Shown here piece after piece: positions 1 to 64,000 of a stretch of DNA of 64,000 nucleotides. This stretch comes from Candidatus Omnitrophota bacterium. GTDB taxonomy: Bacteria; Omnitrophota; Gorgyraeia; Aquiviventales; Aquiviventaceae. Position numbers and translations under genes: made by a program. How positions within the stretch are numbered: the first letter of the stretch is position 1; every line of letters starts with the position of its first letter. The stretch covers positions 11-64,010 of the forward strand of contig JAUYPJ010000022.1 in assembly GCA_030697665.1 (NCBI GenBank). Reading direction: 5' to 3'. The notes under the pieces are model-generated. The model worked only from the letters and a program-made list of their open reading frames with translations. It ran no database searches and had not been told where the DNA came from.

Positions 1-46
1 CGGCGAACCGAATGCGAGCCAGGCCCTGCGGCTGAGGTCGGGGAGA

Positions 47-2167
47 TCAGGAAAGCGGAGGGGCCGTCTCCACCAGTCGTTCCAGGAGGGGACGGATCGA
101 AGCGGGGATGCTCGACAGTCGGTACCCGGCACAGAATCGAAGCAGCTCCCCCTCGGATCGACGCCACCGACAGCGGGCCTTCAACTCAATCGGCGCTTCT
201 CCTGGAACCTGCAGGCGCAGGTGGATCATATCAGCGGGAGGCAACGCCTGGTCGGTTTCGAGACTGAGGCCTGCGCGGCTGATGTCTCGGAGCGCCCCGA
301 TGGTCGGGGGGTCGTCTTTCTTCCCACGTAGCTCCACGGATGCCTGCGAGATGTTCACCCGCCTGTACCGCCGGCGCTCCCCGTGGGTCCGCAGCGCCTG
401 GAGCTCCTGCTGTAGTTGGCAAGAGGCCTCCTGCAACGCCTGCCAGCGCTGCGACGTGTCCCCCACCTCCCGCTGGAGCTGGGCCAGTTGGGACTCAAGC
501 GCTGTTCGCTTGGCGCGCTCTTCTCCCAAGGACACGCCGGCCTCATCCCGCTGACGCTCGGCCTCCTCGAGACGCTTGACGTCGTCTTGCGCCGACGCCA
601 ACTGCGCCTCCAGATGACGTCCGCGCGCCCGCGACTCCCCGAGATACCACTGGCTTTCTTCCCACCGCCTTCGCAGGAGGGTGACCTCCTGTTCCCAGTG
701 CGCCAGCTCCGCCTCGTACTGACGGCGCAGCTCGCCCCGGAGCTGCTCGAGCTGGGCTTCCAACTTGGCGGACGTCGTCCGCTCTTCCCCAAGGAGCCAG
801 CTCGCCTCGTTGCGCTGCCGTCGCATGACGTCCAGCTCATCGGCATGCTGACGCAAGCTCGCCTGCAGCTCTTCCAGGCGCGCCCGGTACTGTTCCACTT
901 GCCCGGCGACGTACTCGTTCGTGGCCCCGTGACTGAGCAGCTCCATCAACTGCTCTCGACCGATCAGCGTCACACGATGGGATTTGGCCAGGCGCTGCGC
1001 GGGGATCGTCAATGATCCTGACGTCGCCAGGAACGCCTGCTCCACGTCGGTGTGGCGCAAGACGCGCACCACCTGCTCCATCGTCTGCTTTTCAAAAAAC
1101 GGTCCATTACCCACACAGAGCAGCGCGGCCTTTGAGTCCCCCTTGGTGATGACCCGCAGGGTCCCGCCGAGGGGCTGGACCAGCTCCTTCCTGGCGTCAC
1201 ACGCATAGCCCTGCCGTTCGAACGCCCGCCACACGAGCTGATCGATGAGCGCAAGTCCTGAAGGCAGCCGCTCTCGCTCCCGCCGGAGCCTCAGGCGACG
1301 TCGGAGCCGCGATCCGATCGGACTGATGGACCACACGAGCCATCCGGTCACCCCCACCGCGCAGGCGAACGTTAGGAGCACGGCCGCCCGGGAAACGGCC
1401 GATCTCACCGAACCCTCCTGGCCGGGGGATGGAAGATGCGCCGCTCGTGGCGGCTCGCTCGGCTCTCCGACCCAGACCGCCTCACGATCGGAGGCCTGGT
1501 GGGCTCGCGCGGCTCCCGTCAGCGATTCACGGGGCGAGTCAGGCGCGCGGGCATCGAGCTGCAACGCCCAGGGGATGGACGTCGCCTGGACCATCGCCTC
1601 TTGCATGGCCCGGAACCGCTCGCTCACCCCTCGCTCTTCACGTCCAGTGACGACGGTGACCCCTTGCAATCCCATCTCGACCGATTCGCTGCCGATGGAA
1701 ACTGGATGGTCGATCTCCACAATCACCCGTCCAGGCTCAGATCGAACCCGATAGGAGTAGCGCGCCCTGAGGATAATCCGGAGGGCTCGCAGAAACCGCT
1801 TCGCGCCGGAACGACCGCCCTCCCGTCGGTCATACTGGGCCCACACCGCCTGGATGACCCCCTGGCGCGTCGCCGCGCGTTCCGGCAGCGTGCCCAGGAC
1901 CCGTTTCGGAGGAAATTCGACCACGATGGTGGGGGGCCGCTCGTGGAACGTGGTCCGGATAGCCAGCGGCTCTTCTGAGTCCAGCTTGATCACCACCAGC
2001 GTCTTGCTCCTCGCCAGCGGGGACGTCTCAACGGCGGACCACCCGCTCACCGGCGCCGCCAACATCCACAGGCCCCACCACGCCGCGATCCGCGCGCGCC
2101 GATGTCGGACGAGCAACGTCGCGGAACGAACTGTCCGCGGGAGCTCAGAGGAGCTGCACGAAGTCAT
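47..2167 (-). CDS. Multidomain envelope protein: signal peptide + AMIN-like domain, TM helix, degenerate Mrr_cat-like (restriction-endonuclease fold) domain, long coiled coil, C-terminal PilZ domain
   Basis: ORF 47..2182 starts at a TTG; the first ATG is at 2167. The C-terminus has the PilZ signature RRRYRR ... DISRAG (RxxxR + DxSxxG). About 200 aa are E/Q/R/L-rich coiled coil. LIDQLVWRAFERQGY...LATSGSLT resembles Mrr_cat but lacks the catalytic D/(E/Q)xK residues. The N-terminal block LVVIKLD...RVIVEIDHP is AMIN-like. Confidence 0.6.
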   Translation of the reverse strand: MTSCSSSELPRTVRSATLLVRHRRARIAAWWGLWMLAAPVSGWSAVETSPLARSKTLVVIKLDSEEPLAIRTTFHERPPTIVVEFPPKRVLGTLPERAATRQGVIQAVWAQYDRREGGRSGAKRFLRALRIILRARYSYRVRSEPGRVIVEIDHPVSIGSESVEMGLQGVTVVTGREERGVSERFRAMQEAMVQATSIPWALQLDARAPDSPRESLTGAARAHQASDREAVWVGEPSEPPRAAHLPSPGQEGSVRSAVSRAAVLLTFACAVGVTGWLVWSISPIGSRLRRRLRLRRERERLPSGLALIDQLVWRAFERQGYACDARKELVQPLGGTLRVITKGDSKAALLCVGNGPFFEKQTMEQVVRVLRHTDVEQAFLATSGSLTIPAQRLAKSHRVTLIGREQLMELLSHGATNEYVAGQVEQYRARLEELQASLRQHADELDVMRRQRNEASWLLGEERTTSAKLEAQLEQLRGELRRQYEAELAHWEQEVTLLRRRWEESQWYLGESRARGRHLEAQLASAQDDVKRLEEAERQRDEAGVSLGEERAKRTALESQLAQLQREVGDTSQRWQALQEASCQLQQELQALRTHGERRRYRRVNISQASVELRGKKDDPPTIGALRDISRAGLSLETDQALPPADMIHLRLQVPGEAPIELKARCRWRRSEGELLRFCAGYRLSSIPASIRPLLERLVETAPPLS

Positions 2168-2819
2168 TGACCCGAATCTCAACGGCCTGCCACTCCGGCA
2201 AGACAGTGGCCGCGCTGACCCCCTCCTGCACCCGTTCCACCCGCGCCTTGGCCAATACCTGTTCGTTGCGGAGGATGGAGACCGTATCGCCGATCTTCAC
2301 GGTATCCCACCCCACATCGATGATCACAAAGTGCCAATCAGGATGAACCGACATCACCCGGCCCTGGATGGCTGTGGCGCCGGCCCGGCTGACGATCACC
2401 CGATCGAGGTGGACGGGGGAAGACGGCCCCGCGGCCTGGTGGGCCGGCTGTTGCAACGCCAGCGCCAACTCGCTCTGGAGCTGATCCATCTGGGCGCGCA
2501 TGGCGGCCAGGCGCCCTTCGAGTTCCTTCACCGTCCGGCTCTCCTCAGTCAATCGGCCCACCACCTCGTCCACCTTCACCTGCATGCCGGCGAGCGTTTC
2601 GGCGAGCTCCGCAGCGCGTTGCCGCTCATGCTCCAGGTCACTCACCAGCCGCTCATGGGACTCTTGCATGGTCCCGAAGCGTTGCTCCAACTGCCGCCGG
2701 CTTTCGACGACGGTCTGATAGCGGTGGTGGATGACGCCCAGCGCCGCGGACTCTCCCAGCACCGTTCCCACGACGACAACCCTGCCCACCACGACGAGCG
2801 CGTGCCGTTTCCAAGTCAC
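2145..2819 (-). CDS. Membrane-anchored coiled-coil protein, family not recognised
   Basis: ORF 2145..2960 was trimmed because an intrinsic terminator (2842..2874) lies inside the long version. An in-frame GTG at 2819 has GGGAGGAG 6 nt upstream. The product has a TM helix (ALVVVGRVVVVGTVLG), a coiled coil and a beta-rich C-terminal domain. Its 3' end overlaps the start of the next gene. Confidence 0.5.
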   Translation of the reverse strand: MTWKRHALVVVGRVVVVGTVLGESAALGVIHHRYQTVVESRRQLEQRFGTMQESHERLVSDLEHERQRAAELAETLAGMQVKVDEVVGRLTEESRTVKELEGRLAAMRAQMDQLQSELALALQQPAHQAAGPSSPVHLDRVIVSRAGATAIQGRVMSVHPDWHFVIIDVGWDTVKIGDTVSILRNEQVLAKARVERVQEGVSAATVLPEWQAVEIRVNDFVQLL

Positions 2820-2841
2820 CTGGCACTCCTCCCTATGGAAC

Positions 2842-2874
2842 AAAAACCCCCAAGGGACACGACACCCTTGGGGG
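2842..2874 (-). terminator. Rho-independent terminator after tRNA-Leu / LAGLIDADG gene
   Basis: The minus strand reads CCCCCAAGGG-TGTCGTGT-CCCTTGGGGG followed by TTTTTG. That is a 10-bp GC-rich stem, an 8-nt loop and a T-run. Confidence 0.75.
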
Positions 2875-2956
2875 TGAACACTGCGCACACAACCACCAAC
2901 TGCTCGCACGCCACCCTGTGCCTCGGGATGATGAGAGATGCTGTTTGAATGGACCG

Positions 2957-3667
2957 TCACACAGTAGCAAGTGTCTGATCTGTTGTCAAGATACAGGGAG
3001 GGGGGGTTGAACTTTGCCTACCACCCTCGTTAGTCTTTAGAGCCAGAAAATCCTCGAACTTTTTCCGCTTTCGATGAAGACAAAGTACTGCTCGATCGTA
3101 GTACATCCACCGACAGAGTTTCAGGCTATCAGTAATTCCGTAGCGCAACGCAAACACGGTTGGAAAGGTTGCCAGGGAACCAGGAGATAGGTGAGCATGC
3201 CGCTGCAATAGCAATTGTAACTTCTCTAAAAAGATCCGACTGCCTGAGTAGAAAGAAGCTGCTAACTGCCATGTATGTCGCCATCTGGTTTCTTTCCAAA
3301 ACCAAACAGTCCCATCGCCATCAAAATCCCCTCTCACAAAATCAGGCAGAAAAGGGAGGCTGACCTCAGGAAACCGTAACGTCTTGGATTTCCGACTTGT
3401 CAGCCCTAATTCAATGAGATCGCGGTAGATCGTCTGGTTGCGAATCTGCAACCGATAACCACGAGGTTTCCTCCCAATTTTGTGAGTTGATTTCAGGACC
3501 TCTCTGATCTGATAAAGCCATTCGTAGTCCTTCGTCGTAATATCCAATTCGTGAAGACCGTTAGGATGTTCTACAAGACAACCATCTGACGCAATGACTC
3601 CAAGAACATATGCCATGTCCCTCGACCACGAGTGAAAGAAACTGGTATCAACAGTCCGTATGGTCAT
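2957..3667 (-). CDS. Free-standing LAGLIDADG-family homing endonuclease-like protein
   Basis: 236-aa ORF in clearly AT-richer DNA. It has two LAGLIDADG-type motifs (LGVIASDGCL near aa 22, VRGDFDGDGTV near aa 111), which is the single-chain two-domain layout. It starts 20 nt downstream of tRNA-Leu. Confidence 0.7.
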   Translation of the reverse strand: MTIRTVDTSFFHSWSRDMAYVLGVIASDGCLVEHPNGLHELDITTKDYEWLYQIREVLKSTHKIGRKPRGYRLQIRNQTIYRDLIELGLTSRKSKTLRFPEVSLPFLPDFVRGDFDGDGTVWFWKETRWRHTWQLAASFYSGSRIFLEKLQLLLQRHAHLSPGSLATFPTVFALRYGITDSLKLCRWMYYDRAVLCLHRKRKKFEDFLALKTNEGGRQSSTPPPCILTTDQTLATV

Positions 3668-3687
3668 GTGGTTCCACGAGGTAAAAA

Positions 3688-3772
3688 TGGTGGGGACGAG
3701 AGGATTTGAACCTCCACCCCTTTCGGGACTACGCCCTCAACGTAGCGCGTATGCCAGTTCCGCCACGTCCCC
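3688..3772 (-). tRNA. tRNA-Leu (anticodon GAG), class II, CCA encoded
   Basis: Acceptor stem GGGGACG/CGTCCCC. 3-bp D stem with an 11-nt loop. Anticodon arm CTACG-TTGAGGG-CGTAG. 13-nt variable arm TCCCGAAAGGGGT. T arm GGAGG-TTCAAAT-CCTCT. Discriminator A followed by CCA. Confidence 0.9.
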
Positions 3773-3782
3773 ATCACACCAC

Positions 3783-5471
3783 TCAACGATCTGTACCGTC
3801 AAATCCCGTCACGGCCCCTTCGGACGCTGAGGAGACCAACGCGGCGTACTTCGCCATCACACCAGTCGTATAGCGGGGGGCGGGGATTTTCCAGCGCGCC
3901 CGACGCCGTCGCAGCTCCGCCGACGACAGCTCGACGGTGAGCCGACGCCGTTTCACATCGAACGACACCAGATCGCCGTCACGCAATAAGGCGATGGGAC
4001 CCCCGACAGCCGCCTCCGGCGCGACGTGACCGGCCATGAGGCCTCGGGTGGCCCCGGAGAAGCGCCCATCGGTCAGCAGGGCGACCGATTGACCGAGCCC
4101 CTGACCGACCAACGCCGCGGTCACCGCGAGCATCTCGCGCATCCCCGGCCCGCCCTTCGGTCCTTCGTACCGGATCACCACGACGTCCCCGGGGCGGATC
4201 TGCCGTCGCTGCACCGCGCGAAACGCCTTCTCTTCACAGTCGAAGATCCGCGCCGGACCTCGATGAGCCAACGGCTCATGCCCGGTGATCTTCACCACGC
4301 ACCCCTCACGCGCCAAGTTGCCGCGCAGTACCACGAGCCCCCCCGTCGGCCTCAAGGGATCACGCAGGGGCCGCACCACGGGCTGCCCTCGCGTCTCTGT
4401 GGCGCGCGTGGCTTCTTCGCCGATCGTGCGCCCCGTGACGGTCAACGCCCGCGGATGCAACCGGCCGGCCTCCAGCAGGCGCTTGACCACCAACCCGACC
4501 CCGCCGGCCCGATACAAATCGGTCGCCACATACCGTCCCCATGGCTTGAGATCGGCCACCAGCGGAGTCCGGCTGCTGATGCGGTCAAAGTCATCGATCA
4601 CCAGCGGCACGCCGGCTTCGCGGGCGATCGCCAACAGGTGCAACACGCTGTTGGTCGATCCGCCGGTGGCCGCCACCGCCGCAATCGCGTTCTCGATCGC
4701 CTGACGGGTCACGATGCGACGCGGGCGCAGGTCGCGGCGCAAGAGCGCCATGACCAGCTTCCCAGCGTCGCGCGCGACCGTGTCTTTGCGCGGATCCATC
4801 GCCGGCACGCTGGCCGAGCCCATCGGCGAGAGGCCCAGGACTTCGATCGCCATCGCCATGGTGTTCGCGGTAAACTGGCCCCCGCAGGCGCCGGGACCGG
4901 GACAGGCGCGATCTTCCAGCCGATGGAGGTCCTGCACGCGCATGCGGCCCGCGGCGCAGGCGCCCACGGCCTCAAACACGTCCTGAATCGTCACGTCGCG
5001 CCCGTCGAACCGGCCCGGATCGATGGAGCCGCCGTAGAGCATCAGGGAGGGCAGGTTGAGCCGCAGCAGGGCCATCACGGTGCCGGGGATGGTCTTGTCG
5101 CACCCCGAGAGCGCGACCACCCCGTCAAAGAGATGCCCGCGCACCACGAGCTCAATCGAATCGGCGATGACCTCCCGGCTGACCAGCGACGCTTTCATCC
5201 CCTCGGTGCCCATCGAGACGCCGTCGGACACCGCGATGGTGTTGAACTCGATCGGCGTGCCGCCCGCAGCCCGCACCCACGCCTTCACGCGCTCCGAGAG
5301 ACGCCGGAGGTGGAAGTTGCAGGGCATCACCTCGATCCAGGTGTTGGCAATGGCAATGAGCGGCCGCCGCAGATCTCGATCCGTCAGCCCCACCGCCTTC
5401 AACATGGCGCGGGCCGGCGCCCGATCAGGGCCGTCCAGCAGCACGCGGCTGTGACGACGCAGGTCCCTCAT
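3783..5471 (-). CDS. ilvD: Dihydroxy-acid dehydratase
   Basis: 562 aa with full-length IlvD/Edd family similarity ([29 protein letters not shown]). Confidence 0.95.
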
Positions 5472-5484
5472 CAGTAGTGAAGCT

Positions 5485-5554
5485 CCGCGGCCTCAAGGCC
5501 GCGGCTTCTCGCCGGCCTCAGGACTACGCTTCATCCCCGCTCTCAAGAGCGGGG
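5485..5554. repeat. Two similar GC-rich hairpins with TCAA loops at the left island edge
   Basis: CCGCGGCC-TCAA-GGCCGCGG at 5485..5504 and CCCCGCTC-TCAA-GAGCGGGG at 5535..5554. A tandem GTCACCGGA(T)GTCACCGG unit follows at 5651..5669. Confidence 0.6.
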
Positions 5555-5670
5555 TTTCAGATGCGAATGATGACCGATCCTCGATGGGACATGGCATGGA
5601 AGGAACGCAAAGAACAGTCTAACAAATCACTCGACGCAGTTCAAGGCACTGTCACCGGATGTCACCGGAA

Positions 5671-5958
5671 TTAGGCAGTTCGATAAGTTCGTAAATACCG
5701 CCTCACATTCTCGTGATTCCCGATCACGTGGCAAATGAACAGATCCCCCTCAGCCTTCATGACAATACGAATCTTGAGTCCTACGCGAAGCTCATACTTA
5801 TCTCCGTTGATCTTTTTAAAGACATACCCCACAGGAATGGCTCCTGCGTGTAACGCTGCGAGAAAGTCTTTCAGGGCTCCCTGGGCGTGCTCTTGATCTC
5901 TTGAGGGAAGCTTCTTGAGCTGCTTCTGAAAATGTGCGGAGACTGCGAGACGTTTCAC
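5671..5958 (-). CDS. Putative RelE/ParE-superfamily toxin
   Basis: 95-aa basic protein located 8 nt downstream of an AbrB-type antitoxin gene. Size and layout fit a type II toxin. The family assignment is tentative. Confidence 0.5.
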   Translation of the reverse strand: MKRLAVSAHFQKQLKKLPSRDQEHAQGALKDFLAALHAGAIPVGYVFKKINGDKYELRVGLKIRIVMKAEGDLFICHVIGNHENVRRYLRTYRTA

Positions 5959-5966
5959 GGAAGTCG

Positions 5967-6224
5967 CTAGCTGAGCAGACGATCAATATCCTTGGAGGTA
6001 TGCAGGCGGATCCAGCCCTTTTTCTTTTCCTCTTCATGCAGCCGATCCAGGCCAGCTAACTCCTCAGAGGCATAGCGCGGTTCAAGATCGACAGGCACCA
6101 GCAGAAGCTCGTTCCCTTTGAGTTCGGCTTTCACCATCTTCTCCCGCCCCAGATTCAATCGTCGGAGCAACTCTGCCGGCAAATGCAGATCGTTTCTGGC
6201 GTTGACACGCAACGTATAGGTCAT
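5967..6224 (-). CDS. AbrB/MazE/SpoVT-type antitoxin
   Basis: The ATG (M8 of ORF 5967..6245) gives MTYTLRVNARNDLHLPAELLRRLNLGREKMVKAELKGNELLLVP, a swapped-hairpin AbrB-like fold pattern. It is paired with the downstream toxin. Confidence 0.6.
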   Translation of the reverse strand: MTYTLRVNARNDLHLPAELLRRLNLGREKMVKAELKGNELLLVPVDLEPRYASEELAGLDRLHEEEKKKGWIRLHTSKDIDRLLS

Positions 6225-6356
6225 CACACACACCCCCTTTCTCACCAGATCAAGCCTACCATATCTTCATAGCTTTTTCAATGAAGATATGAGCGAAGTT
6301 CATCTATGAAGATATCCCAGCGACAAGCCATCGAGCAGATGTCTTCCGAATTCCCG

Positions 6357-6402
6357 TCAGGGACAATCAGCATGGGGCGCCGGCCCGGATCAGCGAGGCG
6401 GG
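6357..6402. repeat. 46-nt repeat, copy 1 (upstream of the RelE-like TA cassette)
   Basis: TCAGGGACAATCAGCATGGGGCGCCGGCCCGGATCAGCGAGGCGGG. It matches 7119..7164 at 39 of 46 positions by manual alignment. Confidence 0.7.
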
Positions 6403-6455
6403 AGGCGCCGGTCTTTCTTTTTACTCTGTCGAGGTATGCGCTCAGGCATACCCTA

Positions 6456-6674
6456 CTATGAATGCGCCACCCACTGGATGTGTCGATGCGACTGCACACA
6501 GTCCCTCAGGTACAGATTAATCAGATTCTGATACGGCACTTCCATTTGATTCGCCATGGTCTTGAAATACTCCACAATATCCGCTCCCAGTCGAATCGTC
6601 ACTGGCTTCTTGAGCAGTCTGGCATACGGGTTTCGGCGGCCTTTCATCTTGGAAAACTCGTATTCTGTTCTCAT
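6456..6674 (-). CDS. brnA: BrnA-family antitoxin
   Basis: The internal ATG at 6674 overlaps the BrnT stop (ATGA). The product MRTEYEFSKMKGRRNPYARLLKKPVTIRLGADIVEYFK... is typical of BrnA (CopG-like). Confidence 0.75.
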   Translation of the reverse strand: MRTEYEFSKMKGRRNPYARLLKKPVTIRLGADIVEYFKTMANQMEVPYQNLINLYLRDCVQSHRHIQWVAHS

Positions 6675-6964
6675 GCGTGTTCCCTCCGATAATGTTTCGC
6701 TTCGTGGCGTGTGGCCCTTCTCGCTGAAATAATTCTGATCACCGACTGCGCCTCTCTGAGGCAATGACATACGACCAAGAGACGTAACGTGAAACTCACG
6801 CCGAGCATGATAAACCGATCCTCCCGCTCCGAGTGGTCGGGATCGAAGAACTCGAGGGCATGCTCATCGTAAAACACCGTCTGCGCCTCTTCGAACGAGA
6901 CGCCATGCTTCCTTTTATTCAGCGCGGCCTTTGCTCTGTCCCAATCGAAGCGGATATCATTCAT
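6671..6964 (-). CDS. brnT: BrnT-family (DUF497) toxin
   Basis: MNDIRFDWDRAKAALNKRKHGVSFEEAQTVFYDE...RIISARRAT matches the BrnT/DUF497 pattern. Confidence 0.85.
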   Translation of the reverse strand: MNDIRFDWDRAKAALNKRKHGVSFEEAQTVFYDEHALEFFDPDHSEREDRFIMLGVSFTLRLLVVCHCLREAQSVIRIISARRATRHEAKHYRREHA

Positions 6965-7118
6965 ATGTACAATGTCAATATACCACTCCTGTGGGATATG
7001 TTCAAGAATTTCTCAAGAGCATGGGGTCGGTTACCAGATTGGCGCCCAGCAAGGCCCGCTGACCTGAAAAGCGGGAGGCGTTCCACATGCGCCAGCTCCC
7101 GCGGCGTTGATTTGCCCA

Positions 7119-7164
7119 TCAGGGAAAATCAGCGTGGGGTGCCAGCCCAGACCAGCTAGGCGGG
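7119..7164. repeat. 46-nt repeat, copy 2 (upstream of the BrnTA cassette)
   Basis: TCAGGGAAAATCAGCGTGGGGTGCCAGCCCAGACCAGCTAGGCGGG. See copy 1 at 6357..6402. Confidence 0.7.
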
Positions 7165-7351
7165 CCGACGTAGGAGGTCTCCAGTTTTCTCCTGCGCTTC
7201 CCTCAACGTGTCCCTTCGGAACCCGGTACGGGTTTTTGCTACTGGACACGAACCTGCTGGGGCGCAGTCCCTCCAAGTGTAAAGGGACCGTCTGCTGCAA
7301 TGGCTGGATCGACCCGGAAACCTTGAATGATCCCAATGCCGCGATCACCCG

Positions 7352-8311
7352 TCAGATCCGGTTATTCTTCGCCAGCCTCCAGTAATACCGTCCCGACGCC
7401 GTAAGTCGGCAGGCCTTCGATTGCATGGCGGCATCATACATGTGCGGAGCATCGACAGGCACGACCAAGTGCACGCGTTGAAGCGCTTGGAGCTTGCAAA
7501 AGATCGCTGTTTTGACAGCCTCCTTTGCCTCGCACGTGTGTTCGAACGCGGGTGTGAGCGGCAGATCCTCAGCGGGCACGGGGAATATGGTCGGCAACTC
7601 GCGCAGGATCGCAAGATCTACGACGGGTTTGCATTTTCGGAGTGGGAGGACTTTCGAGACGTGGGACTTGAATAGGGGGCGCTGGTCCCACGCGCCGAGC
7701 GCGCCCTCGACGAATGCGTAGATTGCCGGGGCGGTTACGTCGCCCAGCACGTCTGCCGCACCACCTTCGAGGGCGTCCGCAACGAGTGAAGTAAACAGCC
7801 CCGCACCGCTGGCCTCGACCGACACCTGGTCACCACGGCTAGCAGTGAGGATCGACATGCCCTCTCGGAGCATCGCTCTGGCATTATTAACTACCGGGGG
7901 ATTACCGAGATTTCCCGCATGGCAGCAATCGAGAATAATCACGACTTCCTCGGTCTTTGAGTCGTTCGCCATCTTGAGGACTTCGCTCATCGCGAGTCCT
8001 TCATCGTAGGCAGCGGCATCCTGCGTCACAAGATAGCCATCTAGATCGTTCACCGTGCCGTGCCCGGAGAAATGTAGCAGCGCGACCTCGGCGGGTTGCG
8101 CGAACAACTCCTTGACGGCTTTCCGTAATTCCGGCCGGCCGACCTTGTCACCCTTTCCGTCGAGCGTGGCCCTCATCGAACGGCAATCAAAGTCAGGCGT
8201 ACCGTCCTCGTGCTTGCGGAGCAATGATGCCATGCGGTCGGCATCATTGACGCATCCTCGCAACTCGCCGAACGGGTAAAAATCGATGCCGACGCAGAGG
8301 GCACGGCGCAT
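7352..8311 (-). CDS. Caspase-like (peptidase C14) protease with an unassigned ~100-aa C-terminal domain
   Basis: The catalytic dyad contexts are intact: LLHFSGHGTV (His) and VIILDCCHAGN (Cys). The N-terminus RALCVGIDFY...CVNDA is typical of C14. The gene lies 6 nt downstream of the TIR-like gene. Confidence 0.9.
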   Translation of the reverse strand: MRRALCVGIDFYPFGELRGCVNDADRMASLLRKHEDGTPDFDCRSMRATLDGKGDKVGRPELRKAVKELFAQPAEVALLHFSGHGTVNDLDGYLVTQDAAAYDEGLAMSEVLKMANDSKTEEVVIILDCCHAGNLGNPPVVNNARAMLREGMSILTASRGDQVSVEASGAGLFTSLVADALEGGAADVLGDVTAPAIYAFVEGALGAWDQRPLFKSHVSKVLPLRKCKPVVDLAILRELPTIFPVPAEDLPLTPAFEHTCEAKEAVKTAIFCKLQALQRVHLVVPVDAPHMYDAAMQSKACRLTASGRYYWRLAKNNRI

Positions 8312-8317
8312 GGTTGA

Positions 8318-8710
8318 TTACCTCGCCCCATCCATCAGGGCCTTCAAATTGTCCCATGTCCACTTGTAGACCTTGTCTCCGGACTTTGCCGATGAAGGCT
8401 TGGTGCAAGTCTTGTCCGGGTAAGCCGCCAAGTGGAAATACGACTTATCCTTCTCCTGAGCGATCGTGAGTTCAGCGGCTACGCCGCTCGCTTTGTCTGT
8501 GGACTCGCCGCATAGGACAACTACCACGTCGATGTTGTCCATCCGGAGGCGAACCTTGTCCTTCCAGTCGCCGGTTAGATGGTCCTTTACCGAGGCGTCC
8601 GTGAAATCGAACGGGCTGTCAGGCAGCCTGGCCTGCCCGGCGAGCATGATCTTCGTGCCTTCGTCGTGATCGTAGTCAAAGCTGATGAACACCCTTTTCT
8701 TCGTTGCCAT
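8318..8710 (-). CDS. Stand-alone TIR-like domain protein (MTH538/DUF1863-type)
   Basis: The ATG at 8710 (M20 of ORF 8318..8767) has AGGAGA 7 nt upstream. KKRVFISFDYDHDEG ... VVVLCGESTDKASGVAAELTIAQE is the TIR-like pattern and includes a candidate catalytic Glu. Confidence 0.8.
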   Translation of the reverse strand: MATKKRVFISFDYDHDEGTKIMLAGQARLPDSPFDFTDASVKDHLTGDWKDKVRLRMDNIDVVVVLCGESTDKASGVAAELTIAQEKDKSYFHLAAYPDKTCTKPSSAKSGDKVYKWTWDNLKALMDGAR

Positions 8711-8831
8711 TTGGTTTCTCCTATAGGTTCTGCGATCTGCCGCCCCGTCCAGCACCAGCTGCGGCACGCAGCACCGTCAGCTGCATGCTGTTGTTAGACG
8801 CCCCTGCTGATATGCAAGGCATGATCTCTCT

Positions 8832-9494
8832 CTACAGCCTTCCGGCTTCCAGAAAACTGAAGTATCCAGTCCTGTTGAAGATGATGTGGTCCAGCAGCTC
8901 GATGCCTACGATCTCACCAGCCGCTTTGAGCTGGGCGGTGATGTTGATGTCGCTTTGCGACGGTTCAACACCACCGCTGGGGTGATTGTGGGCGACGATG
9001 ACAGCCGAAGCGCGGTCGGAAAGCGCATCCGCGAAGACTTCGCGCGGATGAACCGGGCTCCGGTCAATCAGGCCAATCGAAACGACGCGGATGTTCAGTA
9101 TCTCGTTTGCTCCGTTGATGGTGGCGCACAGAAAGTGTTCCTGCTTCCTGTCGGCGTAGTGCCGGACGTGCGGGAGCAGATCAGACGGGGTTTCAATCTT
9201 CGCACCATCCGGCTTGATGCGGCGGCGGGCAAACTCGATCGCCGCCAGAATCAAGGTGGCCTTCGCATCGCCAACGCCTTCAAACTGCGTCAGGTCTTCG
9301 GCCTGAACTTGCAGTCCCTTCTCATCAATGGCCCGCGCCAGTTTTCCCGCCAGAGTCATCACGTCCATCCGAGGTGTGCCCTTTCCCAGCAGGATCGCGA
9401 GCAACTCCTGATCGCTTAGCGCCGGTGCGCCTTTACGGAGAAGCTTTTCTCGCGGGCGATCTTCCTCAGGAATCTGGTCAATGGGTTTGCTCAT
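8832..9494 (-). CDS. radC: RadC-family JAB/MPN domain protein
   Basis: JAMM motif AHNHPSGGVEPSQSD and an N-terminal HhH-like region. The gene starts 6 nt after the hsdR stop, so it is probably co-transcribed with the R-M operon. Confidence 0.9.
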   Translation of the reverse strand: MSKPIDQIPEEDRPREKLLRKGAPALSDQELLAILLGKGTPRMDVMTLAGKLARAIDEKGLQVQAEDLTQFEGVGDAKATLILAAIEFARRRIKPDGAKIETPSDLLPHVRHYADRKQEHFLCATINGANEILNIRVVSIGLIDRSPVHPREVFADALSDRASAVIVAHNHPSGGVEPSQSDINITAQLKAAGEIVGIELLDHIIFNRTGYFSFLEAGRL

Positions 9495-9500
9495 CGTGGA

Positions 9501-12434
9501 TCAGGCCGCTTGCAACTCGTGGAGATTCTGCTGAATCACGGTGAACGCCATGATGTCGAAGATGGCTCCTGGGTCGGTGTATTTGGGATCCGCCAATTCG
9601 TCGTAGCGGTCGCGCTCTTCGAAGGCGGTTTGAATCTTCCCGTTCACCTGGCCTTTGAAGACCTCCTCCAAATAGACGAGGTCGGCTTTGTGCGCCTCCA
9701 CCGTTTGTTTGATGTCCGCATCACTCATCTTCTCATCGGTCACTTCCCGAATGTAGAGGGCCTCGTCGTCCGTGATGTCACACTGCCGGCGGATCTGCGC
9801 GATCATCTCCTGCACAGAGACCTTCTTGGGCGGTGGACCGCTACCCTTCCTTCCCTTGCCTTTCTGGAGCTTCACCGGACCGCCGCTCCGCACTTCGCCC
9901 TGATACTGCACCGACGCCTTCACGACATCCGTCTGTCGGATTTGCTTCATCAGGTCGGAGACGCTGCCCTGCTTGATGAGCTGTGGCCCGACGTATTCGG
10001 CGAAGGCGGCGAATTCGCCAATCTCTGGCGGATAGGTAAAGAAGCAGGTCAGGAAATGATAGCTCTTCACTAACCGGGCGAGGAGGTAGGCGAAATCCTT
10101 CCGCTGGTCGAGGTCGGTGATTTTTTCCTGAAAGCGGGTGCGCAGACCGTTGACCATGAACTGGACCTGGGCGTCGGTACCGGTGGCCGCCAACTTGACG
10201 AATGCGTGGGCGTCGGCCTGGGTGAAGATACCCGCCGCCAGAATCTCCTGGTGAAGCTTCGCGCATTGCTTCTCGTCGGGATCGCCCGGCGGGAAGGGGG
10301 TGCCCTTCCGGTATTTGGCGAAGGCTTGAAGGATCGCTTGGGCGTTGTTGGTGAAGTCCACCACCACAACGTCCTGTTTGCCATCGTGACAACGGTTCAG
10401 GCGTGAAACGGTCTGCACGGCGTTGCGGTCGAAGACCGGTTTGTCGAGAAACATGCCCGCCAGCAGCGGCTGGTCGAAACCGGTCTGGAACTTGTTCGCC
10501 ACCACCATCAGCCGGTAGTCGTCGCCCTCGAACCGGTCCTCGATGACCTCGCCATCCTTCAACTCGTTCACCGCGTGTTCGCTGATGGCTGCATTCGTCT
10601 TGGGGTGAACGAAGTCAGAGAACGCATAGAGCACTTTGTAATTGGCCCCACGCTCCCGGAGCTTCTCCTTGATCACCTCGAAGAACCGTAGACCAGCCAC
10701 GCGCGAGGTGGTCACGATCATTGCCTTCGCCCGCCCGCCGACGAGCGGCTTTACGTTCTCCTCGAAGACGCGAAGCATCACCTCGGCCTTGTATTGGATC
10801 AGCCCATCGTCCTGAAACGCGACGTTCTTCAGCGCCTTCGCCACCACGCCCGCCGGATACAGCCTCTCCTCCTCCGGCTTCGGCACGATCGGGCAATGCA
10901 GGTAGTAGAGCGTCTTGTAGGAAATGATGCTGGCCGCCACGTCCACGATATAGCCTTCCTCAATCGCCTCGGCTTCCGAATACGTGTCGAATGGCTCGCC
11001 GAAGAGCGTGACGGTGGCGGGCGCCGGGGTGGCCGTGAAGGCGACGAAAAGCTGGTTGCGGTCGTGCTCGCGGATGATCTTCGCAATCTGCTCTTCGTCA
11101 TCCTGCGTGTCCTCTACCGCGTCCTCGGCATCGGGGTCATCCGCCTTGCGGAACGGCACGCGGATGGCCACGCCCATCTTGCCTTCCTGCGAGCGGTGCG
11201 CTTCATCAATCAGGAACGCCACACGCCGCGTCTTCAGTTCTGGCTCGCTTTCGATCTCTTTCAGAATCCACGCGAACTTCTGCTGGGTCGTGACGATGAT
11301 CGGCTTTCGCTCCGCGAGGAAGCGCGGCAAGTCCTCCGCTTTCCTTGCCAGCCCCACCACGTCCTTGAGGTGGACGAAGTTCTCCACCTCGTCGCGGATA
11401 TTCTTATCCAGCGATTTGCGGTCGGTGAGGATCACCACCAGGTCCACCAGCTTCTCGTTCGTGCCCGGTCGGTAGAGGCTGTGAAGCCGCTCCGCCAGCC
11501 AGCAGATCGTAAGCGTTTTCCCGCTGCCCGCGGAATGGTTGATGAGATGCTTGCCCCCAATCTCGCCAGTCGCCGCGAAGTGCCCCGCCGCCGCATCCGC
11601 CACTTTGCGCACCATGCGGCTTTGGTGGTAGCGCGGGAACAGCGTGAACGCGAGCCGCTCCGGCCGGTCATCCTCCGCCTCGCGCTTCGGCACATACACG
11701 AGAAAAAAGGCCAGCGCCTCCAGTAGCCGCTCTTTTGAGAGGACTTCCCGGTAGAGGTACTCCACCGGGTATTCGCCCGCCGTCTGCGGCACGTTGGTCA
11801 ATCCCGTGTTGTGCCAGCGGAAGTTCTGTTCACGGCGCGGGTCGGTGGCGGCCATCACATCGCTGGTGTCGGCGGTAAGGTAGAGGAATGGATGCTGAAA
11901 GATCTTCCGCGTATGATCGCGCGCCACGAACTGCGCTACGGCGTCATGGACATTCTGGTTTTTCTCGTGTTTCAGCTCCAGGGCCACGATGGGTAGGCCG
12001 TTGAGGAAGCACACGAAATCAATCTCTTGGTTGGTCTCGCCGAAGTAGAAGTGCGGGCGGAAGGTGATGCGGTTCTCGGCGTATTTCTTGGCGGCGGCGC
12101 TCTCGGCAGAGCGGGGCTTGGGGTAGTAGAGGCGGAACTCCAGCCCGCGCACCTTCAGCCCGTGGCGGAAGAGCATCCAAAGCGGCGTGTGCGCCAGTTC
12201 ATTTCGCAGGGCGCGGAACACCTCGTCCCGCGCGTCCGTTCCGTAGTCGTCCGTGAGCTGCTTGAGCGCCTCGGGCTGCGTGGCGTTGAGGAAAGCCCAG
12301 AGCTGGTCTTCAGCGATGAAATGCTCGGTGTCGATGATGTCGGTCTGTTCGAGCACGCCATACCCATGCTCGCGGACGAAGAAATCCGCAATGTGTTGCT
12401 GAAAAGTCAGCTCGGGAGCCTGTCTGCGCGGCAT
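9501..12434 (-). CDS. hsdR: Type I restriction enzyme R subunit
   Basis: The ATG at 12434 lies 2 nt after the upstream stop; the ORF track over-extends to 12641. Nuclease motif DFVCFLNGLPIVALELK. Helicase motif I HSAGSGKT. DEAH box FLIDEAH. Confidence 0.95.
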   Translation of the reverse strand: MPRRQAPELTFQQHIADFFVREHGYGVLEQTDIIDTEHFIAEDQLWAFLNATQPEALKQLTDDYGTDARDEVFRALRNELAHTPLWMLFRHGLKVRGLEFRLYYPKPRSAESAAAKKYAENRITFRPHFYFGETNQEIDFVCFLNGLPIVALELKHEKNQNVHDAVAQFVARDHTRKIFQHPFLYLTADTSDVMAATDPRREQNFRWHNTGLTNVPQTAGEYPVEYLYREVLSKERLLEALAFFLVYVPKREAEDDRPERLAFTLFPRYHQSRMVRKVADAAAGHFAATGEIGGKHLINHSAGSGKTLTICWLAERLHSLYRPGTNEKLVDLVVILTDRKSLDKNIRDEVENFVHLKDVVGLARKAEDLPRFLAERKPIIVTTQQKFAWILKEIESEPELKTRRVAFLIDEAHRSQEGKMGVAIRVPFRKADDPDAEDAVEDTQDDEEQIAKIIREHDRNQLFVAFTATPAPATVTLFGEPFDTYSEAEAIEEGYIVDVAASIISYKTLYYLHCPIVPKPEEERLYPAGVVAKALKNVAFQDDGLIQYKAEVMLRVFEENVKPLVGGRAKAMIVTTSRVAGLRFFEVIKEKLRERGANYKVLYAFSDFVHPKTNAAISEHAVNELKDGEVIEDRFEGDDYRLMVVANKFQTGFDQPLLAGMFLDKPVFDRNAVQTVSRLNRCHDGKQDVVVVDFTNNAQAILQAFAKYRKGTPFPPGDPDEKQCAKLHQEILAAGIFTQADAHAFVKLAATGTDAQVQFMVNGLRTRFQEKITDLDQRKDFAYLLARLVKSYHFLTCFFTYPPEIGEFAAFAEYVGPQLIKQGSVSDLMKQIRQTDVVKASVQYQGEVRSGGPVKLQKGKGRKGSGPPPKKVSVQEMIAQIRRQCDITDDEALYIREVTDEKMSDADIKQTVEAHKADLVYLEEVFKGQVNGKIQTAFEERDRYDELADPKYTDPGAIFDIMAFTVIQQNLHELQAA

Positions 12435-12436
12435 GG

Positions 12437-13510
12437 TCAATCCTTCCCAGCCTCCAGCCGCGCCCGGGCCAGCCACACCGCCTCGTGGAGTTTGCGTTCG
12501 AGTTCTTTCTTGGGCAGCGCATCCGCCCAATAGCTGGCCACGTGAATGCCGCTTCGAGCCAGTTCCAGCAACTCGACATGCTGCTGGGTTTTGCCGGCGC
12601 AGAGAATGAGGCCCAGCGGCGATGCCTCTTCCGTCTCGCACTCGTACCGCTTGAGCCAGTTCAGGTAAAGCTCCATCTGCCCCTTGTCCCCGGCCGCGAA
12701 GTCGCCGATCTTGAGGTCAATTGCCACCAACCGGCGCAATTTGCGGTGGTAGAAAAGCAAATCCAGATAGTAATCCTTGTCGTCGATCTGAATCCGTTTT
12801 TGCCGGGCCACAAAACAGAACCCGACACCCAGTTCGAGGATAAACGCCTCCATTTCCCGCAGGATGGCCGCCTCCATATCCTTCTCGGCATAGGTGTCCT
12901 TGAGTCCCAGGAAATCGAGGATGTAGGGATCGCGGAAAACCAGGTCGGGCGTGAGTTTGTCCTCCTCGCGCAGATGCTTGAGTTCCATCGCGGCGAGCTT
13001 CTCTGGTTTCCGTGACAGCGCGGTGCGCTCGAACAGCATCGAGCCAATCTTCTTTTCCAGCGTGCGCGTGCTCCAGCGCTCGATGCGGCACATCTCGGCG
13101 TAGAAATCGCGCTTGAGCGGGTCGTCCAGGGCGATGATCTGCCGAAAATGTGTCCAGCCCAATTGTGTCCGCAGTGCGGACACAATCTTGGGGTCGGGAA
13201 AGACCTCGGCGAATCGAACCATGCGGAAAAGGTTCCGCCTCCCGAACCCCCGCCCGAACTCCTGCTCCAATTGTGCACTCAGTGCAGACACAATCTGTTC
13301 GCCATACTCCGCCCGCTTCTCCCGCAGGATGTCTGTGCGGATACGACTCCCGATCTGCCAGTAAAGCAGCGTCAAACCCGCGTTGACCGCCCGGGCTACG
13401 CCTTCGCGGGCTTGCACGATCAGCTCCCGCACGTCAGCCAGCAACACGGTGGGCCCTTGGGCGGGCAAGACGGCGACGCCAGTTCGCTTGGTTGATTTTC
13501 GTTTCGTCAT
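12437..13510 (-). CDS. DUF1016/YhcG-family PDDEXK nuclease-like protein embedded in the R-M operon
   Basis: The ATG at 13510 overlaps the hsdS stop (ATGA). C-terminal YYLDLLFYHRKLRRLVAIDLKIGDF is the PD-(D/E)xK core typical of DUF1016. Confidence 0.85.
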   Translation of the reverse strand: MTKRKSTKRTGVAVLPAQGPTVLLADVRELIVQAREGVARAVNAGLTLLYWQIGSRIRTDILREKRAEYGEQIVSALSAQLEQEFGRGFGRRNLFRMVRFAEVFPDPKIVSALRTQLGWTHFRQIIALDDPLKRDFYAEMCRIERWSTRTLEKKIGSMLFERTALSRKPEKLAAMELKHLREEDKLTPDLVFRDPYILDFLGLKDTYAEKDMEAAILREMEAFILELGVGFCFVARQKRIQIDDKDYYLDLLFYHRKLRRLVAIDLKIGDFAAGDKGQMELYLNWLKRYECETEEASPLGLILCAGKTQQHVELLELARSGIHVASYWADALPKKELERKLHEAVWLARARLEAGKD

Positions 13511-14190
13511 GGCCGCCGCAAATCCTCTTCCGTCACCCGCCGCTGGCCGGTGACGCATTCGAAGATCAGAGCCTTCCGATACGCAATCAGGGTCTCCATC
13601 TGCTGATTCAGGACTCCCTTCCCGCGTGGGACTTTGTCGTCCGCTTTCTGAAGCGAGGCTACTGCGTCAACCTGCGCGCAGATCCCGTCCAAGTAGGTCG
13701 CGATCCGCTCCTGCTCGGGCCGGTGCGGAACCGGGAAGATAAGTGCGCCGAAATCCTTATCTGCGACGGCAGGGTAGCCAACACCGGTTGCGACAGCTTC
13801 AAAGTACTGTCGTGCATAGTCGGAAATGAGAACATAGTACGCATAGCGAGGTACGAGCCGATGCTCGTCTGGCTGAACTACGTTGAATCCCGTGGAGCAA
13901 ATCAGGCCGCTCGTGTCGTCCGGGAAGAAAGCCACTGCCTGGAGATTTGGTCGCACGGACGAGATGATCGTGCTGTTCTGCGCGACAATGCGGCGAGCCC
14001 TGGAGGGAGCGTCCTCGAACCGGAGCCCTTCGATCGCATTGCGATCGACGATTCCAAAATAGTCTACATTTGAGATTTCCAAGTAGGGAAACTCGAAATC
14101 GGGATCAGTGCCCGCAGGTAGAGATGCGCCGTTGACGATGCACAGGTCCTTGAGGCGGTCTCTCATCCAATCGTGGGGCAGGTTGATCAT
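13507..14190 (-). CDS. hsdS: Type I R-M specificity subunit, half-size (single target-recognition domain)
   Basis: 227 aa with one TRD plus the conserved helices (PHRPEQERIATYLD ... LIAYRKALIFECVTGQ). The start overlaps the hsdM stop (ATGA). Confidence 0.85.
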   Translation of the reverse strand: MINLPHDWMRDRLKDLCIVNGASLPAGTDPDFEFPYLEISNVDYFGIVDRNAIEGLRFEDAPSRARRIVAQNSTIISSVRPNLQAVAFFPDDTSGLICSTGFNVVQPDEHRLVPRYAYYVLISDYARQYFEAVATGVGYPAVADKDFGALIFPVPHRPEQERIATYLDGICAQVDAVASLQKADDKVPRGKGVLNQQMETLIAYRKALIFECVTGQRRVTEEDLRRP

Positions 14191-16277
14191 GGCGCGACTG
14201 TTTCTTTGTCCAACCGATCAACCATGCTCTCTGCGAGCTTCTCCAACTTCCAGAACTCGGCGAGCAGATCTTTCGCCGGCGCCAGCGGCTGGTAGCGGTA
14301 GAAGTATTTGTTCGGGAGGATTTCGTAGCCGAGTTGCGGGCTCTCTTCCCAGCGGATGATGGGCTTGGCGATTTCCCGTTTCAGGAACGCCGCGATGTCC
14401 TCGCCGTGCGGGATATATTCATCGTCCTGCACGTAGTGCCGGTGCGTCCATTTGACGGAGAGGATCTCGGGCCGACCTGCCTGTGCCGTGCCCGGCACGG
14501 CAGACAGGTCCCCCAGAGCCGCTTTGAGCTTCTTCGCGGCGCTGTCGGCCGGTTTGAGGACAAACTCCACGGTCTTTTCGGCCCCGGCGGCCTTCACGAT
14601 CACGCGGAAGGTCAAGTCACTGTCATGGAACAACTGCTCCTTGGCGAGGCTGACGACGGTGAAGGTCTTCGCGTAAGGCTCGGTGATGATGGCGGGCTGG
14701 TCGTGCTCGTCTGTCTGCCAGAAGACCACCCTGACCTTGTGATAGGCGAAGTCCTCTTTGTGGAAGAGCTTCACGTGCTCGTCGTCAAAGCCGGGTTTCC
14801 AGCCCTTGTGGTAGCGCTCCTCGATCCATTGCCGGTGAGCGTCCGTCATCCGGTTGCGTTTATTGCCGAACGACTTCGGCTCTTTCTCGAACTGCCGGCG
14901 GGCGTCAATGAGCATCACGCGCCCGCGATGGCCGGCGGGCTTGTCGTTTCGCAGCAGCCAGATGTAGGTGAAGATGCCGGTGTTGTAGAAAAGTTGGTCG
15001 GGTAGCATGACGATGGCGTCGAGCCAGTCATTCTCCAGAATCCAGCGGCGGATTTCGCTCTCCCCTTGGCCACAGTCCCCATTGGAGAGTGGCGAGCCGT
15101 TGAAGATGATGGCAATGCGACTGCTCCCCCGTTCAGGTGGTTTCATCTTGGCGAGCATGGTTTGCAGGAAGAGCAGCGCGCCATCGTTCGTACGCGGCAT
15201 CCCGGCCTGGTAGCGGGTTTTCTCCAGCTTGCGCGCCTCGGTCTCGTAGCCATCCTTGCCGCCCCAGGTGACGCCGAAGGGTGGATTACTGAGCATGAAG
15301 TCGAAGCGGTCATGCGGGCCGGCAAGCTGGTCGCCCGGCTCTTTGCTGTGCGCCTCGTGGGGGATGAGCGAGTTGCCGAGGTACACCTTGGCTTGCTGGT
15401 CGTTCTTGATGAGCAGGTCGGCCTGACAGATCGCGTAGTTCGTGGGCGAAAGCTCCTGCCCGTGGACGGTGACGAACTTCTCGACGTTGTCTCTCTGTGC
15501 GGGCGTGTCGGCGCGGTCGAGCAGATGTTCCTTAGCTACGGATAACATGCCGCCCGTGCCGCAGGCGGGGTCGTAGATGGAGACGTGCCGGCGGGGGATG
15601 GGAATCTCGAGCAGCTCGACCATGAGCCGGATCACCTCACGTGGAGTAAAGTGCTCTCCGGCCTCCTCGCCGCTTTGTTCTGAGAAGCGCCGGAGCAGTT
15701 CTTCGTAGATGTAGCCCATCTCCAGACCGGAGAGCTGGTCCGGGCCAAGGTCCAGTTCCTTGTATTGATTCAGGATCGGCTCGAGCCGGTTGTTCTTCAC
15801 CATCGTGCCGATGGTGGCGCGGTAGTTGAAGTGCTCGATAATGTCGTCAACGTTCTTGGAGAAACCATTGATATAGGCACGGAAGTGCTCCTCTAGGAGC
15901 GTGTGGTCTTCCTCATAGACCTTGCGGAGCGTCCATTTGGTCTTGTTCGAGAACGGCGACTGCTGGGGATTCAGTTCGAGTTCCTTGACCAGCTTGGCGA
16001 GTTCCTTCTCGGTGAGCTTGGGCCGCTTGGCCAGCACCTTGGCGCCCTTCGCCGCGCGCCAGGTGAGCAACACACACTCCAGCCGCCGGATGACGATGAT
16101 GGGCAGGATGACACCTTGGTATTCGTAAGCCTTGAACTTGCCGCGTAGCCGCTCGGCAGATTTCCAAATCTCGGTGGCGAGGTTGTCGAGCTTTGGCTTG
16201 TTGAGCAGGAGAGGTGTGGGAGAAGAAGAGCCGTCTTTGATGGTGGTCCTCATCTTGAGTTCTTCAAGCTTGTTCAT
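14187..16277 (-). CDS. hsdM: Type I R-M DNA methyltransferase subunit (N6-adenine)
   Basis: The ATG at 16277 (M78 of the ORF) has GGGAG upstream. Motif I YDPACGTGGML, motif IV LSNPPFG, and an HsdM_N-like N-terminus. Confidence 0.95.
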   Translation of the reverse strand: MNKLEELKMRTTIKDGSSSPTPLLLNKPKLDNLATEIWKSAERLRGKFKAYEYQGVILPIIVIRRLECVLLTWRAAKGAKVLAKRPKLTEKELAKLVKELELNPQQSPFSNKTKWTLRKVYEEDHTLLEEHFRAYINGFSKNVDDIIEHFNYRATIGTMVKNNRLEPILNQYKELDLGPDQLSGLEMGYIYEELLRRFSEQSGEEAGEHFTPREVIRLMVELLEIPIPRRHVSIYDPACGTGGMLSVAKEHLLDRADTPAQRDNVEKFVTVHGQELSPTNYAICQADLLIKNDQQAKVYLGNSLIPHEAHSKEPGDQLAGPHDRFDFMLSNPPFGVTWGGKDGYETEARKLEKTRYQAGMPRTNDGALLFLQTMLAKMKPPERGSSRIAIIFNGSPLSNGDCGQGESEIRRWILENDWLDAIVMLPDQLFYNTGIFTYIWLLRNDKPAGHRGRVMLIDARRQFEKEPKSFGNKRNRMTDAHRQWIEERYHKGWKPGFDDEHVKLFHKEDFAYHKVRVVFWQTDEHDQPAIITEPYAKTFTVVSLAKEQLFHDSDLTFRVIVKAAGAEKTVEFVLKPADSAAKKLKAALGDLSAVPGTAQAGRPEILSVKWTHRHYVQDDEYIPHGEDIAAFLKREIAKPIIRWEESPQLGYEILPNKYFYRYQPLAPAKDLLAEFWKLEKLAESMVDRLDKETVAP

Positions 16278-16632
16278 ACCGCATGGACTCCCGATGAGAT
16301 CCGAATCGCTTCCTCGTTTGAGAGACAACCCACCGCTCAAACTGATCCTTTCGAAACCGCCCCGCCACAGAGCCTGGCGGGCAGGCAGGAGCCACCAACT
16401 TTTCCGCCGAGGATCATCCCGGATTCCTGCCGGCCGTTCTGGGATGGGTTCGCGAGCGCGTCCGAGGTGGAAACAGGGCCTTCCCGTTCTGCTCGGCAAG
16501 GGTCGCAAGGGGCATCACGGACGCCCATGCAGATAGGGCATACCGAGCCGTACCATGAAAAAGGAACATATGATGTTCAATTTTCATGAAACTTTGCACC
16601 GAAGTCCAGTAGGCTCGCACTCTACTGGGTCG

Positions 16633-17280
16633 TCAAAAACACACGGCTGACGTCGCCTCAGGAGGCTTGAGGAGCGCTTGGATTCGGCTTAGGCGTTCGC
16701 TGAAGACGGCGTCATCCAGCACCGGGACGGCACCCGCGAGGGAGACGGCCTGCTCCAACTCAACCCATGATTTACATCCGGCGTAGCGGTTTGACAGGGG
16801 CAGCGACACGGGAGCGGGCAAGCGCAGCACGCGGATCACCCCGATGACCAGCGGCTGATCCGGCTGCCAGCGAAGGCGCTGGCTCATAAACGCGTCGTTG
16901 TAGATGTGAAACGGCTCCAGCCGCTTGAGGAGATCCGCATCGCGGCTCTGCGTCGCGTAGACCATCTCACCGCAGAGCTCAAACGTGACGTGTCCGTCAG
17001 CCGGTTTACCTGCCTGCGCCGCGCCCGGCGCGGCAGGCAGGTGACCCATCGCCTCCTCGAACAACGCCTGAAACGGGCTGCGCAGGAAGGTGACGGTCTG
17101 GTGCTCGTAGGTGGGATATAAGAGGAAGTGCGGCGCGCGAAACTCAAAGCCGCTGCCCGGCTCGATCAACCCCCCCTTGCGGATGAAGACGAGCTGCTCC
17201 CCCCGCGCGCACGCCGCCAGCACGCTCGCCCACTCTTTCAGCGCGACCTGGCAGGTGGCCGGCAGGACGGGGCGGCTCAT
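16633..17280 (-). CDS. DUF1802 family protein
   Basis: ALKEWASVLAACARGEQLVFIRKGGLIEPG...YPTYEHQ matches the DUF1802 pattern. The start overlaps the upstream MBL gene stop. Confidence 0.7.
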   Translation of the reverse strand: MSRPVLPATCQVALKEWASVLAACARGEQLVFIRKGGLIEPGSGFEFRAPHFLLYPTYEHQTVTFLRSPFQALFEEAMGHLPAAPGAAQAGKPADGHVTFELCGEMVYATQSRDADLLKRLEPFHIYNDAFMSQRLRWQPDQPLVIGVIRVLRLPAPVSLPLSNRYAGCKSWVELEQAVSLAGAVPVLDDAVFSERLSRIQALLKPPEATSAVCF

Positions 17281-17921
17281 AATCCGATCAACCCGCGGAA
17301 CTGCTCAATCGTCTGGATGCGCAAAAACGGGTTGTGCTGCTTTTCGTCTCCCAGCGTCGAGGTCGGGGTCGGCGCGTAATTGTGCCCCGGATACAGGACG
17401 GTGGTGTCGTCGAGCGCTTTGAGCGTGTGCGTCAAGCTGTGGAAGAGCGCGGTGGGGTCGCCGCCGGGCAAATCGGAGCGGCCGCAGGCGCGGATGAAGA
17501 GCGTATCCCCCGAGAGCAGCCGCCCATCCACCAGCAGACACTGCGAGCCTGGGGTGTGGCCCGGCGTATGGATGAGCGTGATGGGGACCTGGCCCACGTG
17601 GATGACCTCGCCGCTGTCGATGGGCTTGAGGTTAGAGGGATCGACGTCGAGCGAGGCCGCCTCGTCCCGATGGACATAGACCGGCAGATCCGCCGCCTGC
17701 AAGAGTGTCCCCAGCCCCATGACGTGGTCGAAATGGGCGTGCGTGACGAACACGTGCGTCAGGCGGTAGCCGTCCTGCTGGGCGGTCTTGAGAATCGTCG
17801 GCACTTCCCAGCCGGGGTCCACCACGGCCGCCTCGCGCGTGACCGGATCACCCACCAGATAGATGAAATTCTGCATCGGCCCCAGCTCGAGCTGCTTCAG
17901 GTAGATCGATCGCCCCGCCAT
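17277..17921 (-). CDS. MBL-fold metallo-hydrolase (glyoxalase II-like)
   Basis: HxHxDH motif (THAHFDH) and downstream HTPGHTPGS. Confidence 0.85.
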   Translation of the reverse strand: MAGRSIYLKQLELGPMQNFIYLVGDPVTREAAVVDPGWEVPTILKTAQQDGYRLTHVFVTHAHFDHVMGLGTLLQAADLPVYVHRDEAASLDVDPSNLKPIDSGEVIHVGQVPITLIHTPGHTPGSQCLLVDGRLLSGDTLFIRACGRSDLPGGDPTALFHSLTHTLKALDDTTVLYPGHNYAPTPTSTLGDEKQHNPFLRIQTIEQFRGLIGL

Positions 17922-17987
17922 GACCCTGCCCTCCCTTCACCTCATGCCATCATAATATCCCACGCCTGTCAAGGCATGGGATTTTAT

Positions 17988-17996
17988 TGCTACAAT
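17988..17996 (+). promoter_or_regulatory. Extended -10 element (TGCTACAAT) 7 nt upstream of the rlmI ATG; possible leaderless mRNA
   Basis: TGnTACAAT ends at 17996 and the ATG is at 18003. There is no SD in between and no convincing -35. Confidence 0.35.
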
Positions 17997-18002
17997 AGCG
18001 CC

Positions 18003-19193
18003 ATGGCCTATCCGCAAGTGCGCGTTGCCCCCTCCGCCGCGAAGCGCATCCGCCATCATGACTGTTGGGTCTTCCGGGACGAGTTGCTGCCCCCCGCGCC
18101 CGCCGCGGGCAACGGCGAGCTCGTGGAGCTCATCGACCCCCACGGCACGGTGTTGGGCGCCGCCTTCTACAGCGTCCACTCGCACATCGCCGCGAGGGTG
18201 GTGACGACCCGCTCGGATCAGCCGATCGACCGGGGGTTCTTCGCCGAACGCCTCCAGGCCTCGCTGGCTCGCCGCCGCCTCCTGACCGGGACGAACGCCA
18301 GGCGGCTGGTCTTCAGCGAAGCGGACGGGCTGCCGGGATTGATCGTCGATCAATACGCAGACGTCCTCGTCCTGCAGTGCCGCACGGCCGGGATGGAGCG
18401 GTGGAAGTCCCTGATCGTGGATCTCCTCACGGAGGCCGTCCACCCGAAGGGCATCCTGGAGCGCAGCGATCAGGCGTTCCGCGACGAAGAAGGGCTACCT
18501 CCCATCACGCAGCGGCTCATGGGGACCGTGCCGGAGCGGATCCTGATCGAAGAGGACGGCCTGCGGTTCTGGGTGGATCCCTACCGGGGACACAAAACCG
18601 GCTTCTACCTGGATCAGCGCCAGACGCGGCGTTGGATCCGGGCGCGCATCCAGCCCGGCCAGCGGGTGGCGGATGTGTGCGCGTACACCGGGGCGTTCGG
18701 GATCGGGGCGGCGAGCCGCGGGGCCCACGTCCTGTGCATCGAGCGGGAGGAGCCGTGGATCGCCTTGGCCAAAGAGAACGCGGCGCTGAACGGCCTTGAG
18801 TCTCGGATGGAGTTCATTGCAGGCGATGCGGCGTACTGGCTGGAGGCGGCGGCGCAGGGTCGGCAGCGCATGGACTGGGTGCTCCTCGATCCGCCGAGCC
18901 TGGCGAAGGGCAAGGCCGAGGTGCCGAAAGGCCGGCAGGTCCTGCACCATCTCCTCCGGCACGCGTTCGGGGCCCTGGCCCCTGGCGGCATGCTCGCCGT
19001 GAGCGTGTGCACGTACCACCTGCTGGGCGTCGCGGAGGAGATCATCCGGATTGCCGCGGCCGACCACGCGATCCGCCTGCGGGTGCTCGGCCTGTCGCTT
19101 CAGGCCGACGATCACCCGTGGATCCTGCAGATGCCGATGACCCGCTACCTCATGAGTTGGCTGGTGCAGTGCGACGGACGACCAGCGGCTTGA
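18003..19193 (+). CDS. rlmI: Class I SAM-dependent 23S rRNA (cytosine-C5) methyltransferase, RlmI-like
   Basis: In-frame ATG at 18003; the long ORF 17334..19193 is antisense to the MBL gene upstream of this point. It has a PUA-like N-terminus and the SAM motif VADVCAYTGAFG. Confidence 0.85.
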   Translation: MAYPQVRVAPSAAKRIRHHDCWVFRDELLPPAPAAGNGELVELIDPHGTVLGAAFYSVHSHIAARVVTTRSDQPIDRGFFAERLQASLARRRLLTGTNARRLVFSEADGLPGLIVDQYADVLVLQCRTAGMERWKSLIVDLLTEAVHPKGILERSDQAFRDEEGLPPITQRLMGTVPERILIEEDGLRFWVDPYRGHKTGFYLDQRQTRRWIRARIQPGQRVADVCAYTGAFGIGAASRGAHVLCIEREEPWIALAKENAALNGLESRMEFIAGDAAYWLEAAAQGRQRMDWVLLDPPSLAKGKAEVPKGRQVLHHLLRHAFGALAPGGMLAVSVCTYHLLGVAEEIIRIAAADHAIRLRVLGLSLQADDHPWILQMPMTRYLMSWLVQCDGRPAA

Positions 19194-20169
19194 TCCACCA
19201 GCACAACCCGCTGAGCAGCAGCGTCACCACGTAGGAGCACAGGAGCCACAGCAGCGTCACCGTCAGCCCCACGGAGGGGTCGACGCCGTAGCGTGACAGC
19301 ATGACGATGACCGCCGCATCCTTGGAGCCAAACCCGACCACGGAGATCGGGATGAGGCGAGCGGCGATCCGGCTGAGCGCGAGGATCTTGGTCAGCAGGA
19401 GAAAGGGCAGCCCGATGCCGATGGACCGCAAGACCGCATCGAGCTGGAAGAACAACAGGCTGAAGGCAAACGCCGCCACCGCCAGGGGCATCACGAGCTT
19501 GAGGGAGCACAGGTGGCGCATGCCGGCCCAGAACTCCGCCATCTCGATCTGCCACGGCGAGAGCTTCTCCCATCGACGGGCCAATCGGCGCAGCGACACC
19601 ACCCACAACCCGATCCCGGCCGAGAGCACGGCGAGGATCGCGAGGCTCGTCCAGATGACTTTCTGCACCCCCTGAAGCCACGGGACCTCGGCCAGCAGCG
19701 GCAGGCCCCACACCCCGAAGCCGAAGATCGCCACCCAGAAGAGCAGCTTCTTCATGACCACGCTGGAGAGCGCGTAGCCGAAGGTGATGCCCGTCTCCGT
19801 CGTGACGTACCCCGCCGCAAGAAACTCCCCCACATGCCCCGGCGTCACCAGGCCGAGGTATTGGCTCGCGAGGTACGTGAGCAGCGTCTTGGGATAGGAG
19901 TAGCGGATCCGCTGCATCGTGAGCAGCCATCGCCAGACGATCGCCTCCAGCAGCAGCTGGCCCATCGTCAGCGCCATACAGAACCCCAGCCAGCGCACGT
20001 CGATGGAAAACAGGCGGACGTCCTGGGCCCGCGGCAGGCGCAGCAACAGGAGCACGAGAAAGGCGATCACCCCGAGGAACCGAAGCCACCAGACCAGGGA
20101 GCCTCTCACCGGCTTCCGATAGGGGGGGCTGGGAATCTCCGAACGCCGAGGCTGGCGTGGTGGGACCAT
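19150..20169 (-). CDS. Lysylphosphatidylglycerol-synthase-TM-region/flippase-like (UPF0104) membrane protein
   Basis: The first ATG is at 20169. It is a multi-TM protein, and YLASQYLGLVTPGHVGEFLAAGYV is typical of UPF0104. Confidence 0.7.
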   Translation of the reverse strand: MVPPRQPRRSEIPSPPYRKPVRGSLVWWLRFLGVIAFLVLLLLRLPRAQDVRLFSIDVRWLGFCMALTMGQLLLEAIVWRWLLTMQRIRYSYPKTLLTYLASQYLGLVTPGHVGEFLAAGYVTTETGITFGYALSSVVMKKLLFWVAIFGFGVWGLPLLAEVPWLQGVQKVIWTSLAILAVLSAGIGLWVVSLRRLARRWEKLSPWQIEMAEFWAGMRHLCSLKLVMPLAVAAFAFSLLFFQLDAVLRSIGIGLPFLLLTKILALSRIAARLIPISVVGFGSKDAAVIVMLSRYGVDPSVGLTVTLLWLLCSYVVTLLLSGLCWWIKPLVVRRTAPANS

Positions 20170-20208
20170 CGATGTCGCGGGTCGCTTGGCTCTCAACAAC
20201 CACGGCGA

Positions 20209-20254
20209 CCCCCCGCTGTTTTCTCAGCCTCCGGCCTCGAAAACAAGCCGCGGG
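20209..20254. repeat. Hairpin repeat family 2, copy A
   Basis: CCCCCCGCTGTTTTCTCAGCCTCCGGCCTCGAAAACAAGCCGCGGG. It is the reverse complement of 58541..58587 apart from a few loop differences, and it is itself an imperfect palindrome. Confidence 0.75.
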
Positions 20255-20288
20255 ACCGCCGTGATGGTGTGGTTCGGCGCTTCCCCGG

Positions 20289-20843
20289 TTACTGCGTGGT
20301 GCTTGGCGCCGTGGCTGGTGCGGTGGTGTCCACCGGCTCTGACGCCGGGGTCTCAGCGGAAGGCGCCTGGCTCTCCGGAGCAGCCGCCGGTTCGCTTGTT
20401 GGCTGAGGGGACGATGTGGCGGCCGCGCCGGCATCGGCAGGAACCGGTGCCGTCGGCTGGGCCGCCGCTCCTGCTGGGGCGGTGGGGGTCGCTTCCATCG
20501 CAGCCGCAGCCAGCTTCACGCTGACCGCGTGGCGCTTGGCCGTGTTGACATCGAAGTTGTATTCGACTTCGACCGCAGCCCCTGCCGTGAGGCTCGCGGC
20601 CTCGACGGCCGCCTCGCCTTGGGTGATTGTCGTGCCCTGCTCGAGGTAGATCGGCGTCTCAAACCCATAGCGATCCTTGACCTTGAGGAGAGTGGCCGAC
20701 GGATCATTGGCGTCAAGCGACACGACCTCCCCTTTGATGAGGAGAGTCGGCAGCACCCTGCTGTCTTCAGCGCCGAGGGCGACTCCCTGGAATCCACCCC
20801 CCACGACCAGTCCCACCGCCAGGATCACGCTTCGAACCTTCAT
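20289..20843 (-). CDS. Secreted protein with an Ala/Pro/Thr-rich C-terminal tail
   Basis: The ATG at 20843 is preceded by GGAGGT. Signal peptide MKVRSVILAVGLVVGGGFQGVALG. No family recognised. Confidence 0.55.
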   Translation of the reverse strand: MKVRSVILAVGLVVGGGFQGVALGAEDSRVLPTLLIKGEVVSLDANDPSATLLKVKDRYGFETPIYLEQGTTITQGEAAVEAASLTAGAAVEVEYNFDVNTAKRHAVSVKLAAAAMEATPTAPAGAAAQPTAPVPADAGAAATSSPQPTSEPAAAPESQAPSAETPASEPVDTTAPATAPSTTQ

Positions 20844-20897
20844 CCGACTCACCTCCTTATCCTTGCTCTCCACGATGGACGTTCAGTATAGCAACTT

Positions 20898-22136
20898 TCA
20901 CCCCCTTGTCAACCGCCTGAAGTGGCGCGAACCGACCTGGAGGACCCCCGCTGACTGAGCCGCGGGGAGCGAGGGCTGTGTGAGGGGCTTGCCGTTGAGC
21001 TTCACCCCGCCCTGACGGAGCAGCCGGCGGGCCTCGTTGTTCGTTTTTGCCAGACCCTGGCTCACCAACAGCTCGATGATATTGACCGTCTCATCAGCCT
21101 CCGGCGCGAGAAGGACCGTCGGCATCTCGCTAGGGGTTTCCCGGCGGGAAAAGACCTTGAAAAACTCCTCCCGGGCCGCGCGGGCCGCCTCCGGGCTGTG
21201 GTACATCGTCACCAGCTCGGTCGCCAGCTCCGCCTTGGCATCGCGCGGGTTGATCGCCCGGTCGCGCAACTGCCGCTCCAGCTCGGCAATCCGGGACGTC
21301 TCCCTCTCGGTGAGGAGTGTCGCGTATTTCACGATGAGCGGATCAGGGATCGACATCAGCTTGCCGAACATCTCGCCGGGCGGTTCGGTGATCCCGATGT
21401 GGTTGCCTAGCGACTTCGACATCTTCTGGACCCCGTCGGTCCCCTCCAGAAGCGGCATGGTGATCACCACCTGCGGCTCCTGCCCGTAGGCGCGCTGGAG
21501 GTCGCGTCCGAGGAGCAGGTTGAACTTCTGGTCGGTGCCGCCCAATTCCACGTCGGCCGTGAGCATCACGGAGTCGTAGCCCTGCATCAAGGGATAGAAC
21601 AGCTCCAGCATGCTGACTTCCTGGCCGGCCTTCAGGCGCTTCTGGAAGTCGTCGCGCTCGATGAGGCGCGCCACCGTATACTTCGAGGTCAGCTCGACGA
21701 GCTCCTTCAACCCGAAGGATCGCTCCTTCCCGAACCACTCGCTGTTGTGCCGGCGCTCAAGGGTGCCCGGCCTGTTCGTGTCGAGGATCGTCTTGACCTG
21801 CAGAACGTACGTCTCCGCATTCGCCTGGACCTCCTCCTCCGTCATCAGCTTGCGCATCTTCGACTGAGCGGAGGGATCGCCGACGAGCGCCGTGGCGTCC
21901 CCGATGAGGAAGATCACCTTGTGGCCGAGGTCCTGGAACTGGCGGAGCTTGCGCAGGAGGACGGTATGGCCCAGGTGGAGATCCGGCGCGGTGGGGTCAA
22001 ACCCGGCTTTGATCGTGAGCGGACGGCCGCGCCCCAGCTTCCGGGTGAGGTCGTCCTCCGTGATGATCTCGACGGCCCCGCGTCGAATCAGGGAGAGGGG
22101 TTCGGAGGGTGTGGAATCTGTCGTGCGGCGGGCCAC
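20898..22136 (-). CDS. tyrS: Tyrosine--tRNA ligase
   Basis: HIGH-type motif (PDLHLGH), KMSKS, and a C-terminal S4-like domain. Confidence 0.95.
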
Positions 22137-22141
22137 GTCGC

Positions 22142-23743
22142 TCAGGAAGCCGCTGGCGACGGCTCCGGAGGAAGGTTCTTGTTGCTCAGGCCGATCTTCC
22201 GCTCCAGCTCATCCAGCTTGATGACCTGGGCCCTCACCTTCGAGCCGACCCGGTAGCGGTCCTCGAGCCGCTCAGTGGCTCCCAGCTCAAGCTCCGAGAG
22301 GTGCATCAGCCCCTCGACGTCCTTGGCGATCTCCACGAAGAGGCCGAAGCCGGCCACCTTGGTGACGATCCCCTCCACCATGGCCCCGAGCGAGAACTGC
22401 TGAACGAGCTGCGACCAGGGATCGTCCATCAGCTGCTTCATCCCCAGCGTGATCCGATGGCTGGCCGGATCGCAGGTCAAGACGACGACGTCCACCATCC
22501 GGCCCTTCTTGAGCACTTCGGAGGGGTGGTTGATCTTGCGCGTCCACGAGATGTCCGCGTTATGCAGGAGGCCCTCCAGGCCGTCCTCCAGCTCGATGAA
22601 CACGCCGTAGTCGGTCAGCTGCCGCACCCGCCCGACGACCTTGGTCATGGGGAGATACTTCTCAGCCGCCGTCTGCCACGGATCGCCTGCGGCCTGCCGC
22701 ATCCCTAAGGAGAGCCGTTGGTTCTTCGCGTCCACCGCCAGCACGACCGCCTCGATCTCCTGGCTCACCTGGAGCAGCTCCGAGGGATGGTTGACGCGCT
22801 TGGACCACGACAGCTCGGAGATGTGCACGAGACCCTCGATGCCCGGCTCCACCTCGACGAACGCCCCGTAGGGCACGAGGTTGACCACCTTGCCCTTCAC
22901 GCGCTGGCCGGCCGGATACTTCTCCTCGGCGTGCTGCCAGGGGCTGGGCAACAGCTGCTTGAGCCCCAGCGACACCTTGTTCGTCTGTCGGTCCACCGAG
23001 AGGATGAGGACATCGAGCGGCTGGCCCACCTTGAGGATATCCGACGGATGGCCGATGCGCCCCCACGAGATGTCGCCGATGTGGAGGAGCCCATCGAGGC
23101 CCCCCAGGTCCACGAACGCCCCGAAGTCGGTGAGATTCTTGACCGTGCCGCTGCGCCGCTCCCCCACGGTCAACGACTCGATGAGCTTCTGACGCTGCTG
23201 GTCTTTCTCGCGCAGCAGGTAGTCGCGATGCGAGACCACGATGTTCTTGCGGGCCCGGCTGATCTTGAGGATAATGAACTTCAGCGTCTGGCCGACCAGG
23301 CTGTCCAGATTCGCGTAGCCCTTGAAGGAGGCGAGGGAGGCGGGCATGAAGGCTTCGATGCCGATGTCCACCATCAAGCCCCCCTTCACTTTCCGGGTGG
23401 GACGGCCCTCGATGGTGTCGCCCTCTTTGCACATGGTGACGATGCGGTCCCACCCCTTCTGGCGATCCGCCTTGTACTTCGAAAGGATCACCATGCCCTG
23501 CTCGTCCTCGACCTTCTCCACCAACACCTCCACCTCATCGCCGACCGCGAGGCTGTTGGGGTCGCTGAACTCGCTCCGGTTGATGGTGCCCTCGGACTTG
23601 AATCCGATGTCGACCACCACATCCTGGGGGCTCATCGCGATGATCCGGCCTTTCACCAGCTGGCCTTCTGTCACGACCCGCAGGCTCTTCTCGTAGAGGT
23701 CCGAGAGCGTGGACGGTGCCTCCGTGACGGCTGTCATCTCCAT
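22142..23743 (-). CDS. rpsA: 30S ribosomal protein S1
   Basis: Six S1 repeats. The start is ATG 23743, or alternatively 23737, which forms an ATGA overlap with the plsC stop. Confidence 0.95.
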
Positions 23744-24420
23744 GTGCGTTGTTGGGAAGGGCGCGTTCCCTGCTCGGCAAGTAAGCGGTGCCACTCGCGT
23801 GTCACCGCCTCGGCAAGCCGCTGGTGTTCCAGACGGCGCCGGTGATCCCCCTCCGTTCCCCTGCTTTCTTCTGGGAGGGCGGACGAATGTCCAGTATACG
23901 AAATGGGGTGTCCGAATGCAACCCGAATTTTGGCCCGCCGGAGGCGCCTCGTCCTGGGTGAAAGCGCCTCAAACGTCCCCTGGACCAGCACCGGGATGAT
24001 AGGGACTTGGGCCGCTACCGCCAGGAGGCCGACCCCGCGCCGGGCGGCGCCAAGCCGGCCGGAGAGCTGCCGGCCACCCTCAGGAAAGATCGCCACCGCC
24101 TCCCCCCGATGGAGCCGAGAGACCGCCCCTCGAATAGCTCCCACATCCTGCTCGCCCCGCTCAAGCGGCATGACGCGCAGCATCCGCAGCAGGACCCCAA
24201 GGACAGGCTGCCGAAAGAGGCTGGCCCGCGCCATGAATCTGAGCCGGCGCGGACAGGCCACCCCCACGACCGGCGGGTCGAGATAGCTGACGTGGTTGGA
24301 GGCAAAAATCGCCCCGCCCCGCCTGGGAATCCGCTCGTGACCGCTCACCTCCAACCCAAAGCCCACACGGAACACCACCCAGAGGATGAGCTTGGCTAGA
24401 TCGTAGAACCAATACTTCAT
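23734..24420 (-). CDS. plsC: 1-acyl-sn-glycerol-3-phosphate acyltransferase
   Basis: HX4D motif (NHVSYLDP) and the FPEGGR motif. Confidence 0.85.
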   Translation of the reverse strand: MKYWFYDLAKLILWVVFRVGFGLEVSGHERIPRRGGAIFASNHVSYLDPPVVGVACPRRLRFMARASLFRQPVLGVLLRMLRVMPLERGEQDVGAIRGAVSRLHRGEAVAIFPEGGRQLSGRLGAARRGVGLLAVAAQVPIIPVLVQGTFEALSPRTRRLRRAKIRVAFGHPISYTGHSSALPEESRGTEGDHRRRLEHQRLAEAVTREWHRLLAEQGTRPSQQRTWR

Positions 24421-24431
24421 CTATGGGTTAA

Positions 24432-24520
24432 CCGTCCACCGTCGGCCGTCCACAGCTAACTCGTATTGGGCGAGTTCTGGTTACCGTTACCGTAGACAAT
24501 GGACTGTGGACCGTGGACGG
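24432..24520. repeat. Short-unit tandem inverted repeat (7-nt units CCGTCCA / TGGACGG)
   Basis: Left arm CCGTCCACCGTCGGCCGTCCACAG (24432..24455). Right arm GGACTGTGGACCGTGGACGG (24501..24520). TTACCG TTACCG lies in between. The element spans the cmk stop and the plsC start. Confidence 0.8.
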
Positions 24521-25329
24521 CTATTGATGTGCCTGAGCATGACCCCAACCACCTGGGAGGCGGTCAGATGCGAGGTATCGATCACGATGGCACCCGGCGG
24601 TGTGATCAGGGGACCGATGCGGCGGCTGCGGTCGAGGCCGTCCCGGAAGTGAAGCTGCTCCCGGACCTGGACCAAGGGGGGGCACGTGCCGTAGAGCGCC
24701 TTCAGCTCCCGCTGCCGGCGCCTGGCGCGAATCGCCGGCGTGGCATCCAGGAAAAACTTGCAGGCGGCATCCGGAAAGACCACGGAGCCGGTGTCTCTGC
24801 CCTCAACGACCATCCCATGGCGATTCGCGAGCGCCCGCTGACGCTCCACCATGGCCTCACGGACTTCCGGGTGCTGCGAGAGTTGCGCCGCGGCCTCGGA
24901 GATCTCTTCCGTGCGAATCTGCCGCGTGATGTCGAGCCCGCCGAGGCTGACGCGCGGCGAGCCCGCGGGGGCGCAGCGCAGGCGCAGCGGCAACCGGCGC
25001 GCCAGCGCCGCCAGCCGCTGGACGTCCGTCACCGGGTTGAGCCGCTCCCGATGGTCCCACCCCCTAGCGCTGCCCGAAGGGCCTGCGCCTGCGGCGCAGA
25101 TTCGCCTCCGGCGGATGCGCCAGGGGGTGGGATGGAGAGCCGCATAGGCGAGGGCGCGGTAGGTCGCCCCGGTGTCGAGGTAGGCGATCCCAAGACGCCG
25201 GGCCAGCCGTTGCGCCGCCGTGCTCTTGCCGACGCCGGCCGGGCCGTCGATGGTGATCACCAGTGACTGGGTGACTGGGTGACTGGGTGACTGGGTCGAA
25301 GAACGTGAGCGCTCAGTCGGGGAGGGCAT
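24487..25329 (-). CDS. cmk: Cytidylate kinase carrying a 26-aa in-frame insertion
   Basis: P-loop DGPAGVGKST. An alternative GTG start at 25260 (VITIDGPAG) would leave the 8-mer repeat outside the CDS. The insertion HPTPWRIRRRRICAAGAGPSGSARGW is encoded by a palindromic element. Confidence 0.9.
   Translation of the reverse strand: MPSPTERSRSSTQSPSHPVTQSLVITIDGPAGVGKSTAAQRLARRLGIAYLDTGATYRALAYAALHPTPWRIRRRRICAAGAGPSGSARGWDHRERLNPVTDVQRLAALARRLPLRLRCAPAGSPRVSLGGLDITRQIRTEEISEAAAQLSQHPEVREAMVERQRALANRHGMVVEGRDTGSVVFPDAACKFFLDATPAIRARRRQRELKALYGTCPPLVQVREQLHFRDGLDRSRRIGPLITPPGAIVIDTSHLTASQVVGVMLRHINSRPRSTVHCLR
25055..25132. repeat. CCCACC-terminated palindromic element, copy inside the cmk coding sequence (78 bp, in frame)
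   Basis: Termini are TCCCACCCCCTAGCGC and GCGCCAGGGGGTGGGA, complementary at 15 of 16 positions. There is an internal stem CTGCGCC-TGC-GGCGCAG. 78 nt equals 26 codons. Confidence 0.7.
25263..25296. repeat. Tandem 8-mer array GTGACTGG x4 (single arm)
   Basis: Read directly from the sequence. It lies between the tyrA stop (25313) and the cmk P-loop region. Confidence 0.85.
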
Positions 25330-26152
25330 GGCGGATGGCTTGCGCGCGGCGCAGGAACCTGCCTAATGCGGCCCGATCCCCATGCACGAGCTGGTCGCGC
25401 AGCAGGCGCCATCGTCGGTCAAACTGCTCACCGGCCGTGACGAGCGCCGAGGAATTGCTGAAGAAAATCTCGCTCCACAGCGCGGGGTCACTGCGCGCCA
25501 CGCGCGTCGCTTCGAGGAAACTCCTGGGCGCGATCGCCACAGCGCGAGGCGGTGTCGCCCCCACCAGGCAAAACGCCAAGAGGTGGGGCAGATGGCTGAC
25601 CGACGCCACGAGCCGATCATGGCGTTGAGGGTCCATGACCACGACCCGCCGCACCAGCGGCGCCCAGAGCCGGCGGACCACGCGCAGGGCCCGACGATCG
25701 GTCCGCGCCGTCGCCGTCAGGAGGCACAGCGATGCCTCAAACAGCTCCGCGCGGGAGGCGCGGATGCCGGACTGCTCGGAGCCGGCGAGGGGGTGGCCTC
25801 CAATGAACGACACCTGTGACGGCATCGATCGCTCCAGCGCCCGCACGATGCCTCCTTTGGTGCTGGCAACGTCGGTGAGGATGCTCCGCGCGGGCATGAA
25901 CGGCGCCAGGCGCTGCGCGATCGGGACGACCGCCTCCACCGGCGTGGCGATCACCACGACGTCCGCCGCGCCAACCGCCTGTCGGGGGTTGGTCGTGCCC
26001 TCATCGATGGCGCCCCGCCGCGCGGCCTCCCGCAGCGTCGAGGCCTTCCGGCTCAGCCCGATCACGCGGCGGGCCAGGTGATGGCGCCTGATCGCCATCC
26101 CCAGCGACCCGCCGATGAGCCCGAGTCCCACGATGGTGACTTGTTGAAACAT
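25313..26152 (-). CDS. tyrA: Prephenate/arogenate dehydrogenase
   Basis: The ATG at 26152 gives MFQQVTIVGLGLIGGSLG (Rossmann GxGxxG). The ORF track over-extends to 26473 through the upstream gene. Confidence 0.9.
   Translation of the reverse strand: MFQQVTIVGLGLIGGSLGMAIRRHHLARRVIGLSRKASTLREAARRGAIDEGTTNPRQAVGAADVVVIATPVEAVVPIAQRLAPFMPARSILTDVASTKGGIVRALERSMPSQVSFIGGHPLAGSEQSGIRASRAELFEASLCLLTATARTDRRALRVVRRLWAPLVRRVVVMDPQRHDRLVASVSHLPHLLAFCLVGATPPRAVAIAPRSFLEATRVARSDPALWSEIFFSNSSALVTAGEQFDRRWRLLRDQLVHGDRAALGRFLRRAQAIRHALPD
26089..26122. repeat. 34-bp perfect direct repeat, copy A (inside the functional tyrA 5' end)
   Basis: TGATCGCCATCCCCAGCGACCCGCCGATGAGCCC is identical to 27633..27666. 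Confidence 0.85.
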
Positions 26153-26160
26153 GGCGGACC

Positions 26161-27426
26161 TCAGATCAACAGCCACGGCAGCGGAACAGCCACGATGCGA
26201 TCTGTGACCAAAAAGGGCTCGCGCGTCCCGCAGGCCACGATGCCAAACGGCGCGCGCGGCTTGAGATCGCTCAACAACGTCTCCAGCCCTTTGCATTCGC
26301 TCCGGGTGGGTCGTGAGGACCATTTGATTTCGATCGGCAACAGGCGCGCTCCGCGCTCCACCAACAGATCCACCTCGGCCCCTGCCAGCGTTCTCCAGAA
26401 CCACAGTTGGATGCTCGGATCGAAGAGCTCCGTCAGCGTCTTCATCTCGGCGATCGCGAAATTCTCCAACCACGCGCCGCGGCGATCCGACGCCTCGAGC
26501 TGCTCCAATCCCCTGATGCCGGCCAACATCAACGCCAACCCCGTGTCCTCGGAGAAGATCTTTGGCGTTTTAGTCAACCGCTTACCGATATTCACATAGT
26601 ACGGCTCAAGACGAAACAGGTGACATCCCTGCTCCAACAACCCGAGATACCGGTCTACCGTATGATACGACACCCCCAACGCCTGGCCGAATGACGCCAG
26701 GTCTCGGAGTTGCGCCGCGCTCGCCGCGACGAGTCGCCAGACGCGACGGAACTCCTCACGGTGGCGAATCTCTCCGAAATCCGGCAGGTCTTTTTCTACG
26801 AACGCATCGACATAGGCTTCGAGCCATGCGAGGCGAAACGCTTCGCTGCGGCGCCGAGCCACCAGCTCCGGAAACCGTCCTTCGAGGAGATGCTGCGAGA
26901 GGTCTCGCGGGGAGAGGTGAACCCGGTCCGCCGTGGCATGGCACTGGTCAAGCGCCCGGCGCGCCGTCCGGGCCTTCAAACACTCCAGCAGGTGCGGGGC
27001 GTCGCCCACACGGCTCATGCGCTCGCGCAGCGAGAGGCCTCGGAGAAACAATCGGCTGGCACGACCGGCGAGACTTTCCGACACCCGCTTCAGCAGTAAA
27101 AAGTTGGCGGAGCCGGAGAGCAAGAAGCGCCCGGGTCGACGATGGCGATCCACCTGCTGCTTGATGGCATCGAACACCGCGGGGCTCTTCTGCGCTTCGT
27201 CAAGGAAGGCGGGGAGTCGCGCCCCCTCGATAAAGAGCTCTGGATCCTCGTTGGCGCGCTGCCGACTTCCGGAGTGATCGAAGGAGATGCGCTGCCCCAA
27301 GCGAAGCCGGTCGGAAAGCATGTCCACCAGGGTGGTTTTCCCCACCTGTCGCGCGCCCGAGACGAGCACCACCGGAAACTCCCGCCACAGGCGCAGCAGC
27401 CGCCCTTCCGCCTCGCGCTTGATCAT
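26161..27426 (-). CDS. AAA+ ATPase with a C-terminal DUF4143-like domain (COG1373-type)
   Basis: Walker A SGARQVGKTT. Walker B AFLDEAQ. The C-terminus (VDLLVERGARLLPIEIKWSS) is typical of DUF4143. Confidence 0.8.
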   Translation of the reverse strand: MIKREAEGRLLRLWREFPVVLVSGARQVGKTTLVDMLSDRLRLGQRISFDHSGSRQRANEDPELFIEGARLPAFLDEAQKSPAVFDAIKQQVDRHRRPGRFLLSGSANFLLLKRVSESLAGRASRLFLRGLSLRERMSRVGDAPHLLECLKARTARRALDQCHATADRVHLSPRDLSQHLLEGRFPELVARRRSEAFRLAWLEAYVDAFVEKDLPDFGEIRHREEFRRVWRLVAASAAQLRDLASFGQALGVSYHTVDRYLGLLEQGCHLFRLEPYYVNIGKRLTKTPKIFSEDTGLALMLAGIRGLEQLEASDRRGAWLENFAIAEMKTLTELFDPSIQLWFWRTLAGAEVDLLVERGARLLPIEIKWSSRPTRSECKGLETLLSDLKPRAPFGIVACGTREPFLVTDRIVAVPLPWLLI

Positions 27427-27560
27427 CCCACCACCTGTCGCTGGCTTCGCCCACGGCGAAGCCGCATCACGGGCATCGCGTGTCGAGCGGTCAAACCTGA
27501 TGTTCCTCTTGAGGTCGTGATACGTCCCGCCATCTGGCGGGACGCGACAGGTGGTGGGAT
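27425..27560. repeat. CCCACC-terminated palindromic element, 5'-UTR copy (136 bp)
   Basis: Termini ATCCCACCACCTGTCGC ... GCGACAGGTGGTGGGAT. The left end overlaps the ATG of the ATPase gene, and the right end is followed by CA (TGA on the minus strand). Confidence 0.8.
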
Positions 27561-27569
27561 CATACTTGT

Positions 27570-27598
27570 ATTATAGAATCTATAATGCTATTTTACAA
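27570..27598 (-). promoter_or_regulatory. Sigma70-like promoter (TTGTAA - 17 nt - TATAAT)
   Basis: The minus strand reads TTGTAA AATAGCATTATAGATTC TATAAT. The predicted start site lies just upstream of the palindromic element. Confidence 0.55.
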
Positions 27599-27632
27599 GT
27601 CTTGTAACCATCTCCCGCCAGCCGACGCCACG

Positions 27633-27702
27633 TGATCGCCATCCCCAGCGACCCGCCGATGAGCCCTCGCCCGACAATGGGAACACGGTTGAACAAAGCC
27701 AT
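27633..27702 (-). pseudogene. Relic 5' end of tyrA
   Basis: It encodes MALFNRVPIVGRGLIGGSLGMAI, compared with the functional MFQQVTIVGLGLIGGSLGMAI, and then diverges to a stop after 39 codons. It includes direct-repeat copy B (27633..27666). Its ATG lies 3 nt after the stop of the upstream ORF. Confidence 0.7.
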
Positions 27703-27705
27703 CGA

Positions 27706-28518
27706 TTAGTCCACGGACTCAGCTTCTGACACATTCGGACTCGTCACTCGTATACCGACAGCTTTCATGCGATCTTCTAAGATCGGACAGGAGTTGAGCA
27801 ATGCACAGATTCCCAACGCACCGAACAAGTATGAGTCTACGCATGGGCCGGAAGGACCATCGAAAGACCATGCCAAGGCTGTGAGGTGTTCAGGACGCTG
27901 GTAAGGGCATTCGAGTTGCTTGTAGTACCACGGAATATCCTCAACAACTATCTCTGGCTGACACATGCTGTTGCGAGTCACGAACCAAATGACATTGATC
28001 CCGCTTGGATCTAACTGGTTTTGCTTTTCGTTAATCGCTTCCAACACCAATGCTAGTCTGCCCTTGGACTTCTCGGGATCATCCTTGATTTCTTTGAGGA
28101 GTTCCGGTGAGTTGTCATCAGGAAGAGGCTGGTGCTTACAGACATACGTGGTTGTCTTCTCCTCAACCACATCGCCAGCGGCAGTCGCATGGTCGAACCG
28201 TCTTATCTCGACAATGACCCTTTGTCCCTCTCCAAGAGGAAGCACAACGTCATGTGGTCCGCGGGCCGGATGGAGTCTACAACGCTCCTCCAACCTGGGC
28301 TTTGGCCATTCTGTTCCTGGGAAAGTAAGAATCTGCGCCACTCTCAGCACTGCTAGGTGAGCATGAATATTTATGACGGTTCTTTCGTGCTTGATATTAC
28401 TCAAGACGCGCTCACCTCCCGTCCAGCCATAAGCAGCAACGAGATTCTCAGCTTCTTCACGTAGAACGTCGGCGAGATCTGTCCTCGGCGCAAAACACGT
28501 CTGGCATGGCTTGCTCAT
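27706..28518 (-). CDS. Hypothetical protein, Cys-rich, AT-richer, inside the aromatic amino-acid operon
   Basis: 270-aa ORF with no competing ORF on the other strand. I recognise no motif. Confidence 0.5.
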
Positions 28519-28540
28519 GGTTTAGAAGATCGGTTCCGTA

Positions 28541-28566
28541 CTATGGACTATGGACTACGGACTATA
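28541..28566. repeat. Tandem 7-mer array CTATGGA x3.5 (single arm)
   Basis: CTATGGACTATGGACTACGGACTATA. The aroF stop codon (TAG) lies inside the last unit. Confidence 0.85.
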
Positions 28567-29575
28567 AGGAACGTCCCACCACCTTCGCCACCTTCTTGAG
28601 TTCTTTCATCAGATGCGCGAAGCGCTCCGGCAAGAGTGACTGCGGCCCGTCGGAGAGCGCCGCCTCGGGGTTGGGGTGGACCTCGATCATCAACCCGTCC
28701 GCCCCGCCGGCCACGGCGGCTTTAGCCATCGGCTCGACGAGGTCCCAGTGGCCGGTCGCGTGGCTGGGATCGACCACCACCGGCAGATGCGAGAGCTTCT
28801 CGATGACCGGCACGGCCGCCAAGTCCAGCGTGAAGCGCGTCTGATCCTCGAAGGCCCGGATCCCGCGCTCGCACAGGATCACGTTGAAGTTGCCTTGGCT
28901 GACGATGTACTCCGCCGCCAGGAGAAACTCCGTGATCGTCGCCGACAAGCCCCGCTTGAGCAGTACCGCTTTGTGCGACTGGCCCGCTTCTTTCAACAAC
29001 TCGAAGTTCTGCATGTTGCGGGCGCCGATCTGGATGATGTCCGCGTATTTCTCGACGAGCTCGATCTCCCGCACGTCCATCAGCTCGGTGACGACTTTCA
29101 GGCCGGTCGCATCGCCCGCCTCCCGCAGGTACTTCAGACCCTCCTCCCCTAACCCCTGGAAGGAGTAAGGCGAGGTGCGCGGCTTGAACGCCCCGCCACG
29201 CAGGACTTGCGCGCCGGCCCGCTTGACCGCCTTGGCGGTGGCGAGGAGCATCTGCCGGTTCTCAACGGAGCAGGGCCCGGCCATCACCACCAGTTCCTTG
29301 CCGCCGATCTTCACGCCACCGATGCTGATCACGCTCGACTCGGGCTTGAACTCCCGCGAGACAAGCTTGTAGGGCTTGAGCACCGGGATCACCCTCTCGA
29401 CACCGGGGATGACCTCCAGCGGTTGAACCCGCAAGGCGTCTTCCGGGCCGATGACGCCGATGATGGTTCGCTCCGTCCCTTTGGAGACCATCGGCTTCAG
29501 GCCCAAGGCCTTGATCTTCTCCGCGAGATGGGCGATCTGCTGCTTGGTGGCGTTCGGCTTCAGCACGATAATCAT
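28562..29575 (-). CDS. aroF: 3-deoxy-7-phosphoheptulonate (DAHP) synthase, type I-beta, with an N-terminal regulatory domain
   Basis: 337 aa. The N-terminal ~70 aa form a ferredoxin-like/ACT-type domain ([14 protein letters not shown]...). A KDO8P/DAHP synthase I-beta core follows. Confidence 0.9.
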
Positions 29576-29603
29576 GCGTTATCCTCCTGTCATCGATGGG
29601 TTG

Positions 29604-29720
29604 GTGACTGGGTGACTGGGTGACTGAGTGACTGGGTCACGAACTGACAGAGGCATGGGACCTTTTGCATCTGCCCTTGCTGGTTCACTCAGTCACGCAG
29701 TCACACAGTCACTCAGTCAC
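29604..29720. repeat. Short-unit tandem inverted repeat (8-nt units GTGACTGG / CAGTCAC)
   Basis: Left arm GTGACTGG x4 (29604..29640), a 43-nt spacer, then right arm (T)TCACTCAGTCACGCAGTCACACAGTCACTCAGTCAC (29684..29720). The arms are complementary at about 7 of 8 positions per unit. Confidence 0.85.
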
Positions 29721-30810
29721 GAAGCGCGTGGGTGAGGCTGCGGATGAAGCGGCGGTTCTCGGCCATGGTGCCGATCGTCACGCGCAGGCAGCCCGAGAGC
29801 TTCCACGCGCTCATCTCGCGGACGATCACGCCGCGACGCAACAAGGCCTGCGCGACCTCCGGGGCCCGCGGACCCAACTCCAGCAGTAGGAAGTTCGTGA
29901 CGCTCGGCACGTACCGCACCTTGAGCGCATCCAACTGCGTGGTTAGGTAGCGGCGACCCTGCGCCATCGCCCGGCGCGTCCGCGTCAGAAACGCGCGATC
30001 CTCCATCGCCGCAACGGCGGCCGCCTGGGCGAGGCTGTTGACGTTGAACGGCTCGCGGACGGCGTTCATGGCGGCGATCAACGACGGCTGGGCGATCCCG
30101 TAGCCCACGCGCAGCCCGGCCAGCCCGTAGGCCTTGGAGAAGCTGCGGGTAACGATCAGCGGGTAGTCCTTGACGTAGGGCACCGTCCGCGGGTAATCGG
30201 GGGCCTCGACGAACTCGTGGTACGCCTCGTCCACCACGACGATCGCCTGAGGCGGCAGATCCCGCAGGAACGCCTTGAGCTCGCGCGCGGTGACGTAGGT
30301 GCCGGTCGGGTTATCCGGGTTGGCGATGTAGACGAGCTTCGTGTGGGGCGTCAGGGCGGCCTGCATGGCCGCCAGATCGTAGCGGTAGTTCCGCAGCGGC
30401 ACCGCGCTCACCGACGCGCCGCACGCCCTGGCCTGCAGCTCGTAGATCAGAAACGTTGGCGTCGCTACGACCACGTGCTCCCCGGGATCGACGAACGCCC
30501 GCAGCGCCAAGACGATCAGCTCGTCAGAGCCATTGCCAATGAGGAGCGACGCCGGCTCCACGCGCAGGGTTTTGGCCAGCGTCGCGCGCAGCTCGCGACA
30601 GGTCGCATCGGGATACCGATGCAGCGCCGTGGCGGCTGCGCGCAAGGCCGCCAGCGCTTTCGGCGAAGGCCCGAGCGCGTTCTCATTGGAGGCCAGCTTG
30701 ATGACCGAGTCGAGCTTGAACTGCCGCTTGACCTCTTCGATCGGCGTGCCGGGACGATACGTCTCAAGATGGCGCACCGCCGCGCGCGCCCGCGAGTCAA
30801 TGGCTGGCAT
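29713..30810 (-). CDS. hisC: Histidinol-phosphate/aromatic aminotransferase
   Basis: 365-aa class II aminotransferase (SFSKAYGLAGLRVGY with the PLP lysine). Confidence 0.9.
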   Translation of the reverse strand: MPAIDSRARAAVRHLETYRPGTPIEEVKRQFKLDSVIKLASNENALGPSPKALAALRAAATALHRYPDATCRELRATLAKTLRVEPASLLIGNGSDELIVLALRAFVDPGEHVVVATPTFLIYELQARACGASVSAVPLRNYRYDLAAMQAALTPHTKLVYIANPDNPTGTYVTARELKAFLRDLPPQAIVVVDEAYHEFVEAPDYPRTVPYVKDYPLIVTRSFSKAYGLAGLRVGYGIAQPSLIAAMNAVREPFNVNSLAQAAAVAAMEDRAFLTRTRRAMAQGRRYLTTQLDALKVRYVPSVTNFLLLELGPRAPEVAQALLRRGVIVREMSAWKLSGCLRVTIGTMAENRRFIRSLTHALRD

Positions 30811-30813
30811 CGC

Positions 30814-31650
30814 TCACCGCGTCATGGGATAGGAGCCCAGCACCCGCAGCAACGAGGTAGAACCTTCGAGCGCAGCCAAGGCCCGCTTGACCCGCGGCTC
30901 TGTGTCATGGCCTTCCAGATCGATGAAGAAGTAGTACTCCCATGCCTTACGCTTGGAGGGTCTCGATTCGATCTTCGTCAAATTGATGCGCGCCTGTTTA
31001 AAGGGGGCCAACGCATCATACAATGCGCCAGGCCGATCTTTGAGCGCAAAGAGCAGAGCCGTTTTGTTGTGACGGTGCCTGGGGGGTTTTCCAAGACCCA
31101 GCACCAAGAAGCGGGTTTTGTTCTCTCGTTCCTCCGGAATAGGCGTGGCTTTGAGACCCCATTCCTTCGCGGCTTCTTGACGTCCGATTGCAGCAACCGT
31201 TGGAACGAAACCAGGCACGGCTTCTACGACAGCTTTAACTGCCTCAGCAGTTGAACTGGTCTCAGCGAGCCGAACACGGTGCGGGAAATGGGTCTCGATC
31301 CACCTTCGGCATTGCGCGAGCGCCTGGGGATGCGAACAGACGACCTCAACCTTCGAAGGTGGCATGTCTGGGCGAGTGATGAGGTAGTGTTGAATCCGAT
31401 ACTCAACTTCCCCAACAATATTCACGGGCGTCTGTTTAAAATCGATAAACCGGTCGAGCGTGTGCGTCACCGCACCTTCAAGTGAATTCTCCACAGGCAC
31501 AACGCCGAAATTCACCTGCTCACGCTCAACGAACTGAAACACGTCGTCCACCGTCGGAGCGTGGACGTATTTCGCCCGCCGGCCGAACTTCTTTTGCGCG
31601 GCCACGTGGGTATTCGTGTGTTCAGGACCGAGATAGGCAATGGTTGGCAT
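30814..31650 (-). CDS. pheA: Prephenate dehydratase
   Basis: PDT domain plus a C-terminal ACT domain (TRFLVLG, ESRPS motif). Confidence 0.9.
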   Translation of the reverse strand: MPTIAYLGPEHTNTHVAAQKKFGRRAKYVHAPTVDDVFQFVEREQVNFGVVPVENSLEGAVTHTLDRFIDFKQTPVNIVGEVEYRIQHYLITRPDMPPSKVEVVCSHPQALAQCRRWIETHFPHRVRLAETSSTAEAVKAVVEAVPGFVPTVAAIGRQEAAKEWGLKATPIPEERENKTRFLVLGLGKPPRHRHNKTALLFALKDRPGALYDALAPFKQARINLTKIESRPSKRKAWEYYFFIDLEGHDTEPRVKRALAALEGSTSLLRVLGSYPMTR

Positions 31651-31659
31651 CGGGTAGAG

Positions 31660-31956
31660 TCAGACCGATCGCTCAAGGCGGCGAATCTGGCGCAGGATCT
31701 CGCGATAGATCGCGCGCACCGCTTGAGCGGGCAGCGGCCCAGGGTTGGCGCTGACCACCTGGCGCAGGATCGCTCCCTCCCGACGGCCGTCAAAGACGGG
31801 CAGCCCGCGCTGCTGCTTGAGGCGGCCCACCCGCAGGGCGAGCGCCGCGCGCTGGTTCAACACGCGCAGCAACCGCAGGTCGATGCGGTCAATCTGCTGC
31901 CGCAGCGCAGGCAGGTGCTGGCCCTGAGGGGATCTGTTCCGCTTCCGGGGACTCAT
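31660..31956 (-). CDS. Chorismate mutase (AroQ class)
   Basis: The internal ATG at 31956 gives LPALRQQIDRIDLRLLRVLNQRAALALRVGRLK, typical of AroQ. The 5' end overlaps the scpB tail. Confidence 0.8.
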   Translation of the reverse strand: MSPRKRNRSPQGQHLPALRQQIDRIDLRLLRVLNQRAALALRVGRLKQQRGLPVFDGRREGAILRQVVSANPGPLPAQAVRAIYREILRQIRRLERSV

Positions 31957-32524
31957 GTGGTGTCTGGTGGAGCCCCACCGGCGACCCACCAGCCGTCGGT
32001 TCTTTGATCGCCGGCAGGTCAATCGTCGGCAGCGCCTCCAGCGACTTCAGGCCGAAATGGCGCAGGAACTCCGTGGTGGTGCCGTACAGAAACGGACGGC
32101 CGGGGCTCTCCTTGCGACCTGCCACACGGAGGAAACCACGGACCATCAAGGTCTCCAGCGACGCGGTCACATCGACGCCGCGGACGGCCTCGATGTCGGC
32201 CTTGGTGATCGGTTGCCGGTACGCCACGATGGCCAACGTTTCGAGCGCGGCCTGGCTGACCGCATCCGGCTTGGGACTCTGGAGCGCGCGCCGGATCCAC
32301 GGGGCCAGCTGCTCGTCGGTCACGAGCTGGTAGCCCCCGGCGACCTCCTGGATGCGAAAGGCCCGTCCGGAAGCGGTGTACTCGGCGTTGAGCGTCTCGA
32401 TGAGCCGCCGGATCTCAACGGGCGCGACCTCCGGCATGACGTGCGCCAACCGCTTGAGCGCCAGCGGCTCCCCGCAGACAAACAGGAGCGCCTCCACAAT
32501 CCGCTTGCTATCCGCTTCACCCAT
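31889..32524 (-). CDS. scpB: Segregation and condensation protein B
   Basis: IVEALLFVCGEPL...GGYQLVT...VAYRQPITKADIEAVRGV is the ScpB winged-helix repeat pattern. Confidence 0.9.
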   Translation of the reverse strand: MGEADSKRIVEALLFVCGEPLALKRLAHVMPEVAPVEIRRLIETLNAEYTASGRAFRIQEVAGGYQLVTDEQLAPWIRRALQSPKPDAVSQAALETLAIVAYRQPITKADIEAVRGVDVTASLETLMVRGFLRVAGRKESPGRPFLYGTTTEFLRHFGLKSLEALPTIDLPAIKEPTAGGSPVGLHQTPHESPEAEQIPSGPAPACAAAAD

Positions 32525-32526
32525 TT

Positions 32527-32554
32527 CTATGGACTATCGACTATGGACTGACTC
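32527..32554. repeat. Tandem 7-mer array CTATGGA-type (single arm) forming the last codons of scpA
   Basis: CTATGGACTATCGACTATGGACTGACTC. It encodes the scpA C-terminus SQSIVDSP followed by TAG. Confidence 0.8.
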
Positions 32555-33273
32555 GCCGGATCCCGGAGGGCGATCAGGATGTCGGCAAAAGGCCGCTCCT
32601 GGATCGCATGCGCCACGAGCTGGCGCATGAGCTCAAGGAGCGCCAGGAACGTCACGACGAGCTCCAGCTTGCTCTGCTGGGGGCTGAAGAGCTCCTGGAA
32701 CGTCACCTGGCGTCTCACCGTCAAGACCATCTTCAGCTCGCGCACCTTCATCTCGACGGTCCACGGCTCGACGGTCACCTCGTACACCGGGGCGCTGGCG
32801 CGCGAGAGCACCTTGGCAAACGCGCCCATGAGATCCGTGAGGCCCACCTCCACCGCTCCCTCATCGGGTGGGCGCTCACCGACGGCCTGGGCCTGCGCCG
32901 GCGATCGCAGGAAGTGCTGGTGCTGCAGCGCGTGCAGCTCCGCCAGGAGCTGGGCCACCGTTTTGAACTGCTCGTACTCTTTCAGCCGCCGCTCGAGCTC
33001 TTCCAGGCTGATCGGGGCGTCGTCCTCCTCCATGGGCTGCGCAGGCTGCGGCAACAACCCTCGCGCCTTCAGCTCCACGAGGCTGCCGAGGAGCGGCAAC
33101 GGCTCGGCCAGCTCATTCACCTGAGCGGGGGAAGAGGCCTTCACCTGCACGAGATACGGCTGGGTGAGGTCGATCAGCTTGATCATGAACAGATCGATGA
33201 GGTGGAGCTTGGCCAGCTCCACGAAGAGCGGCAACGGCCCCTCGTAAAGATCGAGCGTCGCGTCGTATCTCAT
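32527..33273 (-). CDS. scpA: Segregation and condensation protein A
   Basis: LDLYEGPLPLFVELAKLHLIDL is the kleisin ScpA N-terminus. The gene is adjacent to scpB. Confidence 0.85.
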   Translation of the reverse strand: MRYDATLDLYEGPLPLFVELAKLHLIDLFMIKLIDLTQPYLVQVKASSPAQVNELAEPLPLLGSLVELKARGLLPQPAQPMEEDDAPISLEELERRLKEYEQFKTVAQLLAELHALQHQHFLRSPAQAQAVGERPPDEGAVEVGLTDLMGAFAKVLSRASAPVYEVTVEPWTVEMKVRELKMVLTVRRQVTFQELFSPQQSKLELVVTFLALLELMRQLVAHAIQERPFADILIALRDPASQSIVDSP

Positions 33274-34268
33274 GCGAGGCCGAATGCGGCCTTCACGTCC
33301 GCCATCGTCTGCTGGGCGATCGCCCGGGCCTTGCGCGCCCCCTCCTGCAGCAGGCGCTCCACCATGCCATACCGATCGCCGGCCGGCGAGTCGTCCAGCC
33401 GCTTTCGCGCCGCTCGAAACGGCTCGGTGACGCGCCCCAGCACCTCGGCCAGCTCCGCCTTATTCTGGGCGCAGCCCCGCGCGGCGGTTCGGCACTCCTC
33501 CCACACCTGCGCGTGCTGCGCGGGGGCGAACAGGCGCCAGTAGTGGCACACGTTGCATCGCTCCGGATGCCCCGGATCGCGCATCTTGATGCGCGTGGGA
33601 TCGGTGAACATCGTCTGGGCGATCCGACGGATGCCGTCGGGCGATTCGGACAGATCGATGGTGTTGCCGTAGCTCTTGGACATCTTCCGCCCATCCGTGC
33701 CGAGCAGCTTCGGCGAGTCGGTCAGGAGCGCCTGCGGCTCCGGAAACAGCGTGCGCTTGCACAAGGCGTGGAGCCGGCGCACGATCTCGCGCGCGAGCTC
33801 CAGGTGCGGCAACTGGTCTTCTCCGACGGGGACGAACTGCGCCCGATAGAGGAGGATGTCGGCCGCCTGGAGCACAGGATAGCCCAAAAACCCGTAGGTC
33901 GTCACGTCGCGCCCCTCCAGCTCCCGCAATTGCTCCTTGTAGGTGGGGACGCGTTCGACCCAGCCCAACGGGGTGATGATCGCCAGGATGGCAAACAGCT
34001 CGAGGTGCTCCGGCACGTCTGACTGGCGGAAGACCACGCTCCGGGACGGATCGATCCCGCAGGCCACCCAGTCGAGGACGTTCTGATACGCGTGCTCGCG
34101 AAGACGCTCCGGGTGCTCATACTCGCTCATCAGCGCATGGTAGTCGGCAACCATGAAGCAGCAGTCGTACGTCTCCTGAAGCCGCGTCCAGTTGTGCAGC
34201 ACCCCGACCAGGTGCCCAAGATGGAGCGGACCTGTTGGACGCATCCCGCTGAGAACCCGTGGCTTCAT
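33270..34268 (-). CDS. trpS: Tryptophan--tRNA ligase
   Basis: The ATG at 34268 gives MKPRVLSGMRPTGPLHLGH. KMSKS is present. The ORF track over-extends to 34445. Confidence 0.95.
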   Translation of the reverse strand: MKPRVLSGMRPTGPLHLGHLVGVLHNWTRLQETYDCCFMVADYHALMSEYEHPERLREHAYQNVLDWVACGIDPSRSVVFRQSDVPEHLELFAILAIITPLGWVERVPTYKEQLRELEGRDVTTYGFLGYPVLQAADILLYRAQFVPVGEDQLPHLELAREIVRRLHALCKRTLFPEPQALLTDSPKLLGTDGRKMSKSYGNTIDLSESPDGIRRIAQTMFTDPTRIKMRDPGHPERCNVCHYWRLFAPAQHAQVWEECRTAARGCAQNKAELAEVLGRVTEPFRAARKRLDDSPAGDRYGMVERLLQEGARKARAIAQQTMADVKAAFGLA

Positions 34269-34284
34269 CAACAACAGGATTGAC

Positions 34285-36582
34285 TTAGGCGAGTTTGCGC
34301 GCGACCTTCTTAAGCTCCCAGGCCTCGATGAGATCGCCGACTTGGAGGGTGACGTTGCCTTCCAACGCGATCCCGCACTCCTGGCCCTCCTGGACCTCGC
34401 GGGCATCGTCCTTGACCCGCTTGAGACTTGTGAGCTTCCCCTCATAGGCGCGCTCGCGGCCGCGGATGATCCGCATCGTGCAGTCGCGGCGAATCGACCC
34501 TTTGGTCACCACACACCCGGCCACGATGCCCACCTTGGAGATCTGGAAGAGCTTCCGGACCTCGGCCCGGCCGATGAAGGTCTCCTCGATCGTCGGCTCG
34601 AGGAGCCCTTCGATCGCCGCCTTGATGGCCCCCACCAGCTCATAGATGATCTGGTAGACGTGCACATCCACCCTTTCGGTGGCCGCCAACACCTGCACCT
34701 TCGGCTCGATCCCCACGTGGAAACCCACCACGATGGCGTCCGAGGCCGACGCGAGGATGATGTCGGACTCGTTGATATCCCCGATGCCGGCGTGGAGGAT
34801 CTTGAACTGGACCTCGTCTTTCTCCGTGTCCAGCTTCTGCAAGCTCTGCTCGATGGCCTCCAGCGACCCCTGGACGTCCGCTTTGAGGATCAACCGTAGA
34901 TCTTTGAGCTTGCCTTCGGCGATGCGCTGGTGCAGCTCTTCGAGCGTGATCCGTTTGGGGTGCATGACGGCGCGCTGCGCGCGCTGGTCTTGACGCTGCT
35001 GGGCCAACTGGCGGGCGGCCTTCTCATCCGCCACGACGAGGAACCGATCCCCGGCCTCGGGGACTTCGGGAAGCCCCAGCACCTCCACCGGCTGCGCCGG
35101 TCTGGCCTCTTTGATGCGGTGACCCCGGTCGTTGACCATCGCCCGCACCCGCCCGACCAGGTGCCCAACGACGAGGGTCTCACCCACGCGCAGGGTGCCC
35201 TGCTGCACCAGGAGCGTGGCAACCGGCCCGCGGTCCTTTGTCTGCTTCGCTTCAATCACCGTCCCCTGCGCCGGCGCCGTCGGATCCGCCTTCAGCTCAA
35301 GCAGCTCGGCCTCCAGCAGCAGCATCTCGAGCAGCTCGTCAATCCCCTGGCGGGTCTTGGCCGACACCGGCACCATGATGTGCTTGCCGCCCCATTCCTC
35401 GCCGATGAGCCCGTATTGCGTCAACTGCTGCTTGACCTTCTGCGGGTTCGCCTCGGGCTTGTCGACCTTGTTGACGGCCACCACGATCGGGACGTTCGCC
35501 GCCTTGGCGTGGTCGATCGCCTCCACCGTCTGCGGCATCACCCCGTCGTCCGCGGCGACCACGAGCACGACGATGTCCGTCACGTTGGCCCCCCGGGCGC
35601 GCAGCGCCGTGAACGCCTCATGACCCGGCGTATCGAGCAACGTCACGTGCCCTTTGTCAAGCGAGACCTCATACGCCCCGATGTGCTGCGTGATCCCGCC
35701 CGCTTCTTTCTCGGCGACCTTCGCCTGGCGGATGGCATCCAACAGGCTGGTCTTGCCGTGGTCGACGTGCCCCATGAAGGTGACGACCGGGGCGCGCGCC
35801 ATGAGCTTCTCCGGATCCGGCGCCGCGGCCTTCAGGAGCTGCTCCTCCATAGTCGGCTGCGGGAGCACGTCGCAATGAAAGGCCTGCGCCGCCTTCATGG
35901 CCGTCGGCTCATCGAGGGGTTGGACGATCGACGCGAACACCCCCTGCTGCATCAGATACTTGATGAGGTCGCTGACCTTCACCTCCATCTTGGTCGCCAG
36001 CTCCTTGACGGTGACCGGAAACTTGAGCTCGATCCGCTTCGGGGGACCGGCGGGGACGGCTTCTGGGGTGCCGGGAGCGGGCGACGGCGGCTGTGGCGCG
36101 GGTGCCGGCGCGGACGGCTGTTTCCGCGGCTTCGATACGGCGCGCACCGGCGCGGCCCCCTGACGCGCAGCCGCCTTCGGTGGCGGAGGAGCGGCCACTG
36201 CGCTCGTCGTCTGGGCGGACGCCTCATCGGCGGCATGTGGGGGCGCCGCAGGCTGGGGCGGCTCCACCTGCCGTGGGGGACTGGGGGGCGAGGCCACAGC
36301 GGCTGACGCTCGGGGGGCTCGTTCCACCGTCGTCGCGGAGGCTGCGGTCTTGAGTATCCCCCGCTTGACAGCCCCCGTCGCTTTGCCGGCGGCCGGCCTG
36401 GCGGAGACCGCGGCGGGCTTCTTCGCCGGCACAGGAGCGGCCAACACCTTGCGGGCGCGATTCACCGCATCCGCATCCAGGGTGCTCATCGGACTTTTCG
36501 CCTGGATCCTCAGCGTCTTGAGTTTGACCAACAGCTCCGCTGAGCTCAGATGGAACGCTTTGGCCAACTCATGCACGCGCAT
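34285..36582 (-). CDS. infB: Translation initiation factor IF-2
   Basis: G domain motifs [13 protein letters not shown] and NKVD. The N-terminal region is Ala/Pro-rich. Confidence 0.95.
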
Positions 36583-37910
36583 CAGCCGTCTTGCTCCCCA
36601 GACGGCTCGGGTTCCTCGGTGGTGGTCACCGTCCCCTCACCGCCTTCAGGCGGGGCCGTCGTCGGCGGCTCACCGATGGGCGCGTCCTCCTCCGGAGCCC
36701 TCACGCGCGGCTGTTGCGCCTCAGCGGGTGATGCCCCCTCAGGAACCGCGGCATCAGCGGGCGCCGCCTGGGACGTCCGTGCGGCCATCGCCGCCTTCGC
36801 GGCCGCCAATAACTTTTGAGCGATCTTTTGTCCAACCCCCTTGACGTCGGTCAACTGCTCCAGCGTCAGGGCGGCCACCTGCTGAATGGTCGTGATCCCC
36901 GCCTCGCGCAAGCGGGCCTCCATCGTCGGACCGACGCCGTCGAGCGCGCGCAACGACAGCTCGGCGGCCGAGTGCTGGGAGGCGCTCGTCATCTCAAGCT
37001 GCCACCCCGTGAGCTTCGACGCGAGCCGAACGTTCTGCCCCTTCTTCCCGATGGCCAGCGACAACTGGTCATCCGCCACGATGACCACCGCCTGCTTCGC
37101 CTCTTCCCGGAGCTCGATGGCGCTGATGTTGGCCGGCGACAGCGCCGCCGCGATGAACTCGCGGATCGACTCGTGCCAGCGGATGATGTCGACTTTCTCG
37201 CCGTGCAACTCGCGGACGATGTTCTTCACGCGGGTGCCGCGCATCCCCACGCACGCGCCCACGCAATCCACCTTCTCATCCTGCGAGGCGACGGCGATCT
37301 TCGTCCGGTCGCCCGGCTCGCGGGCGATCCCCTTGATCTCCACGATCCCCTCGCCGATCTCAGGGACCTCCAGGGCAAAGAGCCCCCGGATGAACCCCTC
37401 GTGGGTCCGCGAGAGGACAATCGCGGGGCCTTTGGCGCTCTTGCGGACCTCCACGACGTAGCCCTGGAGCCGATCCCCCTGGTGGTACTCTTCGTGAGGG
37501 ATGCGCTCGGCCTTCGGGAGGATCGCCTCCGCGCGGCCCAGCTCCACGATGATGTCGCCCCGCTCAAAGCGGTGGACCGAGCCGGTCATGATGGCGCCGA
37601 CCCGCCCCTGAAACTCGGCGAAGATGATCTCGCGCTCCGCCTCGCGGATCTTCTGGATGATCACCTGCTTCGCCGTCTGCGCCGCGATGCGGGTCAGTTG
37701 CACCGACGCCAGCTCCCGGCCGTTCACGGTGACGACGATGCGGCCGCGCTGCTGATCGATGGTCGCGGTCACCTCATCCTCCTCGCCGAGGCCCTCGCTC
37801 TTCCTGGCGGCGGTCGCCACGGCATCCTCGACCGCCTGGATGAGCACGTTTCGGTCGATGCCTTTGTCCCGCTCGATGGATTCGATAATCGACAGCAGCT
37901 CATTGCCCAT
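36582..37910 (-). CDS. nusA: Transcription termination/antitermination factor NusA
   Basis: The ATG at 37910 gives MGNELLSIIESIERDKGI. S1 and two KH domains, plus C-terminal HhH repeats. The stop overlaps the infB start (TGATG). Confidence 0.95.
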   Translation of the reverse strand: MGNELLSIIESIERDKGIDRNVLIQAVEDAVATAARKSEGLGEEDEVTATIDQQRGRIVVTVNGRELASVQLTRIAAQTAKQVIIQKIREAEREIIFAEFQGRVGAIMTGSVHRFERGDIIVELGRAEAILPKAERIPHEEYHQGDRLQGYVVEVRKSAKGPAIVLSRTHEGFIRGLFALEVPEIGEGIVEIKGIAREPGDRTKIAVASQDEKVDCVGACVGMRGTRVKNIVRELHGEKVDIIRWHESIREFIAAALSPANISAIELREEAKQAVVIVADDQLSLAIGKKGQNVRLASKLTGWQLEMTSASQHSAAELSLRALDGVGPTMEARLREAGITTIQQVAALTLEQLTDVKGVGQKIAQKLLAAAKAAMAARTSQAAPADAAVPEGASPAEAQQPRVRAPEEDAPIGEPPTTAPPEGGEGTVTTTEEPEPSGEQDG

Positions 37911-37923
37911 CAGCGTCTCCGCC

Positions 37924-38385
37924 TCACCAGCGCAGCCGTTTCTTCCCCGCGCGAAGCTGCGCCAGCGGGATCGTGACATTCCCTGAACTGGTCTTGAGCA
38001 CAACGGCCTCGGGCTGAACCGCCAAGAGCATCCCCATGACCTCCGTGATCCGGCCCGGCTCCCGCTCCGCCTCCACCCGGAGATCCTCCCCGATGGCGCG
38101 CTCAAAATCCCGCCGGCTGACCAGGGGACGATCCAGACCCGGCGAGGACACCTCGACCGTGTAGCTCCCCTCGATGAGATTGGCCGCCTCCAGCTGCTGG
38201 CTGATGCGCTGGTTCACCCGTGCGCACTGGTGCAGCGTGACCCCGCCGACGCAGTCCACCAGCAGGCGAATGAGCCGCTGCCCTCCGTGGAACCGGCATG
38301 TCAGCTCCACCAGCTCCATCTGGTGCTCCGCCAGCAGCGGCTCCACAAAGGCTCGAATCGGTTCCAGGGATGGCTCATCGCTCAT
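37924..38385 (-). CDS. rimP: Ribosome maturation factor RimP
   Basis: 153 aa in the conserved rimP-nusA-infB order. LEVSSPGLDRPL motif. Confidence 0.9.
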   Translation of the reverse strand: MSDEPSLEPIRAFVEPLLAEHQMELVELTCRFHGGQRLIRLLVDCVGGVTLHQCARVNQRISQQLEAANLIEGSYTVEVSSPGLDRPLVSRRDFERAIGEDLRVEAEREPGRITEVMGMLLAVQPEAVVLKTSSGNVTIPLAQLRAGKKRLRW

Positions 38386-38399
38386 CGCCGCATGGGAAT

Positions 38400-38424
38400 A
38401 AAAAAAGTGGGAGTGAGCCCACTT
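38400..38424 (-). terminator. Rho-independent terminator downstream of proS
   Basis: The minus strand reads AAGTGGG-CTCACT-CCCACTT followed by TTTTTTATT. Confidence 0.7.
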
Positions 38425-38454
38425 CGTCGGCCGGCTAAACTGTCGTTCAGGATA

Positions 38455-40176
38455 CTACAGCGACGGGGCGTTGTCAAGCAGCTTGCGGACGGTCTCGACG
38501 AGCGCCGTCGGGGGGACTGTGAGCCGTTCCTTCGTCGAGCGCAACCCCACTTCGAGCAGTTGCTCGCGCTGCCAGACCTTGCCGATGACGACCTGCACCG
38601 GGATGCCGATGAGGTCCGCGTCCTTCAGCTTGCTGCCGGGGGACTGCTGGCGATCATCCCACAACACCTCCACCCCCGCAGCCCCCAGCGCCTCATGGAG
38701 CTCGGCCCCGAGGCGCGCATGGTCGGCCTGCTCGGATTCGAGGACGCTGATGACCACCTGAAAGGGCGCCAGCTCAACCGGCCAGACGATCCCATCGGCG
38801 TCGTGGTGCTGCTCGATGGCGGCCGCGATGATCCGGTTTACCCCGATGCCATAGCAGCCCATGACCATCGGCTTCACCGCTCCGGCGGCATCCTGCACCA
38901 GCGCCCCCATGGCCTGGCTGTACTTCGTCCCCAACCTGAAGACGTGGCCGACCTCGATCGCGTTGAGGAACGTCAGCGGACTGCGGCAGCTCGGGCAGGC
39001 ATCCTCCGGCGTCACCACGCGCAGATCCGCCACCACCTCGGGCTGGAAGTCGCGGCCGGCATTGACGTTGAGGCAGTGGCTATCGGCCCGGTTCGCGCCG
39101 GTTACGCCGTTGACCACCCCCATGACCGCGTGGTCGGCCAGGAGGCGGATGCCGCGCAGGCCCAGCGGACCGACAAATCCCATCGGGGCCCCGGTGAGCC
39201 GCTCGATGGTGGACGCGCTCGACAGCCTCAGGGAGGCCGAACCGACCACGCGGGCCAGCTTCGCCTCGTTGACCTCGTGATCGCCTCGCACCAGCACCGC
39301 CACGTGGTCGTTGCCGACGTCGTAGAGGAGCGTCTTGATCAGCTTCGTCGCCGGCACGTTGAGAAACCGGCTGACCTCTTCCACCGTATGCTTCCCCGGC
39401 GTCTCCACCTCTTCCACGGTGCGTGATCGTTCGGCGGTGGACGGTGGACGGTGGACGGTGGGCTCGCAACGGGCCGCCTCGCGGTTGGCCGCATAGGCGC
39501 AGCGGGTGCACCGGACGATCCGGTCCTCACCGTAGTCGGAAGGCGCCATGAATTCATGGGACACGTCCCCGCCCATCGCCCCAGGATCGGCCTCGCACGG
39601 GATGACCGTCAGCCCGCAGCGGTCGAACACCCGCCGGTAGGCCTCGTACATCGCCTGGTAACTCCGCTCAAGCCCCGCCGGGTCCACGTCAAAGCTGTAG
39701 GCATCCTTCATCAGAAACTCCTTGGACCGGATCACCCCGAAGCGCGGCCTGGGCTCGTCGCGGAACTTGGTCTGGATCTGATAGACGGTCAGCGGCAACT
39801 GCTTGTGGGAGCGGATCTCCTTCACGAGGTCGGTGACCACCTCCTCATGCGTGGGTCCCAGGACCAGCTCTTTGCCGGTGCGGTCCTTGAACCGGATCAG
39901 CACCTGGCCCAGCACCGCATCCCGGCCCGTCGTCTTCCACAGCTCGAGGGGATGGAGGGTGGGGAGGAGGATCTCTTGGGCGCCGGCGCGGCGCATCTCC
40001 TCACGAAGAATCGCGATGGCGCGCTGGAGCGCGCGCAGCCCCAGCGGGAGGTAGGAGTAGGCGCCGGCGCCCAGGCGCCGAATGAGCCCGGCGCGGAGCA
40101 TCAGCTTGTGGCTGACGGCCTCAGCGTCTTTGGGCTCTTCGCGGAGCGTCGGGAGGAAATAGTGCGACCACCGCAT
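38455..40176 (-). CDS. proS: Proline--tRNA ligase (bacterial type with editing domain)
   Basis: 573 aa with class II motifs. It contains an in-frame 7-mer repeat tract at 39436..39461. Confidence 0.95.
   Translation of the reverse strand: MRWSHYFLPTLREEPKDAEAVSHKLMLRAGLIRRLGAGAYSYLPLGLRALQRAIAILREEMRRAGAQEILLPTLHPLELWKTTGRDAVLGQVLIRFKDRTGKELVLGPTHEEVVTDLVKEIRSHKQLPLTVYQIQTKFRDEPRPRFGVIRSKEFLMKDAYSFDVDPAGLERSYQAMYEAYRRVFDRCGLTVIPCEADPGAMGGDVSHEFMAPSDYGEDRIVRCTRCAYAANREAARCEPTVHRPPSTAERSRTVEEVETPGKHTVEEVSRFLNVPATKLIKTLLYDVGNDHVAVLVRGDHEVNEAKLARVVGSASLRLSSASTIERLTGAPMGFVGPLGLRGIRLLADHAVMGVVNGVTGANRADSHCLNVNAGRDFQPEVVADLRVVTPEDACPSCRSPLTFLNAIEVGHVFRLGTKYSQAMGALVQDAAGAVKPMVMGCYGIGVNRIIAAAIEQHHDADGIVWPVELAPFQVVISVLESEQADHARLGAELHEALGAAGVEVLWDDRQQSPGSKLKDADLIGIPVQVVIGKVWQREQLLEVGLRSTKERLTVPPTALVETVRKLLDNAPSL
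39436..39461. repeat. Tandem 7-mer GGTGGAC x3.5 inside the proS coding sequence
   Basis: GGTGGACGGTGGACGGTGGACGGTGG. On the coding strand it encodes PTVHRPPST. Three 7-nt units make 21 nt, so the reading frame is kept. Confidence 0.85.
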
Positions 40177-40205
40177 TTCGCCTCGCTAGACGCTCGGCGA
40201 AGCGG

Positions 40206-40233
40206 CCAGTGGCCGGTGACCAGTGACCGGTGA
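40206..40233. repeat. Left arm of a split short-unit inverted repeat (7-nt units CCAGTGA/CCGGTGA)
   Basis: CCAGTGGCCGGTGACCAGTGACCGGTGA. It is complementary in unit structure to 43254..43292. Confidence 0.75.
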
Positions 40234-40572
40234 AAGACACACAGGGAACATTGGCGGCATGTTAGGTCCCTGACACAGTGTCATACGACTTGCTCGATCA
40301 CCACTCCCACCCTGGAACATCAAGATCGAGCCTGTCATCAATCAGCAGTTGATCCTCGCCTAATCTGTGCATCTTTTTGAACGCCGTGTCCCAACCCATT
40401 CGTGGACGACTTTTCACTGAGTGGGCATGAGTTGCCTGCTCCGAAAGATTCTTCTGGGATCCTTTGAATCGGCACATGGCATGTCAACTCGATGGCTTGT
40501 CAGCAAGAGGTGAGCGCTGCGTTACAAACTCGTCGTCTTAGAATTACGTATGATGTCCCTCAATTTCCACGG

Positions 40573-41298
40573 TCAAATTGCTCCGTGCTTTCTCATGAAA
40601 TCCTGGAGTGGCGGATACGGGATGCGCTTCAACTTGCCGAAATTCGTGTCCTTCTCAAAGTCAGCAGAAGTAAGTCGCTTGCCAGCGGCGGCCTTCGCCA
40701 TGCTGGTTTTCTTGACGACTTTCGGAATGTCATCAATCCAGCGTCCCCCGGCTTCAGCCAACCGCGCATCCCTCGCCCGCACGCATTCGACCATCGAGAA
40801 CACGCCAATGTCGATGATGTAGGGTGAACAGGCTCCTGACTCGTCTTCCTTGAGTTGAGCTGCCGCCAGCAAGAGCGCGTCGTTTGTCGGGTGAATAATG
40901 TCCATGGTGACGTTCTCTTTGAGCCGAGCACTTGGTTCGCGTGCCGTTGGAGGACGTTTCATCAGCAAGGTGGGATTGTCAACGAACAGTCCTTTCAATT
41001 CAACGCGCTTGCCGGAGGTATGAACATAGTCTGGATATGATTCGCGCTGCCCGATGGTGCCGGGCGATTTGGAAAGTCCGACGCTTCGCAGCCGCTTCGC
41101 ATTTTCTTCGTCTGTCGCCAAGTGTTCGATTTGCGGAAGGATGGCATCGAGTAGCGTGTTCACGATGACCGCTATCTGGCTTGGCTCGAAGCCGGGCAGT
41201 GTTTGGTTGGGAATGGAAAGCCAGGTGATTCTGAGGCCAACCAGAGGTTGGAAAGCCCGTCGAAGCGATTCCAATTCGAGAGGAGTAATGTCCGCCAC
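40573..41298 (-). CDS. Putative type II restriction endonuclease (PD-ExK)
   Basis: 241 aa, starting 3 nt after the S-subunit stop. Candidate catalytic motif SYPDYVHTSGKRVELKG (PD ... ExK). I recognise no other family. Confidence 0.55.
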   Translation of the reverse strand: MADITPLELESLRRAFQPLVGLRITWLSIPNQTLPGFEPSQIAVIVNTLLDAILPQIEHLATDEENAKRLRSVGLSKSPGTIGQRESYPDYVHTSGKRVELKGLFVDNPTLLMKRPPTAREPSARLKENVTMDIIHPTNDALLLAAAQLKEDESGACSPYIIDIGVFSMVECVRARDARLAEAGGRWIDDIPKVVKKTSMAKAAAGKRLTSADFEKDTNFGKLKRIPYPPLQDFMRKHGAI

Positions 41299-41301
41299 GA
41301 A

Positions 41302-41946
41302 TTACCTTGTCGTCGAGTTGAGAAGTCGTTCGGCTTCCACGTAGTCGCGCCACGCGCGCTCCGCGTAACCTGCGAGGCAACGATGGATCTTCTCGCGCAC
41401 TGCTTTGACCGGCACCTCAACCGGTGTTCGTAGAAGAAGCTCGCGATCCAAACGCGGACGGGTGCCCCCTGAACCGATTGGCAGACACTGGAGAAACCTT
41501 GGCGATTGCAGAAACGCCCACCAAAAGTAGAACAGGCCATCTTTGGGAACGACGTGAACAAATTCTGATTTCACCGGAAAGAACAGTGGAGAGGTTTCTC
41601 CGAGCCACGCCGCTTTGGGAGTAACAAGCGCGTTCCCCAAGTAGGCGCGCATGGTTCCAAACAAAAGGCACCCTTCGCCGATAACGGGGACGCGCTCAAC
41701 GGCTGCTCCACCGGCAAGCTCCACCGTGAACACCGGAATCGTACCCCGATGAATATGCCGATACTCGATAGGCGAATACTTGAACTCGGTCGCGCGGTGG
41801 GAACGGCCCTGCACCTTCTGGACTGCCGCGAAGTGCTCCAAAGTCTCACGCTGCATTTGTTCACGATAGGCGTAAGGATCCCACACACCCGCCCGCAAAG
41901 CGTCGGCTTCGACGATCGATAGGAAATATGTTCCGTTCTTCTTCAT
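41302..41946 (-). CDS. HsdS-like specificity subunit, half-size (single TRD)
   Basis: ATG at 41946 (M27). The TRD-type pattern is VHVVPKDGLFYFWWAFLQSPRFLQCLPIGSGGTRPRLDRELLLRTPVEVP, followed by a C-terminal conserved helix. Confidence 0.7.
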   Translation of the reverse strand: MKKNGTYFLSIVEADALRAGVWDPYAYREQMQRETLEHFAAVQKVQGRSHRATEFKYSPIEYRHIHRGTIPVFTVELAGGAAVERVPVIGEGCLLFGTMRAYLGNALVTPKAAWLGETSPLFFPVKSEFVHVVPKDGLFYFWWAFLQSPRFLQCLPIGSGGTRPRLDRELLLRTPVEVPVKAVREKIHRCLAGYAERAWRDYVEAERLLNSTTR

Positions 41947-41953
41947 GGCTGGG

Positions 41954-43180
41954 TCATCTGACTGTTCCGGCACACTCCAAAACGCGCGGGTCCCCAGCGA
42001 TGAGCTCCAGGGAATTTTCTCCAAGGTAGGTTGTTCGTGAATTCAGCGGGAAGCCAACTGTCGGAGCGTTCGCAAAGAACACCTTGTGAGTTTGTTGATG
42101 GCGTCCAAGCTTTTTCCTGAGATGGAGAATGTCAGCGCGGGTGGTCGTATTGCCGGTGAGATAGAACACGCCTTCCGGGAGGGTAACAACGCCGCAAAGC
42201 TCCCAGTGCCTTTCCACCATCCTCCGCAACTGGTCAAACTCGGCGTTGACCACCAGCGAATGTGGCAAAAGGCAAACCAGATTGCCACCGGGCGCGAGCA
42301 TGTCCAAGCAGACATCCAAGAACAAAGCATCACTGTTTCGGTAGCCAAGCGCGAACAGCTCACCCGGCTTGGCAACGTGTTCGAGAGGTAGAGAGAAGGG
42401 AGGATTCGCCAGAATCCCATTCACCTTGCCACGAAGATTCCGAAATTCGGCGTCCGCATCGTAGAGGTTGCAGCAGGACAGCGCAAAACTGTGATTGGTG
42501 GGGGCGGAAAGCGCCAAGACCAGCTCGGTCAATCCAACAAGCATCCTGTCGACGTCATTGCCGACCAACTGATATTGCGTATCCCGCCAGCGGCGAGAGG
42601 CTTCGCAAAGGAAAGTTCCACCGCCACAAGTTGGGTCCATGAGAATCGCGCCCGGCTGCACCGGGAGAAGCTTCGCCATCGCAGTGGCCACCATTCGCGG
42701 CGTGAAGAATTTGCCAGAGCCTTCACGGAAACGACGCCCAAAGAAAAATTGATACCAGGTTGGCAACTCGCGTCCTTGTGGGTCGGCGGCCAAAATGCCA
42801 TCAAGGATGGACAAGACCTGCTTGTCATGCGCGACGATGTTCAAGGTCGCAAACCCTCGCTCCACGGGGAAGAATGAAAAATCGCGGCGCGCAGCTTTTC
42901 GTGTGTCCAGATAGCGGGCCGCCAGCACCAGAAAAGCCTCTTCCCCCTCAATGCCGTATCTCCTGAGCGCGTTGTGGAGCGCGACCGACGACGCGGTCCC
43001 GATGGACTGTTCGGCTGTCTGACTCAATCCATCGAGACCATTCAAACTCGCCTGCACTGCGCGAGATGGCGTCCCGTTGGCAATGCCATCCTCCTTTAGC
43101 CAAAAGACACGGGGCTTGCGGATGGGATATCTGACTGACGGTTTGTGATTCTGCCTCGCACGCCTCGATGCCATCACCAA
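41954..43180 (-). CDS. N6-adenine DNA methyltransferase (HsdM-like, gamma class)
   Basis: FFTPRMVATAM, motif I MDPTCGGGTFL, motif IV LANPPFS. Confidence 0.85.
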   Translation of the reverse strand: MVMASRRARQNHKPSVRYPIRKPRVFWLKEDGIANGTPSRAVQASLNGLDGLSQTAEQSIGTASSVALHNALRRYGIEGEEAFLVLAARYLDTRKAARRDFSFFPVERGFATLNIVAHDKQVLSILDGILAADPQGRELPTWYQFFFGRRFREGSGKFFTPRMVATAMAKLLPVQPGAILMDPTCGGGTFLCEASRRWRDTQYQLVGNDVDRMLVGLTELVLALSAPTNHSFALSCCNLYDADAEFRNLRGKVNGILANPPFSLPLEHVAKPGELFALGYRNSDALFLDVCLDMLAPGGNLVCLLPHSLVVNAEFDQLRRMVERHWELCGVVTLPEGVFYLTGNTTTRADILHLRKKLGRHQQTHKVFFANAPTVGFPLNSRTTYLGENSLELIAGDPRVLECAGTVR

Positions 43181-43253
43181 CTCTCGAGTGAGAGTGTCAC
43201 GTCACGCGCTGCTCCTTGAAATACAGGGACACTATGCCGATTCCTGAACATGC

Positions 43254-44363
<1,110 letters not shown>

Positions 44364-44383
44364 CCTGCGAAGAAACCTCTGGT

Positions 44384-44478
44384 CACACCACAGAGGACAC
44401 AGAACTCCACAGAAACACAGAGAACTGCTCGACGGGAATGCTTCTGTGGCTCTGTGGCGCTTCCGTGGTTCCGTGGTG
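44384..44478. repeat. Short-unit tandem inverted repeat (CACAGAG-type / CTCTGTG-type, 8-10 nt spacing)
   Basis: The left arm has four CACAG units (44384..44425). The right arm is CTTCTGTGGCTCTGTGGCGCTTCCGTGGTTCCGTGGTG (44441..44478). It lies between the rseP stop and the ispG start. Confidence 0.8.
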
Positions 44479-44503
44479 TCATCTGCGGTGGTTCAGCATC
44501 CTG

Positions 44504-45610
44504 TTAGGGTCGACTGAACCATCCGAGGAACCGATCCCAGAGCCCAAAACGGTTGACATCGTTGAGGCACACGACCGCTACGAAGGCCACGAGGAGCATG
44601 AAGCTCACCTGGATGGAGCGTTCCTGGACGTTGAGGCTGATCGGCCGGCCACGGAGCTTCTCAAGGGCCAGAAAGAACAGGTGTCCGCCATCGAGGATCG
44701 GGATCGGAAACAGGTTGAAGAGCGCCAGGCTCAGGCTGAAGAGACTAACGAGCACCAACAGCGGCGTCAGTCCCAGGTGCAGCGCATCCGAGGTGAGCGA
44801 GACGATGCCGATCGGACCGGTGATCGATTCGCGCAGCGGCAGCCGCCACGTAGCGACCAACCAGACCGCCACGAGGGTCTGCCGGGTGACCTCCCCATGC
44901 TGCTGCAGCGTGCGCCCCACCGCCGCGATCGGTCCGACGCGACGCGCCTGAAACTCTCCGCTGGCCGCCACGCCGATCTGGCCGACCGTCTTGGGACGAC
45001 CGAACGGATCGGTGATCATCTTCCGCTGGGGCGTCAGCGTCACCTGCTGGAGGGATGCTGCGCGGGCGATGCGAAAGTCCAGGGGCCGATCGGGGGCGTC
45101 GTAGATGAGCGCGGTCAGCTCATGCCAGCTCCGGATCTCGCGGCCGTCGATCGCCAGGATCCGGTCTCCGGCCTGGAGCCCCGCCGCTTGCGCGGGCGTG
45201 CCCTCGAGCACGTTCCCGACCACCGGGAGCAGCTCGGGGTAGCCCATGACGAACACCGCCCACAACGTCACAAAGGCCACAAGGTAGTTCACGAGGGGGC
45301 CGGCCAGGATGATCGCGGCCCGCGTTCCAATCGGCTGGGCGAGATACTCCCACGGCTCCCCCCTCGCAGGGGTCTCTCCTGTCGACGGCTCGGGACGTTG
45401 CTCCCCCGCCATCTTGACATAGCCTCCGAGGGGCAGCGCGCTGAGGGCGTACTCGGTATGCCCGCGCTTCCACGACGCCAGCGTCGGGCCGAACCCCACG
45501 GAAAAGCGCAAGATCCGCACCCCGAACCAGCGGGCGACGAGGAAATGTCCCAGCTCATGGACGATCACCAAGGCCCCGAGGATCAGCAGGGAGAGCAACA
45601 CGGTCAGCAT
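44504..45610 (-). CDS. rseP: RIP metalloprotease RseP (site-2 protease)
   Basis: HELGH zinc motif, a PDZ domain and multiple TM helices. Confidence 0.9.
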   Translation of the reverse strand: MLTVLLSLLILGALVIVHELGHFLVARWFGVRILRFSVGFGPTLASWKRGHTEYALSALPLGGYVKMAGEQRPEPSTGETPARGEPWEYLAQPIGTRAAIILAGPLVNYLVAFVTLWAVFVMGYPELLPVVGNVLEGTPAQAAGLQAGDRILAIDGREIRSWHELTALIYDAPDRPLDFRIARAASLQQVTLTPQRKMITDPFGRPKTVGQIGVAASGEFQARRVGPIAAVGRTLQQHGEVTRQTLVAVWLVATWRLPLRESITGPIGIVSLTSDALHLGLTPLLVLVSLFSLSLALFNLFPIPILDGGHLFFLALEKLRGRPISLNVQERSIQVSFMLLVAFVAVVCLNDVNRFGLWDRFLGWFSRP

Positions 45611-45611
45611 C

Positions 45612-46784
45612 TCACGAGACCTTCACGAACCGGCGCGGGGAGTGGGAGATGCGCTCCTGAGCGACTCGGCGCGACCACCCATCCACCTCCACGACCTCGT
45701 CGAGGGTCGGGTGGGGGATTGCCGGATGCTGCTCCAACACCTCTTCGATCACCCGTGGGATGTCAGGAAACGCCATCTGACCCGCGAGGTAGGCCTGGAC
45801 GGCCGCGTCGTTGGCCCCATTCAGGGCGACACAGGCGCTGCCGCCTACAGCAGCGGCGTCCAGCGCAAGACGCAGGCAGGGGAACTGCGCAAGATCCGGC
45901 TCGAAGAAATGCCATCCGGAGCGCTGCGTCACGTCCATACGCGGGAAGCGACTGTCCCACCGCTCGGGAGCGCTCAAGGCGTACTGGATCGGCAATCGCA
46001 TATCGCAGGGGCTCATCTGCGCCAATGCCGTCCCATCCACCAGCTCGACCAAAGCGTGAATCACCGCTTCCGGATGGATGAGCACGCGCAGGCGTTCCAG
46101 CGGGACGTCGAAGAGCCACCGCGCCTCGATGACCTCAAGTCCTTTGTTCATGAGCGTGGCCGAATCCACCGTGATCTTCGGTCCCATCTGCCAGCGGGGG
46201 TGGGCCAACACCTGGGCGCGCGTGACCACCTGCCGCTCCGAAACCGATAATCCCCACAACGGCCCCCCGCTGCCGGTAATCACCAATCGCGCCACCTCAG
46301 ATCTCGTCACCGCCTGGAGACACTGGGCGAGCGCGACGTGCTCGCTGTCGATGGGCACGAGCTTCACCCCATGCTCCTGGACGAGCCGCATGATCAGCTC
46401 GCCGGCCATGACGAGCAGCTCCTTTGACGCCAGGGCGATCTGCTTGCCGGCCTGGATCGCGCGGATGAGCGGGATGAGCGCCTCGCTGCCGGAGGTGGCG
46501 ACGACCACCACGTCCACGTCCGGGTGCGTCGCCAGCCACGTCAGCCCCTCAGGACCGACCCCAACCGTGAGGCTCCCCGTCATCCGGCGCAACTCCTGCG
46601 CCCCCTCCTCCTCCCACACCGCCGCCAGCGTAGGGCGGAACGCCCGCGCCTGTTCCGCGAGCAGATCGATCCGGGATCGCGCCGCAATCCCCACCAGCCG
46701 CAACCGATCCGGATGGCCGGCAATCACCTCAAGGGTGCTGCGCCCGATGGACCCCGTGGAGCCAAGCACCGCGACCCGTCTCAT
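45612..46784 (-). CDS. dxr: 1-deoxy-D-xylulose 5-phosphate reductoisomerase
   Basis: The start was chosen at M23 (MRRVAVLGSTGSIG) by homology. The alternative ATG at 46802 overlaps cdsA. Confidence 0.92.
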   Translation of the reverse strand: MRRVAVLGSTGSIGRSTLEVIAGHPDRLRLVGIAARSRIDLLAEQARAFRPTLAAVWEEEGAQELRRMTGSLTVGVGPEGLTWLATHPDVDVVVVATSGSEALIPLIRAIQAGKQIALASKELLVMAGELIMRLVQEHGVKLVPIDSEHVALAQCLQAVTRSEVARLVITGSGGPLWGLSVSERQVVTRAQVLAHPRWQMGPKITVDSATLMNKGLEVIEARWLFDVPLERLRVLIHPEAVIHALVELVDGTALAQMSPCDMRLPIQYALSAPERWDSRFPRMDVTQRSGWHFFEPDLAQFPCLRLALDAAAVGGSACVALNGANDAAVQAYLAGQMAFPDIPRVIEEVLEQHPAIPHPTLDEVVEVDGWSRRVAQERISHSPRRFVKVS

Positions 46785-46794
46785 CTGTGCCGGG

Positions 46795-47676
46795 TTAGCC
46801 ATAGATGAGGATCCCGTAGAACAAGGGGGCCGTGAACAACAGGCTGTCAATGACGTCGAGCACGCCCCCCAGCCCGGGGAGGAGCGATCCGGTGTCCTTC
46901 ACCTGACAATCACGCTTCAGGAGCGACTCGGCCAGATCGCCGAGCTGCCCCACCGCCCCCAAGATCACCCCCACCGCAGCGCTCAAGACGGGGCTGGGAA
47001 GCTGCCCAAAAATCCGCTGCTGGCCCAGCAACGGAGCGGCCAGCAGCGCGGTCACGGCGCTCGCCACGACGGCGCCCCCAAATCCTTCGACCGTCTTGCG
47101 GGGGCTGATGCGAGGCACCAGCGTGTGCCGGCCGATCACGCTGCCCGTCGCGTAGGCGCCGACGTCACCCATCTTCGTCACCACGATGAGGAAGAGCACC
47201 AGCCACGCGCCCCGTTGGGGATCCATCGTCCGAAGGTAAAACACGTAGCTGAACAGCGCCGCGATATAGGCGAGCCCGAACAACGTCGTGGCCAAGCCCC
47301 CGAGCGCCTCGAAGGTGTTCTCCCGCGTGAACTGCCGGATGAAGATGATGACGATCGTCGCCGGCCAGAAGACATCCCACATCCAGCTGAGCACCGTCGC
47401 CCCAGGCCCCAGGATGGGGGTCGGGACGAGGCCAGGCTCCACGATCGATCGCCACGCCACCAAGGCCGTGAAGACCATGCCCAGGCCGATGCTCAACGGC
47501 CGATGGACTAAGATGCCCCGCTGGCGCGCCATCGTAAAAAACTCATAGAGGGCGACCAGGATGAACCACCCCACGACCAGCGCGAAGACCCACAGGGGGC
47601 ACCAGAACAGCGTCCCCAGCACGACCGACACGAGGATGGCGGAGCTGAGGAGGCGCGCGTTCAGGTTCCGCATCAT
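46795..47676 (-). CDS. cdsA: Phosphatidate cytidylyltransferase
   Basis: Multi-TM CTP_transf_1 family with the C-terminal SLLKRDCQVKDTGSLLPGLGGVLD motif. Confidence 0.9.
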   Translation of the reverse strand: MMRNLNARLLSSAILVSVVLGTLFWCPLWVFALVVGWFILVALYEFFTMARQRGILVHRPLSIGLGMVFTALVAWRSIVEPGLVPTPILGPGATVLSWMWDVFWPATIVIIFIRQFTRENTFEALGGLATTLFGLAYIAALFSYVFYLRTMDPQRGAWLVLFLIVVTKMGDVGAYATGSVIGRHTLVPRISPRKTVEGFGGAVVASAVTALLAAPLLGQQRIFGQLPSPVLSAAVGVILGAVGQLGDLAESLLKRDCQVKDTGSLLPGLGGVLDVIDSLLFTAPLFYGILIYG

Positions 47677-48395
47677 CCGCGTACCATGGTCTTCCCGAAG
47701 CGCCGTTCACGCCGCTCGTACGCCGCGATGGCGTCCAGGAGGTCCTCCTTCGAGAAATCAGGCCAGCACTTCGAGGTCACATACCATTCCGTATACGAGG
47801 ACTGCCACAGCAGGAAGTTCGAGAGCCGCTGTTCCCCTGAGGTCCGAATCAGCAGGTCGGGGTCCGGCAGATCCGCCGCATACAGGTGTCGCGCGAAGAG
47901 CGTCTCGTCAATCTGCGCAGGATCAAGGCGGCCTTGGCGAACCAGCGTGGCAAGACGGCGGGTGGCATCGACGATCTCCTGGCGTCCGCCGTAGCTGAGC
48001 GCCAGGACGAGCGTCATCCGGTCACAGCCCGCCGTCTCGGCCATAGCGCGTTGCAGGGTAGCGAGGACGCCGCTCGGCAGCGTCTCCAAGCGGCCGATGG
48101 CGCGCAGGCGGACGTGGTTGGCATGGAGCGTCGGGAGCTCCCGCCGCACGAACTCATCGAGCAACTCCATGAGCTCGCCGGTCTCCCGGGCCGGACGATC
48201 CCAATTCTCCCACGAGAAGGCGTAGAGCGTGAGGACCTTCACGCCCAGCTCGCAACAGGCCTCCACGGTGCGGCGCACCGCCTCGGCGCCGGCTCGATGA
48301 CCGAACAACCGCGGCAGGCCTCGCGCCGCCGCCCATCGACCATTGCCATCCATGATGATGGCGATGTGGTCGGGGCCCTTCTGCGCATCTTCCAT
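47673..48395 (-). CDS. uppS: Isoprenyl transferase (undecaprenyl diphosphate synthase)
   Basis: ATG at 48395. HIAIIMDGNGRWA motif. Confidence 0.9.
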   Translation of the reverse strand: MEDAQKGPDHIAIIMDGNGRWAAARGLPRLFGHRAGAEAVRRTVEACCELGVKVLTLYAFSWENWDRPARETGELMELLDEFVRRELPTLHANHVRLRAIGRLETLPSGVLATLQRAMAETAGCDRMTLVLALSYGGRQEIVDATRRLATLVRQGRLDPAQIDETLFARHLYAADLPDPDLLIRTSGEQRLSNFLLWQSSYTEWYVTSKCWPDFSKEDLLDAIAAYERRERRFGKTMVRG

Positions 48396-48423
48396 CAACG
48401 ATGGACTATTGACTGGCGAAGCA

Positions 48424-48744
48424 CTACGGGCTGGCCGCCGGAGCGGGTTCCGCCGCCGGCGCTTGAGCGGCACCCGGCGATTCCTGGCCCTTGGCTCGAG
48501 CGCGCTCCAGCTCCACTTTCAACTGCTCAATCGTCTTGAGCTGGTCCTCGGTCTGGCGTTGGAGTCGCGTGTTCTCTTGCGTCAGAGACTCCACGTCCTG
48601 TTGGGCGTTGTCCACCTCAAACTGGAGATCCTCTCGGTCGAGCCGCAACCCGTCGAGCTCGGTCCCCACCGAGGCCAGCGCAATAGCCAACACCACCACA
48701 ATCACCCCTATCACCGAGAAGGCGATGACTCCCCACCGACGCAT
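48424..48744 (-). CDS. Small membrane-anchored coiled-coil protein
   Basis: N-terminal TM helix (VIAFSVIGVIVVVLAIALA) followed by a coiled coil. No family recognised. Confidence 0.5.
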   Translation of the reverse strand: MRRWGVIAFSVIGVIVVVLAIALASVGTELDGLRLDREDLQFEVDNAQQDVESLTQENTRLQRQTEDQLKTIEQLKVELERARAKGQESPGAAQAPAAEPAPAASP

Positions 48745-48774
48745 ACTCCCTCCCTTCTCTGATCCCGCCCTGGG

Positions 48775-49449
48775 TTACTTCGACGACTCTGTGCCTCCAC
48801 CAACCGTCCGCTCCGCCTCCGGGGCCGTCGAGCTCGTGGTGGCCTGCGGCAGGATGATGACTTCAACCCGCCGGTTCTTCCGCCGTCCCTGGGCCGTGTC
48901 ATTCGACGCAATCGGCCGCTCTTCCCCGTAGCCGACGATGGTCATCCGGTCACGGCTGATCCCCCGCTGCTGGGTGAGGTACTCCGCCACCGCATTGGCG
49001 CGGGCGAGCGACAGCGCCGCGTTGTCGGCCCATCCCGAATGGGTGATGGGCACGTTGTCGGTATGGCCTTCGATGCGGATGGGCTGCTCGGAAACCTCCC
49101 CCAACACCTGGGCAAGCTGGTCGAGGATCGCCCTGGCATCCCGGCGAAGGTCCGCCTTGCCTGAATGGAACAGCACCTGATCGAGCATCCGCGTGACGAG
49201 CCCGCGCGCATCGTAGCCGACGTTCACGTCGGCTGAGCTCACCTGGGCGTCCAACAGCGCCTTGGCCCGCCGGAGCTGTTCGGCCTCCTCGGCCTTCAGG
49301 CGGGCCAGCGTCTTGAACTGCTCCAACTGATCGCTGAGCTGGGCGAGTTGTTCGATGTCCCACGGGGAGCGCCTCGCCACACTGATGGCACACCCGCCGC
49401 CGAGGACCGCCACCATTCCGATCAGCCCTGCCCTCCTCCAGCCCATCAC
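48775..49449 (-). CDS. OmpA/MotB-family peptidoglycan-binding protein (possible lipoprotein)
   Basis: OmpA_C motifs IEGHTDNVP ... NAALSLARANAVAEYL ... GYGEERP ... NRRVEVII. The N-terminus is hydrophobic and ends in GGGC. Confidence 0.85.
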   Translation of the reverse strand: MMGWRRAGLIGMVAVLGGGCAISVARRSPWDIEQLAQLSDQLEQFKTLARLKAEEAEQLRRAKALLDAQVSSADVNVGYDARGLVTRMLDQVLFHSGKADLRRDARAILDQLAQVLGEVSEQPIRIEGHTDNVPITHSGWADNAALSLARANAVAEYLTQQRGISRDRMTIVGYGEERPIASNDTAQGRRKNRRVEVIILPQATTSSTAPEAERTVGGGTESSK

Positions 49450-49510
49450 GTCCTCCTCCGAGCGCCCATGGTCGTGTTGAGAGGCGCTCTTATTGTACCA
49501 AGAAATCTTC

Positions 49511-50875
<1,365 letters not shown>

Positions 50876-50880
<5 letters not shown>

Positions 50881-52465
50881 GTTTGATGAGTTTGGCATCG
50901 AGCACGTGCTGGAGCCGCTTGACCTGCTCCAGGACCTTGGGAGGCACATGGTCATCGACGTTCACCACGGTGATCGCCGTCCCGCCCGGCTCATCCCGTC
51001 CGTTGCTCATCCCGGCGATGTTGATCTTGGACTCGCCCAACAACATGCCGAGGTGGCCGATGAGCCCGGGCTTGTCCTGGTTTTTGATGATGAGCATGTA
51101 GCCTTCCGGCACCGCCTCCACGAAGTACCGGTCGATCTTCACGATGCGCGGCTCCCGCCGGGCGGACAGCGTGCCCTGCAACGCCAGGGACCTTCCGTCC
51201 GCGCGGACCTCCAGGGCCAGCAGGTTGGCGAACTCGTCCATCCGGCTGGCCTTGGCCTCGATCACCTTCACGCCGCGCTCCGCCGCGATCAGTGAGGCGT
51301 TGACGTAGTTCACGTTCTCCCCTACCATCGGCGACAAGATGCCTTTCAAGACGGCCAGCGTCACCGAGGCGGTGTCGTGCGTCGTCATCTCCCCGACGTA
51401 GGTGACCCGCACCTCGTCCATCTGCCCGCCGGAGAGCTGCGAGGCCAGGGAGCCCAGCCGCTCCCCCAGGACGATGTAGGGGTGGAGGACCTTCAACGTC
51501 TGGGCGTCCACCGAAGGCATGTTGACGGCGTTCCGGATCCCGCGTCCCAACAGCGCATCCGCCACCTGCCGGGCGACCTCGATCGCCACGTTGAGCTGGG
51601 CCTCCTCGGTCGAGGCGCCCAGGTGGGGCGTGCAGACGACCTGATCGAGCGTCACGAGCGGGTTGTCCTTCGGCGGCTCCTCCTCGAACACATCCAGGGC
51701 CGCCCCGGCCACCTTACCCTCCACCAGGGCGCGGTGGAGGGCCTGCTCGTCGATGATCCCGCCCCGCGCGCAGTTCACCAGGCGAACCCCCGGTTTCATC
51801 CGGGCGATCTCCTCGGCGCCGATGAGATGGCGCGTCTCATCCGTCAATGGGGTATGGACCGTGATGATGTCCGCCTCGGCATAGAGGTGGGCGGCATCGG
51901 TCACCTGGATCTCAAGCTGCTGGGCGCGCTCCGTCGAGAGGAACGGATCGTAGGCGACCACCCGCATGCCGAAGGCCTGGGCCCGCTTGGCCACTTCAGT
52001 GCCGATCCGCCCCAGCCCGACGACCCCCAGCGTCTTCCCGAACAGCTCGGTCCCCACGAACTTGGCGCGTTCCCACCGGCCCGCCCGCACGTGCGCATCG
52101 GCCTGCGGGATGCGCCTGGCCAACGCCAGGATCATGCTCATCGTGTGCTCGGCCGTCGACATCGTGCTCCCCGACGGGACGTTCATGACGATGATGCCCC
52201 GCTTCGTGGAGGCCTCGGCATCGACGTTGTCCAGCCCGACGCCGGCGCGTCCAATCACCCGCAGGCGCTTGGCACGCTCGATGACCGCGGCGGTAACCTT
52301 GGTCGAGCTGCGCACGATGAGCCCCTCGTAGGAACCGATGATCTCGGCCAGCGCCTCGCTGGACAGCCCGGTCTTCACCTCCACCTTCAACTGGGATTCC
52401 TGCGTGAGCACGCGAAGGCCCTCATCCGACAGATGGTCAGCCACGAGGACGTTGATCTGTGCCAT
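50876..52465 (-). CDS. serA: D-3-phosphoglycerate dehydrogenase
   Basis: The ATG at 52465 gives MAQINVLVADHL. 2-hydroxyacid dehydrogenase core plus ASB/ACT C-terminal domains. The ORF track over-extends through the repeat. Confidence 0.92.
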
Positions 52466-52472
52466 CGTTCTT

Positions 52473-52618
52473 AGTCCATAGTCCACAGTCCATAGTCCAT
52501 AGAATCCAGAAAGCAGAAGGCGGTAGGCAGAAGGCAGTGAACAGATCGCGACACGATGCTGCCGACTACGTTCTGCATGCTGCCTTCTTTGCACTACGGA
52601 CTATGGACTATGGACTCT
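52473..52618. repeat. Compound short-unit tandem inverted repeat (GTCCATA x4 + CAGAAGG-type units / complements)
   Basis: The left half is AGTCCATAGTCCACAGTCCATAGTCCATAG followed by CAGAAAGCAGAAGGCGGTAGGCAGAAGGCAG. The right half is CTGCC...TTCTGCATGCTGCCTTCTTTG followed by CTACGGACTATGGACTATGGACTCT. The right end encodes the aminotransferase C-terminus (ESIVHSP then TAG). Confidence 0.85.
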
Positions 52619-53742
52619 AACATAGCGCGGGCAGCCTGAACCCCTGTTCCAGCAGCGACCTCGTGCCCTAATGCCACGAGCGCTCCTTCGAGGGCGGCCA
52701 GCCCCGCCAGGATGTCGCCGGGACCGATATGGCCCATATGGGCGATCCGCACCACCTTGCCCGCCATCTCGCCTTGTCCGCCTGCGATCATCACGTGCGA
52801 TCGATCGTACATCAGCTTGGCCAACGACTTGCCGTCGATCCCCTCCGGCACGCGAATCGCCGTCACGCCGTTCGACGGACGCTGCGCAAAAAGGCGAAGC
52901 CCCATCGCCTCGACGCCGGAGCGCGTCGCCTGCGCCATGAGCCCGCAGCGCTGGAGCACCTTCGGCACGCCCTCCTGGAGGATGAGCGTCAGCGCCTCGT
53001 CGAGCGCCACCACCAGCGACACGGCGGAGGTAAACGGCGTGTCGTCATCGGCCAGGGCCTTGCGGTACCCTCGCAGGTCCGTGTAGAAGCGAGGCGTCTT
53101 CGCCTCGTTCACGAGCGCCCACGCCCGCTCGCTGAGGCTGAGAAACGCCAACCCCGGCGGGAGCATCAACCCTTTCTGCGAACCGGTCACGAGCACGTCC
53201 ACCCCCCAGGCATCGGTCTGGCACTCATCCGCGAGCAGCCCGCTGATCGCATCCACGACCAACACGGCCCGGCTGGCGCGCGTCACGGCGGCCAGGGCCT
53301 GGATGTCGGGCACGCCGCCGGTGGAGGTCTCGCACAGCGTGGCGAACATGGCCTTCGCCTTCGGATGCGCCCGGAGGATGGAGGCCGCGCGCTCGGGATC
53401 CACCGCCTCGCCGTAGGCGACCGGCACCGGCGCCGCGCGGATCCCGTAGGCGGCGCACACCTCCTGCCAGCGCTCCCCGAACTTCCCGCCGAGCACGACG
53501 ATCGCCTCATCACCCGGCGAGAGGAGGTTGACCACCGAGGCTTCCATCGCGCCGGTCCCGGAGCTCGTCAGGCAGACGACGGGTTGCGCGGTCTGCATCA
53601 CCGCCTGCATCCGCTGGAGCACGCGGCGGAACAGGCTGCGGTACTGGCTGGTGCGGTGGTGGATGATGGGCCGACCGAGCGCCTCGCGCACCTGCGGCGG
53701 CAAGGGGGTCGGACCCGGTGTGAGAAGGATGTCCCCGCTCAT
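52594..53742 (-). CDS. Class V aminotransferase (serine-pyruvate/alanine-glyoxylate or phosphoserine aminotransferase type)
   Basis: PGPTPLP N-terminus and TGSQKGLMLPPG (PLP lysine). It is adjacent to serA. Confidence 0.85.
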   Translation of the reverse strand: MSGDILLTPGPTPLPPQVREALGRPIIHHRTSQYRSLFRRVLQRMQAVMQTAQPVVCLTSSGTGAMEASVVNLLSPGDEAIVVLGGKFGERWQEVCAAYGIRAAPVPVAYGEAVDPERAASILRAHPKAKAMFATLCETSTGGVPDIQALAAVTRASRAVLVVDAISGLLADECQTDAWGVDVLVTGSQKGLMLPPGLAFLSLSERAWALVNEAKTPRFYTDLRGYRKALADDDTPFTSAVSLVVALDEALTLILQEGVPKVLQRCGLMAQATRSGVEAMGLRLFAQRPSNGVTAIRVPEGIDGKSLAKLMYDRSHVMIAGGQGEMAGKVVRIAHMGHIGPGDILAGLAALEGALVALGHEVAAGTGVQAARAMLESIVHSP

Positions 53743-53852
53743 CCCACCACCTGCCTCGGCCAGCCCAGGGCTGGCCGCGCACTCGCGGTGGCTCCGACGA
53801 TCCGGCGTGGCGCGAGTGCGCCAGCCGAAGGCTGAGAGGCAGGTGGTGGGAT
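53741..53852. repeat. CCCACC-terminated palindromic element (112 bp) filling the gap from the clpP stop to the aminotransferase start
   Basis: ATCCCACCACCTGCCTC ... GAGGCAGGTGGTGGGAT. It differs at 3 of 112 positions from 59893..60004 by manual alignment. Its ends overlap the TGA of clpP and the ATG of the next gene. Confidence 0.9.
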
Positions 53853-54472
53853 CACTTCTTCACCACCTTGGCCTTGCTGTAGAGCACTTCGTCGACGATC
53901 CCGTACTCCTTCGCCTCCTCCGCCGACATGAAGTAGTCGCGGTCGGTGTCCTTCTGGATCTTCTCCAGGGATTGGCTGGTGTGCTTGACGAGCAGCTCGT
54001 TGATCTTCTCGCGCAGCCGCAGGATCTCCCGCGCCTGGATCGAGATGTCCGTGGCCGCCCCCTCCGCGCCCCCCCACGGCTGATGGATCATGATGCGCGC
54101 GGCGGGTAGCGCAAATCGCTTGCCTTTGGTCCCGGCGCACAGGAGCAACGCCCCCATGCTCGCCGCCTGGCCGACGCAGTAGGTCGCCACGGGGGGCTTG
54201 ACGAACTGGATCGTGTCGTAGACCGCCAGCCCCGCCGTCACGGACCCGCCGGGGGTATTGACGTAGACGCTGATCTCTCGATCCGGATCCTCATTCTGGA
54301 GGAAGAGGAGCTGCGCGATGATCAGGTTGGAGACCATGTCATCGATGGGGGTGCCCACGAAGATGATGCGATCCTTGAGCAGACGAGAGTAGATGTCGTA
54401 GGCGCGCTCCCCGCGCGGCGACTGCTCCACCACCATCGGCACCAGCACCTGTCCCTGCTCGCTCATGTTCAC
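53852..54472 (-). CDS. clpP: ATP-dependent Clp protease proteolytic subunit
   Basis: GQAASMGA (active-site Ser) and IMIHQP (His). Confidence 0.95.
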
Positions 54473-55518
54473 CTCGATGTTATTGAGTCAGCCTCTTCGA
54501 TGTGGGCGACACTCAGCAAGAAACTGATCGTCTTCTCCCGACGAATGGCGGAGAGGACCGACGGCCAGAGCCCCTTGTCGTCAAAGATCTTCCTGACCTC
54601 CACCGGATCCTTCTTCCAGCGCCGCGACACCTGCCAGAGACGATCCAGCAGCTCATGCTCCGTCACGGTGAGCGCCTCTTGCGTCGCGATGCGATCGAGG
54701 ATGAAGGTAAGCTTCACCTGCTGTTGCGCGCTCGTGCGGAGCTGCTCGGTAAACGCGGCCACCCGCTCCTGCACCTGCGGCTCCGGCATGCCGGAGAGGA
54801 GCAGGCGGACGGTGAACTCCCGCGTGAGCCGCTCGGTCTGGTGGCCCACCAACTGCGGGGGGACCTCGAAGGCGTGCCGCTCCAGCAGCGCCTGACACAC
54901 GGCGGCCTCGAGCGCCTCGGCGCGCGCCGCCCGCTTCTGCTCCCGCAGCTTCGCCTCCAGATGCTCCTTGAGTTGCGCCAAGTGTCCAAATCCCACGTCC
55001 TTCGCCAGCTCGTCATCGATGGGAGGCAGGCGTCGCTCCTTCGCCTCGCCCTGCCCGGAGGGGACGAGCTGCGCCATCGACTCCCGCAGCGCGGCAAGCG
55101 CTTTGTCGACGTCCTCCGGGGTCACCTCCGTCGAAGGGGGCTGCAGCGGGATGCCGCGGTAGGCTGCCAAGGCGAACGACGGCTCCACTTCCACGCTCGC
55201 GTCAAAACGCAACCCCTCGGTCTCGTTGAAGTCGGTGGCGGTCACCTCAAAGGGCCCCACCGGCTTGAGGTCGTGATCCTTGGCCGCCTGCTCAAGCGCC
55301 TGCCGCGTGACGCGGCGCATGGTCTCCTCGCGGAGGGGCTGGGCGTATTGCCGCTCCACCAGATCCGCCGGGGCTTTGCCGCGGCGAAACCCCGGTAGAA
55401 CGGTCCGTCGCTGGAGCTCCGTCAGTACCGTCTCCCGCACCGGGCTCATCGCCTCGGGACGCACGTGCAGACGCAGGCGCTTTTGGCAGGGGGCCGGCTC
55501 ACTGATCTGCACGCTCAC
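54469..55518 (-). CDS. tig: Trigger factor lacking the PPIase (FKBP) domain
   Basis: A GTG at 55518 puts the GFRRGKAP motif at residues 43-50, as in E. coli Tig. The N-domain and C-terminal arms are present, but only GQGEAK sits where the ~95-aa FKBP domain is expected. Confidence 0.8.
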
Positions 55519-55676
55519 CGGAAGGGCTGCGGTTGTTCCGCCGAGCTGAGGACGCGGGGTGGCATCGGCAGATTGGGCTGATGGTCGAGCGCGTCGGCGA
55601 AACCACATATTAGCCGTTGGACCATTGTGCCATTAATCCAATGACCCAATAGCTCATGAAATGCGACCTCACGTGG

Positions 55677-56399
55677 TTAGAGACGGAACTTCTCACCCAG
55701 GTAGATCTCCTTCGCCCGCGGGTCCGTGATCAGCTCGTGGGCGGTCCCGGCAATGAGCACGCGGCCTTCCGCCATGATGTAGGCCCGGTCGGTGATCTCC
55801 AGGGTTTCGCGCACGTTGTGATCGGTCAACAGGATCCCGAGGCCGCGCTGCCTGAGCTCGCGGATGATCTCCTGCGCTTCAAAGACGGTGATGGGGTCGA
55901 TCCCGGAAAAGGGCTCATCGAGCAGGATGAACTGCGGATTCGTCACCAACGCCCGGGTGATCTCCAGGCGGCGCTTCTCGCCTCCTGAGAGCGTATACGC
56001 CTTCTGACGCGCCAGGTGGGTGATCCCCAGCTCGTTGAGGAGGCGATCCAGCCGCTGGCGTCTGATGGAGAGGGGCAGATGGAGCGACTCCAAAATCGCC
56101 AGGATGTTCTGTTCCACCGTCAGCTTCCGGAAGATGGAGGGCTCCTGGGCCAGATAGCCGACGCCCAAGCGGGCCCGCTGATACATGGGGATGTCGGTCA
56201 CGTCACGCTCATCCAGGATGATGCGTCCCCCGTCCGGTCTGATGTAGCCGACGATCATCGCGAACGTCGTGGTCTTGCCCGCCCCGTTCGGGCCGAGCAG
56301 CCCCACGATCTCCCCGCGCCCCACCCGGATCTCCACGCCGTCGACGACGGGACGCCCGTTGTAGCCCTTCACCACGTGTTCGGTTCGCAGGACCTGCAT
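55677..56399 (-). CDS. lptB: LPS export ABC transporter ATP-binding protein
   Basis: Walker [10 protein letters not shown], signature LSGGEKRR, Walker B ILLDEP. Confidence 0.92.
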
Positions 56400-56404
56400 G
56401 GTCG

Positions 56405-58321
56405 TCAGGGATGGGTGGCGCTCGCAAGCTCGGTGGCGTGCGGCGTGAGCGTTCCCACGGCATCGGGCGCCGCCGCGGCGGGCTGCAGGGGCTTCGAGGC
56501 GGTGGGAACGGCACTGATCCCGTGGAAGGCGCCCGGGAGACCCGGGCCGCCCCCGGACGGAAAGAGCAGCAACCTGGGCTTGCCGATCAGCGTGACCTTG
56601 CCGGGCGTCGGCTCATACACCGCGCGCTCGCCGGTGGCCCGATCGTGGCCGTGATGGACCCGGACCCGCCCGATCGCCTCGGCGTAGCGGATCGTGTGCC
56701 GCGCCGAATCGAGATACGCGATAAGCACATCCGAGAACAGCTCACCCTGCGGGTCCGTGACATGCACGTTGCGCTCAAACGTCGCCACGCTGTGCTCATA
56801 GTCGAACGACAACGGACCGTCGCACGTGATCGTCACATGCGCCGATCCCTCCGCCTGCGGGTCCTGGTCGCCCGGGTTGAGCACGAGCTCAACATCCTCC
56901 ATGAGCTTCGCCTGTTTGAGCTGGGTCAAGGCGCTGGCCCCTCGACCGCGCAGCAGCATGTGATCGGTCTCGATCCGCACCGGCGTCTCCGTGGCCACCT
57001 GGTTCTGGTCGGGGATCCAGTGCAGCACCGGGGCCGCCAGCCACCACCCATCATTGGTGTGGATGGTCACCTCGTGCTCCATCCGGACGTGACGGCTGGT
57101 CTGATCCATCTCGGCGACCCTCGCGGTCAGATACGCCACGCGGGCCAGATCGTAGCCGACGGCATCGGGCCAATGGATGGTCACGAGGTTGCCATCCACG
57201 CTGGCCTCCCGCCCCGTCATCTCCCATCGCTTGGAGCCGTCCAGCTCATACCCGGTCAAGGTGAACGCGCTCATCTGTTGGGTGGGCTCTGACGCAGAGG
57301 CCGCGGGCCGCGCGGGCCGCGCACAGCCGATGAGCGAGGTGACGAGCAACCACCCGCTCATCATGAAGGCCGCCCGCGAGGGGTCAGGCTGGACGGTGGG
57401 CTGCGTCGAGACGTCCCCGCAGGTCGCCTGCCGCGACCCCGGCTGGGTTTTCCAGCGACGGTGCATCCAGACCCAGTGATCGGGATAGCGTCGCACGTAC
57501 GACTCGACGACGGCGCTCCAGGATGCGGTGAGTTCGGTCATCGCCTCCAACCGGTTCGGCGCCTGAGCCGCCGCCACGGGAGGCTCAATGACGAGACGGA
57601 AGCGGCGGCCTTCCCGGATGATGAAACAGGGGAGCATCGGCGCCCCGCTCAGGAGCGAGAGGGCGGCCGGCCCGAGCGGGGTGTAGGCCGGGCGGCCAAA
57701 GAACGGCACGAACAACCCGTCAAGACTGTCCACGTCCTGATCGGGCACGATCCCGAGGAGGTGATTGGCCCGCAGGAGCCTCACCGCGTCCTTCATGGCG
57801 CCGCGGGCGAGCGTCGTCACCCCTTGGCTGCCGCGCAGCTCCATCAAGAATGCGTCGTATTCGGGGTAGCGCAGGGGGCGCGCCACGACGGCCCCGTCAA
57901 ATCCCCGACTGCGCAGGTAGAGCGGGATCAGCTCCCAATTGCCGAAGTGGGCCCCGACCAGAATCGCCCCGCGCCCGCGCGCCAGCGCCTGGCGCAGATG
58001 GACAAGCCCCTCGCACGTGATGAGCTGGTGGAGCCGCCGGGTCGAGCAGGCCGGGAGCGCCATCCATTCCATGACGGTCTGTCCCAGGTTGACAAAGACC
58101 CGCAGCCCAAGGCGCCTGCGCTGTGCGGGGCTCAGCGTCTCCCCGAAGGCCTGGTGAAGATGCTCCCCGGTCAGTCGTCGCTGACTCCCCAGGAGCCCAT
58201 AGGCCAGCACGCCAAGGCCCCGGCCGAGCGCGCGCGCAACCCCCAGCGGCAGCACCCGCCCGACTCCTCGCAACCCCTGGAAGCCCAGGTACATGAGACG
58301 ACGGCGGATGGGATGCTTCAT
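56405..58321 (-). CDS. Single ORF fusing an LpxL/HtrB-type lipid A acyltransferase (aa 1-~300) to an LptC/LptA (OstA)-like lipoprotein module (aa 320-638)
   Basis: The N-terminal half ends with the typical [16 protein letters not shown]. In-frame [14 protein letters not shown] (lipobox L-I-G-C) begins at 57364. The C-terminal half has LptC-like and OstA_N-like beta-jellyroll patterns. lptB follows 5 nt downstream. Confidence 0.7.
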
Positions 58322-58470
58322 CCCCCCACCTGCGCCTCACGGCGGCCCGTAGTTTCAACCTCCGTAGCCGCCGTGACGAATGCAACGGCCAGACGCACCA
58401 TCCAAACAGTCTCCAACAGCAGACGCATTCGAGCCCCGCCTTTTGGCGGGGCTGGCGTAGGTGGGGGGAT
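58320..58470. repeat. CCCACC-terminated palindromic element, 5'-UTR copy (151 bp)
   Basis: ATCCCCCCACCTGCGCC ... GGCGTAGGTGGGGGGAT. The left end overlaps the ATG of the lpxL-fusion gene. It contains internal hairpins, including GAGCCCCGCC-TTTT-GGCGGGGCT. Confidence 0.8.
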
Positions 58471-58489
58471 CATCACGACACAAACTTGT

Positions 58490-58518
58490 ATGATACGCTC
58501 TTGCGTCTAGAGCGTCAA
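58490..58518 (-). promoter_or_regulatory. Sigma70-like promoter (TTGACG - 17 nt - TATCAT)
   Basis: The minus strand reads TTGACG CTCTAGACGCAAGAGCG TATCAT ACAAGTTTG. The post -10 sequence ACAAGT(A/T)TG is shared with the promoter at 27570..27598. The spacer holds the inverted repeat CGCTCT/AGAGCG. Confidence 0.5.
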
Positions 58519-58540
58519 TGCAAATATGGATTCGGTGGAG

Positions 58541-58587
58541 CCCCCCGCGGCTTGTTTTCGAGGTCGGAAACTGAGAAAACAGCGGGG
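58541..58587. repeat. Hairpin repeat family 2, copy B
   Basis: CCCCCCGCGGCTTGTTTTCGAGGTCGGAAACTGAGAAAACAGCGGGGG. It is the reverse complement of 20209..20254. Confidence 0.75.
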
Positions 58588-58760
58588 GCGCGTCGAGGGG
58601 TTACCCTTCGATCCTTCGACTCGGCTGCTGCCTCGCTCAGGATCGTGGTGAGCGAGCCGAGGCGAGTCGAACCACGACTTCGCTCACCTCGTGCCGAGCA
58701 CGGCCCTCGGTGCGAGGCAGGGTAAATGCGCCCAATGTGAAGATGCCATTGTGGGCGCAT

Positions 58761-59894
58761 TTAGAAGTATTCGGTCAGGAGGGTCTTCGTGCGGTGGATG
58801 AGTCGATTCAGCGCGTGCGGCGAAGGCGGCGGCGTGCTGCGCGCGGTGCCTGTGGCCTGCTCCAGCAGTCCCAGCGCCGCGCTCAGGCCGAGCTGGCGCG
58901 AGAGATCGCTCAGCGCGCTGGTCCGTGGACTGCGACACAGCGTCACGGGCAGATGGGTCCGCCGTTCGATCCACTCGGCCAATCCGTCGATCAAGGCCCC
59001 GCGCCCGGTCAAGAAGGCGGCATCCGGTTGAGGCTGGTTCGTGAGGAGCCCTTCGACGGCTGCCGGGATCGAGGCCCACCGGCGTTCGATGACCTCACGG
59101 ACCGGCGCCCGCCTGCAGGACGTCCCTTCCAAACTCCACGCCGTCGCCTGGTCCATCGTCACCCGAAGCGTCGTGGCAAGCTCCGTCGCCAGCGTCAGCC
59201 CGCCCCAGGGCAGGATGGCCGCCGCGCACCAGGTGCCGTCGACGAACAATCCCACGCCGGTCGAGCGGCCACCGACGTCGATGAGGAGCGCGCGGGCTCG
59301 ACAGTGCGCCTCCTCCGCCATGCTGGAGAAGACAGCGGGCAACGTGGAGTTCAACTGGGCGATCTCAAGGCCCGCTCCCTCAACCGCCTGGACCACGGCG
59401 CGGCGCAGCGCCACCGGCATCGTCACGATGTGAAAGGCGCCGCGAAGACGCGTCGCCGGAAGACCCTGGGGGTCGCGGATCCCTTCAAACCCGTTGCCCG
59501 AGCAGCCGAGGCATTCCACCACCAAGGGCTCTCGATCAAGCCCAACACCCTGGTCGAGCGCCCGCCGCCGCAGCCGATCCACGTCCTGCGCGCGAATCGA
59601 CACCGGCTCATCGGCCAACGGGAGAGTCGCCTGGACGATCTCGCTGGTCAAGGCTGGATGGTCGAAGGCCACCAGCGCGCGTTGGACGTGGGCGCTGACC
59701 GCCGTCGCCTCAAGCGCCTGCTCAATCGTCCGGCTCACCATGAGCGGGTCTGCCGACCACAGCTCCGAGAGCGCCGCGTAGGGAATGAGGCTGCTGCCCA
59801 TGAGCGTGAAGCCGGGGGCCTGCTCGTGCGGCAGGCCGATGGCGCAGGCGACCTTGGTGGATCCGAGATCGAGGGCCACGAGCGGCTGGATCAT
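58761..59894 (-). CDS. ftsA: Cell division protein FtsA (divergent)
   Basis: The ATG at 59894 gives MIQPLVALDLGSTKVACAIG. Actin-like ATPase fold and a C-terminal amphipathic helix (LNRLIHRTKTLLTEYF). Confidence 0.85.
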   Translation of the reverse strand: MIQPLVALDLGSTKVACAIGLPHEQAPGFTLMGSSLIPYAALSELWSADPLMVSRTIEQALEATAVSAHVQRALVAFDHPALTSEIVQATLPLADEPVSIRAQDVDRLRRRALDQGVGLDREPLVVECLGCSGNGFEGIRDPQGLPATRLRGAFHIVTMPVALRRAVVQAVEGAGLEIAQLNSTLPAVFSSMAEEAHCRARALLIDVGGRSTGVGLFVDGTWCAAAILPWGGLTLATELATTLRVTMDQATAWSLEGTSCRRAPVREVIERRWASIPAAVEGLLTNQPQPDAAFLTGRGALIDGLAEWIERRTHLPVTLCRSPRTSALSDLSRQLGLSAALGLLEQATGTARSTPPPSPHALNRLIHRTKTLLTEYF

Positions 59895-60004
59895 CCCACC
59901 ACCTGCCTCGGCCAGCCCACGGCTGGCCGCGCACTCGCGGTGGCTCCGACGATCCGGCATGGCGCGAGTGCGCCAGCCGAAGGCTGAGAGGTAGGTGGTG
60001 GGAT
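59893..60004. repeat. CCCACC-terminated palindromic element (112 bp) filling the gap from the ftsQ stop to the ftsA start
   Basis: ATCCCACCACCTGCCTC ... GAGGTAGGTGGTGGGAT, a near-identical copy of 53741..53852. Its ends overlap the TGA of ftsQ and the ATG of ftsA. Confidence 0.9.
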
Positions 60005-60786
60005 CATGAACCGATGACGGGCTCCTGAAACCTGAGGTCGATGTACTGCACGGCGAGCGACTGCCGGTGGATGATCTTCAACACCGCCTGGAGCCGATCC
60101 AGGTGAGCGGCCAGATCAGCCTCCGCCCCGCACCGCACCTCGACGTCGTCGAGGAGAAACCGAATCTGTTGCGGATCGGCGACGTCGAGCTCCGTGACGC
60201 GCCGCGCGATCGACGTCGGCGCGCGCTGCAGAGCCTCCAGGACGCGCAGACCGAGCTGCAACCGCTCATTGGTGTTGTCCGCCCCGAGGCGCAACGCCCC
60301 GGCGGAGGGCTGGAATCCCACCAGCCGGACCAAGCCGCTCGCCGGCTCGCGGCTCCCCCAGGGGAGGATGAACCCCTCACGATCCACCGGAAACCACTGT
60401 TGTTTCAACCAAACCTGGGCCGCCGGCTGGCGTGGCACGGCGTCGATCTGGAGCGTATCGGGCAGTTGCCGAACGACGCGGACTTCCTTCAGCCACGGCT
60501 GCTGGCGTCTCAGCTCTTCCGCGACACCGACAAGGTCCACCGCCCACAGATTCTTGCCGATGAGCGGCTCACGCAGCTCGAAGGAAGTCTCCGGAGGCCA
60601 CTGCACGGTGTGGATGCGAAAGGCCTCGGTCTGTTGCGCGTAGGTGGCCACCGCCCACAGCGCCGCCGTCAGACCCACCGCCAGGAGGAACGGGTGCGGG
60701 TGATGCAGGAGCCAGCGGCCGAGCGCCTTCACCCGCTCGACGAGCAGCGGCGCGAGGCCTCTCACGCGACGTCGCCGTCTGACCAT
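60004..60786 (-). CDS. ftsQ: Cell division protein FtsQ
   Basis: The ATG at 60786 overlaps the ddl stop (TGATG). TM helix plus POTRA/FtsQ domain, at the expected dcw position. Confidence 0.85.
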   Translation of the reverse strand: MVRRRRRVRGLAPLLVERVKALGRWLLHHPHPFLLAVGLTAALWAVATYAQQTEAFRIHTVQWPPETSFELREPLIGKNLWAVDLVGVAEELRRQQPWLKEVRVVRQLPDTLQIDAVPRQPAAQVWLKQQWFPVDREGFILPWGSREPASGLVRLVGFQPSAGALRLGADNTNERLQLGLRVLEALQRAPTSIARRVTELDVADPQQIRFLLDDVEVRCGAEADLAAHLDRLQAVLKIIHRQSLAVQYIDLRFQEPVIGS

Positions 60787-61748
60787 CAGCCGGCGACCTG
60801 CAGGAGGTCGTGCGCCGCCATGAGGACGAGTTGTTCGCACAAGGCGTCATAGGAGAGTCCCGCGCAGGCGGCGGCTTTGGGCAACAGGCTCGTGGGGGTA
60901 AAGCCGGGAATCGTGTTGAGCTCCAGCACCACCGGAACGCCATCCGGTGTCAGGATCATGTCGGCGCGCGACAGGTGGCGGCAGCCCAAGGCGCGGTGAG
61001 CCGCCAGGGCCGCCTCCTGCACGGCGCGCTCCAACAACGGCGCAAGCGGGGCGGGCACGAGGTAGTCCGTCATGCCGGGGGTGTACTTCGCCGTGTAGTC
61101 GAAGAACGGCTGATGCGCGCGGATCTCAACGGCCGGCAGGGCGCGATCACCCACGACCCCGACGGTCAGCTCCCGTCCCGCGACGAACTCCTCGATGAGC
61201 ACGGAGCGGCTGAACGCGCCAGCCTGTGCCAACGCCTCCGCCAGCGCCCGCGGCTCGCGCACGAGCGATACCCCGAGACTGGAACCCTGGTCGGCGGGCT
61301 TGATCACGACCGGCAGCGGAATCTGCGCAAGGGCCGCGTGAAGCGTCTGAGGGTCCTGCGGATCAATTGAGCGCCACCGGGGGACGCGCAATCCCGCTTC
61401 CTCGAAGCGTCTGCGCGAGGCGATCTTGTCCATCCCCAGCCGGCTGGCCTCAGGGTCTGAGCCGGTATAGGCGAGATGGAGCGCCTCGCACACCTGCTGG
61501 ACGATCCCGTCCTCGCCAAACCGGCCGTGGAGCGCAATGAACGCCACCTCAGCCCCGAGGCGTTGGAGGGCGCGCGCGGTGAAGGCGGAGGCCTCCTCCA
61601 TCGCGAGCGACTCCGGCACCACCAGCGCCTCCACCCGCCAGCCTCGACGGGTGAGCGCCTCCACGACGCCCCGGCCGCTCTTCAGAGAGATCGCGTGCTC
61701 CTGCGAGGGCCCCCCCATCAATACGGCGATCCGTCGAGCGTCTCTCAT
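60786..61748 (-). CDS. ddl: D-alanine--D-alanine ligase
   Basis: The ATG at 61748 overlaps the murB stop (ATGA). IAVLMGGPSQEHAISLKSG and an ATP-grasp domain. Confidence 0.93.
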   Translation of the reverse strand: MRDARRIAVLMGGPSQEHAISLKSGRGVVEALTRRGWRVEALVVPESLAMEEASAFTARALQRLGAEVAFIALHGRFGEDGIVQQVCEALHLAYTGSDPEASRLGMDKIASRRRFEEAGLRVPRWRSIDPQDPQTLHAALAQIPLPVVIKPADQGSSLGVSLVREPRALAEALAQAGAFSRSVLIEEFVAGRELTVGVVGDRALPAVEIRAHQPFFDYTAKYTPGMTDYLVPAPLAPLLERAVQEAALAAHRALGCRHLSRADMILTPDGVPVVLELNTIPGFTPTSLLPKAAACAGLSYDALCEQLVLMAAHDLLQVAG

Positions 61749-62656
61749 CGGTTCCACCGTTCGCCAAGGAAGCGAACCTCAGGCTCCAGCCGCATCCCAA
61801 ACCGCTGGAACACCCGACGCTGAATGTGCTCCATCAACGAGAGGACGTCATCGCAGGTGGCATGACCCAGATTGACGATGAAGTTGGCGTGCCGGAAGGA
61901 CACCTGGGCATCCCCGATACGCGAACCCTTGAGGCCCGCCTGATCGATCAGGCGACCCGCCCCGACGCCGGCCTGTCTGCCGGCCAGGCAGGGAGGGTTT
62001 TTAAATGCGCAGCCGGCCGAGGGCAGGCGCGTATCCTGGGTGCTGTTGCGATAGTCCAGGGCCCGCTGGATGCGTTCGCGGGCTTCGGCGGGGTGCACCC
62101 GTGGAAAACGCAGCAGGACATCCATCACAATGCCCGGGGCCAGCGCGGCGTCACGATAGTGAAAGCGCAGTTGGTCGCGGCTCCACCGGCTGACCGTTCC
62201 GTCGGACGACACCAGCCGGATGCCCTGGACCCATCGGCCGATCTCCTGCGCATTCATGACCACGGCGCCGCCGATCCGCCCCGGCAACCCTGCCAACGCC
62301 TCCAGCTCGCCCCACCCAAGACGAGCCGCCAGCAAGACGAGCCGTTGGGTCGACAGCCCCGCCCCGCACCGCACAAGGACCGTCGGCTCCTCCGCCGCGC
62401 TCAGCTCCTGAAGCGTTTGAAACCCTCGGCCTAACCGGACGACGAGTCCTCGAACGCCGCGATCGGCGGCCAGCGTGTTCGTGCCCCCGCCGACCACCGA
62501 GACCGGCACTCCCATCCGAGCAGCCTCGCGCAGGAGAGCCACCAGCTCCTCCTGCGTGGAAGGCTCGGCAAACCACTCCGCCGGTCCGCCGATCCGGAAG
62601 CTGGTGTGGTTAGCCAGCGGCTCCTGCCGGCGCATGCAGCCGTTCGGCCAGCTCAT
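61745..62656 (-). CDS. murB: UDP-N-acetylenolpyruvoylglucosamine reductase
   Basis: PLANHTSFRIGGPAEWF (FAD-binding). The start is uncertain: ATG at 62656 or 62635, both overlapping the murC 3' end. Confidence 0.9.
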   Translation of the reverse strand: MSWPNGCMRRQEPLANHTSFRIGGPAEWFAEPSTQEELVALLREAARMGVPVSVVGGGTNTLAADRGVRGLVVRLGRGFQTLQELSAAEEPTVLVRCGAGLSTQRLVLLAARLGWGELEALAGLPGRIGGAVVMNAQEIGRWVQGIRLVSSDGTVSRWSRDQLRFHYRDAALAPGIVMDVLLRFPRVHPAEARERIQRALDYRNSTQDTRLPSAGCAFKNPPCLAGRQAGVGAGRLIDQAGLKGSRIGDAQVSFRHANFIVNLGHATCDDVLSLMEHIQRRVFQRFGMRLEPEVRFLGERWNR

Positions 62657-63992
62657 GGCACACCTCTGTGATGTCACCTGCGCCGAGGAAAAAGATCGTA
62701 TCGCCGGGGAGGGCGATGCGGCTGACAAACGCGGTCAGCTCCTGTTTGGGGATGTAGCGCACCCATCGGTGGCCGTGACCCCTGATGAGATGGGCCAGCC
62801 GCTCACCTGAGACGCCGGGGATGGGCGCTTCAAAGGCGGGGTAGATATCCGTGACGATCACCCCGTCGGCTCGGTCGAAACAGATGGCAAATTCGTCTTC
62901 GAGCGATTGCGTCCGCGAGAACCGGTGCGGCTGAAACACGGCGAGGCGGTGGCGACCCACGGCGGCGTCGGCGCCGAGGGTCGCTCGGATCTCCGCGGGG
63001 TGATGGGCGTAATCCTCCACCAGGCGGATGTCGCCGGGAAGCCGCATGACCTGAAAGCGGCGCCTGGTGCCCTGGAACGCCGCCAGCGCCTGCCGGATGG
63101 TCAGCAGCGGGATGTCGAGCGTCAACCCGAGACCGATGACGGCCAGCGCGTTGAGGACGTTGTGACGACCCGGCACCTGCAGCGTCCACGTCCCCAGCGG
63201 ACGCCCGTTGTACACCGCGCAAAACCGGCTGCCACCCTCCGTGAAGGTCACGCGCTCCGCGCTCACCTCCGCGTCAGCATTGAACCCGTAGCTGAGCTGG
63301 CGGGGATGAGAGAGCAGGCGTCGGATGAGCGGGTCGTCGGTGCACCGAATCAACCGCCCCCCCGGCTTGAGTTGAGCGACAAACTGCTGAAACGCCTCGA
63401 CCAACCGATCGAACGTTTGGTAGTAATTCAGATGTTCCCGGTCGATGTTCGTCACGATGGCCGTCGAGGGCGCCAGGTGCAGGAACGATCCGTCGGACTC
63501 ATCGGTCTCCGCCACCAGGTACGACCCGGCGCCGGATCTGGCGTTCGTCCCGAGGGAGCGCATCAGGCCACCCACGATCACCGTCGGATCCCACCCCGCC
63601 TGCAGGAGGAGCTGGGAGGCCATGCCGGAGGTGGTCGTCTTGCCGTGGGCTCCGGCGACCGCCACGAGCAGGCGGTCCGCCGCAAGCTCCGCCAGGAACG
63701 CCCCCCGGCTCATCACACGACCTCCGAGTCGCCGAGCGGCGCGAAGCTCCGGTTCGGCCTCGGACACGGCGGCGCTGTAGACCACGACGTCAGCCGGCTC
63801 CTCGAGATGATCCGGATGGTGCCCGAGACGGATCGACGCCCCTTGCGCTTGCAGCCGACGGATCAGCTCGTTGGGCCTGGCATCACACCCCGAGACGATG
63901 GCTCCCCGCTCACGGCAGATCGTCGCCAGGCCGCTCATGCCGATCCCCCCGATCCCCATGAAGTGAATCCGGGTTCCCTCACCGATCGTCAT
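62610..63992 (-). CDS. murC: UDP-N-acetylmuramate--L-alanine ligase
   Basis: HFMGIGGIGMSGLA, GAHGKTTTS. Mur ligase family. Confidence 0.95.
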   Translation of the reverse strand: MTIGEGTRIHFMGIGGIGMSGLATICRERGAIVSGCDARPNELIRRLQAQGASIRLGHHPDHLEEPADVVVYSAAVSEAEPELRAARRLGGRVMSRGAFLAELAADRLLVAVAGAHGKTTTSGMASQLLLQAGWDPTVIVGGLMRSLGTNARSGAGSYLVAETDESDGSFLHLAPSTAIVTNIDREHLNYYQTFDRLVEAFQQFVAQLKPGGRLIRCTDDPLIRRLLSHPRQLSYGFNADAEVSAERVTFTEGGSRFCAVYNGRPLGTWTLQVPGRHNVLNALAVIGLGLTLDIPLLTIRQALAAFQGTRRRFQVMRLPGDIRLVEDYAHHPAEIRATLGADAAVGRHRLAVFQPHRFSRTQSLEDEFAICFDRADGVIVTDIYPAFEAPIPGVSGERLAHLIRGHGHRWVRYIPKQELTAFVSRIALPGDTIFFLGAGDITEVCHELAERLHAPAGAAG

Positions 63993-64000
63993 TCGAGACC

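Follow-up and report, generated by a model that had tools for sequence, protein, structure and literature searches.

Type IV Thoeris is an anti-phage defence system in which a TIR protein acts with a caspase-like protease, the effector later named ThsE; it was described by Rousset et al. (bioRxiv 10.1101/2024.10.24.620036), a study cited elsewhere as Science 387:510, 2025. During infection the TIR makes the product N7-cADPR, which activates the protease, and the activated protease cuts many proteins after arginine (bioRxiv 10.1101/2024.10.24.620036). In that work, a filtrate below 3 kDa from infected TIR-expressing cells sufficed to activate the protease in vitro, and metabolites from cells with the E. 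coli TIR (EcTIR) activated the Pseudomonas protease (PsCaspase). Defence was abolished by the E79Q substitution in the Pseudomonas TIR (PsTIR) and by the C129A substitution in PsCaspase, and ligand binding by the C-terminal domain of the effector was put forward as a hypothesis (bioRxiv 10.1101/2024.10.24.620036). The T6 capsid vertex protein is needed for TIR activation in a model expressed in E. coli but is not sufficient alone, and the sponge TadIV-1 lets T4-like phages counter type IV Thoeris.

Here we describe a two-gene locus at positions 7352-8710 of the window, by which we mean the whole 64,000-nucleotide stretch of DNA that was analysed. The locus is very likely an intact type IV Thoeris system, a new ortholog of the published one that would act as its verified homologues do. 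This assignment rests on homology, domain architecture, conservation of catalytic residues and conserved adjacency of the two genes. What we infer about defence, the identity of the signal, cleavage after arginine and the part played by the C-terminal domain is drawn from homology to the verified proteins.

Gene organization of the locus

The minus strand carries both genes, with the TIR gene (8318-8710) followed by the caspase gene (7352-8311), as read from the ORFs in the sequence. An earlier note on this DNA had described a 130-aa TIR protein followed after 6 nt by a 319-aa caspase, and its coordinates are right. The features of the locus are as follows.

8318-8710, minus strand: thsB, 130-aa stand-alone ThsB-type TIR protein, ATG at 8710
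7352-8311, minus strand: thsE, 319-aa caspase-like protease, stop codon 7352-7354 included
7727-8311, minus strand: caspase (C14) protease domain of ThsE, residues 1-195, catalytic His84 and Cys130
7355-7726, minus strand: C-terminal domain of ThsE, residues 196-319, predicted N7-cADPR sensor and dimerisation domain
8717-8722, minus strand: Shine-Dalgarno sequence AGGAGA, 6 nt upstream of the thsB ATG, read from the sequence
8321-8324, minus strand: GAGG ahead of thsE, inside the end of thsB

The junction between thsB and thsE consists of 6 nt (TAA-TCAACC-ATG). The ORF listing also offers an alternative GTG start for thsB at 8767, which would give a protein of 149 aa. Nearly all close TIR homologues are 129-130 aa long, and the 130-aa start is favoured because it has AGGAGA 6 nt upstream and is the start that these homologues use. 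A consensus scan for promoters and terminators gave no sigma-70-like site ahead of thsB, an uninformative result given that the promoter consensus of the host may be a different one.

The TIR protein

The window TIR matches the ThsB_TIR family (Pfam PF08937) with E=1.1e-7 and 32.6 bits against a cut-off of 21.2. It is 35% identical to the verified PsTIR (E=1e-22), aligned from residue 1 to 127, when PsTIR is taken as the translation from Table S2 of bioRxiv 10.1101/2024.10.24.620036; identity to EcTIR is 27%, over part of the length only. The candidate catalytic glutamate that had been proposed from the sequence, Glu80 (GVAAELT), aligns under the catalytic E79 of PsTIR and is invariant, being present in 100% of 85 TIRs with E84 of EcTIR among them. 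The same note had read the short PF08937-type TIR as a sign of a distinct variant, a reading that does not hold, as PsTIR itself matches PF08937 and the published detection rule accepts this family.

The AlphaFold2 model of the TIR is the weaker of the two that were made (pLDDT 71.6). Its best structural matches are bacterial Thoeris-type TIRs, namely the B. cereus TIR 8fz9 (E=5.5e-5) and EcThsB 8wcf. A search of the PDB with the TIR sequence returned no match, and no type IV ThsB structure. We predict from the sequence that the window TIR is the infection sensor and the synthase of an NAD+-derived signal, with Glu80 as its catalytic residue.

The protease domain of ThsE

Residues 2-186 of the window caspase match Peptidase_C14 (Pfam PF00656; E=1.6e-16, 61.2 bits against a cut-off of 21.4), so that the HMM check suggested for the pair gives PF08937 and PF00656 both above their curated cut-offs. 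The homology to the verified effectors covers the full length: the protein is 42% identical to PsCaspase (1-319 against 1-328, E=2e-89) and 40% identical to EcCaspase (1-319 against 1-321, E=8e-80). PsCaspase is the 328-aa neighbour of PsTIR on contig JPRQ01000026 of GCA_000742775.1 (Pseudomonas sp. 1-7), the assembly named in bioRxiv 10.1101/2024.10.24.620036, and EcCaspase was taken from E. coli strain 165, whose TIR gene matches the cloned EcTIR fragment at 100% DNA identity.

The window caspase contains His84 in SGHG and the pair Cys129/Cys130 in DCCHAG. Over 79 diverse caspase homologues His84 and Cys130 are each conserved in 100% and Cys129 in 96%, which bears out the intact His/Cys dyad claimed earlier. 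Cys130 aligns with C129 of PsCaspase (ILDSCHSG) and with the cysteine of the metacaspase DSCHSG motif. Cys130 is thus assigned as the nucleophile because PsCaspase Cys129 sits under it, and the metacaspase alignment agrees. Glu80 and Cys130 thus line up with the catalytic residues of the verified proteins, and His84 is invariant in the family. At least 97% of the 79 homologues keep the two acidic residues Asp23 and Asp128 of ThsE; from the metacaspase literature they would belong to the predicted S1 pocket, and their retention would fit a basic residue at P1. The conserved GCxND and D-x-C-H-x-G motifs of ThsE would likewise fit a protease that cuts after a basic residue.

For the caspase, AlphaFold2 gave a confident model (mean pLDDT 84.9, pTM 0.83). 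In the PDB, Foldseek matched it only to the MALT1 paracaspase and metacaspases, via the protease domain and with E down to 2.7e-9, and a sequence search of the PDB likewise returned metacaspases and MALT1 only; neither search found a ThsE structure there. The structure predictions that had been proposed for each protein thus gave models that resemble Thoeris-type TIRs in the one case and MALT1 and metacaspases in the other. A poorly predicted loop, residues 133-145, directly follows the catalytic cysteine in the caspase model.

The C-terminal domain of ThsE

The region from about residue 196 to 319 (~125 aa) has no match in Pfam, in line with the earlier description of a C-terminal domain of ~100 aa with no recognised motif. 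It is nevertheless not an unassigned domain, as that description had concluded, for residues 196-319 are covered by the alignments to PsCaspase and EcCaspase, residue for residue. Since both verified-effector alignments run through the region, the "orphan" domain is the C-terminal domain of ThsE. The motifs ALGAWDQRP, HMYxAA and CRLTAxGxYY are common to the C-terminal domains of the window protein and EcCaspase. The conserved positions of the domain are G206-x-W208-x-Q210-R211-P212..K215, M291-Y292-x-A294-A295 and C301-x-L303-T304..G307..Y310, and the mean frequency of the top residue over 79 caspases is 0.65 in the C-terminal domain versus 0.67 in the protease domain.

An exhaustive search with the C-terminal 125 residues as query gave 643 clusters at 50% identity. 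In these the domain almost always starts near position 195 and extends to the C terminus in caspases of ~315-330 aa, the exceptions being fragments, one tandem-caspase protein, a TIR-TPR-caspase fusion and a probable gene-call artefact. The idea that the domain is a modular sensor shared among different effectors was considered and rejected, given that it lies almost always behind a caspase. The fusion, an 836-aa protein (P0472), joins TIR_2, TPR repeats, caspase and C-terminal domain in a single chain, and this natural fusion is an independent link between TIR and effector.

In the model, the most conserved motif of the C-terminal domain falls within a loop predicted with low confidence (residues 208-217). 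Loops 133-145 and 208-217 may take on an ordered structure once a ligand binds or the protein dimerises. The set of environmental orthologs pinpoints invariant residues in the domain (W208, Q210, R211, P212, K215 and R225, and further M291, Y292, C301, T304 and Y310), which are candidates for mutagenesis or for the reading of a future ligand-bound structure.

Conservation of the pair

Each protein has thousands of relatives of very uniform length, ~319 aa for the caspase and ~130 aa for the TIR. A scan of one genome per species gave 305 confirmed caspase relatives, from which 80 loci at 45-85% identity and from many phyla were kept; upstream TIR ORFs were recognised by a profile of the window TIR family. 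Of the 80 loci, 66 have a ThsB-type TIR gene immediately upstream of the caspase gene and on the same strand, the spacing ranging from -4 to +38 nt, and three of these 66 have a second TIR just downstream. The remaining loci mostly have a TIR downstream, a TIR remnant or a contig edge; at least one close relative (L003) has lost most of its TIR gene. The pairing of TIR and caspase in 66 of 80 loci is far beyond chance, and the neighbourhood conservation for which the earlier note had called is borne out across species representatives. Among the 80 loci is that of Mucilaginibacter sp. PPCGB 2223, a genome in Table S1 of bioRxiv 10.1101/2024.10.24.620036.

The closest relatives of the pair are found in MAGs of Phycisphaerae, Acidobacteriota, Verrucomicrobiota, Nitrospiraceae and Competibacteraceae. 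At 67% identity or more to the window caspase there are over 100 clusters (90% identity), from Phycisphaerae, Acidobacteriota, Verrucomicrobiota and others. An identical caspase, in the same RadC-TIR-caspase order, is present on one independent metagenome contig of 4.6 kb, the only other contig found to carry this protein.

Genomic neighbourhood

The genes flanking the pair are listed below.

5671-6245, downstream of the pair: second small gene pair, sub-threshold matches to ParE-like (E=0.026) and MazE-like (E=0.18) families
6456-6964, downstream of the pair: BrnT/BrnA toxin-antitoxin, solid Pfam matches
8832-9494, upstream of the pair: RadC gene
9501-12641, upstream of the pair: HsdR of the type I R-M set
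12437-13558, between HsdR and HsdS: DUF1016/YhcG PD-(D/E)xK nuclease gene
13507-14190, upstream of the pair: HsdS of the type I R-M set
14187-16508, upstream of the pair: HsdM of the type I R-M set

The pair had been placed between two TA modules and a type I R-M operon; BrnT/BrnA and the R-M genes stand up to this description, whereas the second TA module reaches only sub-threshold matches. The defence-island context is real, because BrnT/BrnA lies downstream and a type I R-M set upstream, and the region of ~5.6-16.5 kb can be called a defence island made up of BrnTA, RadC, type IV Thoeris and a type I R-M system into which a DUF1016/YhcG nuclease gene is inserted. The RadC gene separates the pair from the type I R-M set.

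In the 80 loci neither RadC nor TA genes recur beside the pair, and R-M genes do so only sporadically. RadC or another window neighbour as a part of the system was therefore rejected, as none recurs with the pair in these loci. Because no other window neighbour is co-conserved, the two genes form a complete module.

Assignment to type IV Thoeris

The published detection rule for type IV Thoeris looks for a TIR of PF08937 or PF13676 (TIR_2) within one gene of a caspase-like gene (bioRxiv 10.1101/2024.10.24.620036). In the window the PF08937 match is above its cut-off and the caspase gene is adjacent, on the same strand and 6 nt away. The effector has full-length homology to PsCaspase and EcCaspase, its residues 196-319 align with the C-terminal domains of both, Glu80 corresponds to E79 of PsTIR, Cys130 corresponds to C129 of PsCaspase and His84 is invariant. 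Every sequence-level type IV feature that we examined is present, and the locus is therefore a new member of the known system. The pairing of TIR and caspase had been linked earlier to 'type IV Thoeris', which proves to be the right family (Rousset et al., bioRxiv 10.1101/2024.10.24.620036). The further suggestion of a distinct variant fails, as the TIR and the C-terminal domain both align with verified type IV proteins.

PADLOC-DB v2.0.0 (2023, which predates type IV Thoeris) gave weak ThsB matches (E=4e-5) and a match to a generic 'caspase' model. The PADLOC check that had been proposed thus recovered both components weakly or generically and made no type IV call; the weak result says nothing against membership, because the 2023 release holds no type IV model. 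A search of NCBIfam placed neither protein above any cut-off. No SIR2-SLOG, Macro-TM or SLOG domain, as found in the effectors of type I, II and III Thoeris, was present beside the TIR or in the flanking genes, and these types were ruled out, the C14 caspase being the only partner of the TIR. An appropriate annotation for the locus is thsB/thsE (type IV Thoeris), and the assignment has little importance beyond this.

Proposed mode of action and alternative explanations

By homology to the verified systems of Pseudomonas sp. 1-7 and E. coli 328, phage infection would render the window TIR active, a step that in the E. coli model depends on the T6 capsid vertex protein. The TIR, via Glu80, would convert NAD+ to the cyclic ADP-ribose isomer N7-cADPR, which ThsE would sense, probably via its C-terminal domain in a dimer. 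The His84/Cys130 protease would then cut many cellular proteins after arginine, EF-Tu included, and the infected cell would halt growth or die ahead of the release of phage progeny (abortive infection). The earlier proposal of the TIR as infection sensor and signal maker and of the caspase as a signal-activated effector acting through its C-terminal domain matches this published model, and both window proteins are full-length homologues of verified ones, for which reason we expect the same roles here. The signal is probably kept across the type IV family, because EcTIR metabolites activate PsCaspase despite TIRs that appear very divergent.

The window proteins share a moderate 35-42% identity with the verified ones, and the pair may differ in its cADPR isomer or cleavage preference. 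The locus could accordingly have type IV architecture with other chemistry, as a functional variant whose TIR product is not N7-cADPR or whose protease is not promiscuous after arginine, an explanation to which we give a small chance. The distances of the window TIR from PsTIR and EcTIR would leave room for it, related TIRs of other Thoeris types do make different products, and one TIR cluster includes partners of type I, of type IV and of DUF2270 effectors. The cross-activation of PsCaspase by EcTIR metabolites nonetheless takes place over a distance that looks similar, as judged via the window TIR. The presumed sensor domain is also conserved about as well as the protease domain, its signature motifs are common to EcCaspase, and the S1-type Asp23 and Asp128 are retained almost throughout. 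Similarly improbable is that the environmental subclade, with its 319-aa ThsE and 130-aa ThsB, represents a functional sub-type with another TIR product or with novel sensing via the invariant, poorly modelled W208-x-Q-R-P..K215 loop.

Much less probable still is a reversal of roles, or the lack of any signalling, in which the TIR would act as an effector by depleting NAD+, or the two proteins would be a TA-like or housekeeping pair, and the caspase would be a regulator or an unrelated metacaspase-like protease. Some bacterial TIRs are indeed NADase effectors rather than signal makers, and the locus sits among TA modules. Against this, the small-molecule filtrate from infected cells with a homologous TIR activates the homologous protease in vitro, and the window TIR is a minimal 130-aa domain without sensor or effector fusion. 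Its adjacency to a caspase with the C-terminal-domain architecture persists across many phyla, and the TA genes of this neighbourhood do not accompany the pair in any of the 80 loci. We hardly credit a decayed or silent copy, with intact-looking genes that are not expressed or are functionally dead: a promoter-like site upstream of thsB was not found in the uninformative consensus scan and L003 is a close relative without most of the TIR gene, but both reading frames are complete and have Shine-Dalgarno sequences, no catalytic or family-invariant residue is missing, and the identical caspase recurs in the same gene order on an independent metagenome contig.

Comparison with known systems

In the intact type IV Thoeris reading, the locus shares with SAVED-CHAT (type III CRISPR) and with EACC1-associated caspases the use of an activated caspase-fold protease as immune effector. 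CHAT (PF12770) was ruled out at 17.8 bits against a cut-off of 24, with no SAVED domain or CRISPR nearby. EACC1-associated caspases (NF047832) were ruled out at 81.4 versus 140 bits, the match covering the protease core only, with no EACC1 partner nearby.

Metacaspases and MALT1 (C14) have the same caspase-hemoglobinase fold, His/Cys dyad and GCxND and D-x-C-H-x-G motifs as the window caspase. The similarity in sequence is confined to the protease core (E ~1e-5), and these proteases differ in being regulated by Ca2+, dimerisation or scaffold proteins and in lacking the C-terminal domain of ThsE.

Type I Thoeris likewise combines a stand-alone ThsB-type TIR, an NAD+-derived cyclic ADPR signal and a neighbouring abortive-infection effector, features that on the window side are predicted by homology, and the model of the window TIR matches ThsB structures. 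Its effector ThsA, however, is a SIR2-SLOG NADase and its signal is 3'cADPR, whereas the effector in the window is a protease.

The closest described systems are the type IV Thoeris of Pseudomonas sp. 1-7 and E. coli 328. The window copy differs from them as a separate ortholog from an uncultured environmental bacterium, and its caspase has DCCHAG in place of the DSCHSG of PsCaspase. It is like them in the order of TIR then caspase, the tight junction and the defence-island setting, in a short PF08937-type TIR with the catalytic Glu at the same position, and in a caspase of ~320 aa that shares their His/Cys dyad and C-terminal domain.

Genes flanking the thsB-thsE pair

The immediate neighbourhood of the window pair contains the following genes.

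8832-9494, minus strand: RadC/JAB gene, directly upstream of thsB
5671-6245, minus strand: putative second toxin-antitoxin (TA) pair, with sub-threshold ParE-like (E = 0.026) and MazE-like (E = 0.18) matches

The RadC/JAB gene is also directly upstream of thsB on an independent metagenome contig that encodes an identical caspase (L084:1-480), and no such gene is found near the thsB-thsE pair at any of the 80 genome loci. The earlier note had placed two TA modules on one side of the pair and a type I restriction-modification operon on the other. For the second TA module, at 5671-6245, gene size and arrangement fit that description and make a TA identity plausible, but the similarity to ParE-like and MazE-like proteins lies below threshold.

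The type I restriction-modification (R-M) operon and its border comprise the following stretches.

12437-14190, minus strand: DUF1016/YhcG PD-(D/E)xK nuclease and hsdS, the nuclease matching PADLOC PDC-S02 with E = 1.8e-127
16633-17280, minus strand: DUF1802 protein (E = 3.6e-45), bordering the R-M genes on their far side

The nuclease gene is inserted within the operon, between hsdR and hsdS, and the called ORFs overlap. At 227 aa, HsdS has only about half the usual length. A further ORF is found beside a tRNA gene.

3688-3772, minus strand: tRNA-Leu(GAG)
2957-3667, minus strand: 236-aa ORF with a LAGLIDADG_3 homing-endonuclease-like domain (E = 7.4e-8)

This ORF comes directly after the tRNA gene (2957-3772 together), and its free-standing placement there is unusual.

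Low-confidence loops in the ThsE model

The AlphaFold2 model of the window caspase (7352-8311) contains two low-confidence loops, residues 133-145, the segment right after the catalytic Cys, and residues 208-217, which harbor the most conserved motif of the C-terminal domain, W208-D-Q-R-P..K215. Both loops are candidates for regions that move upon activation.

Additional and truncated TIR genes in close relatives

The closest named relatives, four Phycisphaerae loci (L004-L007), contain an additional TIR-family ORF that encodes 132-148 aa and has E values of roughly 1e-29 to 1e-35. It precedes the thsB-thsE pair but is read from the opposite strand, at a distance of ~900 nt upstream of the caspase gene. 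This extra upstream ORF is absent from the window, where RadC occupies the position. The Phycisphaeraceae locus L003 encodes a caspase 82% identical to that of the window, and its upstream TIR gene is reduced to the C-terminal 57 residues.

L003:3822-3992: TIR remnant

At L003 the type IV Thoeris system appears to have decayed.

Possible alternative partners and other architectures of the caspase

At two loci, L029 and L037, no ThsB-type TIR is present near the ThsE-family caspase; the gene that follows the caspase encodes an octameric membrane protein of the 8xMP family (PF24838; E values of 1.7e-41 and 5.5e-17). In L037, the 8xMP gene is succeeded by one for a protein resembling nucleoside 2-deoxyribosyltransferase (E = 8.6e-7).

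L029:1462-1917, L037:4991-5587 and L037:5590-6006: genes downstream of the TIR-less caspases

These neighbours may represent an alternative partner set of the same caspase effector. Searches with the ThsE C-terminal domain alone revealed two further arrangements: P0472 (836 aa) combines TIR_2, TPR repeats, a caspase and the ThsE C-terminal domain in one chain, and in P0375 (1017 aa) two caspase domains precede the C-terminal domain.

Operon variants and a prophage-borne system

Four loci carry a caspase gene followed by a gene for a weakly SLOG-like protein of ~160-170 aa (YpsA, E = 0.019; YAcAr, E = 8e-4) and then by a 126-127-aa TIR gene. At L035 a SLOG-like gene accompanies the caspase, and a search of that locus for a TIR found none.

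L031, L034, L041 and L042: extra genes, ~0-500 nt downstream of the caspase match
L035:4888-5427: SLOG-like gene

The order caspase, SLOG-like protein, TIR is a three-gene variant of the type IV Thoeris operon. The E. coli operon, in turn, is located within a prophage.

L001:4001-5378: type IV Thoeris operon, E. coli strain 165 chromosome

On one side it borders the holin, endolysin and Rz genes of the lysis cassette and on the other the gene for antiterminator Q, a typical prophage 'moron' position.

Follow-up and report, generated by a model that had tools for sequence, protein, structure and literature searches.

Why five palindromic elements with shared termini should occur in 64,000 nucleotides of Omnitrophota DNA (this whole stretch is called the window below), four of them directly ahead of the start codons of unrelated genes, is the question raised by this locus. 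The best explanation, which is judged probable, is that they belong to a large family of MITEs (non-autonomous DNA transposons) essentially confined to Omnitrophota, whose start/stop repair geometry and relay mini-ORF make them nearly harmless at gene starts.

All five copies proposed in a preliminary description were located in the window, each with the paired terminal motifs first described, although the limits given for four of them had wrongly taken in one flanking base per side. The copies and their flanking duplications are as follows.

25055..25132, minus strand: copy 1, 78 nt, arm variant TCCCACCCCCT, in frame within cmk (cytidylate kinase, 24487-25329)
25133-25135 and 25052-25054: CCA duplication of copy 1 (TGG on the plus strand)
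27426..27559, minus strand: copy 2, 134 nt, with a promoter-like site on one side and a DUF4143/AAA_14 ATPase gene (26161-27426) on the other
27560-27562 and 27423-27425: TGA duplication of copy 2
53742..53851, minus strand: copy 3, 110 nt, between clpP (53852-54472) and a class-V aminotransferase gene
53852-53854 (the clpP stop codon) and 53739-53741: TGA duplication of copy 3
58321..58469, minus strand: copy 4, 149 nt, arm variant TCCCCCCACCT, with a promoter-like site and the gene of an LpxL-type acyltransferase/LptC/LptA-like fusion protein (56405-58321) as neighbours
58470-58472 and 58318-58320: TGA duplication of copy 4
59894..60003, minus strand: copy 5, 110 nt, between ftsQ (60004-60840) and ftsA
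60004-60006 (the ftsQ stop codon) and 59891-59893: TGA duplication of copy 5

The family ends are 12-nt terminal inverted repeats, TCCCMCCMCCTG ... CAGGKGGKGGGA. At no more than one mismatch, the window contains 11 occurrences of the terminal motif TCCCMCCMCCTR, as compared to 2.8 ± 1.7 in shuffled sequence (0 of 100 shuffles reach 11), and the two-armed pattern yields 7 strand-matches where 0 are expected. Copies 3 and 5 are 97% identical; the three differences noted earlier were counted correctly, but over 110 positions and not 112. The other interiors are indeed unrelated, with 80 clusters among the 106 elements listed. The genes downstream of the window copies are functionally unrelated as well; the one downstream of copy 3 encodes the class-V aminotransferase and is not clpX.

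The flanks and the empty sites establish that the elements have moved. Each window copy is bordered by a trinucleotide direct repeat (target-site duplication), TGA in four cases and CCA in cmk. Identical 3-bp flanks of varied sequence accompany about 108 of the 126 pattern matches listed, among which TGA/TCA accounts for 86 and TAA/TTA for 10, the rest being a few TGG/CCA, CGA, TTG and others; CTT and CGC are further duplication sequences among the matches listed. T at the first position and A at the third are found in 96 of these 126. At the ftsQ/ftsA junction, the relative L001 (FtsA 95% identical) carries the empty site ggtccATGAtccagccgc with its ATGA overlap intact, and the sole difference from the window there is the element plus TGA. 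Similarly, the relative P0123/L117 lacks exactly 81 nt in cmk (78 nt plus CCA) and has a single CCA, in flanks about 98% identical to the window. As element and duplication are missing at two sites in close relatives, insertion is proven. With sizes of 29 to 158 nt, five copies in the 64 kb window and more than 100 in other genomes, these are small multi-copy elements without a transposase gene which share inverted repeats, a fixed-length duplication and filled and empty sites with MITEs. Of the two modes of spread suggested at the outset, REP-like or MITE-like, the latter is borne out by the inverted repeats, the 3-bp duplication and the two empty sites, whereas the target duplication disfavours REP/RAYT; REP and REPIN sequences are not known to make a duplication, and they combine a conserved tetranucleotide beside a 20-40-nt palindrome with an associated RAYT gene.

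Where the elements insert was addressed by a census of one genome per species, using a pattern (both arms exact, interiors of 54-114 nt) that under-samples decayed or longer copies. More than 100 copies were recovered, almost all in Omnitrophota, and these copies of other genomes are concentrated at stop/start junctions, in agreement with the preference first proposed. Among the matches listed, TGA duplications flank 87 of 106 flanked copies. In these 87 the base following the right TGA is uniform, and the left TGA is preceded by A in 73 copies, by G in 7, by T in 5 and by C in 2; since 85 of the 87 listed thus have A, G or T, the target is a TGA that a start codon overlaps. In 65 of the 87 listed, the rebuilt ATG opens an ORF of at least 80 codons (29% at random ATGA sites), and in 43 of the 87 an ORF of no less than 80 codons also ends at the left TGA (4%). 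About 70% of the listed copies lie on start codons, though neutral intergenic TNA sites should be commoner, and targeting or selection, or both, may account for this excess. The great majority of surviving copies occupy the TGA of an NTGA site, and this TGA is either the stop codon of the upstream gene or simply the opening bases of a promoter-proximal gene. Two window copies have promoter-like boxes nearby: TTGACG-17-TATCAT (58518-58490), 16 nt upstream of the old ATG at copy 4, and TTGTAA-17-TATAAT (27598-27570, 10 of 12 matches) at copy 2. As the relay ATG of copy 2 lies only 6 nt past the TATAAT box, the pre-insertion gene looks leaderless.

The layout of the four intergenic copies on their coding (minus) strand, with TGA before TCCC...GGGA and TGA after it, and hence ATG-A behind each, had been described correctly, as had the identity of the left TGA with the genuine stop codons of clpP and of ftsQ. 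It is not, however, a designed stop-start bridge; the layout is identical because insertion hits the TGA of an NTGA overlap and duplicates it. Several repairs follow the insertion. The left TGA copy preserves the upstream stop, and a new ATG forms from the last A of the element and the TG of the right-hand duplicate, so that GTG and TTG starts become ATG. The second codon regains its first base from the A of this duplicate and is always A-initial, as was claimed, because the right-hand flank repeats TGA. Further, the 3' arm puts AGGTG 5 nt upstream of the rebuilt ATG, where it may act as a Shine-Dalgarno (SD) sequence; AGGTG is complementary to the conserved 3' tail of 16S rRNA, which this host presumably shares. 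At copy 5, the ftsA ATG consists of the final A of the element (59894) and the TG of the duplication, and FtsA homologues of 376-378 aa are consistent with this rebuilt start. At copy 3, the old GTG start, part of a GTGA overlap, was replaced by a rebuilt ATG at 53742-53740.

The old start codon is also put to use: it opens a relay mini-ORF that traverses the element up to the right-hand TGA, and the relay stop recreates the ATGA overlap with the real gene. The window contains four such ORFs.

27423..27563, minus strand: relay mini-ORF of copy 2, 46 codons, ATG at 27563-27561
53739..53855, minus strand: relay mini-ORF of copy 3, GTG start, VIPPPASQ...PRQVVG, stop
58318..58473, minus strand: relay mini-ORF of copy 4, 51 codons, MIPPPTPAPP...REAQVGG, stop
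59891..60007, minus strand: relay mini-ORF of copy 5, 38 codons, MIPPPTSQPSAGALAPCRIVGATASARPAVGWPRQVVG, stop; begins with the old ftsA ATG (60007-60005) and ends in the TGA at 59893-59891, shared in part with the rebuilt ATG

Each element in this way recreates the stop/start overlap twice, once between the upstream stop and the relay start and once between the relay stop and the gene start. The relay ends at the right-hand TGA because the element length is 3n+2. Lengths leave a remainder of 2, 0 and 1 on division by three in 70, 11 and 6 listed elements (50, 8 and 6 of the 64 listed sequence clusters, binomial p = 2.6e-13), and length differences between related copies are multiples of 3. Of 72 listed elements whose rebuilt ATG begins a gene, 64 are 3n+2. 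There is no such bias among listed copies without flanking genes (5, 5, 3) or in listed copies with non-TGA duplications (3, 7, 5; Fisher p = 1e-5 vs TGA-flanked copies). The frame from the old start is open until exactly the right-hand TGA in 66 of the 70 listed 3n+2 copies, compared to 30 and 28 in the two alternative frames, 35 with the element flipped and 31 ± 3.9 (maximum 43) with shuffled interiors. All relay peptides begin M/V/L-I-P-P-P, the general form being M-I-P-P-P…Q-V-V-G. No codon periodicity was found in the relay frames except for low T at position 1, which points to stop avoidance only.

These strong reading-frame statistics support the suggested link with translational coupling, whereas the earlier suggestions of a thermosensor or an insulator gained no specific support. 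The earlier proposal was that a ribosome terminating at the TGA melts the hairpin; the evidence favours, instead of or besides this, putative translation of the relay mini-ORF through the hairpin. Coupling to upstream translation, or a leaderless 5' end, would bring ribosomes to the old start codon, and in reading on they would open the very stable fold in which the SD and AUG are otherwise buried. After terminating at the relay stop, they would either start again at the rebuilt ATG or make it accessible to another ribosome. According to PMC6728339 and PMC10666635, coupling by termination-reinitiation requires overlaps or very short distances. The elements are found between essential genes, apparently without silencing the downstream gene. 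On this reading, the element is a selfish one, and its design renders insertion at gene starts nearly harmless.

The fold itself is the feature on which other readings draw. Predicted folds of the window copies range from -60 to -96 kcal/mol (z -6 to -8.7), with copy 4 at -96.3 kcal/mol and copy 2 at -85.8 kcal/mol (z -8.7), and burial of AGGUG and AUG in the hairpin, as originally supposed, is seen in the predicted fold. The terminal stem is predicted to close in 106 of 106 listed elements. This closing stem of 16 bp has a sharp end, perfect complementarity extending to a median of 16 nt; its pairs 13-16 covary with four pair types apiece, and arm variants agree between both ends in 101 of the 106 listed. 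The sequence of the 5' arm follows from that of the 3' arm, of which it is the inverted repeat, and the two covary, so its supposed mimicry of the anti-SD end of 16S rRNA is not needed. Interior hairpins are stabler than shuffled sequence (median z -3.8). Despite unrelated interiors, the same architecture is kept, namely the 16-bp stem and a linker-free junction, together with two GC hairpins that have triloops and a YGCC-NNN-GGCR apex. Among Rfam 15 covariance models, which include thermometers, leaders and riboswitches, the sole match at gathering score in the window was a tRNA at 3691-3772, and none was found within 53600-60100 (copies 3-5) at E up to 1. The relay function gives no reason for so elaborate a conserved fold (16-bp stem, linker-free junction, two GCC-NNN-GGC-tipped hairpins), and the stability of such a fold would be expected to hinder translation and not to help it.

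A speculative reading, unlikely but worth keeping in view, is that the element is a portable translational gate or, as a second option, that the conserved fold is what a structure-recognising transposition enzyme, not described so far, acts upon. If the gate were real, the 16-bp covarying stem would shut off the SD and AUG, and a gene would be expressed only upon translation of the relay ORF; the Met-Ile-Pro-Pro-Pro start would make stem opening, and with it the output of dozens to hundreds of genes in each genome, dependent on upstream translation and EF-P activity.

A rival explanation makes the elements host-beneficial regulatory modules whose hairpin gates downstream translation in response to strictly coupled upstream translation, to EF-P (via the invariant Pro-Pro-Pro at relay codons 3-5) or to temperature, with mobility being secondary. 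The buried SD and AUG, the fixed length and covariation of the closing stem, the stability of the interior hairpins, the shared opening of every relay peptide and the retention of the old start codon in 85 of the 87 listed copies would all fit. However, presence varies among 95-98% identical strains at essential genes (the ftsQ/ftsA junction and cmk), and in an 85% relative the ftsQ/ftsA junction contains an unrelated palindrome. Further, the downstream genes share no function, copies also lie in frame within genes and in gene-free DNA, and the PPP codons are a direct product of the inverted-repeat sequence. A host-beneficial module is therefore rather improbable.

The conserved architecture with unrelated interiors would also suit a fold-dependent or single-stranded DNA mover (REP/REPIN with RAYT, or IS200/IS605-type), whose enzyme recognises the fold and not the end sequence. 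No DDE-type parent was found, which would agree with such a mover: distant repeat pairs in 0.86 Mb were without exception the ends of separate small copies and revealed no autonomous element with the same ends, and low-GC ORFs of the window contained no transposase domain. But HUH/Y1 elements are not known to make a target duplication and insert beside a fixed tetra- or pentanucleotide, whereas a clean, varied 3-bp duplication flanks the large majority of listed copies. Moreover, the 12-nt ends are conserved in sequence across genomes at listed loci of 38 to 71% G+C, which makes a mover of this kind very unlikely.

A transposase that recognises ATGA, with master copies that happen to be 3n+2, could in principle produce both the site bias and the length rule without translation-linked selection. 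A precedes the duplication in 7 of 10 listed TAA-flanked copies, whose insertion rebuilds no start codon; a mild G-richness at positions -2 to -4 resembles the element's own GGGA-TGA end; and the few back-to-back pairs among the matches listed, with one TGA common to both copies, show that the element junction is itself a target. This account nevertheless seems most improbable, as the 3n+2 excess is missing without a downstream gene and in non-TGA copies, and the sense frame is open about twice as often as the flipped one. Further, among the listed copies GTGA and TTGA sites (12) exceed CTGA sites (2) and nearly all precede long ORFs, and a symmetric enzyme would hardly be expected to leave the base that follows the duplication uniform.

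That there is no element at all, the termini being a local SD consensus with fortuitous upstream complements, has practically no chance: although AGGTG can pair with the conserved 3' tail of 16S rRNA and AAGGTGGTG is naturally present at the clpP 3' end ahead of the old GTG, this reading is refuted by paired arms in more than 100 copies against 0 expected and by the empty sites, and ordinary window genes have canonical GGAGG-type SDs (e.g. at 29575, 20843 and 17921), AGGTGGKGGGATG occurring in the window at the four elements only.

The preferred reading, a MITE family, can be set against known systems. As a kind of element the MITE is known, and what is new is a start-codon-rebuilding mobile hairpin with a 3n+2 relay mini-ORF. 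Classical MITE families duplicate TA or longer targets and have a recognisable interior common to their members, whereas the Omnitrophota elements keep their fold while their interiors are unrelated in sequence. IS5-type and PIF-Harbinger-type transposons make 3-bp TNA-like duplications; the TNA-type target seen here is reminiscent of the IS5 type, and the element ends are not known to match any IS5-type end. With classical bacterial MITEs (Correia/NEMIS, RUP, ERIC) the elements share small size, terminal inverted repeats, target duplication, many copies, the lack of a transposase gene, stable RNA folds and co-transcription with neighbours (PMC10969869, PMC3184786), but those families are not reported on start codons, and a 2024 review (PMC10969869) is silent on start/stop codons and SDs.

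The nearest functional precedent for a relay ORF between coupled genes is the MIRUs (mycobacterial interspersed repetitive units; Supply et al. 1997, as summarised in PMC3184786). These are 40-100 bp repeats, intergenic in operons and within polycistronic mRNA, whose ORF ends overlap adjacent genes and whose origin by insertion is suggested by short direct repeats and by sites found both empty and filled. A relay ORF overlapping the flanking genes is likewise found here (the 66 of 70 listed 3n+2 copies described above, with 43 of 87 lying between two long ORFs). MIRUs, however, for the most part form tandem direct repeats (VNTRs), their inverted repeats are imperfect, their short direct repeats are tetranucleotides and Mycobacterium has about 40-50 copies, whereas the Omnitrophota copies are single palindromic units of another phylum, with perfect 12-nt inverted repeats, a 16-bp covarying stem, a 3-bp TGA duplication rebuilding stop and start, a supplied SD and an explicit 3n+2 length rule. 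Other close known systems are the Neisseria REP2 and Borrelia IR repeats (PMC3184786); REP2 lacks terminal inverted repeats, carries a promoter and is not described as having a target duplication or a relay ORF.

Rickettsia palindromic elements (RPEs; Ogata et al. 2000, as summarised in PMC10969869) are palindromic, mobile, in frame in unrelated genes and translated as an extra peptide. Their likeness lies in the 27-residue inserts found here in Cmk, in Ddl (L072) and in the product of another ORF (L069). RPEs are about 150 bp, known for intragenic insertion, and not described as targeting start/stop overlaps or rebuilding starts; the Omnitrophota copies are mostly at gene starts, in-frame intragenic copies being a minority of the family. 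Short 3n copies would be tolerated where they lengthen a protein in frame, as in cmk, or extend its N terminus. Relatives with the empty cmk site have another in-frame copy elsewhere in cmk. In the window, copy 1 lengthens Cmk by 27 residues (PTPWRIRRRRICAAGAGPSGSARGWDH), and the alignment with E. coli Cmk is interrupted exactly after AALH, at this insert.

Within the window, the five palindromic elements are bounded by the inverted repeats TCCCMCCMCCTG. The 12-nt terminal motif occurs 11 times, compared with 2.8 ± 1.7 times in shuffles, and shuffles of the window never yield the two-armed pattern. These counts bear out the five copies and the termini reported in the preliminary description:

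Palindromic elements of the window
25055-25132, minus strand: copy 1, inside the cytidylate kinase gene cmk, with CCA flanks
27426-27559, minus strand: copy 2, promoter-proximal, no gene upstream
53742-53851, minus strand: copy 3, between clpP and the class-V aminotransferase gene
58321-58469, minus strand: copy 4, promoter-proximal, no gene upstream
59894-60003, minus strand: copy 5, between ftsQ and ftsA

Copies 3 and 5 are near-identical, as had been observed, with differences at 3 of 110 bases, and the remaining interiors are unrelated. Every gene concerned lies on the minus strand, where the four intergenic copies read TGA-TCCC...GGGA-TGA. The upstream (left) TGA had been taken for a true stop codon in two cases; clpP (53852-54472) and ftsQ (60004-60840) do end there, followed by the class-V aminotransferase gene and ftsA, respectively. 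The assignment to Candidatus Omnitrophota is a placement by best protein matches.

Comparison with relatives, whose loci were reached by homologue-based look-ups, shows the trinucleotide on either flank to be a target-site duplication of 3 bp and the elements to be inserted DNA bounded by inverted repeats. In a metagenomic relative (L001) with a 95% identical FtsA, the ftsQ/ftsA overlap is intact and reads ggtccATGAtccagccgc; the window has ggttcATGA, 110 nt and TGAtccagccgc at this junction. Copy 1 is flanked by CCA on both sides in place of TGA, and the cmk gene of a second relative (L117, flanks ~98% identical) has a single CCA versus CCA, 78 nt and CCA in the window. The corresponding 27-residue insert follows the conserved AALH in the window Cmk and in P0122, and is absent from P0123 (both Cmk proteins of relatives) and from seven further homologues; E. 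coli Cmk likewise ceases to align at this residue. Further, a second family member lies in frame at a different cmk codon in L117 at about 1490-1600 (VPPPV...TGGG; VPPPVCPAANRRG...TGGG). This second insert is absent from the window, P0122 has both inserts and P0123 the second only, and movement of the elements has therefore been recent and repeated. On the record, the window cmk is called from a later start, giving 257 aa versus the 280-aa ORF.

A census with one genome per species and both arms specified gave at least 112 stretches, and nearly all of those listed are labelled Omnitrophota or are MAGs with doubtful labels. The matches listed comprise 130 elements (comparison loci plus the window). 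TGA/TCA stands on both sides in 86 of the 126 loci matches listed and TAA/TTA in 10, and a few flanks among the matches listed are TGG/CCA, CGA, TTG, CTT or CGC. The smallest member (29 nt; locus L090, 4141-4169) consists of two 12-nt arms and a 5-nt loop, with a TCA duplication and a length of 3n+2. The sole match on a viral contig (IMG/VR, L118 3203-3318) is a chance poly-C/poly-G palindrome with no duplication and was rejected as a family member; its inverted arms enclose repeated TGTGGATAA (DnaA-box-like) motifs, and it may be a replication origin.

The preference for stop and start codons described for the window extends to the census, where copies concentrate at gene starts and stop-start overlaps. 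Site statistics were drawn from 87 TGA-flanked copies with enough flank, among the matches listed. Immediately before the left TGA, 73 of these have A, 7 have G, 5 have T and 2 have C; after the right TGA, base usage is uniform. The original site was therefore a start codon with an A behind it. The terminal A of the element and the TG of the right copy rebuild ATG, and the former GTGA overlap at copy 3 has become ATGA. In 65 of the 87 listed, an ORF of at least 80 codons begins exactly at the rebuilt ATG, against a background of 29% for randomly chosen ATGA sites of this DNA, and in 43 one also ends at the left TGA, compared with 4%. The ATGA-site null and internal controls were preferred to a null that scored every TGA site for NTG plus an ORF of 100 codons or more, which let too much through in GC-rich DNA (20% positives). 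Insertion keeps the upstream stop, rebuilds the ATG and second codon, and places AGGTG 5 nt upstream. FtsA homologues of 376-378 aa agree with a start at the rebuilt ATG. As copy 5 is open in the ftsA frame, the mechanical ftsA ORF (58761-59960) continues into it for 22 codons. About ten (8-10) NTGA overlaps between long minus-strand ORFs stay unoccupied in the window, and the concentration of copies at start codons may arise from targeting or from selection.

Lengths and reading frames show that selection acts on copies at gene starts to keep a stop-free frame of 3n+2 length. Among the 87 copies listed, the length modulo 3 is 2 in 70, 0 in 11 and 1 in 6, and the counts by sequence cluster (80 clusters) are 50, 8 and 6 of 64 (p = 2.6e-13); the lengths of related copies vary by multiples of three. 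With a 3n+2 length, the pre-insertion (old) start codon, an A and the element read in frame to the right-hand TGA, a relay ORF whose end overlaps the rebuilt ATG. In 66 of the 70 listed 3n+2 copies, this very TGA is the first stop in frame, compared with 30 and 28 stop-free copies in the other two frames, 35 for the flipped element and 31 ± 3.9 for shuffled interiors (maximum 43, 200 trials). The bias is confined to copies preceding a gene (64/72): TGA copies that lack flanking genes number 5, 5 and 3 by length class and those with other duplications 3, 7 and 5, neither showing a bias (Fisher p = 1e-5 for length class in TGA-flanked versus non-TGA copies). Relay peptides start with M/V/L-I-P-P-P and end with Q-V-(V/G)-G because the arms encode these residues, and the parts between are unrelated. 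The sole codon-position signal is a low T at position 1, that is, stop avoidance; selection is therefore for the open frame and not for the peptide. In copies below 90 nt, 3n is roughly as frequent as 3n+2, and these short copies either read on into the downstream gene, extending its N terminus, or sit in frame within genes, the intragenic cases being cmk, Ddl (L072) and another ORF (L069). A 3n+1 element would carry ribosomes out of frame across the rebuilt start, and this class is the rarest (6/87 listed). Back-to-back pairs of different members with one common TGA (L050 63-342; L065 3136-3436; L062 5599-5884) chain their relay ORFs, the right junction of an element (GGGA-TGA) recreating the preferred target.

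The hairpin proposed in the preliminary description is upheld by folding and covariation. As coding-strand RNA, the window copies have predicted energies of -60.8 to -96.3 kcal/mol (z -6 to -8.7), with the arms as a closing stem, so that AGGUG and the A of AUG are predicted to be paired. This stem forms in all 106 of the 106 elements listed, three hairpin loops in 77, and, taken by themselves, the interiors fold more stably than their shuffled counterparts (median z -3.8). It spans 16 bp, namely 12 conserved and 4 covarying pairs, in sequences that are otherwise unrelated (e.g. 53742-53851). Positions 13-16, which lay outside the search pattern, vary yet stay complementary, with four pair types each and 3 to 16 of 106 unpaired; 89 of 106 have no pair at position 17. 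At the variant arm positions 5 and 8, both ends agree in 101 of 106. Inside the stem, a junction almost free of linkers bears two 7-9-bp GC hairpins with triloops (recurrent apex YGCC-NNN-GGCR), one on each side of a variable central hairpin. Rfam gave no family match to the elements at curated thresholds, or at E up to 1 over 53600-60100, and the stems show no excess of G-U pairs as RNA-specific evidence. At pair 12, A-C mismatches outnumber G-U (5 vs 1, not significant), because TAG is avoided in the relay frame. Translation would be expected to be easier without the elaborate conserved fold.

Ordinary window genes have GGAGG-type Shine-Dalgarno (SD) sequences, for example at 29575, 20843 and 17921, and AGGTGGKGGGATG is found in the window solely at the elements; the SD-motif count around ORF starts is crude and noisy and shows only the presence of canonical GGAGG and the confinement of AGGTGGKGGGATG. 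The arms are therefore not the local SD consensus, and the possibility, considered earlier, that the termini are this consensus lacking a paired upstream arm is at odds with the two-armed pattern. AGGTG, 5 nt before the rebuilt ATG, is a candidate SD. Ribosomes starting at the old start codon would translate through the fold and unwind it. Three routes to this codon are conceivable: coupling across the upstream ATGA overlap, the old SD within the upstream gene, or a leaderless 5' end. Copies 2 and 4 both have promoter-like boxes, and a TATAAT 6 nt before the old ATG of copy 2 suggests that its gene was formerly leaderless. Termination on the TGA overlapping the rebuilt ATG would then permit re-initiation or give access to a new ribosome. 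Published work indicates that termination-reinitiation coupling requires overlaps or very short distances (PMC6728339, PMC10666635); the relay model agrees with this need, and a 110-nt spacer alone would break coupling. The earlier suggestion, melting of the 5' arm by a ribosome that terminates at the upstream TGA, could hold alongside the relay, but is inapplicable to the promoter-proximal copies.

The nearest functional precedent is provided by MIRUs, operon-borne repeats whose ORFs overlap the genes on either side (PMC3184786). RPEs are a precedent for palindromic in-frame inserts (PMC10969869) and Neisseria REP2 for repeats providing an RBS and ATG (PMC3184786). What all three lack is the combination of perfect inverted repeats, a TGA duplication that rebuilds the ATGA overlap, an SD and a 3n+2 relay frame. 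Start codons, stop codons and SDs go unmentioned in a 2024 review of prokaryotic MITEs (PMC10969869), and our literature search turned up neither this family nor any account of repeats in Omnitrophota or of start-codon-targeting MITEs. We rate the family as a MITE that behaves as a relay in the manner of MIRUs and, like RPEs, is tolerated in frame. It shows a transposon colonising the most dangerous sites of a compact genome, 4-nt stop/start overlaps in essential operons (ftsQ/ftsA) and even the cmk coding sequence, with all that is needed to mend its own lesion carried by the element. The 3n+2 rule and an open frame devoid of codon bias are a rare, purely genomic sign of an element translated only for passage. 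To judge from sequence, these may be natural, diverse relay ORFs that re-establish coupling over 80-150 nt of very stable structure, and the family raises the idea of EF-P-dependent gating. In practical terms, gene callers may misplace starts at element sites in Omnitrophota and other uncultivated lineages, as with the ftsA ORF, and relay ORFs and in-frame inserts escape annotation.

In the search for a parent element, which spanned 0.86 Mb, every inverted-repeat pair 220-4000 bp apart with matching flanks turned out to consist of termini belonging to different small copies. Ten ORFs in the low-GC stretches of the window, scanned against Pfam, gave defence and toxin-antitoxin genes and a LAGLIDADG-like ORF, but no transposase. 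The low-GC block at about 6450-9500 (56-58% G+C) encodes a BrnA/CopG-type antitoxin, a caspase-like peptidase C14, a ThsB-like TIR protein and RadC, and may be a defence island. The LAGLIDADG-like ORF (2957-3667) adjoins the only tRNA gene of the window (3691-3772). A single 638-aa ORF at 56405-58321 is an unusual fusion of lipid A acyltransferase (LpxL-type), LptC and LptA/LptD-N-like domains. A second, unrelated kind of intergenic palindrome, made of tandem 7-8-nt units in inverted orientation (AGTCCAT, GTGACTG, GAAGAACT), occurs in the window at 52473-52616 and 29604-29720 and in comparison locus L004 at 6820-6915. One lies directly after the aminotransferase stop, another precedes a gene whose SD is a canonical AGGAGG, and in an 85% relative this kind of palindrome occupies the ftsQ/ftsA junction, where the window has copy 5.

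Follow-up and report, generated by a model that had tools for sequence, protein, structure and literature searches.

The segment at positions 25055-25132 of the window (the whole stretch of Omnitrophota DNA that was analysed, 64,000 nucleotides) is most probably a non-autonomous, MITE-like palindromic mobile element inside the cytidylate kinase gene, with selection shaping which insertions of its family are seen. Near-identical genomes differ by the presence or absence of the element, and its insertion is accompanied by a 3-bp target duplication. Copies of the family have one architecture despite differing interiors, in which a closing stem of ~16 bp surrounds three abutting hairpins to form a four-way junction.

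The cmk gene lies on the minus strand (24487..25260, 257 aa from a GTG start) and matched Pfam Cytidylate_kin with E = 7.6e-61. Inside this ORF, as the first-pass annotation had proposed, is a palindromic core of 78 bp (25055..25132, assigned to no strand) that reads TCCCACCCCCTAGCGC...GCGCCAGGGGGTGGGA, and also TCCCACC...GGTGGGA. Its 16-nt arms (25055-25070 and 25117-25132) pair at 15 of 16 positions (94% complementary) around a 46-nt spacer. The cmk-sense strand of the element folded to -65 kcal/mol, compared with -45.3 ± 3.4 kcal/mol in 200 dinucleotide shuffles (z = -5.7), and none of the shuffles was equally stable (0/200). The palindrome and the termini proposed for it were borne out by the sequence as read, the arm pairing and the fold statistics. 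Within the core, the hairpins GCCC-GAA-GGGC, CTGCGCC-TGC-GGCGCAG and ATTCGCC-TCC-GGCGGAT abut one another and are enclosed by the closing stem, TCCCACCCCCTAGCGC / GCGCCAGGGGGTGGGA. The same hairpin trio was found in a different genome context, in L145 at 9757-9834. Inverted 10-11-mers had pointed to adjacent cmk sequence as a possible template for the interior; this was rejected because control windows match as well (equally long matches in 10% of them) and because L145 has the same three hairpins elsewhere.

A natural empty allele delimits the insertion. In L001 (protein P0003), which has ~95-97% nucleotide identity to the window, the cmk site is empty and shows a single CCAT, whereas the filled alleles, in the window and in L002 (P0002), read CCA-core-CCA. 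On the plus strand the duplicated triplet is TGG (CCA in the cmk sense), at 25052..25054 on the left, as placed by the empty allele in L001, and at 25133..25135 on the right, as placed by filled versus empty alleles; the element is antisense to the cmk reading at this TGG target. The insert had been described as in frame and 78 bp or 26 codons long. The frame stood, but the size was amended because the empty allele shows core plus 3-bp duplication, giving 81 bp or 27 codons (HPTPWRIRRRRICAAGAGPSGSARGWD), that is, the 78-bp core and the duplicated TGG.

The 81-bp segment is present in the window protein and in P0002/L002, and absent from 16 Cmk orthologues at ~66-74% identity and from the near-identical P0003/L001. 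The alignment with orthologues that had been suggested as a check, including a close relative without the insert, therefore upheld the claim that the segment has no counterpart in canonical Cmk. The filled allele was recovered from independent assemblies (run X1, run X2 and JGI 3300022563) and is thus not the assembly artefact that had been named as a possible refutation. An allele skipping exactly 81 bp was found in X2, X4 and JGI 3300009444, and the run X2 metagenome holds both cmk alleles together. That the 27 residues are an ancestral Cmk loop peculiar to this lineage, palindromic by chance, or an artefact of assembly is a reading with practically nothing left to it: it is refuted by the empty allele in L001, the orthologues and the independent assemblies, and unrelated loci carry the same termini and fold. 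Within the insert, the sole difference between the window and L002 is synonymous. Over cmk as a whole, the window, L001 and L002 showed ~7 non-synonymous versus 10-11 synonymous differences after alignment artefacts had been removed, and these few clean differences may hint at purifying selection.

In the protein, the insert corresponds to residues 43-69 (HPTPW...ARGWD), directly after the DTGATYR helix, and an example of a peptide across its junction is ALAYAALHPTPWR. The match to E. coli CMK is broken into two stretches, with 37 query residues opposite 8 in E. coli. Mapping of the insert onto a Cmk structure, also a suggested check, was favourable: the AlphaFold model places the insert after helix 30-42 and before helix 80-88, residues 48-69 have pLDDT < 50, and the otherwise normal fold outside the insert superposes on solved CMP kinases with TM 0.78-0.83. 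The insert is probably a disordered surface loop of 27 residues after helix 2 of the NMP-binding region. The peptide is of odd composition (RIRRRRICAAGAG) and the insertion lies only 8 residues past the CMP-binding Arg of the DTGATYR motif, as might be expected if the insertion had inactivated cmk and left an incipient pseudogene, or if the insert were removed before or after translation, with no Cmk carrying a 27-residue loop. We regard this as very unlikely, given that the cmk frame is intact with every invariant Cmk motif kept, that two lineages differing elsewhere have the insert in common with its single change synonymous, and that relatives tolerate a second in-frame copy within the same gene. 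In other genomes, in-frame family copies were found in five other proteins, namely Ddl and IspD (cell-wall and isoprenoid enzymes), MreC (shape), a phosphodiesterase and a radical-SAM protein. An intein would be far longer than this segment, and we know of no case in which such a hairpin is removed at the RNA level from a bacterial mRNA.

The terminal motif occurred 11 times in the 64-kb window against 1.5 expected, and the window contains five family copies, the cmk copy and four others on the minus strand. A 134-bp copy with a TGA duplication (27426..27559) is located at the ATGA start of an AAA_14/DUF4143 ATPase gene, and its bridging mini-ORF (27563..27423) has 47 codons including the stop. 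L002 provides the empty site for this copy, ...CAGGG ATGA TAAAACGC, with ATGA in place of ATGA-core-ATGA. A 110-bp copy (53742..53851) occupies precisely the interval from the clpP stop TGA (53854..53852) to the ATG (53742..53740) with which a class-V aminotransferase gene starts; its bridging mini-ORF (53855..53739) runs from GTG to TGA. A 149-bp copy (58321..58469) with the termini TCCCCCCACCT / AGGTGGGGGGA and a bridging mini-ORF at 58473..58318 adjoins the ATG (58321..58319) of a 638-aa gene (56405..58321). Another copy of 110 bp (59894..60003), nearly identical to the one at 53742, lies between an ftsQ-like stop TGA (60006..60004) and an ftsA-like ATG (59894..59892), bridged by a mini-ORF at 60007..59891. 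Rfam at the gathering threshold matched a single tRNA and none of the elements. In the six-frame ORF list, the ftsA-like frame opens inside the element, 22 codons upstream of its likely start, and start-codon assignment in MAGs can therefore be misled beside elements.

At least 173 validated copies, defined by paired termini with identical 3-bp flanks, were collected in Omnitrophota-type MAGs and metagenomes. Among the matches listed, 98 of the 135 paired elements from genome contigs and 75 of the 138 from metagenome contigs had identical flanks, and the duplicated triplet was TGA in 78 of these 98 and 61 of these 75 copies. The target triplet is usually TGA/TCA and less often TAA, TGG or CGA; TTG was also recorded. 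The consensus 12-nt termini, TCCCACCACCTG / CAGGTGGTGGGA, are perfect terminal inverted repeats. Their first 11 nt were set by the search pattern and hence are fixed in the collected copies, so defined they are invariant in MAGs of 46-68% GC, and position 12 is G in 78/98 listed copies. The termini alone are shared, the interiors being unrelated (65 sequence clusters in the 98 genome-contig copies, and 110 among the 173 listed). Core size in the copies listed ranges from 78 to 168 bp, and the sole ORF is the bridging peptide, with no transposase gene. Spread is claimed only for MAGs labelled Omnitrophota, ‘Planctomycetales’ and Elusimicrobia. Matches in Thermoanaerobaculia, Nitrospirales, Verrucomicrobia, Streptomyces and others were rejected as members, and no wider cross-phylum spread is claimed, because their 3-bp flanks do not match; those in Thermoanaerobaculia are another palindrome, longer and C/G-rich. 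Carriage by phage was also rejected, the one IMG/VR match being doubtful, with poly-C/G arms.

The lengths of the copies followed the reading frame. Among the matches listed, TGA copies measured 80 to 161 bp in 3-bp steps and were 2 mod 3 in 67/78 cases in genome contigs and 48/61 in metagenome contigs (43/52 when counted by sequence cluster). The bridging frame was open in 64/67 and 48/48 of these, or 112 of the 115 junction copies listed, ending in the TGA of ATGA; when the element was flipped in silico, it was open in 32/67 and 28/48. The peptides follow the pattern MIPPP...QVVG-stop. In 77 of 78 cases the base before the left TGA makes a start codon (A 69, G 5, T 3), and at 39/67 copies, ORFs of at least 60 codons both end at the left TGA and start at the right ATG. 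Length is 0 mod 3 for in-gene copies (e.g. in Cmk, Ddl, IspD and MreC), and the TGG copies of the genome-contig set are all 0 mod 3 and within long ORFs (4/4). Copies stand in either orientation relative to the gene. In-gene copies are the minority class, since the usual home of the family is the stop/start junction of adjacent genes. The frame statistics suggest that the Cmk insert and the junction mini-ORFs may be translated. The family is large and apparently undescribed, and its copies normally occupy the precise boundary at which one gene's stop codon meets the next gene's start codon. A literature search retrieved no paper joining Omnitroph* with ‘miniature inverted’, and start or stop codons are not mentioned in a 2024 MITE review.

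A closing stem with exactly three branches was obtained for 79/98 and 61/75 copies (~80%), compared with 126/490 when interiors were shuffled. The junction had a median of 2 unpaired nt versus 8.5 for shuffled interiors, and the terminal stems have a median length of 16 bp. In alignment A3, which covers the 78-84-bp subfamily including the cmk copy, compensatory changes were found at 13 of 25 consensus pairs. Single stem mismatches on the mRNA-sense strand were A.C in 40 cases versus G.T in 19, and therefore the hairpins do not look optimised as sense RNA; structural selection on sense RNA was rejected, as the mismatch bias is the opposite. The conserved fold may act at the DNA level, or may be kept by templated mutation rather than by selection.

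The mismatch bias also bears on the proposal that the host keeps the hairpins for a regulatory function (as translational couplers, as switches that sequester the Shine-Dalgarno sequence or as RNA-processing sites), with the cmk copy an accident. This proposal is rather unlikely, although it draws on the 3' arm AGGTGGTGGG, which pairs within the closing stem and runs right up to the downstream ATG, on a bridging frame that is kept open, and on termini that do not vary with GC content over the MAGs. Pairing is no better on the sense strand, copies lie in both orientations with respect to the gene, and some are inside unrelated coding regions; near-identical genomes have or lack the copy at cmk and the one at the ATPase start, with nothing else changed. 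Function and mobility are not exclusive, and some copies may therefore have been co-opted.

On the mobile-element reading, mobilisation would be in trans, by an enzyme whose cuts are staggered by 3 bp and whose recognition target is the termini, the folded junction or the two together, and selection would decide which insertions are seen. At xTGA overlaps or start codons, the duplication would keep the upstream TGA stop, and the last A of the element plus the second TGA would rebuild ATGA for the downstream gene. Survivors at junctions would be only those of 2 mod 3 with an open frame. Ribosomes would start at xTG, read through the hairpin (MIPPP...QVVG) and end translation at the start codon of the next gene, and this bridging translation would keep translational coupling and unfold a stem otherwise burying AGGTGG (Shine-Dalgarno-like) and the ATG. 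Within genes, the only survivors would be 0 mod 3, stop-free and in tolerant loops, and the cmk copy (78 + 3 = 81 bp) would be of this kind.

No autonomous element was found, there being no terminus pairs 0.4-4 kb apart in ~840 kb of 8-kb loci. Clustering of the ORFs of at least 150 aa in these loci revealed no recurrent transposase-like neighbour, and the recurrent neighbours of copies were housekeeping families only, e.g. ABC ATPases and fts genes. We know of no IS family making 3-bp duplications that has such termini. A different route of movement would be as folded single-stranded DNA, by an HUH/Y1 enzyme (IS200/IS605- or RAYT-like) or by a junction-recognising site-specific recombinase, the flanking TGA then being a cleavage or crossover site borne by the element. 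The persistence of the closing stem and three hairpins across unrelated sequences is consistent with this, as are a mismatch bias not in favour of sense RNA and the finding of no transposase with matching termini in the loci searched. We nevertheless consider it quite unlikely, since the left and right 3-bp flanks co-vary (TGA, TAA, TGG, CGA, TTG) in at least 173 copies and a carried site would require the element end to change with every target. Both empty sites (L001 at cmk and L002 at the ATPase) have exactly one triplet, as a staggered cut predicts, and the elements lack a conserved tag such as the GTAG or CGTC of REPs.

By analogy with known systems, the family combines RPE-like and MIRU-like behaviour. 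RPEs are palindromic repeats of ~100-150 bp that lie in frame in unrelated housekeeping genes with the fold kept, and a genome carries many of them (Ogata et al. 2000, as summarised in PMC10969869). The elements described here are likewise palindromic and in frame at fold-compatible positions, in Cmk and in the five proteins named above. The comparison with Rickettsia made in the first-pass annotation is supported by the precise empty site, and it holds family-wide because five other genes carry in-frame copies. Differences from RPEs are the Omnitrophota host, other termini, a clear 3-bp duplication, conserved 12-nt terminal inverted repeats, a four-way junction in place of a simple long hairpin, and the distribution, with in-gene copies a minority and most copies placed at stop/start junctions and bridged by a mini-ORF. 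The elements are likened to RPEs by description, as an analogue and not a member, because the host phylum differs and Rfam gave no match.

MIRUs are small mobile repeats at operon start codons, with an inner ORF that overlaps the downstream gene by 4 nt (ATGA-type) so that expression is disturbed as little as possible (Supply et al. 1997, as summarised in PMC12548453). The internal ORF of our elements also overlaps the downstream start by 4 nt (ATGA), in 112/115 junction copies listed. MIRUs are direct, often tandem repeats and are not known to be palindromic or to have terminal inverted repeats; the elements, in Omnitrophota and not Mycobacterium, are single, bounded by terminal inverted repeats and strongly hairpin-forming, and also occur in frame inside genes.

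REP/BIME sequences are high-copy, GC-rich extragenic palindromes that a single-copy RAYT mobilises in trans, with no conventional IS nearby, and REPs are single hairpins of 20-40 bp with a GTAG or CGTC tag (PMC3733652, PMC2817692). The elements share the GC-rich, high-copy palindromes and the lack of a conventional IS nearby. REPs are not known to make a target duplication, whereas the elements have a 3-bp duplication, 78-168 bp, three internal hairpins and neither tag. Bacterial MITEs (Correia/NEMIS, ERIC, QMITE1/2, BOX) are < 500 bp, lack a transposase gene, have TIRs and a target duplication, give stable stem-loop transcripts and occasionally occur as intragenic in-frame copies (PMC10969869, PMC3184786). 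The elements resemble them in size (78-168 bp), in having terminal inverted repeats and no transposase gene, in a target-site duplication seen by comparison of filled and empty sites (cmk in L001, the ATPase in L002, and the X2 and X4 alleles), and in dispersed multiple copies, some nearly identical. Typical MITEs are AT-rich, with a recognisable parent IS and a shared interior, whereas here the 12-nt ends alone are shared, no parent IS was found in the loci searched, and length is quantised by reading frame.

It is tentatively suggested, in a judgement close to even but leaning slightly against, that these elements are an undescribed structured mobile class widespread in Omnitrophota: a four-way junction with 12-nt ends that would insert at stop/start overlaps, rebuild the ATG, be translated as a coupling mini-ORF and be mobilised by a non-adjacent, possibly structure-specific enzyme, the inserts in Cmk, Ddl, IspD and MreC being the same element. 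To our knowledge, in-frame selfish DNA in housekeeping genes has been described so far mainly in Rickettsia. The cmk case is a second, independent and well-controlled example, with natural filled and empty alleles, from an uncultured phylum (groundwater Omnitrophota). It bears on how mobile DNA survives in gene-dense genomes, where the insertions appear to preserve stop, start and translational coupling, and it raises the question of what share of the ‘hypothetical’ small ORFs, and of the odd loops in proteins from metagenomes, are transposon scars. That lengths are quantised, at 2 mod 3 between genes and 0 mod 3 within them, makes a clean natural experiment on how selection acts on insertions.

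The palindrome at 25055-25132 reads TCCCACCCCCTAGCGC-(46 nt)-GCGCCAGGGGGTGGGA, with 15 of 16 arm positions pairing, and lies inside a minus-strand cytidylate kinase (cmk) ORF (24487..25329; Pfam PF02224, E = 7.6e-61), for which the public gene call places a GTG start at 25260, giving a protein of 257 aa (P0001). The cmk-sense strand of the element folded at -65 kcal/mol versus -45.3 ± 3.4 for dinucleotide shuffles (z = -5.7). The insertion is real, and the description of a palindromic element in frame inside cmk in the first-pass annotation was borne out. The window Cmk matched E. coli CMK in two pieces (query 1-43 to E. coli 7-49, and query 81-245 to E. coli 58-220), between which there are 37 query residues versus 8 in E. 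coli.

In an alignment of 19 Cmk proteins, the segment was present only in the window protein and in P0002, encoded at the close-relative locus L002. It was absent from 16 orthologues at 66-74% identity and from P0003, the protein of the close-relative locus L001, which is near-identical outside indels and reads YAAL|HRARLNPVTDV. The empty allele of L001 has the DNA sequence ...GCGGCTCT CCAT CGGG..., and the filled allele of the window and L002 has ...GCGGCTCT CCA-TCCCACCCCC...GGGGGTGGGA-CCA TCGGG.... They differ by 81 bp (27 codons), made up of a 78-bp core, whose inverted ends are of the perfect type, and a duplicated triplet (TGG on the plus strand, 25052-25054 and 25133-25135, from the comparison of window and L002 DNA with L001). 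The size first proposed, 78 bp and 26 codons, holds for the core and is one codon short for the insertion; apart from this correction to 81 bp, the likeness drawn to Rickettsia palindromic elements (RPEs) was supported.

Among public metagenome runs, groundwater run X1 (source-like) contained the filled cmk allele with zero differences, hot-spring run X2 contained both alleles (one contig filled and one skipping exactly 81 bp), and the 81-bp-skipping form was also found in groundwater run X4. An assembly artefact was ruled out by the agreement of these contigs, and an old lineage-specific Cmk loop by the precise empty site together with the filled and empty contigs. The cmk insert is a natural presence/absence polymorphism. 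The cmk genes of L001 and L002 also carry, at the same site, a second family copy of 98-99 bp (L002 2730-2827; L001 from 1442) without counterpart in the window (equivalent position about 24817-24834). Next to its left end, cmk lacks 18 bp (codons ANRHGM); copy and loss together add a net 84 bp and keep the frame. One contig from X2 breaks off at this site.

As had been suggested at first pass, the insert was mapped onto a structure, an AlphaFold2 model for which the 19 aligned sequences served as input (mean pLDDT 73.8). It occupies residues 43-69, between helices 30-42 (with the CMP-binding motif DTGATYR) and 80-88, with pLDDT below 50 at residues 48-69. The remainder of the model matched solved CMP kinases (TM 0.78-0.83, target-normalised), and all invariant Cmk residues are kept in the window protein. 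The model fits a predicted surface loop that is tolerated, and leaves activity unproven. Within the insert, the window and L002 show a single difference, which is synonymous (CGA vs CGG).

The window holds 11 occurrences of the end motif ATCCCMCCMCCT, versus 1.5 expected, and these form five inverted pairs. Besides the 78-bp copy in cmk, there are four cores (elements without the flanking 3-bp duplication). Two stand at a gene's ATG, namely 27426-27559 (134 bp; AAA_14/DUF4143 ATPase gene) and 58321-58469 (149 bp; gene 56405..58321), and two, each of 110 bp, lie between the TGA of one gene and the ATG of the next: 53742-53851 (clpP and a class-V aminotransferase) and 59894-60003 (ftsQ-like and ftsA-like). 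The two 110-bp copies are near-identical, and the remaining copies are alike at their ends only. A second empty site was found for the 27426 copy, where L002 reads ...ACAGGG ATGA TAAAACGC... and the window reads ...ACAAGT ATGA-core-ATGA TCAAGCGC.... Because the base before the left TGA at the clpP copy is G, the duplication is 3 bp, not 4 bp.

Several other repeats were observed in the window. A solo exact half-site, AGGTGGTGGGA, at 28574-28584 forms the C-terminal ...KVVGRSL* of DAHP synthase, encoded by 28562..29575 (minus strand); it may be due to chance, or be what is left of an element that became fused to the end of the gene. The inverted repeat ATCTCCTCCGGCACGC / GCGTCGCGGAGGAGAT at 18949-19042 (16 nt, 88%), within a 619-aa ORF (17334..19193), showed no duplication in its flanks and may have arisen by chance or be an in-gene palindrome of a different type. 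Tandem arrays of 7-8-bp units (GTGACTGG, ACTATGG, TCACTGG, TAGTCCA and others; 3-5 copies each) stand at gene boundaries, some as inverted pairs (25263-25296, 28540-28565, 29603-29637, 29685-29721, 39435-39461, 43254-43292, 52472-52502 and 52593-52616). The array just 5' of cmk has a different unit in L001 and L002 (AAATCCA x4), and metagenome contig depth there was 249x versus about 9x nearby. These arrays have the look of another high-copy repeat system, unrelated to the palindromic elements.

One genome per species was scanned with the pattern TCCCMCCMCCT-N56-116-AGGKGGKGGGA. The matches listed came mostly from Candidatus Omnitrophota groundwater MAGs (46-68% GC), other labels being 'Planctomycetales' MAGs and a few Elusimicrobia. 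Matches in Thermoanaerobaculia MAGs (L011, L014, L039, L061, L070, L080, L084, L095 and L106) are a different, longer C/G-rich palindromic repeat (GCCCCTCACCCCCTnGCCCCCTCTCCCACCCCCTCCC...mirror) and show no 3-bp duplication at the TCCCACC boundary.

At least 135 paired elements were analysed, counting in the window, L001 and L002; all counts here are among the matches listed. Identical 3-bp flanks were found in 98 of 135 (TGA/TCA 78, TAA/TTA 10, TGG/CCA 4). The base before the left TGA is A, G or T in 77 of the 78 TGA copies (A in 69), giving an xTG start codon, and core length is 2 mod 3 in 67 of them, spanning 80 to 161 at intervals of 3; by sequence cluster instead of copy, 43 of 52 are 2 mod 3. 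The frame bridging such a copy, xTG-ATC-CCA-CCA-CCT...-GTG-GTG-GGA-TGA, is open end to end in 64/67, with controls at 24/67 (other non-trivial frame) and 32/67 (bridging frame, element flipped). An ORF of at least 60 codons ends at the left TGA and another starts at the right A+TG in 39/67. Related copies share orientation in 31 cases and are opposite in 12; the presence of both suggests that orientation is filtered once an element has inserted.

An independent scan of metagenome contigs gave at least 138 new elements. Among the matches listed, 75 of 138 had identical flanks, TGA in 61 of them; 48 of these 61 were 2 mod 3, and the bridging frame was open in 48/48 versus 28/48 when flipped. Peptides predicted from this mini-ORF all start MIPPP and end Q-V-V/G-G.

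The four TGG/CCA copies in the genome set, among the matches listed, are all 78 or 81 bp (0 mod 3) and inside long ORFs. Translation through 0-mod-3 copies and a Pfam scan identified in-frame copies in D-Ala-D-Ala ligase (L086), IspD (L036), MreC (L093), a type I phosphodiesterase (L063) and a radical-SAM protein (L083). The peptide that a copy adds varies with the frame: IPPP...GGGI, (S)HP...GVGW or ARGWD, or DPTT...RWWD.

Among the matches listed, the 98 validated copies form 65 sequence clusters and all 173 form 110, and a closing stem (median 16 bp) with exactly three hairpins and almost no unpaired junction bases was found in 79/98 and 61/75 copies. The same three-hairpin fold was obtained in 126/490 shuffled interiors, the median number of unpaired junction bases being 2 in copies versus 8.5 in shuffles; the median interior fold z-score was -3.7. 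The hairpins of the cmk copy (GCCC-GAA-GGGC, CTGCGCC-TGC-GGCGCAG and ATTCGCC-TCC-GGCGGAT) are identical to those at L145 9757-9834, from another genome, and in a 13-member alignment of the 78-84-bp subfamily two-sided changes preserve pairing at 13 of the 25 consensus pairs. No Rfam family was found at the element sites. On the mRNA-sense strand, single stem mismatches in junction copies (L003-L234 and the window) were A.C in 40 cases and G.T in 19 (p about 0.009), the opposite of the bias expected under selection for sense-RNA pairing, and therefore give no sign that selection acts on the sense RNA structure. The fold may have a role in the DNA itself, or templated mutation may keep it.

The family has many copies bounded by terminal inverted repeats and a 3-bp duplication, exists as empty and filled alleles, and survives in a frame-dependent way. 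On insertion at a gene junction, the left TGA would remain the stop of the upstream gene, and ATGA would be rebuilt from the right TGA and the last base of the element, an A. AGGTGG and ATG would lie buried in the closing stem, which ribosomes translating the mini-ORF to TGA would unfold before reinitiating; the logic of RNA unfolding and termination-reinitiation is reviewed in PMC12548453. Because A stands before TGA without a mirrored T after it, the xTGA preference probably reflects, at least in part, selection rather than enzyme specificity. A trans-acting enzyme with a 3-bp staggered cut would mobilise the element. Some IS5-family and Harbinger-type transposases typically use 3-bp targets of the TNA type; the ends of the element are not known to resemble theirs. 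No autonomous partner was found in the element loci searched, and viral contigs gave one doubtful match only.

MITEs are defined by terminal inverted repeats (TIRs), target duplication and small size, all of which the family shares. It resembles RPEs, whose hallmark according to PMC10969869 is in-frame palindromic insertion in housekeeping genes, in that same trait, and MIRUs in that it inserts at start codons and contains an ORF coupled to the downstream gene (at -4 nt in MIRUs, according to PMC12548453, citing Supply 1997). To these combined traits it adds the four-way-junction fold and frame-quantised lengths. A literature search of incomplete coverage returned no description of the family and no paper joining Omnitroph* with 'miniature inverted', and a 2024 MITE review leaves start or stop codons unmentioned. 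Given that coverage, the family was rated a variant of known element kinds, not categorically new. In the six-frame ORF list, the ftsA-like gene (58761..59960, minus strand) is given a start ATG that belongs to the 59894-60003 element; its likely true start, 59894..59892 (MIQPLVALDLGSTK), lies 22 codons further downstream. Start-codon assignment can thus be misled by members of the palindromic family. The wider behaviour of the family is a more interesting result than the cmk insert alone.
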